Translations under genes and position numbers: made by a program
DNA from: Stegostoma tigrinum
Taxonomy: Eukaryota
Direction: 5' to 3'
Length of the DNA: 64,000 nucleotides
Assembly: GCF_030684315.1 (NCBI RefSeq)
Contig: NC_081388.1
Coordinates: 23,295,015 to 23,359,014, forward strand
The notes under the pieces: model-generated
The model's input: the letters and a program-made list of their open reading frames with translations, nothing else
Database searches by the model: none
What the model was told of the DNA's origin: nothing
Shown: positions 1-64,000 of the stretch, piece by piece
Layout of the letters: every line of letters begins with the position of its first letter
Numbering within the stretch: the first letter of the stretch is position 1

Positions 1-1010
1 GGTAGGAGGCAGAGGGTAGTGTTGGAGGGTTCTTTTTTGGGCTGGAAATGTGTGACCAGCAGCGTTCTGCAAGGATTGGTGCTGGTCCACTTTTGTTTGT
101 CATTTATGTAAACGATTTGGATGAAAATTTTGGAGACATGGTTAGTAAGTTTGCAGATGACACCAAACTTCGTGACAGTCAACAGTGAAGAAGGTTATGT
201 AAGAATACAAAAGGATCTTGGTCAGTTTGGCCAATGAACTGAGGAATGGCAAATGGAATATAATTTGGATGAATGTAAGGTACTGCTTTTTGGTAAAACA
301 AATAAGGGCAGGACTTATGTAATTAATGGTAAAACCCTGAGTAGTGTTGTGAAACAGAGACACCTAGGGGTTCAGGTACATAGTTTGTGCAAATTGCAAC
401 ACAGGTAGACAGGGTGGTTAAGAAGGTGTTTAGCATGCTTGCCTTCATTGCTCAGACCATTAGGAGTTGAGATGACATGTTGAGACTGACCAAAGGGTCA
501 GATAGATGGAAAACTCAAGTGATGTATGGGATTGAACAAAAACAGAAATTGCTGGAGAAACTCACGAAGCCTGGCAACATGTATGCGGAGTAAACAGTTA
601 GTGCTTCAAGTCCAGTTGGAAGCATTCAAGTTGGTAAGGCCATTTTTGGAGTACCTTGCACAATTCTGGTCACCCTGCTTTGTAAGGATTTTCTTAAATT
701 GGAGAAGGTTCAGAAAAGATTTACTGAAATGTTCCCAGGACTAGAAGGCCTGAGTTATAAGGATAGGCTGGGACCTTCTTCACTGGAGCTTAGAAATTTG
801 AGGAATGACCTTGTAGAGATTGATAAAGTCATGAGAGCATAGAAAAGGTAGATAGCAAAGGTCTTTCCCCTCTGGTGGGTGAGTTCAAAGCTAGAGGTTA
901 TATTTATAATGTAAAGAGGAGAATGATTTAAAAGGACCTGTGGGGCAACTTTTTCACACAGAGGGTGGGTGGTATGTGCAATGAACTGCCTGGGTTAGTG
1001 TTGTATACAG
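1..1010 (+). mobile_element. Decayed CR1 LINE RT/3' fragment
   Basis: SKFADDTK (agtaagtttgcagatgacacc) and LEY..QFWSP motifs with stops. Confidence 0.8.
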
Positions 1011-4000
1011 GTTGCCTACCGTTTGTGGAACTGATGCTCTGGCCATCCAGGTACCCAATGATGAGATTATGTTGGCCTTTCCATCACTGTTCATAGTTGT
1101 TTTGACATTTTACTGGAATTTGGCAATATCATAGCCCCAAACAAACTGATTCTTCTCCAGTGATATTTTCAGTTGGTTGTTCCTACTTATTTTGTACATT
1201 CATTCTTTGAGAGGAAACCTCTGCAGTTTTGGAGGAGCGGTCTGAGAGGAGTGGTGGGCTGAGGAAAAACCTGGGCCAAAGGCCAAAATTTCAGGATCTC
1301 TACAGCAGGATCAATTTTTGCAATTAAGTCTGCCAATCTAAAAGGTGGATTGAACTCCCTGACTGCAGGGCTCAGAAGTCTTCTCTGTATGTATTTCCAT
1401 TTCACTGAAGCAAAATTCCTCAGAATTAAGTGCTCGCTCCTAATTAAGTTCTACCCAGTTGAGAAATCCAGGTCTTTAGGTACCTAACTGCATTTAAGAG
1501 ACATGCACCTGGTGAGACTAACTTCTTCCAGAACTTTGGAGTAAGTACTTGCTGCTTATTGCTTGAAGTGATGCAGCTTTAATTTAAGGTCAGATTGAAT
1601 TGCTTTGCAAGATGTCCAAGTGGAGCAAAAACAGTATAGAGGAAGAAGGTGGCTACGAGTTTCGAACAGGGGTAAGTGAAAGTAGCAAAGGAGAGGGAAG
1701 GATAATGAGGCATTGTCTGGGTATAGAGAGAAGGGGAGCTATGTTTATATCCTGTTAAATTAAGACATATTTAAAATAGTACAGATTATGTGACATCAAA
1801 TGATCACCAATGCCACCCATATACGTTGAATACATCTTTTTCTTTCTTAGCCAACCACTATGTCTGATGCTGCCCTGACATCCACAGCTGGAGTTGATTT
1901 GGGCTCTTTGAAAGGGTCTAAGTGAATGTCTGGACTCCAATTGCCCTTTGTAAACTAGACACCTCCGGGGGTCCTACTTTCACTGGCTGGAGCCTAGTGT
2001 CAGTGATGTGCTCACCAGGCTGTGACCTAAGCCCACTTTAAAAGTTGCATCCACTAAGGTGAATGTCTCTGTGCAGTTGCAGGGTGCGGGTGACTGCTGT
2101 GTTTGTGCATTCAGTGACATTTTGGAGACATCATCATATAAGGGGTTGTGATTGTGGTGGTACTGGGGAATGTTGTCTTCTCTTTTGCTGTCTGCTAGTA
2201 TCTAGGCTGGAGAAGGGAAAGAATTAACTGCTGAAGTTGAAGAGTCCTTTATTAAATAAAATTACACACTGACTGCACATCTGACACCAGCAAGTCAGAG
2301 GCCTGTGAAGTCCTAACTGCTCAGGTCCGGTCACAGATCTCCATTGCAGGCTCCGCAGCTTGCTTTTCAAAAGGGATGAGAATGCAAATGTCAAGCATCC
2401 CTTTGTTGATCTGTGAGAACTCCTTCCTACTATGGGAATCCTGACCTACAGACAAAGGAAAGGATTGAGGGTCATCGTAATAGGCACCTGAAGACTTTGA
2501 GTTGATGAATCCAAGACAGAGCCTGATCCTTCACCAGCAAAAGAATAGCATTGATATGCAGCGGTTGGATTATTGATACCATTAGGTACCTGTTACCATT
2601 CAGTGTACATCATTCATGTGCTGCTGAAGCTTACAGGTGATTGTCCTATCTGACATGCCTCTGCAGTGGTACAGTTAGACTAGGTAATGCCCCTCTGAAT
2701 ATCAATTTGCTGTGAGTAAGCAAAGCTACTTATCTTTTGTGGAGTGCAGATTTCTTCATCTATTTCCTGCACTGAATCAAAGTTCTTTTGTGAGGTTCGT
2801 AGACACTGAGAATTATACTGCGATCTTGGTCTAGGCTGCCTTGGTCTGATGACAGGTTTTCCTGCTGCCATCCCTAAGAAAGAAGTCTTCTCCTCTTTAC
2901 CGGACATCCTGGCCAAAAGCCTGTTGTGGGCCGTTGCTGAATCAGGTGACCAGTTTCTGCTTGGTGTGAGATATCTTCACAATGCAGGCAACCAACACAC
3001 AGATTACTGGTGCTGCAATCTTACAGTGAGTGAAGGGCTGTTTGTGTGACCTTTAAATATGATGCCCAATCCTTCTACCTGGGAACATCCCAGCCAGGGT
3101 GCAAACTTTCTGCTCACCCCTTCCTCATAAAATTCATGGCTGTAGTTGGACAAAAAAACAAACACATGCAATTTTTTTGTTTTACTTTACTCATGAGATG
3201 TGGTGTCACTGTCTGTGGCAGTATCTGTTTCCCATCCCTAATAGTCCTGGATAACGTGGTGGTGAGCTGCCTTCTCAGAATGCTGCAATTACTTAGGGTT
3301 TAAATGCACCCACAATGCTATTAGGAAGAAAATTCCATGATTTTGGTCTAAAGACAGTAAACTAATGGTACTGTAATTCCAAGTGAGGAGGGAGCGTGAC
3401 TTGCTCTGGCCTTCCAGGTGGCACAGGTCATGGGGTTGAGCCTTGGTGAATTACTGTACTGAATCTTGTAAATGATTCACTCCACTGTCATTGATGTTGA
3501 AGTGAGTGAATGTTCAAGGGTAGTGATGGGGTATCATTGAAGTGAGCTTCTTTGTCCTGGATGGTGCCAAGTTTCCTGAGTGTTGTTGGAGCTGTACTCA
3601 TCCAGGCAAGTGGGGAGTATTCCATCACACTCCTGACTTGTGCCTTGTACATGGTGGATAGACATTGGCAAGACAGATGAGTGACCTCCCACTGAACTCC
3701 TAGCTTCTGACCTGTTGTTGGAGCTATGGAATTTATACGGCTAGTGGTAGGGGACGGTGCGAGAGTGGTAGGGGACGGTGCGAGAGTGAAAGGGGTCTTA
3801 GATTCTGATCAATGGTAACCCCAGATTATTGATAGCATTGGATTTAGCAATGTTAATCATAATTAACATCAAGGAAATATGGTTTGTTTTTCTGTTGTTA
3901 TGAGATTTTCTGGTGCTTGTGTGGTTTGAATGTTAGTTACCACTTATCAGTCCTAGCCTGAAGTTTATCCAAATGTAATGAACTGGGAAGTGTGTGATCA

Positions 4001-4308
4001 CACAAGAAAATCCAATCTACCTCTGAGCAGAAATGATTCTCATGCCCAATGTCAGACTGATACTTCATAATGGCAGATTCGGCCTAATAATTTCCTCACT
4101 CAGACTTATAACTTTTTCTTATTCCCCATTGCCTTCATCTTTATCTTTCAATTTGTGGGTAAATTCCCCCTCCCCGAGTTCATCTAGATCCCTCACCAGA
4201 ACAAATGGCAAATCTATAACTTATTTTCATTTATATTTCTTTAAAAATTAGTATTTAGCTGATTCTTTGTAAGGAAAACCAAAAAAAAGAGAATCAGATG
4301 GAACTTAT

Positions 4309-4623
4309 AGTAGGTTTGAAGAGTGACAGAGGAGTTTGTGATTAGGATCGTGGTGTTAGAGCCCAAGTCCACTTCAGCCAAGCAGGTGTACTCCTGTCCA
4401 TCATCTGACAGACTTGCGGTTAAATTGAAGACATTTCTCAACCTGTTGTCTTCACCCGGAAAATCTTGTTCTTCTGTAGAATTTCTCTGGACAGTCTCAT
4501 TCCCACTCAGCCATGTGAGAATGTGTTTATTATTTGGATACAGTCTTGGTCCAATGCGCTCCAGACTATATTTCCTGTTAATCTCCAGCACTTTGTGGAG
4601 TGATGTAATGTTTATCTCACGAT
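4309..4623 (-). pseudogene. Pseudogene paralog D, D2 Ig exon
   Basis: Same 315-nt length and strong similarity to gene A exon 3, but acceptor CAG->CTG, donor GT->AT and first Ig Cys->Arg (LERIGP vs LQCIGP). Confidence 0.85.
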
Positions 4624-5257
4624 CAGTTAAAGGAAAATCACAGTTAACTCAGTTTATGGAAATAATGAGCTCGATATCCAAATCAACGCCCCCTCTGCAC
4701 TTCAAACACAGAAAACATTTACTGAAAGAACTCCCGTTGTGATACAAATGAACAGGGTTGAAATTTTGCAGAGTAAAAATCAGTTAAGTTCATTCCAACT
4801 GAGAGAAACCTGTTGGGATATCAGCTGTTAATTTGTGAAGGTGTTAGCATCACAAAATAACTCTTCCCCATGAAATGACTTTTAGTAAGTATGTGGAAGA
4901 TGAAAACGATTGTTGTAACAGTGTTATTATTTCAATCACTTTCCAGATACTCAGCTTCCAAAGGGCTTTACTGTGTTCACAAAACGATTCTAAGGCCAGT
5001 TTAATGAGACCCAATTGAATGGCTTGATCTGATCTTTCCGCAATAAACTCTCCAACCTACTTTATCTGCATCACCTTCAGTTGATGACTGTCAGTTAACC
5101 CAGGAGCAAACTACGTCTGGCTGTTCCTACATTTTGCACTGCCCTGCAGTACAGTCCACTAAATGGTCTGAAATGAGACATTTCAAGAGTTGCCCCTTCC
5201 TCTGTCCTCATTTTACGGCAGCTAATCAATTAGGTTAGAACAACAGTTTTCATTCAT

Positions 5258-5528
5258 TGTATATTGTGACAACCATTTTCTCCTGCAGTTGTTAATTCTC
5301 TAATTTATATATCGCAGACCATGCAGGTGCAAAATCCCACTTGAGGATACTCGAGAAATCGTTTGTGTACCAAGTATTGCCCTTTGTTCTGCTGGAACGC
5401 TTCCTTGATTCATAGTCTTAATTTATCATTGGTTTCGACTGTTGCACTGCAGTTCATCTTGAAGCAGCCTCCAAATTCCACTGCTAAGGATGTTTATATT
5501 GATTGAATCTCAAATCAAGTCACTGTTG
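5258..5528 (-). pseudogene. Pseudogene paralog D, D1 Ig exon
   Basis: AVEFGGCFKMNCSAT and WYTNDFSSILKWD are recognisable and the acceptor flank matches gene A exon 2; carries stops, frameshifts, lost cysteines and donor GT->AT. Confidence 0.75.
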
Positions 5529-6604
5529 CTGCCAAGAAAACAAATCACAGTAGATCCAAGATAAGGAAGTACTTTTATCGCAAGTATTCATCAAGTAATG
5601 CCTCAAAGTAATTGCAGATTAATTACGGCATCTTGCTCTTTTTGAAAGACTCAAAATTAAAACAGGATGCTCCAAAATAACCACAGGAAGCAGCTAAAAC
5701 TTCAAATCTAGTAACTACTTTGTCAAAATGCAACTCATGGATATGTGGGTCACGTGTTAATTTGCAAACTTGATGAGAGCTGTATGTGATGAAGGTAACA
5801 GATTGGCTTTGGCTTGCAGGTATGAGACTGAAAAGATTTTGATGACAAAAAAAAACAGAAATTGCTTGAGCATTTCAGCACTAGAGAGAAAAGGAACTAA
5901 ATATCGTTAATTCCCCTGGGCCTGATTGGTTGCATCTAGGCTTTCAAAGGAGGTAGCTATAGGGATAGTGGATGCACTGGTGATGATTTTCCAAGGATCT
6001 TTAGATTCTAGAAGTCACAGAGGTGTGGGTGCCAACGTAACACTCTTCTTCAAAAAGGGCAGGCAATGCAACAAAAGTAATTATAGGCCGGTTAACTGGA
6101 TATCTGTTATGGGAAAAAGTGGAAGATTTTATTACAGAGATGTAATTGCAGAACTTTTAGAAATATTTATCATAATCAAGCAGAGTCAGCATGGCTTTGT
6201 GAAGGGGAAATAATGCCTGTCAAATTTCTTAAGAGTTCTTTAAGAAGATAACAAGCAGAATAGAATAGAATAGGTGGAATAGATTCTGGGAAATTGTCAG
6301 GATATGAACTTTGGCAGGAAGAAGGGAGGAGCTGAATATTATTTAAATGGAGAAAAACTGATAGATAGGGGTTCACATGTATGAATTATAAAAAGCTAGC
6401 ATCTATATTTACTGGGTAATGAGGAAGGCAAATGGATTGCTGATCTTTGTTTCAGAGGGAAAGTTGTGCTGTAATCAGACAAGTCATTATTTAGACCATA
6501 CTTAGAATTATCTGATCAGTTCCAGCTTCCTTATCCAAAGAAAGATATACTGGCATTGGAGGCAGTCCAGAGAAAGTTCACTAGGCTTACCCCTCTTGTG
6601 AGGT

Positions 6605-6920
6605 GAGGTGATGGCCTAGTGGTATTAACGCTGGACTATTATTCCAAAAACCCAGGTAATTCTGGGGACCCAGGTTTGAATTTTGCCAGGGCACATAGTG
6701 GAATTTGAATTTGATAAAAATCTGGAATTAAAAGTCTAATGATGACCATGAATCCATTGCTGATTGGCATGAAAAACCCATCTGGTTCACTAATGTCCTT
6801 CAGGGAAGAAAGCAACCACCCTTGCCTGGTCTGGCCTACACGTGACTGCAGACCCACAGCAATGTAGTTGACTCTTAACTGTCCTATTGGAGATGGGCAA
6901 TAAATGCTGGCCTAGCAATA
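6605..6920 (+). mobile_element. tRNA-derived SINE with LINE-derived tail; further copies at 39485-39800 (-), ~44455-44600 (-) and 57595-57935 (+)
   Basis: A/B-box-like head, shared body CTGGTCTGGCCTACAnGTGACT..AGACCCACAGCAATG and tail GGGCAATAAA. Confidence 0.7.
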
Positions 6921-7069
6921 GAATAAAGAAAGGTTGAGAGGTTGGGCCTATATTTGTTAGAATTTAGAAGAATGAGATAACACCTTATTAAAATATATAA
7001 GAATTGTAGAAAGCTTAACTGGATAAATGCTGAGATGTTGATTTCCCTTGAAACAATCTCAGAGCAAAA

Positions 7070-7264
7070 AGTTACAAAGTGTGAGGCTGGATGAACACAG
7101 CAGGCCCAGCAGCATCTCAGGAGCACAAAAGCTGACGTTTCGGGCCGAGACCCTTCATCAGAGGGGCTCTTTTGTGCTCCTGAGATGCTGCTTGACCTGC
7201 TGTGTCCATCCAGCTCCACACTTTGTTATCTCAGATTCTCCAGCATCTGCAGTTCCCATTATCC
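7070..7264. mobile_element. Short fold-back Penelope-like element (3' termini only) inserted in a CR1
   Basis: Inverted arms; TSD CTCAGAGCAAAA at 7058-7069 and 7265-7276. Confidence 0.8.
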
Positions 7265-8843
7265 CTCAGAGCAAAAGGTTGCCCATTTAAGGCAGAGATG
7301 ACAAAGAATTTCTTCTTTCAGTGTGTAATGAATCTTGAAACCCCTTGCTGCAGAGGGCTGTTTAAACCAAGCCATTAAGTATATTTAAGGTTAAGATAAA
7401 CAGATTTTTAATTGATAAGGGAATCAAGTGTTATGGTGAAAAGCCTGGAAACTGGTTTTGAAGATTATCAGATCAGCCAATGTCTCATTGAATGGTGGAG
7501 CAGACACGATGGGCTGAATGACCATAGTCTGCTCTTACCAGTTATGATCTTATAGAATCTTGGTGAAGGAAATAAGAGGATGTTGTTTACATGGATTTTA
7601 AGAAAGTGTTTGATTATGTAAATGACTAGATAACAAAACTGTGGCTAATCAGCTAGGAGGGCCAGTGTCAAATTGGATAAAGAAATGCTTCAGGGGCAGA
7701 AAACACAGGTCATGAAAAGCAGATTGAAGAATGTGGTGATCTGTCAGTCTTAGGACTTCTGCTTTCTATTGCTATTTATAAATTGCTTGGATCCGGCAAT
7801 ACAATAAACGCATGCATTTTGAACCTGCTGAGACCATATCATTATGATGTCAATCTATGGGAATTTCTTTTCACTGGACATGCAGCTAAGGGGATCAAGG
7901 AGTATGGAGAGAAAGCGGGAATGAGATACCGAGAATGGATGATCAGCCATGATCGTGGTGAATGGTGGTGTAGGCTCAAAAGGCCGAATAGCCTATTCCT
8001 GGACCTATTTTTGATGTTTCTATATCCAGCCAATCAGCATCCTCTTCTATTTGCTGTATGAATGATTATTCCTTTTCTGAATTTTGTTTTCTTAAGTTTG
8101 TGTCCTGTGTATACAAAACTAGAAGCTTCCATTTATGTCTTCCTTTAGAACGTTCGAAGTTCTACCAACTAATTATAAATATCGTGGAAAAACTTACATT
8201 TGTGCAACTTGTTCCAAGTATCTAATACCCTTTAAACTGACTTCACTTGAATGCTTCAGGAGAAGAAACTAATGCATTATAAAGTAGTGGATGTTATTGA
8301 GATTATGATATTCAGCAGTGAGTTATTTTAGTTTAAAATAAATTTCACTGTGTTATGAATACATGAAAAGAAAGGGAATAGAGTGATATGGATTCTGTAA
8401 GTGAAGACAGTTTTCGCATGGAAGGGCAAAATGTGTTGGTGCAGGCTTGGAGGACTGAAGGGCTTGTTCCTGTGCTGTAATGTTCTTTGTTCTTTAAAAT
8501 CTGGCTTGATAGATCATATTCCATTTTTGTCTTGCTTTTAACAAGGTGATCTTTCATTGAAACATAAGCATGGCAATGCTACAGATTCAGTTTTAACAAC
8601 AAAATAGAAGTTTATTACAGAAAAAGTGATAAAATATAATTTATTAAGTTGTTAATATGTAACACAAGTTTAGAGATTTTGAAACACTAAATAAAATCCC
8701 CATTAATCACAACAAGAAGCATTTAAAGTACTCACATCAGAGAGAATTCCCTTTTCTACCCGACATTGGGTTTGACTTAGCTGTGACTGTAATTCCTGGT
8801 TGTGAGAATCTGATCACCTGTTCCTTGATTCATCACACAAAGA

Positions 8844-8976
8844 TTTCTGAAGAAGGGTCCAGGCCCGAAACGTCAGCTTTCCTGCTCCTAAGATGCAGCT
8901 TGGCCTGCTGCGTTCATCCAGCTCCATACCTTGTTATCTCGGATTCTTCAGCATCTGCAGTTCCTATTATTTCTGA
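8844..8976 (+). mobile_element. Single-arm Penelope-like 3' terminal fragment with hammerhead motif
   Basis: Matches the terminal ~130 nt of the family; CTGAAGA..GAAACGTC at 8847-8874. Confidence 0.7.
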
Positions 8977-9260
8977 CCATAATCGTTCTAAGTTTTAAAT
9001 AACCAAATACTTCTGATTTGGAAATTTTACTAAACGCCTAACACTAAAGTAATCTGATTTAAACGATTCTAAGCTATCTTTTCCCTATCTCAGGAGCAAC
9101 TGCATAACTGCCCAAACTGAAACAAAACAGAATATCTTCCAAGCATTATGTCTTTCTTCTAACAAAATAAAAACTTTGACCTTCCAAAGTTGAGCTTAAA
9201 CAGAGCTATTTATCTTGTTCACTTATTCTCATGTAAGAACAAAAACCCATTACACTCTAA

Positions 9261-9642
9261 GAGGTAGTAGGAACTGCAGATGTAGGAGATAACAAGGTGT
9301 GGAGCTGGATGAACACGGCAGGCCATGCGGCATCAGAGGAGCAGGAAATCCTCTGAGGCTAAGATAATAAAATGTGAGGCTGGATGAACACAGCAGGCCA
9401 AGCAGCATCTCAGGAGCACAAAAGCTGACGTTTCGGGCCTAGACCCTTCCTCTCTGATGAAGGGTCTAGGCCCGAAACGTCAGCTTTTGTGCTCCTGAGA
9501 TGCTGCTTGGCCTGCTGTGTTCATCCAGCCTCATATTTTATTATCTTGGAATCTCCAGCATCTGCAGTTCCCATTATCTCTGATACTATTTTAATCCTCT
9601 GAGGCTGCTTGGCCTGCTGTGTTCATCCAGCTCCACACCTTG
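9261..9642. mobile_element. Nested fold-back Penelope-like elements: young copy 9361-9592 inside an older hairpin copy
   Basis: Inner TSD AATCCTCTGAGGCT (9347-9360, 9593-9606); outer TSD TACACTCTAA (9251-9260, 9643-9652). Confidence 0.8.
9454..9481 (+). ncRNA. Minimal type I hammerhead ribozyme motif (Penelope-associated)
   Basis: CTGATGA-A-GGGTCTAGGCCC (stem II)-GAAAC-GTC with ACGT palindromic stem III; activity not shown. Confidence 0.7.
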
Positions 9643-10300
9643 TACACTCTAAAAGGTCTTGCTCTCATACTGTTTAAATACAAATCACTATGGCAACAGA
9701 AATATTTTAAAAGATAATCATTAAACCCTTCAAACCCCCAGAAAACCTACATGTCACTGGTTCAAATACAAGCATTTAAACTCAAAAATAAATTGTATTA
9801 AAATATATATAAATCACACCCTTACATCATGATTCCAAAGGAAGATTTTTTTCTGCAATTCCAATCCATACACTGACTTTCAGGGAGCATGTGACAAACA
9901 ATTGAAATACAGTATTATAGACCTGTTACTGATCAATGTTCACTGTGTCATTGGCTCTCTGCTGCCAGGAATAAAGTTTAACCTCTCATTTTCATTTAAG
10001 TGAGTTGAAATGAAAGGGTCGTGAAGATCTTGAACAACTTGCCCTGATCAATTAAAACATTTCTGAACGGAGGTGGGTAACTGATTTGGAGCAAAGGTAG
10101 GTAAATGGTGTCAAGATCATGATCTCAATAAATGTAGAACAGACTCAATAGGCTAAATAACCAGCCGTAACACCTTAGCTTTCTTGCTATCCTTGAATCA
10201 AAGATGCTACGATAGGGCCATCTTTCTTGTGTGAGGAGCCACATTTTATTTCTTTGTTACTTACATGGCTGGTGAGCAACTTGTAGAAACAAACAGGTGT

Positions 10301-13300
10301 TGTGAAGTTGGGTAGAATGTTAGGAGGCAGGACGTTAGAATTTGGTATTTGTGAAATATTGGTGTTTGTAACATGCTAGGAGTGAAAGCATTGCATGGTC
10401 CATTTAAAAGATTGTGTTTTTTCTATGCTTAGAGATTTAAACAAAATGTCTGTGAGTAGCTTGAAAGTACATTGAAAGTACCCGAATTGTGACCTTTGTA
10501 TCAAAAGGCCATACAGTTCACAGTTAGCAGCAGTTTTGTTTTGTTACCAAGACAAGTTTTTGAATTTAGCTGATCAATTTGAACCAGGTACTTAGATACC
10601 AAAAACAAATTAAGTTTAAAATCTAATGGTTTTGACAACATAGGATCAATCCTAGTGTAAGAAATTGATATGTCATTAGGGGTATAAAGGAAGAGGGTAG
10701 TTGGACAAAGACAGGAGAGCGAACAGCCATCTACCAGAGTTAACAGTTCACAGCTCTCAAGAGAGAATTGCTGGCTGTCACAGTCCTCTTGGTTTTAGAG
10801 AAAGCACCATCGAAATCAAAATACTTTTGGTACAACTAGTTAATATTCCTCTCAGAAGAATTGATGGGGCAGGAGTTCCTTACAGAACATTTGATGAAGA
10901 AGGCACAGAGGATTCCGGAAGACACACAACCTGGCTGTTTCAAGAGAATAAGTTTTCTTTTATTTTAGTTTATATAAGTGGGACTTCTATTTATTGGAAC
11001 AGCATACCATTAGAATCTTGTTTTATTCGGGAATAGTTCATAGTTACAAGGGGTTTATTCGGTTTATTAATAGTTTACGTAGAACATAGAACATTACAGC
11101 ACAGTACAGGCCCTTCGGCCCTCGATGTTGTGCCGACCCGTCATACCAATCTGAAGCCCATATAAACTACACTATTCCATATATGTCTATATGCTTGTCC
11201 AATGACGACTTAAATGTACTTAAAGTTAGCGAATCTACTACCATTGCAGGCAAAGCGTTCCATACCCTTACTACTCTCTGAGTAAAGAAACTACCTCTGA
11301 CATCTGTCCGATATCTTTCACCACTCAATTTAAAGCTATGCCCCCTCGTGCTCACCGTCACCATCCTAGGAAAAAGGCTCTCCCTATCCACTCTATCTAA
11401 CCCTCTGATTATTTTATATGTTTCAATTAAGTCACCGCTCAACCTTTTTCTCTCTAACGAAAACAGCCTCAAGTCCTTCAGCCTTTCCTCATAAGACCTT
11501 CTGTCCATACCAGGCAACATCCTAGTAAATTTCCTCTGCACCCTTTCCAAAGCTTCCACATCCTTCTTATAATGTGGTGACCAGAACTGTACACAATACT
11601 CCAAGTGCGGCCGCACCAGAGTTTTGTACAGCTTCACCATAACCTCTTGGTTCCGGAACTCGATCCCTCTGTTAATAAAAGCTAAAACACTGTATGCCTT
11701 CTTAACAGCCCTGTCAACCTGGGTGGCAACTTTCAAGGATCTGTGTACATGGATACTGAGATCTCTCTGCTCATCTACACTACTAAGAATCTTACCATTA
11801 GCCCTGTACTTTGCCTTCCGGTTACTCCTACCAAAGTGCATCACCTCACACTTGTCCGCATTAAACTCCATTTGCCACCTCTCAGCCCAGCTCTGCAGCT
11901 TATCTATGTCTCTCTGTACCCTACAGCATCCTTCATCACTATCCACAACTAATTTTAGCTAATTTGTTCACAATTAGAATTAAATAAATAAATTGTTACT
12001 CATTGATTATAAAGTGAGTGTCAGGGATTTGTTTTCTTTAACCAGTAGAAGTTGCTGAAAGGCAAGTGAAACTACTTTAACACTCCTTTTTAACAGATTG
12101 TATGGCAAGGTGTTCCTCTTTGGGTGTTTTGGTTTTAGTTCTGAGAAGGGGGTCAACCTCCGCTTTTCAACAGATTGGGGGTTCGTGTCCAGGGTCCGAA
12201 TGGATTTGAATGGGTCTGAATAGATTTGGTGTACAAAAGGTCCTATCAGATTTATACAGACTTGGGTATTAGTGTCCTAGATTTTCATATAAAACTTAGG
12301 TGAGAAGTTTAAAATCTGTTAAATTTTGATTGCTTGTTGGTTAAATCAGAAGTGAAATGATGGCTGTTTCATTCACTAGGGTGTCCTGGGGATGGAAGAA
12401 GTGATTTTGGTGGTTTTACAGAAGGTAAGCAAGGAAAAGCTGCAGGAATTGGCAGACAAACTGGAGTTGGTGTTGCCTCTGACGGTGAGAAAAGAAGAGG
12501 TAATTACAGCAATAGCTTGCAATTTAAATTTACTGGAAAGGCCATCAAAATCTTTGGAAATGGCTAGGATTCAGTTGTAGATGAAGCAGGTTGAACAGGA
12601 AGGGAAACTGAAACTGTTTAAATTGTGGTTCCAAGCAGAGGAAAGACAAAAAGAGAAAGAGAGAGAGAGTTTGAACTTCAGAAGTTGCAAATTAAACTTG
12701 ATAGCCAACTTAAAATAATGAAAGTGAAGATGGAAGATAGGTTTAGTGAGTAGGAGGGTGATGATAAGCAGACCCATCATAGCAAAGACCTTGTAGGGAT
12801 ATATATAAATATGTCAAAATATTCAATGAAAACAATCTAGAAACCTTTTTTAAATCTCCCTTGAGAAATTGGCTAAACAGATGGACTGGCCAGAGACTGT
12901 GAGGGTAATGTTAATTCAGACCAAGTTGGTAGGCAGGGCTGGTGAGGTGTTTGCAGCGCTGTGAGGAGGTGTCAAGAGATTATGAAGGAGTAAAACAGGC
13001 TATTTTGAGTGCCTACAAATTGGTACCAGAAGCATAGGCAACAGTTCAGAAATAAAAGAAGCAAACTCGGTCAGACTTATTGAGTTTGAAAGAATTAAAC
13101 AGAACAACTTGGATATATGGATGACAGCACTAAAGATAGAAAAGACATATGAGGATCTAAGAGATAATATTCTGCTGGAGGAGTTTAAAAACTCATTTCC
13201 AGAAGTGATAACAACTCATGGTGAGGAACAAAAAGTTAAAACGGTGGGAAGAGCTGCAGAAAGATCGGATGAATATGCATTAGTGCATAAATCGAAATCT

Positions 13301-15960
13301 AGTTTCCAACAGCTATTTCATTCTGTGAGGGACAGAAATTGAGAAAGAGGGACATTGTTCAACTAAAACAAAAAGTGGTTCACACTGGGAACAGCTTACC
13401 ACATGTGGAAAAAGAAACCCAAGAGGATGGAAAAGAGGTGAAAGACCTCAGGTGTTTTCCGCAATGAGGTGGGACCCACAAAGACTGAACTAGTGGGATT
13501 AGTTGAGGTAGTGAAGGAAATCCCAAGAGAAGTCAAGCAGCTGCAGGAGAGGGTATAGCCTAGTCATGGGCTGCATAGTTAGATAGTGCCTGATCTTTTC
13601 AAAGACTTTATCTATGTGGGTAAGTTTTACTCAGGTCGAACAGTGGAGTAAGTAGAGAAGTTAAAATATTGAGAGATACGGAAGCTGGTCAGTCTCTAAC
13701 AGTAAGAGATGAAAATATTTGCACTCCTTCTGAAATATTGCCTGAGAGAGTGATAATCTGTGGAATAAATGGAGAGAGAATTAATATTCCCATAAGTGGG
13801 ATAAGGCTGGAAAGTCCAATCAAGAGTGAGGAAGTGACAGCAGGTGTGATTGAAAATTGGCTATTCCAGGAATACAGTTAATTCTTGGAAATAATATAGC
13901 TGGATCACAGGTGGAAAAGTCAAGAGAAAACCAGGGAAATGAGTATTTAGAAGGAAAATACTCTGGAATTTTTCTGGACTGTGTGGTGGCAAGATCCCAC
14001 AGCCAAAAGTTAAAACAAGGAAGGAAAACAAAAGAGAATGATGAAGGAGTTGAGGTCCAGTTAGCTGACACGCTGTTTGATGCATCAGTAAAGGATAAAC
14101 CTACATGAGCGGTTAGAGGATCAGGCAGAGGTTTTCATTTCTGAAAGATTAGTGGAATTATAATAAAAAGACAAGACAGTAAAAGATTTAGATCATAAAG
14201 CCTACCCGGAAAAGGAATAAGAATATATTCCAGAACGCTATTACCTTAAGGACAAAATCTTAAGGCAGAAATGGAGACCTTGGGAGGTTAGTCCAGATGA
14301 GAAGTGGGCGGAAGTTCACCAGATTGTGTTGCTGGTAGTGTACAGATAGAAAGTATTATGAGTAGCACATGAATTATAAGTAAAAGATTTAACAGCATCT
14401 TAGGTTTGTTTAGTAGATCTTCGTCAATGATCTTTCATCTATAAAATCAAAGTCTGATACTACCTCTCTCACTAACACCTGAAGAAGGACTGAGGCTCAA
14501 ATGAACTTGTTGGACAATAACTTGGTGTCATGTGATTTCTGACCTTATTTAGGGATGTCATAGATAGTTTAGGCATCAAACACTTTAAATAAAGGTTTAG
14601 TGGTCCCTTTCAGATTGAGAAGAAGTTAAGTCAGGTGAATTTTCTGGCAAAGATCCCAGATAGGGTAAAAGTTTATTAGGCATGTCATGTGAACGTGATG
14701 AAACATTGCTATGACAGGGAATGGGAACCAGAGAAACAGGTATTTGTTACTGCCACTCAGAGTGAGGAATCAAATCCAGATGATGGGGATTTTGATGTGC
14801 TTCAGAATAAATTGAATAATGACAAAGACATTAAGGAATGGAAAAAGGGTAGTAAGCTATATGAACCAGGAACAGAATTGAATTGAAGGACTTATTGCAA
14901 TACTATGAGGACATATGTAGAAATACAATAGGGAGAATTAATACAATAGCACATGAGGTTGACGTAGGTAATGTTGTTCCAATAAAACAACACTCTTACA
15001 GGCTTAATCTTCTCATAGCAGCACGGGTTCAGAAGGAAGTGGAAGCGATGCTCCAAGAAGATATCATAGAGCTGAGTCAAAATGAGTGGAGTGTGCCGAT
15101 CATGTTGATTCCCAAACCAGATGGTACTCAACAATTCTGTGTAGATTATCAGAAGGTCAATGCCATGACCAAATCAGACTCATACCCAATTCCAAGGCTG
15201 GAAAAAAATAGGACAAGCCGCTTACATCGCAAAGTTGGACTTACATCATCGTTACTAGCAAGTACCTTTGTCACAGAGAAGTTTCGACTTTAGTAAGCCC
15301 AAATGGGCTGTAACCATTTAAATTAATGCCCTTTGGAATGAAAAACTCACCAACCACTTTTCAAAGGTTTGTGAACAGAGTTGTTGCAGGATTGACCAAC
15401 TCTGCTGTATACAAAGATGACTTATTGACCTTTAGTCATTCATGGTAAGATCACATGGAGCATTTGGTAGCGTTCTTTGAGAGACTATGGGGAGCAAAGT
15501 TGGTCATGAGCTTGGCAAAAACAGAATTTGCAAAAGTGACATTCTTATGGCACAAAGTTGGAGATGGACAGATGATATCAAAGAATGTGAAGACAAGTAC
15601 CATCAAGGAATTTCCAAGACGATCCTCAAAGAAGGAAGTGCTATGATTTTTGGGACTGAGCGGATGCTGTAGTAATTTGTACTGAGCTTGAGTTGCATGG
15701 TGGCACTGTTGACAGATATGTTAGAATAGAACATGAAATTCGGTGGACAGAACAATGCCAGGAGGCATTTGAGAATTTAAAACCTATGTTAGCCACAACA
15801 GATTTTTTGAACCCCTTCAAAGTCACCCTTTACGCAGGCAACGTGGGCGTGTTGTTACAGGAGGATGATTGTGGAATGGAAAGGCCAATCAGTTACTTTT
15901 CAAGAAAACTCAATATCTACCGGGGGGAAAAAAATCCAACCGTTAAAAATAAATAATTAA
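10301..15960 (+). mobile_element. Decayed Gmr1-like Gypsy LTR retrotransposon (gag, PR, INT, RT, RNase H); 5' LTR 10301-12172; no 3' LTR seen
   Basis: TG..CA LTR followed by a degenerate tRNA-Pro PBS (TGGGGGTTCGT, 12176-); gag with ILLEEFKN; protease LRDT(E)A; integrase remnants at 14220-14720 (GPFQI..HVN) upstream of RT (PIKQHSYR, FCVDYQKVN) and RNase H (ERPISYFSRKL). Confidence 0.8.
11080..11950 (-). mobile_element. Young 5'-truncated CR1 (HER1-like) LINE inserted in the LTR
   Basis: Open 259-aa ORF2 C-terminus (WQMEFNADKCEVMHFG, RPHLEYCVQFWSP), 3' microsatellite tail. Confidence 0.92.
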
Positions 15961-16094
15961 ATAACGTGAACACTTGTCATAGTTTGCATTCCCATGTGAT
16001 TATTCAACAATGATTTCAAAGGAATATTTTCCTGATGTTGAAAGCAATTTCATACCAGCGGATTACTGTAAACTTTGTAAACATCAATTTCAAG

Positions 16095-16915
16095 GGGCAT
16101 GTTGGATGACTGGACAGTGGCTAATGTTGCGCCTTTGTTTTAGAAGGGATGTAAGGAGAAGCCTGGGAACTACAGACCTGTGAGTCTGACTTCAGTGATG
16201 GGTACATTGTTGCATGTGATTCCGAAAGATAGGATTTACAAGCATTTGGAGTGGCAAAGAATGATTAGGGATCATCAACATGGTTTTGTACGAGGGAAAT
16301 CACATCTGACAAACTTGATTTTTTTTGAGGAAGTAACCAAGAAGATTGATGAGGGCAGTTCAGTAGCCATTGTTTACTTGGACCTCAGTTAAGCCTTTTC
16401 CAAGGTTTCACAAGTAGGCTAATAAGTATAGTTAGATCAAATGAGATTCATGTTGAGCTTGCTAACTGGATACAAAATTGGCTTATTGGCAAGAGACAAA
16501 ATGATTTGATAGAGACTTGGTTTTTGGATTGGGGGCCTGTGACCAGAGGTGTCCCAGGCATCAGTGCTGGACCCACAGTTGTTTGTCATTTATATATGTG
16601 ATTTAGATGAGAATATATACAACCTGGTTAATAATTTACTGATGACATCAAGATTGGTGGTTTAGTGAAAAGTGAAGAAGATTATCTAAGGTTACAAAGA
16701 GATCTTGATCAATTGGGCCAATGGGCTGAAGAGTGTAGATGGAGTTTAATTTGGATAATTTTGAGGTTTTCAATTTTAGTAAAACAAACAAGGGCAGGAC
16801 TTATACAATTGAAAGTAGGGCCTTGGCTAGTGTTGTAGAACAGACGGACCTAGGCGTTCAGATACATAATTCATCGAAGATTGCATCACATACAGACAGG
16901 GTGGTTAAGAAGGCT
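16095..16915 (+). mobile_element. Decayed CR1 LINE fragment
   Basis: GNYRPVSLTS, QHGFVRGKSHLTNL. Confidence 0.8.
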
Positions 16916-17051
16916 GTTGATTTGTTTGCCGAGCTGGTAGATTAGTTTGCAGACGTTTCATCATCATGCCTAGTAACATCATCAGTGTGCCTCTGATGAA
17001 GTGATGTTGGTCTGCCCCGCTTCTTACTTAAGTGGTCAGGTCTGATGTGGT

Positions 17052-18643
17052 AACAAAGTGTGAAGCTGGATGAACACAGCAGGCCAAGCAGCATCTCAGG
17101 AGCACAAAAGCTGACGTTTCGGGCCTAGACCCTTCATCAGAGAGGGGGATGGGGTGAGGGTTCTGGAATAAATAGGGAGAGAGGGGGAGGCAGACCGAAG
17201 ATGGAGAGAAAACAAGATAGCTGGAGAGGAGAGTATAGGTGGGGAGGTAGGGAGGGGATAGGTCAGTCCAGGGAAGACGGACAGGTCAAAGAGGTGGGAT
17301 GAGGTTAGTAGGTAGGAGATGGAGGTGCGGCTTGAGGTGGGAGGAAGGGATGGGTGAGAGGAAGAACAGGTTAGGGAGGCAGAGACAGGCTGGGCTGGTT
17401 TTGGGATGCAATGGGGGGAGGGGATGAGCTGGGCTGGTTTTGGGATGCGGTGGGGAAAGAGGGGATTTTGAAGCTGGTGAAGTCCACATTGATACCATCG
17501 GGCTGCAGGGTTTCCAAGCGGAATATGAGTTGCTGTTCCTGCAACCTTCGGGTGGCATCATTGTGGCACTGCAGGAGGCCCATGATGGACATGTCATCTA
17601 AAGAATGGGAGGGGGAGTGGAAATGGTTCGCAACTGGGAGGTGCAGTTGTTTATTGCGAACCGAGTGGAGGTGTTCTGCAAAGCGGTCCCCAAGCCTCCG
17701 CTTGGTTTCCCCAATGTAGAGGAAGCCACACCGGGTACAGTGGATACAGTATACCACATTGGCAGATGTGCAGGTGAACCTCTGCTTAATATGGAAAGTC
17801 ATCTTGGGGCCTAGGATGGGGGTGAGGGAGGAAGTGTGGGGGCAAGTGTAGCACTTCCTGAGGTTACAGGGGAAGGTGCCAGGTGCGGTGGGGTTGGAAG
17901 GGAGTGTGGAGCGAACAAGGGGGTGGTGGGGTTGGAGGGCAGTGTGAAGCGAACAAGGGGGTGGTGGGGTTGGAGGGCAGTGTGGAGCGAACAAGGGAGT
18001 TGGTGGGGTTGGAGGGCAGTCCATGATGACATAGCCACCATGGGCCTCCTGCAGTGCCACAATGATGCCACCTGAAGGTTGCAGGAACAGCAACTCATAT
18101 TCCGCTTGGGAACCCTGCAGCCCAATGGTATCAATGTGGACTTCACCAGCTTCAAAATCTCCCCTTCCCCCACCGCATCCCAAAACCAGCCCAGTTCGTC
18201 TCCTCCCCCCACTGCACCACACAACCAGCCCAGCTTACCCCCTCCCCCCACTGCATCCCAAAACCAGCCCAGCCTGTCTCTGCCTCCCTAACCTGTTCTT
18301 CCTCTCACCCATCCCTTCCTCCCACCTCAGGCCACACCTCCATTTCCTACCTAATACCTCATCCCACCTCCTTGACGTGTCCGTCTTCCCTGGACTGACC
18401 TATCCCCTCCCTACCTCCCCACCTATACTCTACTCTCCACCTATCATGTTTTCTCTCCATCTTCGGTCCGCCTCCCCCTCTCTCCCTATTTATTCCAGTT
18501 CCCTCTCCCATCCCTCTCTCTGATGAAACGTCACCTTTTGTGCTCCAGAGATGCTGCTGGGCCTGCTATGTTCATCCAGCTTCACACTTTGTTATCTTGG
18601 ATTCTCCAGCATCTGCAGTTCCCATTATCTCTGATACAATCTT
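17052..18643. mobile_element. Fold-back Penelope-like element with GIY-YIG endonuclease C-terminus
   Basis: NVVYCIHCTRCGFLYIGETKRRLGDRFAEH in ORF 17371..18222; minus arm 17052-~18020, plus arm ~18037-18643; TSD AGGTCTGATGTGGT (17038-17051, 18644-18657). Confidence 0.88.
17887..18020. repeat. 38-bp unit repeated ~3.5 times at the fold-back junction
   Basis: GGTGGGGTTGGAGGGCAGTGTGGAGCGAACAAGGGGGT-like unit; single copy in the 28746-29776 element. Confidence 0.8.
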
Positions 18644-18794
18644 AGGTCTGATGTGGTGTTTGGCCTTATTTCTGGTTTTACTTTTTAGCAGTTGGTGGAG
18701 TTCCGGATTGAATACCAGGCCTCTAGAGATTTCCATGCATGTCTTTGGTTGGCTTGTTCTAGGTTACATTGTCCCAGCCAAATTGGTGGCTTTC

Positions 18795-19800
18795 GTAGAA
18801 CATAGAACAATACAGCGCAGAACAGGCCCTTCAGCCCTCGATGTTGCACCGACCTCTGAACTAATCTAAGCCCATCCCCTACACTATCCCATCATTATCC
18901 ATATGCTTATCCAAGGACTGTTTAAATGCCCCTAATGTGGCTGAGTTAACTACATTGGCAGGCAGGGTGTTCCACACCCTTACCACTCTCTGAGTAAAGA
19001 ACCTGCCTCTGACATCTGTCTTAAATCTATCACCCCTCAATTTGTAGCTATGACCCTTGTACAAGCTGACATCATCATCCTCGGAAAAAGACTCTCACTG
19101 TCCACCCTATCTAATCCTCTGATCATCTTGTATGTCTCTATTAAATCCCCTCTTAGCCTCCTTCTCTCCAATGAGAACAGACCCAAGTCCCTCAGCCTTT
19201 CTTCATAGGGCCTGCGCTCCAGACCAGGCAATATCCTGGTAAATCTCCTCTGCACCTTTTCCAAAGCTTCCACATCCTTCCTGTAATGGGGCGACTAGAA
19301 CTGCACACAATATTCCAAGTGAGGCCGCACTGGCGTTTTGTACAGTTGCAGCATGACATCACGGCTCCGGAACTCAATCCCTCTACCAATAAAACCTAAC
19401 ACACAGTAAGCCTTCTTAACAGCACTATCAACCTGTGTGGCAACTTTCAGGGATCTATGTACATGGACACCAAGATCCTTCTGCACATCCACACTACCAA
19501 GAATCTTTCCATTGACCCGGTATTCTGCCTTCCCATTATTCTTCCCAAAGTGAATCACCTCACATTTATCTGCATTGAACTCCATTTGCCACCTTTCAGC
19601 CCAATTCTGCAGTTTATCCAAGTCTCCCTGCAACCTGCAACATTCTTCCACACTGTCCACCATTCCACCGACTTTAGTGTCATCTGCAAACTTACTAACC
19701 CATCCACCTATGCCTGTGTCCAAGTCATTTATAAAAATAACAAACAGCAGTGGTCCCAAAACAGATCCTTGAGGCACACCACTAGTAACCGGCTGAATAT
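18795..19800 (-). mobile_element. 5'-truncated CR1 LINE
   Basis: VTSGVPQGSVLGPLLF, SKFADDTK, 3' tail. Confidence 0.92.
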
Positions 19801-21443
19801 TTTCCAACAACCACCACTCGTTGCCTTCTTTCTTTGTCTGAGTGTGTGGAAACTGTGATAGTTGGTCCCATCTCTTGGTAGCTAGTTGGTGCTCATGTAC
19901 CCTGATGGCTGGTTTTCTCCCAACCTGTCTGGTGCAGTGTCTGTGGCAGTCCTTACATGGAATTTTATATACAACGTTGGTCCTGTTAATTGTGGGTATT
20001 GGATCCTTATTCTTGTAGTTGTCGCAGTGTAGCTGTGGGTTTGTGTGCTACCATGATTCCTAGTGGTTAGAGTATCCTGATGGTCATCTCTGGTACATTT
20101 TTCATGCGTGGCAGGGTGAATGGTGTATCAGGATATGCTGTATATTTCTGTTGTTGTCTTTTAAGTGCCCGTGTTGAGAACCAGGTTTCCAGAAATTCCC
20201 TTGCGTGTCTGGTGCTTGCTTGTCCCAGTATAGTCACTTTGTCCCAGGTGAACTGATGGCCTTCATTGTCTGTGTATATGGAGACAAATGAATACTGGTC
20301 GCGTCTTTTCACTGCCTGCTGGTGTTTGTGTATTCTGGATGTCAGTTTCCTCTCTGTCCAATGTAATGTTTATTGCACTCGCTGCATGGTATTGTATATA
20401 TCATGTTGGTCTTGTGTAATGTCTTTAGTATTTGATAATATTTGGCACAGTGTTGCTTTGGGTTTGTGTGCAATCACGATCTTATACGGTCTAAGGAGTC
20501 CGGTAGTCATTTCTGATATATTTTCGATTGGGACAAAGTGACCATACTAGGACAAGTGAACAGCAGACATGCAAGGGAATTTCTGGAAGCCTGGTTCTCA
20601 ACATGGAACTCCATGAACAAACACATAAATAGACCCCTTATACAGACTACTGCTAAAACAGCAGAGCCAGAAGTGATGAGACCATCACACCAAGGGATCA
20701 TACAAATCTGGAAGGAAGCAGAACACCAATGCTTCAATTAGAGGTGGCACTGATGATGTTGCCTAGAAAGGTAACAAAATGTCTGCACACCACGGAACAA
20801 CTGGCTTGGAGAGCTAACGAATTATTGCATCCACAACCCATGCTACAAATAAATAACTTCCAAGGACTCTCCAAAGTGCAGTATTCTCAACTATTAACTG
20901 TATTTCAGGTTGTATTCTTTATCTTCCTTCATTATCCCAGCATCATGGACCTTTATTGATTACTTACTCATATATTTCTTGTCTCTCATTCAGCTTTAGA
21001 TCATTTATTCCTTTCTGCCATTGTTGTTCACTGTCTCCATTTGTCACATTAATTGTCTGAGATTCAATGATATCAGAAAATCAAAGCCATTGTCGTAAGC
21101 TGCTGTGATAATTCCCATTCCCTTTGCAGTCCTGTCTTTGAGCCTGAATAAACCTGCCCCTGACATTAGCCTTCTCTGCAAGCCTGTGTTGAATTTCTGA
21201 CCGCAATTATGTTTGCGATACTCAGACCACCCACTTCCACTGCAATAATATTGCGTGTCTCCAGCCTTGCCTCGACCCATTGACTTCTGAAACCCCCATG
21301 CCCGCACTTGTTATCTTGAAACTCGCCTTAACCTTCAAAACCCACTGCTCCAACTGGACTCTGCCAATTTTATAAATTTGCACCCTCTGTGAAATTAATT
21401 TCATCCAACTCTGATCTCCATAACCTAACACACACCCATTCTA

Positions 21444-21666
21444 GATAATAAAATGTGAGGCTGGATGAACACAGCAGGCCCACCAGCATCTCAGGAGCAC
21501 AAAAGCTGACGTTTCGGGCCTAGACCCTTCTTCAGAGAGCTGATGAAGGGTCTAGGCCCGAAACGTCAGCTTTTGTGCTCCTGAGATGCTGCTTGGCCTG
21601 CTGTGTTCATCCAGCCTCACATTTTATTATCTTGGATTCTCCAGCATCTGCAGTTCCCATTATCTC
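21444..21666. mobile_element. Short fold-back Penelope-like element
   Basis: Near-perfect hairpin with a 4-nt loop; TSD ACACACACCCATTCTA (21428-21443, 21667-21682). Confidence 0.85.
21540..21567 (+). ncRNA. Minimal hammerhead ribozyme motif (mirror copy at 21508-21535 on the minus strand)
   Basis: CTGATGAAGGGTCTAGGCCCGAAACGTC. Confidence 0.7.
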
Positions 21667-21872
21667 TCACACACCCATTCTATTTACCCACAATGCCTGT
21701 GCTTGCTGACCTGTCAGCCTCCAGTCAGGCATTTTCAAATTATCAGCTATATTTTCAGTCTTTCCTCCATTTCACCTCTTCTACTGTTTGTACTTTTTGT
21801 AACCATCTTCAGCCCTGCAAATTTATCAGAGTTCTGTACTGCTCCAATTCTGGTCCTTTGATTTCAAACAGG

Positions 21873-22115
21873 GTAAGTATTCCCCAGTATACCAGGGAGA
21901 GCTTGCCTGCTCCTCTTCAGAATTGAGCCACAGAACCTTTTACACCTATTTGAAAGAGAAAAAAGAACATCTGTTTAAAATCTCATCTAAAATACAGCTA
22001 CGCAGGCACTCCAAACCTCTTAACTACTGCATTGGACAGTCAGTTTTGACTTGTGTACGCAAAATATGAAATGGGACTTGAGCCCACACCCTTAACCGAG
22101 AGGCAAGCATGCTAG
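21873..22115 (-). mobile_element. Old DeuSINE (SacSINE1-like); duplicated copy at 54257-54500
   Basis: tRNA-like head GGCTCAAGTCCC and a Deu-like core (GATGAGAnnTTAAAC...GTAAAAG...GAAGAGGAGCAGG). Confidence 0.55.
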
Positions 22116-22374
22116 AAAGTGACACAAATTTTGGTCAACATTTATAGGCTTTAAGAGAGTCTCTAAGGAGAAGAGAGAGGCAAAGAATTTGGGAAGGAAT
22201 TCCGGAGGTTAGGGCCTAGGTTGCTGAAGGTGATGTTGCTAACAGTGACGGGACAATGATAATCAGAACACACAGCATACCCAAGGAAGTTTAGAGGGCT
22301 GCAGGACTTTATGGAGATACAGAGAGAAAAGGCCTGGAGGCATTTACATGTGATGTGAATTTTAAAATTGAGAA

Positions 22375-22515
22375 AAAAACCAAAAGAACTGCGGATGTTG
22401 TAAATCAGGTACAAAAACAAAGTTGCTGGAAAAGCTCAGCAGGCCTGGCAGCATCCGTGGAGGAGAAAACAGAGTTAATGTTTCAGGTCCGGTGACCCTT
22501 CCTCAGAACAGTGTT
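22375..22515 (-). mobile_element. Short Penelope-derived fragment with hammerhead-like core, present after gene A but absent from paralog B
   Basis: Reverse reads CTGAGGA AGGGTC ACCG GACCT GAAACATT; empty site at ~54745. Confidence 0.55.
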
Positions 22516-22971
22516 TGAAACTGAGATTTTGTTTCACATCTAATCTTCATTTCATATGTTTGGACAACTATAGTTTACAAAGATAATATTTATCCTATTA
22601 AAGCAAACAATCACAACAGATAAATTATTGTACAGAATAAACAGATCTTGTATCTTTGTGTCTGTTATTGTGAAACAAAGTTGTTTTGATAAACCTGTGA
22701 TGATATTAATGCTGAATCTAGTTACCGAAACACAGGTAACAATCCACAGTTTAAAAGAAAGTGATCAATACAGCATTTCAAGAGTAATCCAAAAAATGTT
22801 GAGAAATGTGAATAACAAGTTGTCATTACAATTACTACAGTAATTACTGCAAACAGATTTTAATACTACAATGAGCTGTACCTGGTGGAAACAAAATTGT
22901 CTGCAGGATCATCGGTATTTCTCCTCAGAAGATTGATCATACTAGTTTGTAATTGTTGTTGTGCTACCAAG

Positions 22972-23171
22972 TTATGGATGACGTTCCTCCAGAGGAACAT
23001 CTTCATGATGATCATTCCCATTGGGGATCTGTGCATTATTGTTGGGTTTTGCTTTGTCTAATTCGTACTGTCCTCTTTTACGGGCGTTGTTTTTCAAGTA
23101 CGAGGCCGTTGCTGCAGCTGTTATTAATACTGCTGCTATTCCTGCGATCAATAGTATTATCGATGTTAAAT
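22972..23171 (-). CDS. Gene A exon 7, transmembrane helix and cytoplasmic tail
   Basis: IILLIAGIAAVLITAAATASYL followed by KNNARKRGQYELDKAK, resembling VCAM1 KGSYSL and ICAM1 KKYRL tails; acceptor TTTTCATAG; TAA at 22972-22974. Confidence 0.88.
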
Positions 23172-26100
23172 CTATGAAAATATAGAATGAAAAGATACAC
23201 AAATCATCAACAGTCCAGGGAAATAGACTCATTGCAAAATGCCTGAATATTTCCAAAATCTAGTATCCAGTGTCTTTTATTTAGCTCTTTCCTGACTGTT
23301 TTCCATATTCTGTTCTTCACCTGTTTTCAGTCCTCCCACACTGCATGCCACTCCTTGGCAGTCTGCCTTCAATTCCTTGTCTGTTCTTGTTTACATTCTG
23401 CAGGAATTATACACAGGTAACTAAATTCAATGTAATGTTCCACACATATCGATAACAGAATTTCTTCCCAGCTGTTTGCAGAATTTCCAGAGTTTATAAT
23501 TCCTCTCTATCTCTTCCATTGCTGATAACACAACTAAATATCCTGTCTTTCTTTCAGTTTTCAACCCTAGCCATTCATTAGCATTTTCCCCAACACACTG
23601 ATTGAGCTGCTGTGTTTGCAGTACGTCCTGCTTGTGTTTCTATCTTTGTTTTTCCATGTTTCCCCCACCTCATTGTGAGAAGTGAGGCCCAGAGATGTGC
23701 ATTTCACCCACTGATCTGCTCCAATACTCTGCCCGATGGAGTGTGTCATGATTCGAACCATGGCCAGGGGATCTCATTGACTATGAGATTCTTCATTGTG
23801 GTTTTTAACTTTGTCCAATCAGGGAGCCCTGGCTGACACAAATATGCATGGGATTCAGAATCTCCTCATTTCAGGGACTGACTCTGAGCTGGCTGGCCAA
23901 GGCCAGGTTACTGTGCATGCATAAATATAAGGCTGACTAGGTGACAAGATTCCGGCCTCTGTGCGGTTACTTCAGTGGTGACAAGAACATGCCTGAACAA
24001 AATTCTTTTGCAGCAGTCATCGTGGGAGTTGGGGTAAGTATTTCTAACATTGTGCCTTTATTTGGGAAGCTTGACTTGTTTGATACTGCCGTTGAAAACT
24101 TGCCCCAGTATGTGGAAAGAATTTGATATTTTCTCTGGGCAAATGACATTGGGACAGATGAAAAACAATGAGTAATTCTTCTGACAGTTTGCAGACCCAC
24201 AGCATTTTCAGTTATTAAGGGCTTAACTTTCCGTGAGGCACCAGATACTAAAACCTTTCAAGAGCTGACAGATTTATTCAAGGAATATTACGACCCCAAG
24301 CCTACTCTAATTCTGAAATGCTATCAGTTTTACTTGGCTGTTACAGAACCCTGGATATCTGCATCATGATGTTTCATGATGTTAAGATGTCAGGCAGAGG
24401 CATGTAATTTTGGGTTCACCCTGGATGAGATGCTGAGAGACCATTTGTTATGTGGCATTAATGACATTATCCTGCAAAAGCAACTACTAGCAGAATCCCG
24501 AATGGACTTGCAACAGGCACTACACTGGCTTTGTCATTGGAAAACGTGGCAAGTGGAGCATGGGAGTTACAGGGCATCCCAATGGAACTGGATATCCTCC
24601 CCTGTCCAACTGATTTTGGGGAACACCACTTGTGTAGGCAATTGCAGAACCTCACGCAGTGTACCCTGGGTCAGCCCACAGCCAAACCCCACAACAAAGC
24701 TGAGCCTCAGCCAAGTGGCTAAAATGTTCTTCAGGATCTAGGCCGGCGAGCCATGGTAGTCGCTGCTGGTATGTGGATTCAAGACAGCAAAGGAGTCCTA
24801 CAAGGCCTGACTTGAGTAAGAAAACTCATAGGTCAGTATCGAGGGGAGTGCACACCTTGGGAAGATCCCCCTACACGGGGTTCGGAACAATTAAATTGCT
24901 TATCAACATGCAAATCAGAACCAATTATAATAAATGTCTGATTAAATGGTCACCCGGTTCTCATTGAGGTCAATATATCAGTGGTTACAGAACCAGTCTT
25001 TAACAAGGTTTGCTTTGGGCTCCAACCCTTAGATTTGTGCAAGACCTCGGCCAGACTGATAATGTACACTGGGGAACCGTTATAGATTAACGGTACCACT
25101 TATGTTCCGGTCCCCTATGAGAAGCAGTTGATGAAATTACTACTGATTGTAGTACAAGGCTTGAGTGCAAGCTTGTGTTGGGGCAGAATTGATTGGGAAA
25201 GATTCACCTTGGCTGGCTCAATAGTCTTCAATTAGAAAATGGCTGCCTCAGTGAAGTCATAGTGAAATAGCCAGGAGTTTTTCAGGAAGGACTTGGGACA
25301 ATCAAAGGGAACAAAGCCACTTTACATGTTGACAGGGAAGCAATTCCACAATCTGCAAGGGCTGCCCAGTGCCATTTGCAATGCGGGCAAAAATAGAGGG
25401 GGAAATCAGGAGGCTGGAGAGTGAAGGAATCATCAAACCAGTGCAGTTTGCAGAAAGGGCAGCACTGGTCACACCGATTGTAAAGCCTGATGGCTCAGTT
25501 TGCCTTTGTGGGAATTTTAAACAAATGGTAAACCATTTCTCATAGCTGGATAAATACCTGATCCCTTGCATAGAGTGATTGTACGTAAAACTGGGGTGGG
25601 GTCTGTGCCTTATGAAGCTGGACATGAGCAACGCCTACCTTCAGTTGTGATGAGATGAGGCTTCCCAGAAGTACGCTACAATTAATACCCATAAGGGTTT
25701 GTACCACTAAACGAGGTTGTCTATTGGGGTATCCTCAGCCTGCACCCTTTTCCAGCAGACCATGGAGAACATTTTACAAGGGTTACCCCGGGTTATAATT
25801 TATCTGGATGATGTACTGATAACAGGAAAGCCAAATAAAGAGCACCTGGAAAACTTGGACATAGTGCTTAAATGTTCCTCCCAGGCAAGCGTATGCCTTA
25901 GACAAGAAAATGTTGTCTATCAGGCACCCCAAGTGACCCAGCTGGGTTACAAAGTCAACAAAAGTTGGTTAAACCCTTTGGAAAATAAAGTGAGGGTGAT
26001 CAAATGTGCTGCAGCTCCCATGTCTGTACCAGGGCTTGGGTCTTTCCTGGGTTGCTGAATTACGACAAGAAATTCAGTTGTAACCTGGCGTCCACCTTCG

Positions 26101-29100
26101 CACCCTTACACTTGTTGTGGAGAAAGGGGCAATCGTTGAAAGATGGATTCATTGGAAATCATTGCATAGCAGGAATCAGCCTTTAGGGAAGTGAGAAAGT
26201 AGGTATTGTCATCTAAGGTGTTGGCCCATAATGATCCAAAGCAAGATGTGGTGCTGACATGCGATGCTTCCTGTACGGTAGCAGGGTAGTGATGGCTCAC
26301 GGAGGCCCAACGGAGAGGAATTACCAATAACATATGCTTCCTGGACTTTGTGGCTGATGCTGAATGCAAACGTACCAAGTTGAGAAGGAAGGTTTGGCGG
26401 TCATCTTTGGTGTGAGGAAGTTCCATTAATATCTTTACACATGTGAATTTGTCATAGTAATGGACCACAGACTCCTGCTAGAGCTACTTAAAGAAGGCAA
26501 GGCTGTGCCTCCCATAGCTTCTGGTCAAATTCATTGGGCCCTTATTCTCAGTGGGTACCATTATCCGTTAGAACACCATCCAGGAAGCCAAATGGCAAAT
26601 GCAGATGCATTGACCCACTTCCCACTGGTAGATACTCCACTGGTGGTGCCTCCCCTGGAAGAGTCCGTTTTGCTTTAGCACTTTCTGGACACCCTTTTGG
26701 GTCACCGGCGACAACATTCAACTCTAGACACAGAAAGATCCCATCCCAGCAAAACTATAATGGCTGGTGGTAGCGGCGGCGGTGGTGGGCGGGGGGGGGG
26801 GGGGGGGCGCGGAAACAGAAGTGCCATTACAACTACAATTGAAACCTTGCTTGATCTGGTGAGACCAGGTTACCGTAGAGGATGGCATATTACTTAGAGG
26901 AACAAGAGTGATTGTCCCAGATACTGACTGAACTGCACAAATTTCCAAAATGAAGATGTTGGCAAGGAGTTATGGCTGGCAGCCTGGATTGGATGCTGAC
27001 ATAGCTGCATTAGTAGGACAGTGCCCAAATTGCCAATAAGCATCACCACTGGCAGCACTCCATAAATGTGTGGGAATTACTGGGTAAACCTTGGACTTGG
27101 TTACACATTAACTATTCTGCTCCTTTCACAGAATCCTGACAGTGTGGAAGCAGGTCTTTTGGCCCATCAAGTCCACACGCCCCTCCAAACAGCGTCCCAC
27201 CCAGGCTCCTACCCTACCCCTGTAACCCTGCATTTTTTCAATGGCCAATTCTCCTAATCTGAACATCTTTAGACTGTGGGAAGAAACTGGAGCAACTGGA
27301 GGAAACCCACACAGACACGGGGAGAATGCGCAAACTCCACACAGACAGTCATCTGAGGGTGGAATTGAACCCAGGTCCCTGGCGCTGTGAGGCAGCAGTA
27401 CTAACCACTGAGCCACTGTGCTGCCCAAAATGGGCTCAATATTCCATTGTGGATGCCTATTCAAAGTGGTTAGACAAGCATAAAACTCAATTGGCAAATT
27501 CAGGAACGATGATTGAAAAGCTATGATCATTATTTGTGAGACATGGATTCGCAGAAGTATTAGTCAAGGACAATGGGACATCATCTGCCAGCAGGGAATT
27601 CAAGTATTTCCTAAAGTCAAATGAATTCGGCAAGTTCGGATAGCTATCATACAATCTATCTTCCATGTTTTGGTGGAAAGAACCAAATGTTCAAGGCAGG
27701 CTTAATGAAGCAACCTACAACACTGTTCGATATCAAACTGTCCCAATTCCTGTTTGATTATTGGAACATCCCTCATGCAACAATTGGGGCAGCTCCAGCA
27801 GTGTTGCCAATGGGGAGAAGACTTTGTTAAAGCTGATAGCTCCAGACCTGGGGTGGTGGTGGCGGGGGAAGGGGAGGTGGAGGGTGAAATGGCAGTAGGA
27901 ACGCCAATGCCTGCCACATGCCTCCTCTAAGTGAGTTCACTTCATGGGGATTTCATTTGTTGCTGGAACACACAAATGGCCCAGCATGGATATGAGGCAA
28001 GGTCGACACAATGTCAGGTCCTGTGACATACAAAGTTCAGGGAGGTGAGGTGGTCCTGAACAAACAAATAGATCAGCTGAAAGCTGCTACTGCGCAAACA
28101 GGGCAGGTGAAAAACATACCTGGCCCCTCAGAACAGCCAGAAAAGATGTCAGAAACCATGGGTTGTCCCCCTCTGTCCAGCATTGAGGAAACCTCAGAGT
28201 CAGAGATGGATGCAGCCTCAAAAACATTACCGCCGGGAGAAGAGGAAGGAACACTCTTGAGATGCTGCAGATGCAAGAGACGGACAATGGTCTGGTACAT
28301 GCTGCCCATGTCCAAGTCAGAGGAACCAGACCTGAAGCGAAAACATCCCAGGAGAAGCTACAAAAGAAAGGACAGACCTACATTCCTGGACTTGGTGGTA
28401 AGGAAACATGGCCAGGTGGATCTCATTAACACTGAGATTCTAGATTGGCTCAGTTTAACAAACCCCAGCTGATAGATATAAACAGGGAATTCAGAAGGTC
28501 TTCTCAGTCTAGGGACTGACTTTGATCTGGCTGGTCACAGCTCATGTATAGGCCATATGTAAATGAAGGATGAAATGGTGATGGGAAACTGGCTTCTGTG
28601 CAGTTATTTCAGAATGGCAGTGTGTGGGTTTACAGCCACAAATGCCCCCCCAACCCCCCTTGGAGTTATTACCCAGGCATGTGGGACAAACATAGCGCAG
28701 GAGGAAGGTACTTCAACACATGAAAAGGAACACATGCAGGAGACTCCAAGATAATAAAATGTGAGGCTGGATGAACACAGCAGGCCAAGCAGCATCTCAG
28801 GAGCACAAAAGCTGACGTTTCGGGCCTAGACCCTTCATCAGAGAGGGGGATGGGGAGAGGGAACTGGAATAAATAGGGAGAGAGGGGGAGGCGGACCGAA
28901 GATGGAGAGTAAAGAAGATAGGTGGAGAGAGTGTAGGTGGGGAGGTAGGGAGGGGATAGGTCAGTCCAGGGAAGACGGACAGGTCAAGGAGGTGGGATGA
29001 GGTTAGTAGGTAGCTGGGGGTGCGGCTTGGGGTGGGAGGAAGGGATGAGTGGGAGGAAGAACCGGTTAGGGAGGCAGAGACAGGTTGGACTGGTTTTGGG

Positions 29101-32100
29101 ATGCAGTGGGTGGGGGAGAAGAGCTGGGCTGGTTGTGTGGTGCAGTGGGGGGAGGGGATGAACTGGGCTGGTTTAGGGATGCAGTGGGGGAAGGGGAGAT
29201 TTTGAAACTGGTGAAGTCCACATTGATACCATATGGCTGCAGGGTTCCCAGGCGGAATATGAGTTGCTGTTCCTGCAACCTTCGGGTGGCATCATTGTGG
29301 CAGTGCAGGAGGCCCATGATGGACATGTCATCTAGAGAATGGGAGGGGGAGTGGAAATGGTTTGCGACTGGGAGGTGCAGTTGTTTGTTGCGAACTGAGC
29401 GGAGGTGTTCTGCAAAGCGGTCCCCAAGCCTCCGCTTGGTTTCCCCAATGTAGAGGAAGCCGCACCGGGTACAGTGGATGCAGTATACCACATTGGCAGA
29501 TGTGCAGGTGAACCTCTGCTTAATGTGGAATGTCATCTTGGGGCCTGGGATGGGGGTGAGGGAGGAGGTGTGGGGACAAGTGTAGCATTTCCTGCGGTTG
29601 CAGGGGAAGGTGCCGGGTGTGGTGGGGTTGGAGGGCAGTGTGGAGCGAACAAGGGAGTCACGGAGAGAGTGGTCTCTCCGGAAAGCAGACAGGGGAGGGG
29701 ATGGAAAAATGTCTTGGGTGGTGGGGTCGGATTGTAAATGGCGGAAGTGTCGGAGGATAATGCGTTGTATGCGTTAATGCAGGAGACTGTTTCTCTGAGC
29801 CACTTGTACCCAACTAACCAGTTACAGAGCAGTATTATTAGAGGCAGGGAGCAGTTTATCCACGTGTCCCATTTCCCGAAAGGGTGCGGGAGAACAGGAG
29901 CCCAAAGTAATAATAACAACAGTAATATTAAATTCTGACCTTTGACCCTGATGTCCACATCCTTCTCATCACTTCCATATTGATTGGTAGCTCTACATAT
30001 ATAAATTCCTTGATGTTCTGAGGTTATGTACGGAATACGAAGAAATCCAGGACCAATCTCAATATTGTTGCCATTACTGGGATTTACCCACTCTAATACA
30101 GGTGAGGGTCTTCCATCGGACATACAGCTTAATGTAATTTCATCACCTTTAGTGACTTCTACCGGAAAGCCTGACACTGTTTTGTTATTTACTGATATGG
30201 TCATGATTGTGTCTCGTGGTTTATCTGGAAAAGAGAAGAAAAAGATGAAAATAGGCAGGCATACCCACAGGATCACTGATACAGCTCCCCAACACTGCTT
30301 CAGTTAGCAGGATATCCAAACCTGGCCACGTACTGGGGGAGAGTGGACTTCAACAGGGCAAGAAAAGAACAGGGCCGAATGAACAAAAACCAAAGGTTCA
30401 TGGAAAATCAATAGCTGAACAATGAACTGCCTTCAAAGACAAAATGGTTTGGGCACAGTCAACGAAAATTCCCACAAAGGGGCAAAGGGAGGCAAACAAA
30501 TGCAAACGATTTTCCATGTCAAAGGAGATGGAAATTCAGTTAGAAAGTGTGTTTCTGATGCATGTCAGATAGTAATTACAGCTGAGAACCAAACACAATA
30601 CAGAAGGCTCAGAAGTGATGTGACAAAGCAAAATGAGAAACAGATTGAGAGTTAACATATATAAAAAAAATTAGCTGTTTTCCACAAGCACCTCCACAAT
30701 AGAGGGTGGTGAAAGGAGGATTCGGGACAATAAAAGAGATTAACATTTAGGGGCAAGTGGCAGAGCTGAGATATGAAACTAATTTTCCATATCTGTCTTT
30801 ACCAAAGAGATAGATGCCATCCAGGCTGTGGTGCCAGGGGAAGAACCTCTGTCACTTAGAATGGATTAGATTTGATAAAGAGGAATGTTTGGATAAGCTC
30901 TCAGTACACAGAGTTGAAAAGGCTTGGGACTAGACCAAATGCTTCCGAGGACATGAAAGGAAGTGAGAATGGAAATTACACAGGTAGTCGCAAGAATCGT
31001 TCAATCTTGCCTGGAGTTGAAGTCAGAGCTGGAAGAATTTAGAATTGGAAATCTTCTCCAAAAATGTTTTAAAGATTGAACCAGCGATAGCAGACCAATC
31101 AGTTGAACTTCAGCAACGGGAAAACTTTCGGAAACAGTTATTCGGAATAAATAATTGTCACAAGGCTGCTGATGTGGTGTACAGGCTTCCAAAAGCTGTT
31201 TGATTATGTCCCACACAACAAGATGTTTGAAGAAAGTGATAAGTCATTGAATAAAAGGCATTACACTAATATAGAATCAAAATTGACTCAGTGATAGGAA
31301 TCAGAGAGTAGCAGCCGATGAATACATTTTGGACTGGATGGAGACGTATAGCAGCATTCCCCAGGGGTTAGTATGATGACCCTTACTGTTACGAATATAG
31401 ATGGTCTAGATCTTGTTGTGCAGGAGACAATTCCAAAATTAGCTAATGACAGAAAATGTGGAAGCATTGTAAACTGTGAGGAGGACAATGTTCTGGTCAT
31501 TTACAAGGGGTAGAGTGGGCTGGTAGGTTACAGCGGCAGTGGCACATTGCTATACAGTTAGCAGGGAGTTGTCCTGGGAGGCTTCAACAGTGACCCTGGA
31601 CCCCACAACGTGACATGACATGAGGCCAAACATGGACAAGGAAACCTCCTGGTGTTTACCATGAACCATACCCCCTCCCCTGCCGATCTGAATTTGTACT
31701 CCTCCATGTTGAACATCATTTAGAGGAAACACTGAGGGTGGCCAATACAGAATGTACTCTGGGTGGGAGACTTCAATGTCCATTGATAAGAATGACTTAG
31801 CAGCACCACCGACTGAGCTGGTCGAGTACTGAAGGATATTGCTGCTAGACTGGGTCGGCGGCAAATCAAGAGAGAACCAACAACAGGGACAAGCAAAGGT
31901 GACCTCATCCGCAACAATTCACCTACCACTAACATGTCTTTCCAAGACAGCATCAGTAATGCACAGTCCTTGTGGAGACCAAGTCATGTCTTCACATCGG
32001 GGAGCCGCAGGATGGTAATGAATTTCTGTGGGCAGTCAAATTTGAGCAGGATGCTCCATACTACCTCACAGTTGACCAAGGCAAACACATTTCTCGATCA

Positions 32101-35100
32101 AAGATGGCCATGTATTAAGGTTGGTGCTGTTTTCTACACTCTTTTGTTCAGTGTGCCTTGCTATGAAGCTCATATCCACTGTTCCTCTTGATCGATGGAT
32201 TCCACATTGTGACTCCAGTAGGAACTCTCCCACAGCTGGCAGGTAGTGATTGGGAAGTTTAACAATATTATTCCTGCGATGTATAACAGGAAGACTTCTG
32301 TGAAGTGAGTGCAATCTGCCTTTTCTCCTTCCTTTAAGGCAGTCACAATCTCAATGTTAGAGAACAATTGGCATACATTCCTTCTAGATGAAGTCTTTTT
32401 TTTTGTCAAGAGTGCTCCTCCACCCTATTTCAGTAATGTAGTGCAGATTCCATCTGTGCTGGCAGTTTGTTGGTTCAGAGCTGCCAGCTGACCTTTTTCA
32501 ACCTGTGTGTTGTGCTGAGATGATGATGGGTAGCATGTTGTGGGATGGGTTCGAGGGCACTCACCTCCATGGTTACACTTCAGGAAGGAGGTAATGGTCT
32601 GGAGATGATGTAGAAGACAGTCATGAAAATGGGACAAGGAATGAGGGACTTCCCTTATATGGAAACAATGAAAAGGTTTGGATTGTGCCATTCAAACAGT
32701 GACGGCCAAGAGGGGTTCTCTCAGACATCTCCAAGGCGATGAATCAATTGTGGACAAATAAGGAGGAGATTTTAGTGGCAAAAGGATTGATAACCATTAG
32801 ATACTGATTTCAGATGATTTGAAAAGGAACAAAGTGAGATGTGATTGCTTTTTCAAAGAAAGCAATTGATTGTTTTCTAGAATGAGCAGCCTGTAATGAT
32901 GGTGGAAGCAGATGCACTTGTGACTCTCATCAGAGAGCGAGAGACAAATATGTGAAAGAGAAACACTACAGTGTACATGCTCACATAGTTACAGTCTGTT
33001 GCACATTGCACTGGGGTAATAATGGACAGTGTCCTCACCTGGGGATCTCTGTCCCTTTGGCCTCTGTGAGAAAAGAAGCTGCTGCAGGGCAGTCTCTGTG
33101 TGAGGAGACCAAATCAATTTGGTTAGGACCAAGAGGAGAGTCGGTATAAGAATTTCACTGGTGTCCATTTTGACAAAAAAATCCCAATGACCTTTCATGA
33201 GGTAAATAATGCTACTTACACAGGACATGGAAGGTTCCAACTTGTTGTTTAATAACAGGGCTGGTTATTGACTGATCTTGAAGTTTCAGTTCAGCTTCAC
33301 AGATAAACTGCTGTCCATCCAGCTTTGCTTGAGCCTGTACTGTATGAGAGATAGTGAGCCCAGTACTGCTCGATCCTTTCGCTAATATGTCATTTTCTTT
33401 CTTCAGTTTGAGTTCAAGATCCCCTGAGACATTTAATACATGGCACGTAATGTTAACCAGATTTCCTCCATGGCTGGTTGGTATTTGGATTTCAGGGGAA
33501 GAGAAAACTAAAAACAAGAGACAGAAACTGTTAGAAACATTTGTTTATCAGTGCGGTCTCTATAGGGATGATGATGAGATGTTGAAATAGAAGTAGGTAA
33601 TTTGTCCCCTTGAGTCTGCTCCACCATTTAGTGAGATTTTAACTTATTTGATTACCCTCAGCTTTGCTTTTCTAGTTTGTTCCACTAAGCCTGAATCCTT
33701 TACTGATTAAAAATCTGTCTATCCCAGCCTTTAATATACCTATTGATTCATTCTCACCTTCCCTCAATGGTGAAATATTCTACAGATTTAATATGGAAAT
33801 ACAAACGGCTAACATCAGCTTTAAATGGGTAGTCCCTTATTCTGCGATTATGCTCTCTGATCTGAGACTCTCCTACAAGGGCAACAAACCTCTCTATATT
33901 AACCCTGTCAAGCTATGAACCTTGTCTGTTTCAGTACGACCTCCTCTCATTCTTGTAAATTCTAATAAGTACCTGCCCAAGTTACACGCCCTCTCCTTAT
34001 AAGAAAATCCCTTCCATACTCAGGATCCACTAGGTGAACCTTCTCTGAACTGCTTCATTCCCTTTGAAGTGAAGGCCAACACCTACTGGGGATTTGCCTT
34101 CCTCAATTACCTACTGAACTTGGATACTAGCTTTATGTCATTCTTGTAACTGGATGCTAAAATCCCCCTTTGCTGGAGCTTTCTATATTTCCCTGTTGAA
34201 GTAGCGGTCAGCTCCTCTGTTCTTCCTGCCAAAGTGCATAACCGCACATTCTCCCTCATTGTATTCTGTATTTTTGCCCACTTATTTAACCTGTTTGTAT
34301 CCCTCTGTCAATTCCTCGTGTCATCCTTTCCATTCACTTTCCTCATCCAAATCATTCATATATATAGTAAATAATTGTGGCCCCAGCAATGATCCCTGTG
34401 ACATTCCCCTCATTATTGATCCCTTTATCCTAACTTTCTGTCTTCTATTAGTTCAGCATTCCTCTATATAATTGTGTGCTAATATCCTGCACCCAACACC
34501 ATGACTTATTTTTTTAGCCTTATGTGTGGTACCTTATCAAATGCCACTTGAAAATCCAAATGTATTACATTGATTGGTTCCCTTTTATCAATTCTGCTTG
34601 TTAAATCCTCAAAATAACTGCAATAAATTAGTCTGCCATGATTCCCCTTCATAAGTCATGCTGAATCTGCTCATTTACATATGACTTTCCAAAAGCTCTG
34701 CTATTACATCATTTGGATTATACCTCTTTAAACATTTTCCCCAATAACAGATGTTAGAACCGGCTTTCAATTATCTATTTTTACCTTCCACCTTGTTCAA
34801 GTAAGTGTGTTACAATGGAAGCATTTCAATCCCCTGGCCTTTTCCAGAATGTAACATTCTTGGAAGATTGCTACCAATAGATTCACTATCTCTGCAGCTA
34901 CATCGTTGATAATCCTAGAATGCATTCCATCAGAGCCATTATTTCCTCCAGTACTTTTCCTTGAGTGTTAATTATTGTGTTTATTTCCTGACTTGCCGCC
35001 CTTTAACTCCGTTGATTATATCGCAATTTTCTATAATGAGGCAAAGAGAGGCAGCGTTCAGTGGTTATTGTTTACTGTCCATTTTACTACTGTTTCAGGG

Positions 35101-38100
35101 ACTGGTAGAAAGACTCACAGCATCATGCCATGTTCCTCGGGATCCTAGTCAGCATTCTTTCCTGGCCCAAAACTGTTTCTGTTAGTCCTGTTGTTCTTAT
35201 GAGATATGCACAAAAAGCAGGGCAAATCCAACCCAGCCAATTCCTGCCCTATCAGTCTCCTCTCTATCATTAGTAAAGTGATGGAACGTGCCCTCAACAG
35301 CACTATCAAGCAGCACCTGGTCAGCAATAACCTGCTCAGTGACGCCCAGTTTGGGTTCTGCCAGGGCCACTCAGCTCCTGACCTCCTTACAGCCTTGGTT
35401 CAAGTATGGGATAAAGAGCTGATTTCCACAGGTGTGCTGGGAGTGACGACCCGTGACAGCGAGTTTGCCTTTGACTAAGTGTGCTATCAAAGATAGTTGT
35501 GAATGTTGGAGGATAGACATTTCTACTCCAGGAATTTCCCAGTCAGTTGTGTCCCACCCAACCAAGTTCAGCTGCTTCATCAATGACTTTGCCTCCACCA
35601 TAAGGTCAGAAATGAAGATGCACTGAGGATTACTCAATTTCATCACCACTGGCAACACCTCAAGAGTTGAAATAGTCCATATTCAAATGCAACAATATCT
35701 AGGCTTGGTTTGACAAGTGACACATTTGTGCAATACAAAAACCAGGGAATGATCATCTCCAAGAAGCAACATTCCAACCACTGCCACTTGACATTTAATG
35801 GCATCACTGTCATTGCATTCCCCACTAACAACATCCCGGGGTTACCATTGACCAGAAACTAACCTGAACTCACCATACAAATACTGTGGCCACAGGAGCA
35901 GTCAGAGACTTGGAAAACTGCGGTGAGTAACTCACCTCTGACTCCCCAAACCATGTCCACCATCTACAAGGCACTAACCAGGAGTGTGATGGAATACTCC
36001 TCACTTGCCTTGATGAGTGTAGCTCGAGTAACACCCAAGAAGCTCATTGATGAGGGTAGTGCAGTTGCTGTGTTTACACAAACTTCAGTAAGGCCTTTCA
36101 AAAGGTCCAACATAGAAGGTATCTTCAAAAAGTAACAGCCAAAGGGATCTCAGGAAGTTGACAAACGGAATCCAACATTGGTTTGCAAATAGGACACAAA
36201 TGATGATTGCTGAGGGATGTTTTTGTGATTTGAAGCCTGTGACCATATTGATCAGTGCTGGGATTCTTGCTGTTTATTATGTACATGAACAACTTGGATG
36301 TGCATGCAGAAGGTATAATTTTAAGTTTGCCGATGATACAAAAATTGGTAGTGTTATTGATAGTAAGGAGGATGGTTTCAGGATACAATCTGATATTGAT
36401 TAACTGGTAAATTAGGCAGTGAAATGGTAGATGGAAATCAATCTTGATGAGTATCCAATATGGGAAGGACATACACAATGAATGGTAAGCCCTGAAGGAA
36501 TTCAGAAGAACAGAGGGATCTTGGTTACAAATCTATAGATTCCTGAAATTATCCACGCAGGTAGACAGGGTGGTAAAGAAGGCATACAGGATACATACCT
36601 ACGTTTGATGTAAAATGTAGGAGCAAGGAAGTCCTGTCACAACTTTATGAAACATTGATTAGGTCTCAGATGGAATACTGTCTGCAGTTCTGGTTGCCAC
36701 ATTATCAGAAAGATGTGATTGCACTAGAGAGGATGCAGAGGAGATTCACCAGGATGTTGTCTGGGAAGGAAAGGCTCAGTTATGAGGAGAGACTGGATAG
36801 GCTCAGTGCGTTTTCCCCACAGCAGAGGAAGCTGAGGGAGGTCCTGATTGAGGGAGACAAAATTACAAGAAGCATAGAGGGTGTAGATAGTGAGAACCTT
36901 CCCACATGTCAGACGTGTCTAACACCTAAGGACCTGAGTATGAGGTGGGGAGTAAGTTGTTTAGATGACATCTGAGAAACAAAGACAATCCCCCCTCCCA
37001 TATGGTGGGAGAAATATGGAACATGCTGTCTGAGGGGGTGGTGGAGGCAGATATTCTCACAACATTTAAGAAGCATCTGGGCAAACACACAATCTGCCGG
37101 GCAGAGTAGGCAATGGACCAAGTGCAGGTAAACGTGGTTAGTATAGATTGTGGTTAGTTGTTCAGCATCAGCACTGTGGGCAGGCGGGCCTGCTTCTACG
37201 CTGTATGACTTCATGAGCATCCAGAGCAAAGCAGCCTACTTGATTGGCAGAAGGCTAATTCTGATGAAGAGTCACTGGACCTGAAATGTTGACTCTCTTT
37301 CTCTCCACATGCTGCTGAATTTCTCCTGCAATTTCTAGCTTTGTTTGTGATAGCTACCCAATTCATTGGCACCACATCCACAAACATTGATTCCCTCCAC
37401 CACTGCTCTGTATCAGCAGTGTATACTATCTGCAGGATGCACTGCAGAAGTTCGCTCAAGATCCTTAGTCAGCACCTTCCAACCCCACGATCACTTCCAT
37501 TTAGAAGGACAACGGCAGCTCATACATGGGAACAGTACCATATGCATGCCCACTTCCAAACTATTCACCATGCTGACTTTGAAATATGTTACCATTCCTT
37601 CACTGTCACTAGGTTACAATCCAGGAACACTGTCCCCAACAGCTCTGCCACAATTGCATTGTGGGTCACCCTCCAGCTCATCGACACTTTCTCAAGGGCA
37701 ACTGAAGATACACAATAAGTACTGCCCAGCTATTGACAGCTAGTGCATAAAAGAAAACAATCCTGCAATCTGAGATAATGGGAACTGCAGATGCTGGAGA
37801 ATCCAAGATAACAAAGTGTGGAGCTGGATGAACACAGCAGGCCAAGCAGCCTCTCAGGAGCACAAAAGCTGACGTTTCGGGCCTAGACCCTTCATCAGAG
37901 AGGGGGATGGGGAGAGGGTTCTGAAATAAACACCTCCGCTCGGTTTGCAATAAACAACTGCACCTCCCAGTCGCGAACCATTTTAACTCCCCCTCCCATT
38001 CCTTAGACGACATGTCCATCCTGGGCCTCCTGCAGTGCCACAATGATGCCACCCGAAGGTTGCAGGAACAGCAACTCATAGTCCACTTGGGAACCCTGCA

Positions 38101-41100
38101 GCCCAATGGTATCAATGTGGACTTCACAAGCTTCAAAATTTACCCCTCCCCCACTGCATCACAAAACCAGCCCAGATCGTCCCCGCCTCCCTAACCTGTT
38201 CTTCCTCTCACCTATCCCCTCCTCCCACCTCAAGCCGCACCCCCATTTCCCACCTACCAACCTCATCCCACCTCCTTGACCTGTCCGTCCTCCCCGGACT
38301 GACCTATCCCCTCCCCACCTCCCCACCTATACTCTCCTCTCCACCTATCTTCTTTTCTCTCCATCTTTGGTCCGCCTCCCTCTCTCTCCCTATTTATTCC
38401 AGTTCCCTCTCCCCATCCCCCTCTCTGATGAAGGGTCTAGGCCCGAAACGTCAGCTTTTGTGCTCCTGAGATGCTGCTTGGCCTGCTGTGTTCATCCAGC
38501 TCCACACGTTGTAATCCTGCAATCTCATTTATTTAACCTTTTCTCAGGATTTTGGTAACACTGGAAGAGCTGCACTTAACATCTGTCCTTGGTGAGTTTA
38601 CTGTAAGTGGTTCACTCCAGAGGATATGTGCTAATGAAACAGTGGAACTGCTCTCAGAGATAATTCTCTGGCTGTGAAACACTTTGAGAATCCCTGAGAA
38701 TGAGAAAGGGACTACAGGAATGTACAATTCTTCTTTCATTTGGTCTTGTGGTAACTTGTGTTTGCAACTTTTGAAACGACATTTGTCAGTATTAAAGATT
38801 AGACAGTGGTCAATGTATTTACTGGTAGCTGCTTCTCTATTGTTTAAAGTGATGAAAGTTCTGACACGTTGCAATGTTGACAGTGATGAACTATCAGAAT
38901 GTTGCTGAATGGTAAGCCACCCCAGCCCTCCCCCCACAACCAGAATCCTTACCGTACACCTCAATGAAGACCGTGTGATTCTTTGAGGGAACTGATGGAT
39001 ACTTCTCAAAATCAGCCATACAGACAACTTCGATCAGACCAGTTTCCTGCGGTGTCCACGCTGCTGTTGATTGGACAGTGTTAGAATTTGGCCTTGTGGT
39101 AACTGAGTTCAGTTCCTCACCATCCTGAAACCATCGTACTCTCATCTTCTCAACTGGATAGACATCTGAGACCTCACATGTTAATATGACCTCTTGCTTC
39201 ACTTCTTTGGGCCTTTTGTCCAGGATTCTAGGCTGATCCATGAAAGCTGTAATACAGACAAGAAATTCACTTCATTTTAATTTGCTGCGGTGTATTTTAG
39301 TTTTTAATGGACAGTGTGGAAAAGGGAGCAATGCAGGTATTGGACAATACATCACCCCAGGGATTTACCACATTCACCCATAGTGAGGAAACTGGAGTCA
39401 TCTGCAGGAGATTATATCGCACTATAAGAAGGATCTGCTAATGCCGATCATGGGATGTGACTGGTAAATTTGTCACAGCTTTTCTTATTCATTCACAGGG
39501 TGAGGGCGTTGCTGGCTGGGCAGCAACTACTGCCCATCCCTAATTGCCCAGAGGGCAGTTAAGAGTCAGCCACATTGCTGTAGGTCTGAAGTCACATGTC
39601 AGCCAGACCAGGTAAGGGTGGCAGTTTCCTTCCCTAAAGGACCAGATGGGTTTTTCTGACAATTAACAATAGACTCATGAACACCATTGGAATCTTAAAT
39701 TGTTTTTACTGAATTCAAATTCCACCATGGCAAAATTCGAACCCAGAACATGAACTAGATCTCTGGATTAATAGTCTAGTGATAATACGACTAGACCAGT
39801 ACCTCAATTCACAACAACAAATCAGCTCACTAATTTTATTTTTAAATTAATCTTGCTAATTTTCAGACATTGCAAATATTGAGATAATAAAGTGTGAGGC
39901 TGGATGAACTCAGCAGGCCAAGCAGCATCTCAGGAGCACAAAAGCTGACGTTTCGGGCCTGGACACTTCATCAGAGAGGGGGATGGGGTGAGGGTTCTGG
40001 AATAAATGGGGAGAGAGGGGGAGGCGGACCGAAGATGGAGAGAAAAGAAGATAGGTGGAGAGAGTATAGGTGGGGAGGTAGGGAGCAGATAGGTCAGTCC
40101 AGGGAAGACGGACAGGTCAAGGAGGTGGGATGAGGTTAGTAGGTAGGAGATGGGGGTGCGGCTTGGGGTGGGAGGAAGGGATAGGTGAGAGGAAGAACAG
40201 GTTAGGGAGGCAGAGACAGGTTGGACTGGTTTTGGGATGCAGTGGGTGGAGGGGAAGAGCTGGGCTGGTTGTGTGGTGCAGTGGGGGGAGGGGACGAACT
40301 GGGCTGGTTTAGGGCTGCGGTGGGGGAAGGGGAGATTTTGAAGCTGGTGAAGTCCACATTGATACCATTAGGCTGCACGGTTCCCAGGCGGAATATGAGT
40401 TGCTGTTCCTGCAACCTTCGGGTGGCATGTTTTTGGCACTGCAGGAGGCCCATGATGGACATGTCATCTAAAGAATGGGAGGGGGAGTGGAAATGGTTTG
40501 CGACTGGGAGGTGCAGTTGTTTGTTGCGAACCGAGCAGAGGTGTTCTGCAAAGCGGTCCCCAAGCCTCCGGGGACCGCTTTGCAGAACACCTCCGCTCGG
40601 TTCACAACAAACAACTACACCTCCCAGTCGCAAACCATTTCCACTCCCCCTCCCATTCTTTAGATGACATGTCCATCATGGGCCTCCTGCAGTGCCACAA
40701 TGATGCCACCTGTAGGTTGCAGGAGCAGCAACTCATATTCCGCTTGGGAACCCTGCAGCCTAATGGTATCAATGTGGACTTCACAGCTTCAAAATCTCCC
40801 CTTCCCCCACCGCATCCCTAAACCAGCCCAGTTCGTCCCCTCCCCCCACTGCACCACACAACCAGCCCAGCTCTTCCCCTCCACCACTGCATCCCAAAAC
40901 CAGTCCACCCTGTCTCTGCCTCCCTAACTTGTTCTTCCTCTCACCCATCCCTTCCTCCCACCCCAAGCCGCACCCCCATCTCCTACCTACTAACCTCATC
41001 CCACCTCCTTGACCTGTCTGTCTTCCCTGGACTGACCTATCCCCTCCCTACCTCCCCACCTATACTCTCTCCACCTATCTTCTTTTCTCTCCATCTTTGG

Positions 41101-44100
41101 TCCGCCTCCCCCTCTCTCCCTATTTATTCCAGAACCCTCACCCCATCCCCCTCCCTGATGAAGGGTCTAGGCCCGAAATGTCAGCTTTTGTGCTCCTGAG
41201 ATGCTGCTTGGCCTGCTGTGTTCATCCAGCCTCACATTTTATTATCTCGGATTCTCCAGCATCTGCAGTTCCCATTATCACGATTGCAAATATTGAGTCT
41301 GTTTCTTGTATGCCAATCACTCTGAGCGGTCCATGCTGATGTATTCCTGATTTAGCTTCACTGTGATCTTTCCTTTAACTGTCCCAGTTGAGGCTTGGAT
41401 TGCAATGTTTGTAATCCAGGTGTAAATCTCTTTTCTTGTTATCTCTCAGAATCTGAATTCTTAGCATTTCCTTAAAGGATTATTTGGTGTAATATACAAG
41501 ATGATCAGAGGATTAGATAGGGTGGACAGTGAGAGTCTTTTTCTGAGGATGATGACTTCAGCTTGTACGTGGGGTCTTAGCTACAAATTGAGGGGTGATA
41601 GATTTAAGACAGATGTCAGAGGCTGGTTCTTTACTCAGAGAGTGGTAAGGGCGTGGAACGCCCTGCCTGCCAATGCAGTTAACTCAGCCACATTAGGGGC
41701 ATTTAAACAGTCCTTGGATAAGCATATGGATAATGATGGGATAATGTAGGGGGAGGGGCTTAGATTAGTAAATTGGCAGCTCGTTCGATAGGCGTAACAT
41801 CTTGTGTGTGAAAAAACTGTTCCCTCAGGTACCTTTTAAATCTTGCCCCTTTCACCTTAAAGTCATTCCCTTTAGCTTAGGACTCCCCTCCCCGGGGAAA
41901 ACACCTTGGCCATTCACCCTATCAATGAGCCTCATGATGTTGTAAACCTCTGTAAAATCATCCCTCAGCCTACAACGCTTCGGGGAAAACAACCCAGCCC
42001 ATTCAGCCTTTCCCTATAGCTCAAACCTCCAATCCTGGCAACATCCTTATAAATCTTTCCTGAACCCACAATGGTTTTAATAACTTTTCTTTTTAAACTT
42101 ACAGCAGTTCCTTCCTTATTCTTTTATTGTAAAACAGTCCTTTTCCTATTTCAGTCAGAAATCAAAATTAAAGTAAAATACAAAGTAGCAGTATTTACAA
42201 AGCATTTGCAGCAAACTTCAGCCAGAAGTGTCCGACTGAGATGCCTAGCTTCACAGATGTCAATGACAAAATGAAACAGTATTTGTGAAAACTAATTAAA
42301 CACTTGTATTTGTCCCTGATTTATGTTTGTTTGTATTTTTTGTGAATGGGGCTCAAAAAGTTGGTCTTTGATTTTAAAGCATAGATTTATCAGATTACAT
42401 TGTTGCTTTAATTTTACTTTGCTAAAATTACTATGTCTTTAATAAATTGCCATATCTTTTGTTTAAGATACAGATTGATGTATGGAAGTAATGTTTTGCA
42501 ATCTGAGATTGTTCATTTCAAAGTCTGTTTGGAAACTATTGGAGTGAATTTTGAGGGTCTTTGAAGGTTTTAATTTTACTGTGTTGCAAGTACAGAAATA
42601 GGATGGTTCAGTTGGTTCAATTGTCTGTCTCTGCATCAGAACAAATTCAATACTGTTTTGCTTAATGTTGTTTACCTGCAAACTAACAGTTATATTGCAG
42701 CAATAAGCAATGATGAATGAAACAGTATATTCCAGCATTGTATTGGGCACTGGTGGTCATCTTGGAATCAAACTATTAAGACAATTAGCTTGAAAAATTG
42801 CAGTTCTGAGCTGTCAAGCTTGGTTTTACACATTCTGTGGGTGGATTAAAGATCTGTAGGACATTTACAATTACACCATGAACTGGTGAGAAAGCTGTAT
42901 GTTTGCATTCTTATCCAGCATCAGCAATGTTTACCATCACACTTTATAGTAATGACAAAATGGGAACTAACAACAATTTTTGTCAATATCATTTCCTATT
43001 GGTTATTCTCAACAAATTATAAATATTTAATCTATGGTATTCTCTAAATGAGGAGAGTGTTTCTTGTGCAGCTGGAACTTACAGTAGGTTTGCAGAGTGA
43101 CAGAGGAGTTTGTGATTGACATTGTGGCGTTAGAGCCCAAGTCCACTTCAGCCAAGCAGGTGTACTCCTGTCCATCATCTAATAGACTTGCAGTGAAATT
43201 GAAGACATTTCTCAACCTGTTATCTTCATCCGGAAGACCTTGTTTTTCTGCAGAATTTCTCTGAACAATCTCACTCCCTCTTATCCATGTGAGAATGAGT
43301 TTGTTGTTTGGGTAGACTCTTGGTCCGATGCACTGCAGACTATATCTCCTGTTAACCTCCAGCACTTCAGGGAGCAATGTAGTGTTTATCTCTCGATCTG
43401 TTAAAGGAGAATCACAGTTAATAGGATTCACAGAAATAGTGTGTTTAAAGTTTCAGGCCTCCACTTGGTGCAGGTCAGGAATGGAAGTGGACTAACCAGT
43501 GTACAGCTTCCCAACATTTTGTCAACTCCAGCATGTAGCCTGAACTATGTGTGCACCCAGTAGGAATCCCCAACCCACCTCTGCAGCTACCGATTAGACT
43601 CATTCATACCCTTGTTAAGGGGAATAAGGGAGGCTGTTTGAGATTTTCCATTCAGTCTCCAGTTTCCCAATACAACAGAGACTGATGAACTGCCTGGAAG
43701 CAGACCAGGTTACCAGTACTCAAGGCAGCTTGTGGGCCTTCATGCCTGCGTAAGTGCAGGTCCCGTTGAAGACTGCCATATGGAAAGGTTCTCCCTGCAA
43801 TGGTGTTGGATGAGCTGCTTTCTCTTGTTTCACATGAAACTTTGAAAAACTGGTGGAAATGACTTCAGCCTACATGTGACTCCAGACCTTTAACAAGCTT
43901 TCAGCATCCTGGGGGTTACCATTTCTCAAAAACGGAGCTGAACTTGTCATACAAACACTGCGGCTACAAAAATAGATCAGAGGCTAGGAATTCTGTGGTG
44001 AATGACTCATCTCCTCCTTCTTCAAATCGTGTCCACTATCTACAAAGCATGAGTCAGGAGTGCAATGGAATACTCCACACTTGCCTGAATGAGTGCATCT

Positions 44101-45881
44101 CCAACAACACTCAAGAAGCTTGACACTATCCAGGATGAAGGAACCCATTTGATAGGCATGACCACTATCTTTAATATACATTCTCTTCACCACAAAGCAT
44201 GGCGTACCATCTAGGAGGAGATTCACTGCAGCAGTTCATCCAAGTTCAATCAACACCACCTTCCAAATTCATGATCACTTCCGATGAGAAGATCAAGGGA
44301 AGCAGACACATGGGAATACCACCTCCTCCAAATTCCCCTCTAGGCCTCTTGGCATCCTGGCTTGGAATTAAATTGCCATTCCTTCAGCGTCACTGGGTCA
44401 AAATTGTGGAAATCCCTCGCTATTTCTTTTATCTGTTCAAGGGATGTGTCATTGTTGGTTTAGTGATTGTTGCTCATCCTTAATTCCCCGAAGGGCAGTT
44501 CAGAATCAACCACATCGCTTTGAGCCTGGAGTCCCATGTAGGCCAGACTGGGTAAGGACAGCAGATATCCTCCCAGAAACGACATTAGTGAACCAGGTAT
44601 GACAACACTGATCATTACTGAACCGGTGTCAAACAGCAGTAAATCAGACAAGTTCCATTTGTAATCATCAGTACTGTCCCATGCCACTGTATTTCTTTAA
44701 TAGAACACGGAACAGTACAGCACAGGAACACACGCTTCAGCCGACAATCTTGAGCCAAACATGGCGCTAAATAAAACTAATCCCTTATGCCTGCCATTGG
44801 TCCACATCCCTCTATCTCTTGCATATTCATGTGCTTATCTAAAAGTTCCTTAAACACCTCTATCGGATCTGCCTCCACCACTGCCCCTGCAGGGTATTCC
44901 ACGCACCTAACACCGTGTGTGCAAAAAACTTGCCCCCTACATCTCCTTTGAACTTTACAATATCAGATCTCGAATTTTCACTTACTGTATACTGCGACAC
45001 TCTTTTTCACTTCATTCAGCGTTGAATTATTTGATTTACATCTCACAAAACATGATAGTGTAACATCCCACTTCTGGATACTTTGGAAATAGTCATAGTG
45101 CCAAGCAGCGCCAATTGTTCTGTTAGAATTTATTCCTGGTTTAAGTTCTACATTTATTGTTGGATAAGAACATGTTGTGCTGCAGTTCGTCTCCAAGGAG
45201 TCCCCAAATTCCACCGCTGCAGGATTTGTATCCATTGAAACTTCAAATTTAGGTTCAGTGTCTGCCAAGAAAACAAAACGCAGTAGATCAAAGATATGGA
45301 GATGCCTTTAATCAACTAACTGAAATTAGACTGAACTCGGTTTCTCGATGCATCGTTGCTGCTAACACTGCTGAGTTTCTCCAGCATTTTCTGTTTTATC
45401 TTTTACACCAGAGCTGGGGATAGGAAGAAGCATCATTTCAGGAAAATTGCCTGGGATGGCTCCCCACTGCGAAGGACCATCACCCGCACTGCTGCCCCAA
45501 CCTCTCGCTTGTCCTTCACTCGACATGGGACAGAGAATTGGCCACGACTCTCAGAGTTTGACGCTGAAGCGCTGGCCCCATTCGTACCAGGCAAAACGAC
45601 CGCACTTGACGTTTCAGCACAAGTTAAACGGAGCGGGACTTTGTAGTTCTTTGTTCCCTACCTTCGCCACAACCCATCAGTAGCGTCTCCAAAATAAAGT
45701 GCCCCAAATGTTCAACTAAATTATCAGCAAAGCGGAAAGCCCCCAGGAGTACCAGGTCTGGACACACACTGAACAAAACAGAAAAAGGAATTTACTTTGT
45801 TCACAATAACTCACCTGTTATTCTGAACATTAACACGGAGAAGTAAAGACATCCAAGCAGAGATTTCCTCCTAAAATCCAT
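22972..45881 (-). CDS. Gene A: ICAM/VCAM-family Ig-superfamily type I membrane adhesion protein, join(45881..45815,45261..44986,43397..43083,39246..38953,33507..33220,30224..29940,23171..22972), 1725 nt, 574 aa
   Basis: Seven exons with canonical GT..AG sites and all-phase-1 introns join into one open frame (67+276+315+294+288+285+200 nt). Architecture: signal peptide, D1 with CxxxC/CxxxC double disulfide, four further Ig domains, TM, and a basic tail with GQYEL. Confidence 0.88.
23744..28611 (+). mobile_element. Full-length decayed Gypsy (Mag/K02A2.6-like) LTR retrotransposon in gene A intron 6
   Basis: LTRs 23744-23974 and ~28396-28611 (clearly diverged); TSD GAGTG/GAATG; CpG-decayed PBS TGGTGACAAG; gag PLFGKLDLFD..YVER and EMLRDHLLCGIND; RT YLDD at 25801; empty site in paralog B at ~55951. 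Confidence 0.88.
27128..27426 (-). mobile_element. HE1-type V-SINE inserted in the Gypsy integrase region
   Basis: tRNA-like head (GTGGCTCAGTGG...GGTTCAATTCC) followed by the V-domain TGTCTGTGTGGAGTTTGC..TTCTCCCCGTGTCTG..GGGTTTCCTCC. Confidence 0.8.
28746..29776 (-). mobile_element. 5'-truncated single-arm Penelope-like element in gene A intron 6
   Basis: GIY-YIG ORF 29066..29536; TSD ATGCAGGAGACT (28734-28745, 29777-29788); empty site in paralog B near 56050. Confidence 0.88.
28814..28841 (-). ncRNA. Minimal hammerhead ribozyme motif, sense to gene A pre-mRNA (intron 6)
   Basis: Reverse complement is CTGATGAAGGGTCTAGGCCCGAAACGTC. Confidence 0.7.
29940..30224 (-). CDS. Gene A exon 6, membrane-proximal Ig domain
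   Basis: GDEITLSCMSDGRPSPVLEW...HQGIYICRATNQYG; acceptor TCTTTTCCAG, donor AAG|GTCAGA. Confidence 0.9.
31990..32600 (-). mobile_element. Decayed RTE-clade LINE remnant
   Basis: ESQCG..SRGTVDMSFIAR...EK motif typical of RTE RT. Confidence 0.5.
33220..33507 (-). CDS. Gene A exon 5, Ig domain D4
   Basis: VNITCHVLNV...LDGQQFICEAELKL; acceptor CTTGTTTTTAG, donor GTAAGT. Confidence 0.9.
33590..34960 (-). mobile_element. Highly decayed CR1 LINE
   Basis: Reverse-strand CR1 RT and 3' UTR similarity. Confidence 0.65.
35190..37745 (+). mobile_element. Decayed CR1/L2-group LINE with a nested CR1 (~36045-37210)
   Basis: KSNPANSCPISLLSIISKVME, AQFGFCQGHS; nested KFADDTKIG and EYCLQFWLP. Related fragments at ~3180-3990 (-), ~43900-44420 (+), and an endonuclease WVGDFNVH at ~31760 and ~60600. 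Confidence 0.65.
37772..38512. mobile_element. Asymmetric fold-back Penelope-like element in gene A intron 4
   Basis: Short minus arm 37772-37930, long plus arm 37931-38512; TSD AATCCTGCAATCT (37759-37771, 38513-38525). Confidence 0.85.
37871..37898 (-). ncRNA. Minimal hammerhead ribozyme motif, sense to gene A pre-mRNA (intron 4); opposite copy at 38425-38452
   Basis: Same core as above. Confidence 0.7.
38953..39246 (-). CDS. Gene A exon 4, Ig domain D3
   Basis: LTCEVSDVYPVEKMRVRWFQDGEEL...VVCMADF; acceptor TATTACAG, donor GTAAGG. Confidence 0.9.
39884..41282. mobile_element. 1.4-kb near-perfect palindromic Penelope-like element in gene A intron 3
   Basis: Arms of ~680-710 bp, centre GCGGTCCCC-aagcctcc-GGGGACCGC at ~40553-40578; TSD ATTGCAAATATTGAG (39869-39883, 41283-41297). 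Confidence 0.9.
39947..39974 (-). ncRNA. Minimal hammerhead ribozyme motif, sense to gene A pre-mRNA (intron 3)
   Basis: CTGATGAAGTGTCCAGGCCCGAAACGTC, with a stem II mismatch. Confidence 0.6.
41495..42065. mobile_element. Two short CR1 3' fragments in opposite orientation
   Basis: ORF 41501..41749 matches the CR1 ORF2 end; 41800-42065 is a reverse CR1 piece. Confidence 0.7.
43083..43397 (-). CDS. Gene A exon 3, Ig domain D2
   Basis: LQCIGPRVYPNNKLILTWIRG...DDGQEYTCLAEVDLG; acceptor CCTTTAACAG, donor GTAAGT. Confidence 0.9.
44986..45261 (-). CDS. Gene A exon 2, N-terminal ICAM-type Ig domain D1
   Basis: AVEFGDSLETNCSTTC...INVEL...KWDVTLSCFVRC; acceptor TTTTCTTGGCAG, donor GTAAGT. Confidence 0.9.
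45815..45881 (-). CDS. Gene A exon 1, signal peptide MDFRRKSLLGCLYFSVLMFRIT
   Basis: AAACATGG start context, basic n-region plus hydrophobic core, strong donor CAG|GTGAGT, phase 1 matching the next exon. Confidence 0.8.
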
Positions 45882-46075
45882 GTTTGTAGAATTTAAACAA
45901 AAGGCTCGTCTCTGCTCTGGGCTGGAATCAGAAACTGTAAGTGTGCTTCCTGGCTTGTCGAGCAATTCCACTACATCAAGACCCACACCCTTTCCGGGAT
46001 ATTACAAAGAGGTTAATTTTGGGCAATAATATGGAGAAATTCCAAAAGTAAATTTCTTTCACTTTAACGTTTCAC
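45882..46075 (-). promoter_or_regulatory. Putative cytokine-inducible proximal promoter of gene A
   Basis: kB-like GGAATTTCTCC (46033-46043), IRF-like AAAGTGAAAG (46056-46065), GAS-like TTCCGGGAT (45992-46000, one mismatch) and a CACCC box (45982-45990), all within 190 bp of the ATG. Motif match only. Confidence 0.5.
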
Positions 46076-49000
46076 ACATTAAGTTGTCTTTTTGAACCCT
46101 TTTGTCGAATGCCCCACCTCTGTGGCTGGGACACACAGAATAGACTGTGCCGCCGCACCAGCCCTTTTCAGACCCAATGGGATTCAGGTCGCTCTCTCTG
46201 AGGGCCTTTTCAACATGTGATAGTCACCATTAATCCGCTTATTGAGTTGGGGCCATGTGGGTCACGGTCAGTGGAAGGTTGTACTGGAGGGGTACTGCGA
46301 AATTCTGCCATTTTCATAACAGTACCTACGTTTGAAACCTTGGAGTCAGGATGCAAGGCAATCAGTGAGCCATAAATCAAGAGTTATTAGGAATCAAATC
46401 AAACACATTGACAAGTAACAAACTGTCCTTGAAAGAGACTGGGTCACACAACATCAGATTCTTAAGGAAACTTTTATTTGAAACTAAAATGTTGCTTGGT
46501 GGACACAATGTACACCCAACCCTGTAATGCACACTGGCCACACTAGTCCTCAAACATTCTGTTAAGCACTGCTTTCCACTCTCCAGGGCCACCCGGCAGA
46601 ATGGGGTTAGTTATCATGGTTATCACAAACATGGTGGGGTGATGGGCTTGTTCCGGCGCTGTATTTGTCTGTGCAGCTGCACAAGAGAGGCAGGCAGTCA
46701 GGCCCAGATAGCTGTTTAGACTGCTCGCTGCCTGGACTTGTTAACGATCATCTTTACCCAGCTAACAAGTTGGCTCTTTCATCATCCCCTTTTGCTGCCC
46801 CCACCCACCATAGTCCAGGCAACTAAAGGCCAAGAGGATGTGGGTGAACTGTAAAAGAATGAAATAACAGATACATCAAATGATGGAAGAGGAGCAGATA
46901 ATACAGTTACACTTGGGGTCCCAGAACAAACTTAACCTTTCATCACTCAGGCCTGCTGCATTCAGCAGCCTGTACATTAAATACCTGGTGATAAAGTGGA
47001 AGATTGTTGTTTAGAGTGCCTCCTGTTGGGAGCCCAGCACCTCTGCAGGAAAAGCAAAATCCCATTGTCTAGAAAGTGAATGATGGAAACGGAGGGAAGG
47101 TTCGGCAGCAGCAACATGCCCAGGAAATTCCTGAGCACCAAACAGAATGGCACGGCAGGAATCCTTTTCAAGACAGCTCAAATTGTGGGCTGGGACTTCT
47201 GAGGGACGTGTTGGTGCCAATGTGAAATCCTTTCCAAACAGTGGGCAGATCAGAAAGGTGTTCACCACATATTAACTGCTTTGCTATCACAGATGCTGAC
47301 AGGAACAAATGCAAAATGTTTGTGCCTAGGGATGGTATTGGCCAGAACATTACTTCAACAGACAGTTCCTATGGTGCCATTGCATCTGTTCCCCTACTGT
47401 AAAGCATGCTGGTGAATCTGTGTATCCCAGCAGCACAAATGCTCTTGCCCCATGCCACCTCAATCTATATCAGTGGAGATGCATATTTCTGAGCTGCGGC
47501 TCCCTCATGACAGCCACTGGTCCTGACCATACAGTGCCCTAATGTGAAGCAACCATCTTCCAAATTCTGATGAGGTTGTGATAAAAGATAGTCAGTTCCT
47601 GCAAAGAGTTGTGTCAATTCCTCTGACGTATGAACAGGAGCTGTGTGTCATAATTGAGGCTGTGTGTCTGAGGGAAGAAATCCATCTCTTGTATATATCA
47701 TCCAGGAGGGAGCTCGACATGAAGACATTGCTGCAGGGTCTGAAGACGGAATGTCACAACCAGGGAGCAAAATCGTACCAGTGCCTGATGACCCTCTCTA
47801 GTTGGGAGTTGTAGTACTTTTTCAGTGGACCCAATGATCAACTGCTGTAGCAATTGGAGCAGTCTTATCCAGCATCCAATGTGAATGGTAACTTTGATCT
47901 GCGTCTCTTGCCATGTCATTGGCCAGGATGCCTTAGTATACCAGATCGATGTGAAGTAGAGGAAATGGATGGCACCCATCTCCCCTGGCAATGAAGTGTA
48001 GAGCTGGAGGAACACAGCAGGCCAGGCAGCATCAGAGGAGCAGAAAAGCTAACATTTTGGGTTTAGACAATGCCGGAATATAACAGTTCACTTCCCAGCT
48101 CATGCTGTCACCACTCCTGCTGCTTGAATCAAGTCAACTTCTAATACTTTCATTTGCTTGTCAATATTACTTTGTTTAACTCTCTCAAATTCAATATAGG
48201 TTTCCCCAGCTGTTTCCTTAAATACCAAACCCTTTGCCTATATGCCCCAAACACTTACCCATATGCAGCCAATATAGTTTTCTTCACTGCATTATAATGT
48301 TGGAAAACCTCCTCTGACAATGGAGCATAAATTTCCTGTACTTTACCTGACAACTTCTTTCTGCAGAAGCAACAACCAGGCCTCTTTTCCCCACATCATT
48401 TGCCCAGCCATTTTCTCAAATGAACAAATCTTCAAATTTATGTTGGGCCTATGCAAACTTAAGCATTTCCATATTCAAATCAAGACTCAGCTTCTCTCCA
48501 CTAGAGGCCGTGTCAACGTCTGATATCTCCTGTTTTTATGGCACCATTTAAGGCTTATATTCAGGTTCCTTGAATTTACCATTTCTTGCAATACCAATTT
48601 TCTCATTTCCATCACCATCTCCCTTTACTTCTCTTTCCATTTGGAATTCCATCTTCAGTTTTCCCATTCCTGCCTCATACTGGCTGTGCTTTAACTGGAA
48701 CTGACTATCACCTGATTCTGGCATTTCAGTACCTGAAGTACTCGGCCTTTTCGTATTTCACTAAACCCAAATGCAGTGCGGGTATCTCAATCACCTCTGC
48801 CTTTTTATCTCTGTCAGGGAATGCTACCTTCTGGTGTACCTGCCAACTCAATCAATGGTTTTGAACTTTTCTTTCAGGTTGCCAGTAATAACTCAGCAAC
48901 TTTCGGGAAATCCTTTCTGTGTCCAATGTCAAGTATAAGTACCGTTTAAAATTAGCTGTTTTTCTTTACCTGTACGATTTACCAAATCACACCCAAATCC

Positions 49001-49332
49001 TCACTGCCTCTGTTTCCAATTTAATCCTATCCACTTCAAATCCAATTAATCCTTTCCACATTGTATTCCGGCCAACAGTCCCAAAATTTATTACAACCCA
49101 CTGCGATAGCGCATCTTAAATTGATCCCCATTATTCCCAGAGTTTTACCAAATGGTGTGTAGGGTTATGGGGATTATGGTGCTTGATTAGCTATGTTCAC
49201 ATTGAATGGTAAGGCAGACTCAGTGGGCTGAGCAGCTTGCTTGTTTTCCTATGCTCCTTTGACCTCCAAGATTGGATTGTATTGAACCAATCCTGACAAT
49301 CTGCTCCACAAGATGTGCATTAAGTGCTCTCT

Positions 49333-51645
49333 TAAGACCATAAGACCATAAGACATCGGAGTGGAAGTAAGGTCATTCGGCCCATCAAGTTCACTCCGCC
49401 ATTTAACTCATGGCTGATGGGCATTTCAACTCCACTTCCCGGCACTCTCCCCGTAGTCCTTGATTCCTTGTGAGATCAACAATTTGTCGATCTCTGCCTT
49501 GAAGGCATCTAACGTCCCAGCCTCCACTGCACTCTGTGGCAACGAATTCCACAAGCCCACCACTCTCTGGCTGAAGAAATGTCGTCTCATTTCAGTTTTA
49601 AATTTATCCCCTCTAATTTTAAGGCTGTGCCCATGGGTCCTAGTCTCCCGGCCTAACAGAAACAACTTCCTAGCGTCCACCCCTGCTAAGCTATACATTA
49701 TCTTGTAAGTTTCTATCAGATCTCCCCTCAACCTTCTAAACTCTAATGAGTACAATCCCAGGATCCTTAGCCATTCATCATAGGTTAAACCTACCATTCC
49801 AGTGATCATCCGTGTGAATCTCCACTGGACAGGCTCCAGCGCCAGTATGTCCTTCCTGAGGTGTGGGGCCCAAAATTGGACACAGTATTCTAAATGGGGC
49901 CTAACTAGAGCCTTATCAAGCCACAGAAGCATATCATTGCTTTTATATTCCAAACCTCAAGATAAACGACAACATTACATTCGCTTTCTTAATCACAGAC
50001 TCTACCTGCAAGTTAACCTTTAGAGAATCCTGGACCAACACTCCCAGATCCCTTTGCATTTCTGCTTTATGAATTTTCTCACCATTTAGAAAATAGCCCA
50101 TGCCTGTATTCTTTTTTCCAAAGTGCAAAACTTCACATTTACTCACATTGAATTTCATCAGCCATTTCCTGGACCACTCTCCTAAACTGTCTAAATCTTT
50201 CTGCAGCTTCCCCACCTCCTCAGTACTACCTGCCTGTCCACCTATCTTCGTATCATCGGCAAACTTCACCAGAATGCCCCCAGTCCCTTCATCCAGATCA
50301 TTAATATATAAAGTGAACAGCTGCGGCCCTAACACTGAATCCTGTGGGACACCACTCGTCACTGCTTCCATTCCGAAAAAGAGCCTTTTATCCCAACTCT
50401 CTGCCTCCTGTCAGACAGCCAATCCTCAATCCAAGCCTGTAGCTCACCTCGAACACCATGGGCCCTCACCTTGCTCAGCAGCCTCCTGTGAGGCACCGTA
50501 TCAAAGGCCTTTTGGCAGTCTAGATAGATAACATCTACTGGGTTTCCCTGGTCTAACGTACTTGTTACCTCTTCAAAGAATTCTAACAGGTTTGTCAGGC
50601 ACGACCTCCCCTTACTAAATCCATGCTGACTTGTTTTAATCTGACCCTGCACTTCCAGGAATTTAGAAATCTCATCCTTGACAATGGATTCTAGAATTTT
50701 ACCAACTACCGAGGTTAGGCTAATCGGCCTATAATTTTCCATCTTTTGCCTTGATCCTTTCTTAAACAAGGGGGTTACAACAGCAATTTTCCAATCATCT
50801 GGAACTTTCCCAGACTCCAGTGACTTTTGAAAGATCACGACCAAAGCCTCTGCTATTTCCTCAGCCACCTCCCTCAGAACTCTAGGATGTAGCCCATCGG
50901 GGCCAGGAGATTTATCAATTTTTAGACCTTTTAGCTTCTCTAGCACTTTCTCCTTTGTAATGCCTACCATATTCAACTCTGCTCCCTGGCTCTCCCTAAT
51001 TGTTGGCATACTACTCATGTCTTCCACTGTGAAGACTGACGCAAAGTACTTATTAAGTTCTTCAGCTATTTCCTTATCTCCCATCACTAGCCTTCCAGCG
51101 TCAATTTGGAGCGGCCCAATGTCTACTTTTGCCTCTTGTTTGTTTCTTATGTATTGAAAGAAGCTTTTACTATCATTTCTAATATTACTAGCTAGCCTAC
51201 CTTCATATTTGATCCTCTCCTTCCTTATTTCTCTCTTTGTTATCTGCTGTTTGTTTTTGTAGCCTTCCCAATCTTCTGATTTCCCAGTGCTCTTGGCCAC
51301 TTTTTAGGCTGTCTCTTTTTCTTTGATATATTTCCTGACTTCCTTTGTCAGCCATGGCTGTCTAATCCCACCCCGGATAATCTTTCTTTTCTCTGGGATG
51401 AACCTCTTTACTGTGTCCTCAATTACACCCAGAAACTCCTGCCATCGTTGCTCTACTGTCTTCCCCACGAGGCTCTGCTTCCAGTCAATTTTCGTCAATT
51501 CCTCTCTCATGCCCCTGTAATTACCTTTATTTAACTGTAACACCATTACATCCGATTTTGCCTTCTGTCTTTCCAACTGCAGACTGAACTCTCCCATATT
51601 ATGATCGCTGCCTCCTAAGTGTTCCCTTACTTTAAGGTCTTTTAT
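49333..51645 (-). mobile_element. 2.3-kb CR1 LINE, ORF2 broken by stops and frameshifts
   Basis: Consecutive ORFs 51304..51597, 50359..51300, 49943..50371 and 49426..49953 (KSPGPDGLHPRVL, NYRPISLTS, FADDTK); (AAGACCAT)n tail. Confidence 0.93.
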
Positions 51646-51659
51646 GCTCAGGTGGAATC

Positions 51660-52800
51660 CACTTATTAGCTCTTCAAATAGAATGCATCAGTTTGGACAT
51701 TTGGCAGCTCTGACACACTCCTCTCTTAAATTTAAGAGGCAGCACCAAGTACCCATCAATATTTTAATTAGAAAATCTGTGGCATCCCAAATTCAAATAC
51801 TCTGAGTCCTGAACAAATATTCATGATCCAAAGGGCTGAACATTTCTCCTGATCAAGGAAAAGAAAGCCAGCTAATCAACCAGACTTGTGGTATTGATGG
51901 ATGAAATCCTTGGCCAGGTCAATGCTTCTGTAGTTATTCCAGCATGGGAGTGTGTAGGTCTGTGAGGGTAGATCCAGTGATCCAAACTAGTGCTAAGGCA
52001 AGACATGACCCTAGCAAAGACTTTGTAATCCATGCTAAGGATGGAGGCCAGGCAACAGTTTTTAAGGAGAAAGAGATGCCCCCTCTTCTAAAGCAGCTCG
52101 GCAGTGACAATACAATGCCAAGAGAGGGTCATCTCCCAAGTCATTAAACTTCAGGACCGCATGTAATCCCTCACCAGAATGTCCAGAACATCCTATGGAA
52201 CTCCACAGTCATCCTGCCTAGCCATGGAGACTTGCACATTGACAGCTTGTTGAGGGTGTCAGTCAGCTTGACAAAGCTCAGCACAGTGTTGGGCTTTTTG
52301 GTACCATCTGGGCCAAACTGTGACAATTGGTCCCACAAAGCTCTATGCTTCAATGCTAGATGATCTGCAAACAGTCTAATATGCTCAGGTTTGACCTCTC
52401 GTGCTCTTCAGATCCGAGCCAGGAATCTGGAGTTGGTCAGCGGCAGCAGGAGTTCTGTATGGATCTTATGCTTTCTTCCAAGGGAATTGGAGGACAAGTT
52501 GTAGTCCAGATACTGCAGGAACACATGTACATCCCTCCAGATGCAATGAATGATAGGTGCATCTGAGCATCCTTCTTCTCTGCAAAGTCTTTCCATAGGG
52601 CTGGATCCTCAGTGACATGACTGTGATAGGACTTCAGGCCAACCACCTTGTGCTCTAACCTCCTAATTCTGTTCTTGCTCTTCTTTGTTGACTGTACCCA
52701 GTTACTTCAGAAAGAAGACATAGGTGTGGGCCTTGCCCAGATCCCACCATAATCTCAATGAGGGGAAGACTCTTTTCTTCTTCCTCTAGCCAGCCCAGAT
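51660..52800 (-). mobile_element. Decayed L1/Tx1-like LINE remnant
   Basis: KSPWLGRMTVEFHRMFW resembles KSPGxDGLTVEFY; LDQEK-like motif near 51850. Confidence 0.5.
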
Positions 52801-55186
52801 AAACAAAATGAGTGCTAGAACAGTTTGAACTCCGGTAGCCAGTGTTTGAGAGCTAATTGGTGGATTCCCTCTGAGCATGAAATGGCATAGCACAGTGGAC
52901 TTGTGTCTTAGGAATGTCAAGGTGGTTGATTCCTTTTACTCTGAATTCTGATTTGATGCAAATGAAGATTTTGGAATTGGTATGGAAATATCAGCAGACA
53001 TTGCCCAGACCAACCTAATCAGTCTGTCGACATTCCCATCAATGCTGAGTAGCAAAGGACATCATCAGGGCCTCCCAACTCGGTGTGGATCCCCCACTAG
53101 CACCACCAAGAAAGATGAACTCACCTGTACAGATGAAATGGAGAAGATTGGACACTAATTACAAAATCATTTTATTATAGACACTTCTTCAAAGAAATTT
53201 GCTCTCTGCAGCCCAGCGTGTGGTATATTGATATTCACAAAGTGAAAGACCTTGCCCTAAGAGGACAGTTAGATATATCATTTGGCTTTGCACAGGTTCC
53301 TTGATCTTTAAGATTGCTCACTGAAAATATAATACCTGGAATTAAAAGCAAGATTTATTGACCATGATTGAATGGCAGAGTAGACTTGATGGGCCAAATG
53401 GCCTGATTGTGTTCCTATACCTTGTCATCTTAAGAAGCTTCATCCTTGCTTCCTCTGGGAGAAATGACTCCCAGAAAGCTGTGGGTGTCCTCCAGGAGTC
53501 ACACAGGAAGATTTATCTCCCAAAGAGTGAGAAATTCCAAAACTGATTGATCCTTGCTAATTTTGATGTTGGCTATAGTCATATTCATGACAAGGGTATT
53601 GTGAAAACACTATGGATACCCTTCCTGTGTAAAGGTAGTATAGACATTTGCAAGCTACCCCTCATACAGGAACCTCCCAGTGAGGAATGATTTTACATGC
53701 AGCCACTCATTTCCATTTGTGCCCAACCCACACTTTGGATTTTAGGGGTGGAGTGGTCAAACTGGAGTGCTGTACTAGCTCCAACTAATGCCTCTGCCAG
53801 TGGATTTCAGATCATTTCCTGAGTCCTCCACTGAGGTACCATCCTCCTCCAGATTGCCACTGTCAGCTTTTGAACCCTCACCCACATTGACAGAAGGGTT
53901 GGATCAGAACCACCAGTTGCCTGTCTGTGCCAATCCTATCCAAGGATCACTGGCTGAAGTGTGGAATCCAGGCTTCACTACCAGCTTTGCGCCAATGGAC
54001 ACAGCAGCTCAGGAACCAGGTCATGTGCCATGTCTGGCAGCAGGTTCAAACCGAAGCATTGAGTGTGAAAGGCTGAAGTGGAAGGAGAGGGGCTTCCACA
54101 TTGTGACTGCCATCCAGAATATCAATATCTGGGGCATCTACCCTGTCAGGACTGGGTAGCTCATTCAAAATGATCTGAGCAGGTGCAGTATCACAATTCA
54201 GATCTCAACTCTCAGGATATCCCACCAGATGACGTGTTTTCATGTTGTGACTGTGAGTAAGGATTCCTCAGTATATCAGGGAGAACTTGCCTGCTCTTCT
54301 TCAGAATTGAGCCACAGAACCTTTTACACCTATTTGAAAGAGGAGAAAGAACATCTGTTTAAAATCTCATCTAAAATAGAGCAATGCAGGCACTCCAACC
54401 CTCCTAACTACTGTATCTGACCATCAGTTTTGACTTGTGTGCGCAAAATACGAAATGGGACTTGAGCCCACACCCTTAACCGAGAGGCAAGCATGTTAGA
54501 AAGTCACACAAATTTTGGTCAACATTTATAGGCTTTAAGAGAGTCTCAAAGGAGGAAGGAGAAGGAAAGAGCTTGGGAAAGAATTCCGGAGGTTAGGGCC
54601 TTAGGTGATGTTGCTAACAGTGACGGGACAATGATAATCAGAACACACAACATACCCAAGGATGTTGAGAGGGCTGCAGGACTTTATGGAGATACAGAGA
54701 GAAAAGGCCTGGATCCACTTAAATGTGAAGTGAATTTTAAAATTGAGATTTTGTTTCACATCTGATCTTCATTTCTTATGTTTGGAAAACTATTGATTAC
54801 AAAATAATATTGATCCTATTAACACAAACAGTCATAACAGGGAAATTACTTTACAGAATAAACAAATCCTGTAGCTCGCCTTCGTGTCATTTAGAATGAA
54901 ACAAAGTTGTTTTGATAAACTTGTGATGATGTTAGTGCTGAATCTAGTTACCAAAACACAGGTGACAATCGACAGTTTAAAAGAAAGTAATCAACACAGC
55001 ATTTCAAAATCAATCCAAAATATTGAGAAATGTGAGTAAAAAGTGGTTGTCACAATTATTAGTGTAGTTACTTCAAACAGATTTTAATACTGCAATGAGC
55101 TGTACTTGGTGGAAACAATATTGTCTGCAAGATCATCGGTATTTCTCTTCAGAAAAGCAGTTTGTAATTGTTGCTGTGTTACTGAC

Positions 55187-55363
55187 TTATGGATGACATT
55201 TTTCAAAGGAACATCTTCCTAATAATCATTCCCATTGGGGTTCTGTGCATTGTTGTTGGGTTTTGCTTTGTCTAATTTGTACTGTCCTCTTTTATGGGCG
55301 TTGTCGTTGCAACTATCAATACTGCTGCTATTCCTGCAATCACTAGCATTTTCCAAGTTAAAT
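55187..55363 (-). pseudogene. Paralog B TM/cytoplasmic exon, inactivated
   Basis: Homologous to 22972-23171; acceptor TAG->TGG, net 22-nt deletion in and after the TM causing a frameshift, plus CAT->TAG in the original frame. Confidence 0.85.
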
Positions 55364-56211
55364 CCATGGAAATATAGAATGAAAAGATACACAAATCATC
55401 AACAGTCCAGGGAAATATATTAATTGCAACATGTCTGAACATTTCCAAAATCTGTAGATTGTAAACAAAGGATATTTTTCAATTAAATGTCCAGTGTGTT
55501 TTATTCAGCTCTTTCCTGCCTGTTTTCCATGTTGTGTTCTGCGCCTTCTTTCATTCCTCCCATACTACATGCCACTCCTTGGCAGCGTGCCCTCAACTCC
55601 CTGTCTATTCCTGGTTAAATCCTGCAGGAATAACTAAATTCAATGTGATGTTCCAAACAAATCGATAACAGCATTTCTTTTCGCTGGTTTGAATTTCCGG
55701 AATTGATAATTCCTATCTATCTCTTACATTGCTAATAGCATGATTAAATGTCGTCTCCTTCTTTCAGAATCCAACCCTAAACATTCATCAGCACTATCCC
55801 TGAGGCACTGATTGAGATGCTGCGTTTGCAGAATGTCCTCCCTGTATTTTCTCGCTGTATTTATGCTGTTCACCCCTCACCCCTCACTATGAGAAGTGAA
55901 GCCCGGCGATGTGTGCTTTACTCACTGATCTGTCAATACTTTGCTCCATGGAGTGGCAGTGTGTGGAGTCACAGCCCCCCAACCCCCCCTTGAAGTTATT
56001 ACCCAGGCATGTGGGACAAACACAGCGCAGGAGGAAGGTACTTCTATGCACAAAGAGACTGTCACTCTGAGCCACTTGTACCCAATGTACCAGTTACAGA
56101 GCAGTATTATTAGAGACAGGGAGCAGTTTATCCATGTGTCCCATTTCCCGAAAGGGTGCGGGAGAACAGGAGCCCAAAGTAATAATAACAATGGTAGTAT
56201 TAAATTCTGAC

Positions 56212-56496
56212 CTTTGACCCTGATGTCCACATCCTTCTCATCACTTCCGTATTGATTGGTAGCTCTACATATATAAATTCCTTGATGTTCTGAGGTTATG
56301 TACGGAATACGAAGAAATCCAGGACCAATCTCAATATTGTTGCCATTACTGGGATTTACCCACTCTAATACAGGTGAGGGTCTTCCATCGGACATACAGC
56401 TTAATGTAATTTCATCACCTTTAGTGACTTCTACTGGAAAGCCTGACACTGTTTTGTTATTTACTGATATGGTCATGATTGTGTCTCGTGGTTTAT
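56212..56496 (-). CDS. Paralog B membrane-proximal Ig exon (open, protein identical to gene A exon 6)
   Basis: Only two synonymous differences from 29940-30224 seen; splice sites intact; probably part of a pseudogene. Confidence 0.7.
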
Positions 56497-56851
56497 CTGG
56501 AAAAGAGAAGAAAAAGATGAAAATAGGCAGGCATACCCACAGGATCACTGATACAGCTCCCCAACACTGCTTCAGTTAGCAGGATATCCAAACCTGGCCA
56601 CATATTGTGCTCTTATCTATCTTCCAACAGTCATTTCAGAACAGGTGAATCTCTGCAGTAGAGTTGCAGCCTTGAGCTTGCTCACAGTCATGTTGTTTTG
56701 ATGTACGGTCACAGTGAAATGCAGTCATTGTGTAAATATTATTTCAGCATCAAGGCCACTGGATCTGACAGTCTAAGGATATCACACAGTGTTCAGAGTA
56801 CTCACAATAATGGAGATTCAAAGGTACAATTTCCTGTAATCTGATACTCAC

Positions 56852-57097
56852 ACAAAATGGTTACATTTAGAGATGAGGTTTTTAATCCATGCTCATTTTT
56901 GACCATGCACACGTACAGTCCACCATGCTGCAGTTGAACAGATGGGATGTAGAGTAACCCTCTGCTTTCCATTTTCCCATCTTTGATCCAGACCCTCCGG
57001 GGAACTGGGTTCCCTTGCCCATGACATGTTAAATTCTGTGATTTACCCCTAATCCAGTTTCCATCAGTTTTGAAGATCTCTGCTTTTAATGATGCAT
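56852..57097 (-). CDS. Paralog B extra Ig exon, absent from gene A
   Basis: NLTCHGQGNPVPRRVWIKDG...QHGGLYVCMVKNEHG; 246 nt, phase 1-1, acceptor TTTACAG, donor GTGAGT. Confidence 0.75.
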
Positions 57098-58692
57098 CTG
57101 TAAAGTTCATTCCAAGCAAACATTAAGTCATGATACTGATCGACTGCAAATTAAAATATTTTTCAAATTCTTCTGCTAATTCTTTTGGGTGCTCTGCAGG
57201 TGTCAATATTCATTATAAAGCTTGCTTCTATTTTAAAACCCAGTGGCAGTGTCGCACAGCAGTGGGTGAAATAAAACACAGGATAAAAGGCAGAATAACT
57301 TTCCCTGAAATCTGTGAAAAATGCAACGTTCTGAATGCTGCTTTTGAGAAATTTCCAAATTATTCTGACTTTCTGTTGGGGGTCCTCAGTAACTGAGGAA
57401 AAGAATTGTGAATATATTTCAGAGATGGGGTTACCCTAACGCAATGATTATAATGGGGTATTTAAATATCAGGATATTGACTGGGATAGGGGTAATACAA
57501 AGAGCAGCCATGGGAAAGCATTCCTAGCCAGCATTCAGTAGATATTTCTCCAGCAGTAAGTATCCAGACTGCTGAGAAAGGATGTACTGCCCTCATGGTA
57601 TTATCATTGGACCGTTAATCCAGAGACCCAGATAATGTTCTGGTGACCCGGGTTCGAATCCCGCCATGGCAGATGATGGAATTTGAATTCACTAAAATAC
57701 CTGGAATTACAAATCTAATGTTGACCATGAATTCATTTGTTGATTGTTAGAAAAAACTCATCTGGTTCACTAATATCCTTTAGGGAAGGAAACTGCCATC
57801 CTCACCTGGTCTGGCATACATGTGACTCCAGACCCACAGCAATGTGGTTGACTGTGAACTGCCCTCTGGACAATTAGGGTGGGGCAATAAAGGCTGCCTG
57901 GCCAGCAACGCCCTCATCCCATGAATGAATAAAGAATGGATGAAATAAAGCCTGATCTTGGTGCAAGTGTCAGTGGGAGAACATTGAGGGCACGGTGTTT
58001 CATCAGGACAATGGCAGAAAATGACATTGGTCACTCCAGAGTAAGAATATTCAACTTGGGGACTTCAACAGGGCAGGGCCGATTGAATGAGAACCAAAGG
58101 TTCATGGAAAAATCAATAGCTGAACAATGAACTGCCTTCAAAGACAAAATGGTTTGGGCACAGTCAACGTAAATTCCCACAAAGGGGCAAAGAGAGGCAA
58201 ACAAATTAAAAGCTCCCTTGATATCAAAGGAGATGGAAATTCAGTTAGAAAGTGTGTTTCTGATGCATGTCAGATAGTAATTACAGCTAAGAACCAAACA
58301 CAATACAGAAGGCTCAGAAATGATGTGACAAAGCAAAATGAGAAATGGACTGAGAGCTAACATATAAAAAAATTGGATGTCTCCCACAAGCACATCTGCA
58401 ACAAGAAGGTGGTGAAAGGAGTATTAGGTACAATAAAATAAATTTACTTTTAGGGGCAGGAAGTATAGCTGAGGTGTAAAACTAATTGCTATATTTGTCT
58501 TTACCAAAGAAGTAGATGTTGCCCAGGCTATGGTTACAGAAGAGGAACCTTAGTCGCATAGAATGGTTTATAGTTGATAAAGAGGAATGTTTGGATAAGC
58601 TGTCAGTACTTAGAGTTGAAAAGCCCCAAGACCAGATCAACTGTATCCAAGGATATTCATATGCCTGAGAATGGAAATTGCAGCGGCACTAG

Positions 58693-59686
58693 GGTTATTA
58701 AGTGGAGGTTGACCCCCCCCCCAAAACGTACACCAAAGCAACCAGAGAAGAGCGCTTCACTTTATAATATGTAAAAAGAATGTGAAAAGTAGCATAACCT
58801 GCCTTTCAGCAACTTCTAGTGGTTAAATAAAACAAATTCCTAACACTCACTTTACAACAAACAAGTAACAATTTATTTATCTAACTCTAGCAATGAATAA
58901 ATTGAGTAAACTATTAACAAACCGTTTAAACCCCTTCTAACTGGTAACTTTCAAATAAAGCAACACTCTGGTAGTATGCTGTTCCAATCAATATAAGTCC
59001 CATTGATATAAAATAAAGAAAAATAGAGATGTAGTCTGTTGACATTACCACTGGGCTATGTCTTCTGAAATGTTCTGTGCCTTTTCCGTTGAATGTTCTG
59101 TCAGGAACGTCTTCACCGTTGAATGCCTTCTCAGGAATATTAACTGGTTGTGTAATAGTTACCTTTGATTAAGATCATGCTTTGTCTAAAACTTAAGAGA
59201 AAACTGTGAGAGTCAGTGATTCGCTCTTGCAGGCTGTGAGCTGTTAACTCCAGCAGATGGTAGTTAGTTTTCTGATTTTCTAACCGCCCTCTCCTTTTGC
59301 ACCCTTGACGACATATCAATTTCTTACAATAGGAGGAGTCTTATGTTGTCAAAACCATCAGAATTAGTTTTTGGTATCTACGTATCTGTGTGCCTGATTC
59401 AATTTGATTGGCTAAAATCAAAGGTTGTTGACCTGACGACAAAACAAAAGTGCGCTTGGCCTGATTAATGTATGGCCTTTTGATAAAATTATTTCAATTC
59501 AGGTGTGTGTTGTGCACCTCCCAACCCATAACTGCTGTGCACAGACACCCTTTTTCAGTCTCTAGGCATAGAAAAAGCACATCATCTTTTAAAGAGAGCA
59601 TGCATTGCTTTCCCCCATAGCATTTTACAAACACCAAATTCTAACTTTCTGCTTGCCAGTCCATAAGTACTCCACCTAACTTTACA
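58693..59686 (-). mobile_element. Solo LTR related to the 10301-12172 LTR, inserted in paralog B only
   Basis: Both ends align with the reverse complement of that LTR (GCCTTTCAGCAACTTCTAnTGGTTAAA; ACCAAATTCTAAC); absent at the homologous site ~30985 of gene A. Confidence 0.7.
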
Positions 59687-62408
59687 ATACAAGCAATAAT
59701 CTTTCAAAATGAAAATTGAAATAATGTTTCAATCTCACCTGGAATTGAGGTCAATGCTTAACAATTTTAGAATTACCAACCTTCCTCAAAAAGGTTGTAA
59801 GGACTGAACTAGCAATGACAGATCAATCAGTTTAACTTCAGCAATGGGGAAACATCTAGAAACAATTATTCACACAAAAATTAATCATTACATGGCAAAA
59901 ATGTAGTTTCAGAAAAGTGCATGGATTTATTTTGGGAAAGTTGTTTCTAGCTAACTTGGAGTTGTTTAAAGACTCTAACAGAAACAGTTGATGAGGATAA
60001 GGCTGCTGATGTGGTGTACAGGCTTCCAAAAGCTGTTTGATACTGTCCCACACAACAAGATGTTTGAGGAAAGTGATAGGTCATAGAATGAAAGGGACTA
60101 TACCTATGTGGATACAAAATTGACTCAGTGATAGGAAATAGAGAGTAACCGTCAATGAATACTTTTTGGACTGGAAGAAGACACGTCTCAAAATTCCACA
60201 AAGGTTGGTATGATGACTCTTACTGTTACGAATATAGATGGTCCAGATCTTGTTGTGCAGGAGACAATTCCAAAATTAGCTAATGACAGAAAATGTGGAA
60301 GCATTGTAAACTGTGAGGAGGACAATGTTCTGGTCATTTACAAGGGGTAGAGTGGGCTGGTAGGTTACAGCGGCAGTGGCACATTGCTATACAGTTAGCA
60401 GGGAGTTGTCCTGGGAGGCTTCAACAGTGACCCTGGACCCCACAACGTGACATGACATGAGGCCAAACATGGACAAGGAAACCTCCTGGTGTTTACCATG
60501 AACCATACCCCCTCCCCTGCCGATCTGAATTTGTACTCCTCCATGTTGAACATCATTTAGAGGAAACACTGAGGGTGGCCAATACAGAATGTACTCTGGG
60601 TGGGAGACTTCAATGTCCATTGATAAGAATGACTTAGCAGCACCACCGACTGAGCTGGTCGAGTACTGAAGGATATTGCTGCTAGACTGGGTCGGCGGCA
60701 AATCAAGAGAGAACCAACAACAGGGACAAGCAAAGGTGACCTCATCCGCAACAATTTGCCAGCTGCACATGTATTCAGCCAGGACAGTATGAGTAGAAGT
60801 AACCATCACACAGTCCTTGTGGAGCCAAAACCCAGCTTTCACATTGAGGATACCCTTTATAGAGTTGTACGGGTCCATCACTGTGCTAAGTGGGTTAGAC
60901 TTTGAACAGATCTAGTAACTCAAGATCGAGCTTTCAGGAGGTGCTGTGAGCCATCAGCTACAGCTGAGCTGTACTCAGCCACAATCTACAACCTCATTGC
61001 CTTTCTGCCATCCTTCCCATGACCCTCAAACCTGTGTATCAACTCTGGTTCAATGAACAGTGCACAACAGCGTGCTGGGAGCAGCACCAGGCATACCTTA
61101 AAATGAGGTAGCAACTTCATGAAGCTATAAAACAGGACTACTTGCATGCAGCAAGTCACAGACAGGACAAAGAGATCCACAACGAATGGATCAGATCTAA
61201 TCTCTGTAGTCCTGTCATAATCAGCTGTGATTGGTGCTGGACAGTTAAAATAACTCCCGCAAGGAGGAGGAGGCTCCATAAAGATTCCAATCATTAATGA
61301 TGTCAAAGCACAGTACATCAGTACAGAAACTAAACACAGAGAATGCTGAAGGAACTCAGCAGGTCTGTCAGCAACTGTGGAGAGACAGAGACAGAGTTAA
61401 ATGCTTGGCTTGCTGCCTTCATCCAGCTCCACACTTTGTTATCTGAGACAGAGTTAATGCCTGAATCCTGTATGACTCTTCTTCACTTGAGACTGAATTG
61501 TTGGCTGTTTTCAAGGAGTTAGATATACTTTTTAGGGCTAAAGGTTTTGGGTGAAAATGGGAACAACTTCCTTTGTTGGACTATTAGTAATGGTGGAATT
61601 GAGTGGAAGAGCAGTCTGAAGGGCTGAATGGCGTACTCCTGCTCCCATTTTCCATATTTCTGTGTTTCTCTGACCTTCTCTTTCAGGTTCTTTCACTTCT
61701 ACACAGAAAGTATATGATGATTATTTTGCAAATTACATCATCTCCGACTTAACCGGTTAAAATCAACAACTTACAGCAAGTGAAAATACGCGATTGTTTT
61801 CAGCTTCAGGTGTTTTACTGCCGGGAGAGAGAGCAAGAGAGACACTATTTGGTTCGGAGCAAATTACAGCAGATGCTTGGATCTGCAGAGAAGACAAAAA
61901 ATGCTGGAAATTACAGCAGTTTAGCATCCACGGCGAGAGAGCAAGCTAACGTTCCGAGTCTAGATGACTCTTCATCAGAGCTGACGTGAAATGTGATGGG
62001 GCAGCATTTATGCAATAGAGGACTTGGGGAGTCGGGTGCAGTGCTTTGGGAGAGAGGTTTCAAATGCTGCACATCAGAATGTGACTATAGCTGTTTTGAC
62101 TGCGTTTAATGTTGTCTACCTGCAAGATCATATGGCCATATGGCAATGGTCATATTGCGGCAACAAGCAATGATGAATGAAACAGTATGTTCCAGCATTG
62201 TGCTGGGTACTTGTCATCTTGGAATCAAACTATTAAAGCAATCAGTTTGAAAAATCAATGCAGTTCTGAGCTGTCAAGTTTGGTTTTGCACATTCTCTGT
62301 AGGACATTTACAATTGCACCATGAACCGATGAGAAAGCTGCATGTTTGCATCCTTATCCAGGATGAGTAATGTTCACCATCACATTTTGTACTAAGGATA
62401 GGAAGAGC

Positions 62409-63143
62409 GAAGGAATTTACTTTTGGAATTTCTCCATATTATTGCCTAAAATTAACCTCTTTGTAATATCCCGGGAAGGGGGTGGGTCTTGATGTAGTGG
62501 AATTGCTCGACAGGCCCGGAAGCACACTTACAGTTTCTGATTCCAGCCCAGAGCAGTGATGAGCCTTTTGTTTAAATTCTACAAACATGGATTTTAGGAG
62601 GAAATCTCTGCTTGGATGTCTTTACTTCTCCGTGTTAATGTTCAGAATAACAGGTGAGTTATTGTGAACAAAGTAAATTCCTTTTTCTGTTTTGTTCAGT
62701 GTGTGTCCAGACCTGGTACTCCTGGGGGCTTTCCGCTTTGCTGATAATTTAGTTGAACATTTGGGGCACTTTATTTTGGAGACGCTACTGATGGGTTGTG
62801 GCGAAGGTAGGGAACAAAGAACTACAAAGTCCCGCTCCGTTTAACTTGTGCTGAAACGTCAAGTGCGGTCGTGTTGCCTGGTACGAATGGGACCAGCGCT
62901 TCAGCGTCAAACTCTGAGAGTCGTGGCCAATTCTCTGTCCCATGTCGAGTGAAGGACAAGCGAGAGGTTGGGGCAGCAGTGCGGGTGATGGTCCTTCGCA
63001 GTGGGGAGCCATCCCAGGCAATTTTCCTGAAATGATGCTTCTTCCTATCCCCAGCTCTGGTGTAAAAGATAAAACAGAAAATGCTGGAGAAACTCAGCAG
63101 TGTTAGCAGCAACGATGCATCGAGAAACCGAGTTGACAGTCTA
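62409..63143 (+). repeat. Inverted duplicate (~735 bp, ~98%) of 45327-46060: promoter, exon 1 and most of intron 1
   Basis: Direct reverse-complement comparison; mirrored ORFs 45356..45646/62822..63112 and 45447..45683/62785..63021. Confidence 0.92.
62587..62653 (+). CDS. Copy C: inverted duplicate of signal-peptide exon 1 (possible first exon of a plus-strand paralog running out of the window)
   Basis: Sequence identical to 45815-45881 in reverse orientation, with donor GTGAGT intact; no D1 exon found before the window end. Confidence 0.6.
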
Positions 63144-63859
63144 GTGTGACGACTTTAGAAGTGAAAAGTTGGGAAAAGAGGTGCGCTTTTAACATCAGCA
63201 TGTTGAATTTGTTACAACGCACGTCCAGTCAAGTGGGACTTGAATGCCTGGTCCAGATGTAGGGACACTATCATAGGGACTCTGGTAGCGCCTTTAAGTG
63301 TCCTACTCATGGACCAAGAGTCTTGGGTTCAAGTCCCACCTGATCCAGCGCTGTGTAGTAACATCTCTGAACAGGGTGGGTTAGGAAATGTCTAAAAGTG
63401 ACACATTCCTGGTGAAAGGGTCTGTACCACAGACACTCCAGATCCTGAAGTGGTGAACTTTGTCTCGCAGAGGGGGTTCCGGGCCGGGGCCTGTGAACAG
63501 ATGATACAGGTGGCCCAAGTAAAGGCAAGGGGAATTTAATGGCTTGTGGAAAATTGGGCAATCTGTATGGATGGAACATTACTGATTAAACATGGTATTC
63601 CTCATGCAGAGCCCTGGCCTTTCAACAGGAGGGCAGAGCCTGATGTCCTGTCCTCCCAATTTCTAGTTCTTAATTTTACTGATGAAACGGTGAGGGTAGT
63701 GCTCTCTTGCAGAATGTTCAGGTGGCGTTCTCTCAGACAGCGGATCGGCAAACAAAGACATAGCTGATACTGAGACAGTGATAAATGGTAGAAAGTGTGC
63801 CAAGAAGAAGTGTGAATAATTAAAAATGGGTTGGCTGTGCAAGAAGTAACCCAGGCACT

Positions 63860-64000
63860 GCAGGACTTCGGGGATGGGGGCGGGGTAACCAACATGGAAG
63901 ACCGTGAAATAGTTGAAGTCAATGCTTTTTCCTGATGGCTGTAAGCTACCTGGGAGAATGATGAGATGTTGCTCCTCCAACTTGCATTGAGCCTGAGCCA
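63860..64000 (-). mobile_element. Old Penelope-like GIY-YIG C-terminal remnant
   Basis: LEEQHLIILPGSLQPSGKSIDF resembles LQEQQLIFRLGTLQPNGINVDF of the young family. Confidence 0.55.

Follow-up and report, generated by a model that had tools for sequence, protein, structure and literature searches.

Fold-back insertions and solo copies

The window analysed here is a 64,000-nt stretch of Stegostoma tigrinum contig NC_081388.1, free of N. It holds seven fold-back insertions of 195-1,592 bp, in each of which two 3' ends of a single element are joined head-to-head. Their starts, originally predicted at 7070, 9261, 9361, 17052, 21444, 37772 and 39884, are exact at every coordinate. In each fold-back an antisense arm is followed by a sense arm of the same element, with the 3' ends facing outward (7/7). 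One arm has a short end, and exactly one arm carries a tail of 34-50 extra nt.

Fold-back 1: 7058..7276, insert 7070-7264 (195 bp); short end on the antisense left arm, tail on the sense right arm; TSD of 12 bp, CTCAGAGCAAAA, at 7058-7069 and 7265-7276
Fold-back 2: 9251..9655, insert 9261-9642 (382 bp including a nested copy); older subfamily; tail left, short end right; TSD of 10-13 bp, TACACTCTAA + [G/A]AG
Fold-back 3: 9347..9606, insert 9361-9592 (232 bp); nested in the centre of fold-back 2 (9261); short end left, tail right; TSD of 14 bp, AATCCTCTGAGGCT
Fold-back 4: 17038..18657, insert 17052-18643 (1,592 bp); short-ended left arm of ~950 nt, tailed right arm of ~620 nt; TSD of 14 bp, AGGTCTGATGTGGT
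Fold-back 5: 21429..21682, insert 21444-21667 (224 bp); short end left, tail right; TSD of 15 bp, CACACACCCATTCTA
Fold-back 6: 37759..38525, insert 37772-38512 (741 bp); tailed left arm of ~160 nt, short-ended right arm of ~585 nt; TSD of 13 bp, AATCCTGCAATCT
Fold-back 7: 39869..41297, insert 39884-41282 (1,399 bp); short end left, tail right; near-perfect palindrome; TSD of 12-15 bp, ATTGCAAATATTGAG

This anatomy is seen directly in the window, as is the single TSD of variable length that encloses each unit; one TSD flanks the whole composite and none lies inside it. Perfect direct repeats of 12-15 nt abutting both ends are not due to chance. The arms of a fold-back are 80-98% identical to each other, and the inner junction is different in every copy (7/7 distinct). 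The predicted plan of two outward 3' ends fused at variable truncation points, each pair in one TSD (10-15 bp as measured), is thus found in all seven.

The centres of the fold-backs have their own distinctive features. Counted from the element's short 3' end, the left arm of fold-back 1 has its inner end at ~98-103 nt and the right arm at 63-66 nt; the right arm begins 1-2 nt from a predicted hammerhead cut. Fold-back 2 has arms of ~60 nt each with inner ends 8 nt apart, its centre being split by fold-back 3, whose tail runs to position 71 and whose arms, 98% complementary, are 3 nt apart. In fold-back 4 the left arm contains a GIY-YIG coding remnant, and a tandem array of 3.5 x 38 bp (17887-18020) sits at the inner end of the long arm. 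The 98-nt arms of fold-back 5 (95%) are separated by 4 nt. In fold-back 7 the arms are 95-99% complementary and 96.1% identical, the innermost parts being 8 nt apart.

The same family also occurs as solo copies, and related elements lie nearby. The copy at 28746-29776 served as the coordinate reference.

28734..29788, minus strand: solo copy of the fold-back family, 5'-truncated, with a short 3' end and lacking an inverted partner; insert 28746-29776 (1,031 bp), TSD of 12 bp, ATGCAGGAGACT
29069..29773, minus strand: remnant of the C-terminal part of the ORF, with a Cys-rich knuckle and, after it, a GIY-YIG endonuclease
8846..8990, plus strand: solo, long-tailed copy of the older subfamily, beginning at the 5' edge of the hammerhead box; no clear TSD
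61389..61457, plus strand: mini solo insert, 61401-61445 (45 bp), short 3' end, within an older PLE-like 3' end of the opposite strand; TSD of 12 bp, AGACAGAGTTAA
22370..22506, minus strand: solo 3' end of a second, related PLE family, beginning at the 5' edge of its own hammerhead box
37261..37400, plus strand: second copy of that family, likewise beginning at the hammerhead box
47990..48069, minus strand: old, diverged PLE 3'-end fragment

Identity of the element

Judged from its sequence, the element is an endonuclease-bearing Penelope-like element (PLE) of the Penelope/Poseidon type, as originally proposed. This identity is directly evident in the window from the C-terminal GIY-YIG remnant, the minimal hammerhead core, the 5' truncation and the variable TSDs. 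The translated ORF remnant shows a Cys knuckle and the pattern YIGET...R...EH; its Pfam GIY-YIG match (E 2.6e-4, 21.7 bits) falls slightly below the cut-off of 22.6 bits. The atlas neighbours of the C-terminal protein are eukaryotic GIY-YIG clusters, and its 84 homologues include stingray and skate proteins as well as Holothuria proteins annotated as 'GIY-YIG domain-containing'. In the skate relative P0070, a gene model from another species, an RVT_1 match (E 5.6e-19) adjoins the GIY-YIG match. The RT sequence of the family is absent from the window, where every copy is 5'-truncated before the RT (longest, 1,031 bp), and a PDB sequence search with the C-terminal protein gave no match.

The minimal hammerhead core, CTGANGA-helix II-GAAAC-GTC, occurs 14 times, compared with 0.28 in shuffles. 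The predicted hammerhead has an extra base between positions 9 and 10.1, a G10.1-C11.1 pair and the palindromic ACGU (criteria of PMC4209133), with a helix I of only ~2 bp. Rfam gave no family at the gathering score for the whole window and none at E<=10 for one arm; only the published minimal-motif criteria recognise the hammerhead. Two further PLE traits are present, namely head-to-head 5'-truncated units in one variable TSD (seven units) and a tail on one terminus (7/7). The family is very abundant in this cartilaginous-fish genome, with a summed contig depth of ~10^5 times that of unique DNA, a figure that is not a copy number.

Ends, inner junctions and mode of integration

End positions were read from the stacked ends, counted from the C of CATCCAGC. 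The short ends of all seven are confined to 10 nt, positions 19-28, at TTGT/TTATC/TTGG; of the long ends, five lie at 57-60 and two at 71. That one end would always be longer is borne out in every copy; the extra length, predicted at 20-50 nt, is somewhat tighter. Five copies have a right-arm tail and two (9261 and 37772) a left-arm one; the stacked ends show the diverged version foreseen for the older 9261 copy. The strict pairing of one short with one long end is a direct observation (7/7, P<=0.5^7 = 0.008, with small n). Either type is found alone in solo copies, short at 28746 and 61401 and long at 8846.

Homology between target and tail is seen at two short-end junctions: the beginning of the tail agrees at 9 of 13 positions with the flank that follows the short end of fold-back 6 (37772), and at 10 of 12 with the TSD of the 28746 solo copy. 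G and T-rich sequence with GTT comes after the priming nick at five of eight short ends, a pattern noticed post hoc in a small sample. The tail core and an upstream segment could form a candidate stem, in which 84% of cells pair compared with 23-49% when slid; the covariation test shows one compensatory change only.

The fold-backs are probably single-event, head-to-head double insertions of a GIY-YIG-bearing Penelope-like retrotransposon. The element's endonuclease would nick the target with a stagger of 10-15 nt, and both nicked 3' ends would prime reverse transcription on the element RNA. One would prime at the internal start cluster, giving the short end, and the other at the start cluster 34-50 nt further downstream, giving the tail. 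Template switching or end joining would then link the 3' ends of the two cDNAs, forming a palindrome of any size inside one TSD. The two priming positions of the original prediction agree with published work (PMC11167929): both strands of the target are cut and extended by a PLE protein, and the tail is delimited by a pair of internal RT start sites, which the ends in the window match. The further step of that prediction, a simple joining of the cDNAs, is incomplete, since it predicts independent truncation, but the inner ends of the two arms are within 10 nt of each other in 4/7 copies (permutation P 0.004, small n).

The correlation of the inner ends, itself directly observed, means that the two cDNAs were not independently truncated. 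In two PLE families the inner junctions also cluster at hammerhead landmarks, again with small n. Because inner ends are both correlated and clustered, some coupling is needed, for example through copy-back, use of a single RNA molecule or an RNA 5' end common to both. Each event appears to use one start site of each kind, and the two syntheses appear to be coupled. The template is probably a single RNA, or RNAs that share a 5' end, which would account for arms that often end at nearly the same template position. In a test for a common template, each arm of 39884 has the other as its closest relative (96.1%). The two arms of 17052 disagree at subfamily-diagnostic sites, and one has a 39-nt repeat unit more than the other; they do not fit one RNA template unless later mutation or slippage is assumed. 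Since the RT start site shows no difference between top and bottom strands in vitro (PMC11167929), published data do not explain the one-of-each end pattern.

An ordered, coupled double priming on one processed RNA is conceivable, if rather improbable. The first target strand would prime internally, leaving the RNA tail free, and the second would prime downstream on the same RNA and follow the first polymerase to the same RNA 5' end, often at a hammerhead landmark (the cut site or the 5' edge of the core). If true, this scheme would explain the obligate one-tailed palindromes, the near-symmetric centres and the recurrent ~200-bp hammerhead-centred class, and would be the first genomic evidence of a hammerhead-processed RNA as template in vivo.

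Snap-back, in which the 3' end of a single target-primed cDNA folds and copies itself and the tail of one arm is removed by endonuclease or flap trimming, is an unlikely source of the fold-backs. It too predicts nearly symmetric centres such as the four of seven with loops of 3-9 nt; self-priming has been proposed from palindromes at inverted junctions (PMC3846280), and the tail has been ascribed to endonuclease-mediated resolution (PMC8557442). However, snap-back requires the strand made first to be the arm that extends further at the centre, yet this arm is tail-less in 5/7 copies, including all three strongly asymmetric ones (7070, 17052 and 37772), and a tail cannot arise by copying a tail-less cDNA. 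Asymmetries of 326 and 536 nt would also require very large loops.

It is very unlikely that a second copy homed into or beside an earlier one in opposite orientation, the endonuclease recognising its own terminal sequence. PLE-into-PLE nesting does occur (9361 in 9261; 61401 in the older PLE end), and cleavage of the element's own junction sequence has been published (PMC11167929). True nesting, however, is betrayed by its own TSD, 14 bp long for 9361 in 9261, whereas each composite has one TSD and none internally, and the ends are unlike in 7/7.

A transposase-moved MITE or DNA-transposon family with long terminal inverted repeats is hardly credible: the hairpin shape and flanking direct repeats would suit it, but TSD length is not fixed (10-15 bp), the two termini are non-equivalent, no inner junction is shared among the seven, the longer copies contain inverted pieces of the GIY-YIG ORF, and the same 3' ends are common to solo, non-inverted copies. 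The varied junctions and TSD lengths accord with the prediction of one integration event for each copy. False palindromes from chimeric long reads or collapsed repeats are scarcely conceivable, even though short-read contigs break at every copy and none bridges an insertion, for both ends of every copy carry perfect TSDs, the arms are diverged by 2-20% and one fold-back is nested with its own TSD in another; the artefact that the original prediction had named as a danger can be set aside. The joints seen in short-read contigs have sides of <30 nt and are useful as leads only.

PLE integration is still only partly understood. Given the high copy number of the family, this genome could be read as a natural archive in which hundreds of thousands of integrations are recorded. 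If upheld, the unlike ends, the correlated inner ends, the hot spots at hammerhead landmarks and the occasional target/tail homology would constrain models left open by the single published in vitro system.

Comparison with known systems

In L1 twin priming, the second target strand primes on the element RNA at an internal position. The resulting insertion has one TSD, within which a segment from further upstream is inverted, and a single poly(A) 3' end. A second target strand acting as second primer and an inversion in one TSD are features in common with the window. LINE-1-type twin priming was nevertheless rejected, since both arms in the window end in the element's 3' terminus, with no poly(A).

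Schistosoma mansoni has dual minimal hammerheads on opposite strands, 100-700 bp apart, ascribed to truncated PLEs (PMC4209133). These resemble the inverted pairs of PLE minimal hammerheads at short distance in the window; that study did not analyse ends, TSDs or tails.

The inverted, one-tailed architecture and the explanation of the tail by two start sites are already published, and the window is a clean example of both (PMC3846280, PMC8557442, PMC11167929). As it stands, the window only re-illustrates this architecture, and the added regularities rest on small numbers. An inverted 5'-truncated copy with a TSD and a tail of 30-40 bp on one end only is known from earlier work (PMC3846280, PMC8557442). 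Pen2a_Av and related Penelope elements of Adineta vaga (PMC3846280), and the general PLE scheme of Craig et al. 2021 Fig. 2 (PMC8557442), have a head-to-head inverted 5'-truncated copy, an 8-10 bp TSD around the whole unit and a 31-40 bp tail on one inverted terminus. The window is similar in the inverted copy, the enclosing TSD, the single tail and the palindromes at the inverted junction. Full-length or pLTR-ORF-pLTR units are the main subject of those descriptions, while the window has no full-length body and its series reaches down to 195-bp hairpins of two terminal modules.

Another of the closest known parallels is Poseidon_Ac (PAc), a Penelope/Poseidon-clade PLE of Anolis carolinensis studied in vitro (PMC11167929); its family and host are different. 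The window has three end clusters (19-28, 57-60 and 71) instead of two, and its fold-backs always have one end of each kind, whereas the start site of Poseidon_Ac shows no strand difference in vitro. The in vitro target is AT-rich (ATT), while targets in the window are not obviously so, and the target/tail homology at two window junctions was not seen in the Poseidon_Ac work. Both elements have a GIY-YIG endonuclease and a hammerhead CUGAUGA box holding an ATG ~25 nt before the cut site; the tail positions match the two internal RT start sites of Poseidon_Ac, which cleaves and extends both strands of its target.

Fold-back units and the element that forms them

An inverted-repeat scan of positions 6,500-42,000 of the window, followed by sequence reading and a search for flanking direct repeats, finds long arm pairs at every place where the original prediction had put a fold-back, a palindromic insert made of two 3' ends of one Penelope-like element (PLE). 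TSDs flank all of them, and the palindromic units are confirmed. Each unit is named by its insert start.

Fold-back PLE units and their TSDs
7070-7264, unit of 195 bp, TSD 12 bp
9261-9642, unit of 382 bp, TSD 10-13 bp
9361-9592, unit of 232 bp, TSD 14 bp
17052-18643, unit of 1,592 bp, TSD 14 bp
21444-21667, unit of 224 bp, TSD 15 bp
37772-38512, unit of 741 bp, TSD 13 bp
39884-41282, unit of 1,399 bp, TSD 12-15 bp

The 9361 unit, which has its own TSD, is inserted exactly in the middle of the 9261 unit. In BLAST comparisons with a natural solo copy, a single insert without an inverted partner (28746-29776, minus strand), every unit reads as one antisense and then one sense arm of a single element, both 3' ends facing outward.

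The sense strand of the longest arms and of the solo copy codes for a GIY-YIG domain preceded by a Cys-rich knuckle. The Pfam GIY-YIG match has an E-value of 2.6e-4, slightly under the curated cut-off, and the ESM Atlas feature neighbours are eukaryotic GIY-YIG clusters. Among the 84 relatives given by a word-based protein search are stingray (Hypanus sabinus) and skate (Leucoraja erinacea) proteins, as well as Holothuria proteins named GIY-YIG domain-containing. An RVT_1 domain adjoins the GIY-YIG match in one skate relative; RT is absent from the copies within the 64-kb window. In contigs from public runs of the same organism, the summed depth on the element is about 10^5 times that on unique flanks, a ratio that is not a copy number, and the pile-up is highest in the 3'-terminal bin. 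None of these contigs bridges a PLE copy. The PLE is plentiful in contigs of organisms A and B and sparse in those of organism C, while a different high-copy repeat (window 18708-19811) is plentiful in contigs of A and C.

Outer ends, tail and hammerhead motif

The outer ends of all units were aligned on a common CATCCAGC landmark, with positions counted along the stack. The asymmetry claimed for them holds in all seven units: one arm stops at positions 19-28, in TTGT, TTATC or TTATCTTGG (the short end), while the other runs on through a conserved CCAGCATCTGCAGTTCCCATTATC block to 57-60 (five units) or 71 (two units), and therefore carries a tail of 34-50 nt. Five units carry the tail on their right arm and two on their left. 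Every unit has one end of each kind, for which independent choice gives P ≤ 0.5^7 = 0.008. Either end type also occurs among solo copies, the short one at 28746 and 61401 and the long one at 8846.

Some 95 nt short of its 3' end, the element has the motif CTGATGA-A-GGGTCTAGGCCC-GAAAC-GTC; the window holds 14 examples of this motif class, versus 0.28 in shuffles. By published criteria it is a predicted PLE minimal hammerhead (PMC4209133), with an additional base separating positions 9 and 10.1, pairing of G10.1 with C11.1, and a palindromic ACGU replacing helix III. Since an Rfam search did not detect a hammerhead and helix I is weak, ribozyme activity is not claimed. Within the right 17052 arm, the hammerhead has lost 15 nt (helix II) at 18524-18540, between short GAA repeats.

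Some 55 nt upstream of the conserved tail core CAGCATCT stands its complement, AGATGCTG (columns 51-58 and 110-117 of alignment A1, as at window positions 9498-9505 and 9553-9560). This candidate stem, in which only one compensatory change is seen, encloses the cluster of short-end starts in its loop; the 57-60 cluster falls roughly 15 nt past the stem. The distal tail TCTCTGAT (9572-9579) is identical to the 8 nt straddling the 5' edge of the hammerhead box (9449-9456), and template switches from one site to the other, guided by this homology, could thereby be favoured.

Inner ends and the origin of the palindromes

The inner ends, the 5' truncation points at which the two arms meet, are no more than 10 nt apart along the template in 4 of the 7 units (686 and 677 in the 1.4-kb unit), a result that random re-pairing of the 14 ends matches in 0.4% of trials. 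Although the numbers are small, the inner ends of the two arms are interdependent. Five arms and the solo copy at 8846 in the main family, together with both copies of a second PLE family, have 5' ends about 10 nt or less from the 5' edge of the CTGATGA box (7134-7168, 8846-8850, 9449-9457, 21532-21543, 22500-22507 and 37259-37262). This cluster could mark an RNA 5' end or the limit of the protein-bound module. The arms starting at 7169 and 9348 are 1-3 nt from the predicted hammerhead cut, and several high-depth contig joints map 63-70 nt from the 3' end of the element; together these hint that ribozyme-cut RNA may serve as template. With inner ends at such hammerhead landmarks, arms of the ~0.2-kb class thus amount to the hammerhead-to-tail module. 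At the inner end of the 17052 long arm, directly before the junction, a tandem array of 3.5 x 38 bp (93% matches, 17887-18020) repeats a segment that is single-copy in the solo reference copy, and looks like the product of repeated template jumps preceding joining.

The best-supported reading is that a staggered break of 10-15 nt would leave two 3' overhangs, both of which would serve as primers on element RNA, the first of them at the internal cluster and the other at a downstream site, and that the two cDNAs would then be united head-to-head. The coupling of the inner ends and the strict one-of-each rule for the outer ends suggest that a single RNA, or RNAs sharing a 5' end, is the template for both arms. 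In an ordered version, priming would begin at the internal site, so that the tail stays available to the second primer, and the second polymerase would trail the first along the RNA. Such an order would explain most features. It is opposed by the two 17052 arms, which disagree at subfamily sites, and by the in vitro start site, which is the same on both strands. Against simple snap-back of one tail-bearing cDNA speaks the longer arm, which lacks the tail in five of the seven units, among them all three with strong asymmetry: a cDNA without a tail cannot give rise to a copy that has one. Two independent insertions are rejected because of the single TSD around each composite, true nesting being betrayed by its own TSD; an assembly artefact because of perfect TSDs on every copy, arm divergence of 2-20% and the nesting of one unit in another; and a MITE family because of variable TSD length, unequal termini, inner junctions that all differ and coding fragments in the arms.

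Target sites and comparison with known elements

In 2 of 9 junctions the flank following the short end is similar to the first nucleotides of the tail, namely the TSD at 28734-28745/29777-29788 (10 of 12 positions, permutation p ~1e-4) and that at 38513-38525 (9 of 13 positions, p ~1e-3); the remaining seven have no such homology. Judging from these two sequences, pairing of the target overhang with the RNA tail may sometimes position the primer. In the flanks of five of eight TSDs, G and T-rich sequence with GTT comes after the nick that primes the arm with the short end; the opposite-strand nick has no sequence pattern. At 61340-61470, an older PLE-like 3' end is interrupted, beside its hammerhead cut region, by a PLE mini-insert of 45 bp that has the opposite orientation and a 12-bp TSD. 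An LTR-retrotransposon-like RT fragment with a YLDD motif occupies 25717-26058, and an exon of a host gene encoding an immunoglobulin-like domain (29533-30276, minus strand) is directly beside the solo PLE copy.

The phenomenon is already known, and its observation here is confirmed. A Penelope unit is completed by an inverted pLTR within a 9-bp TSD (PMC3846280), and dual minimal hammerheads occur on opposite strands, 100-700 bp apart (PMC4209133). With a purified PLE protein, both strands of the target are cleaved and extended, and reverse transcription begins at two neighbouring internal sites, the stretch between them being the genomic tail (PMC11167929). No later mechanistic paper was found among the papers of 2022-2026 that were searched. 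The proposal that both nicked strands prime reverse transcription at two sites, with joining of the cDNAs, is largely right but not new, being in effect the union of published results. The regularities added here, from small numbers, warrant a genome-wide census and nothing beyond. In the Anolis element, the minimal RNA template corresponds roughly to the same hammerhead-to-tail module that forms the 0.2-kb-class arms in the window.
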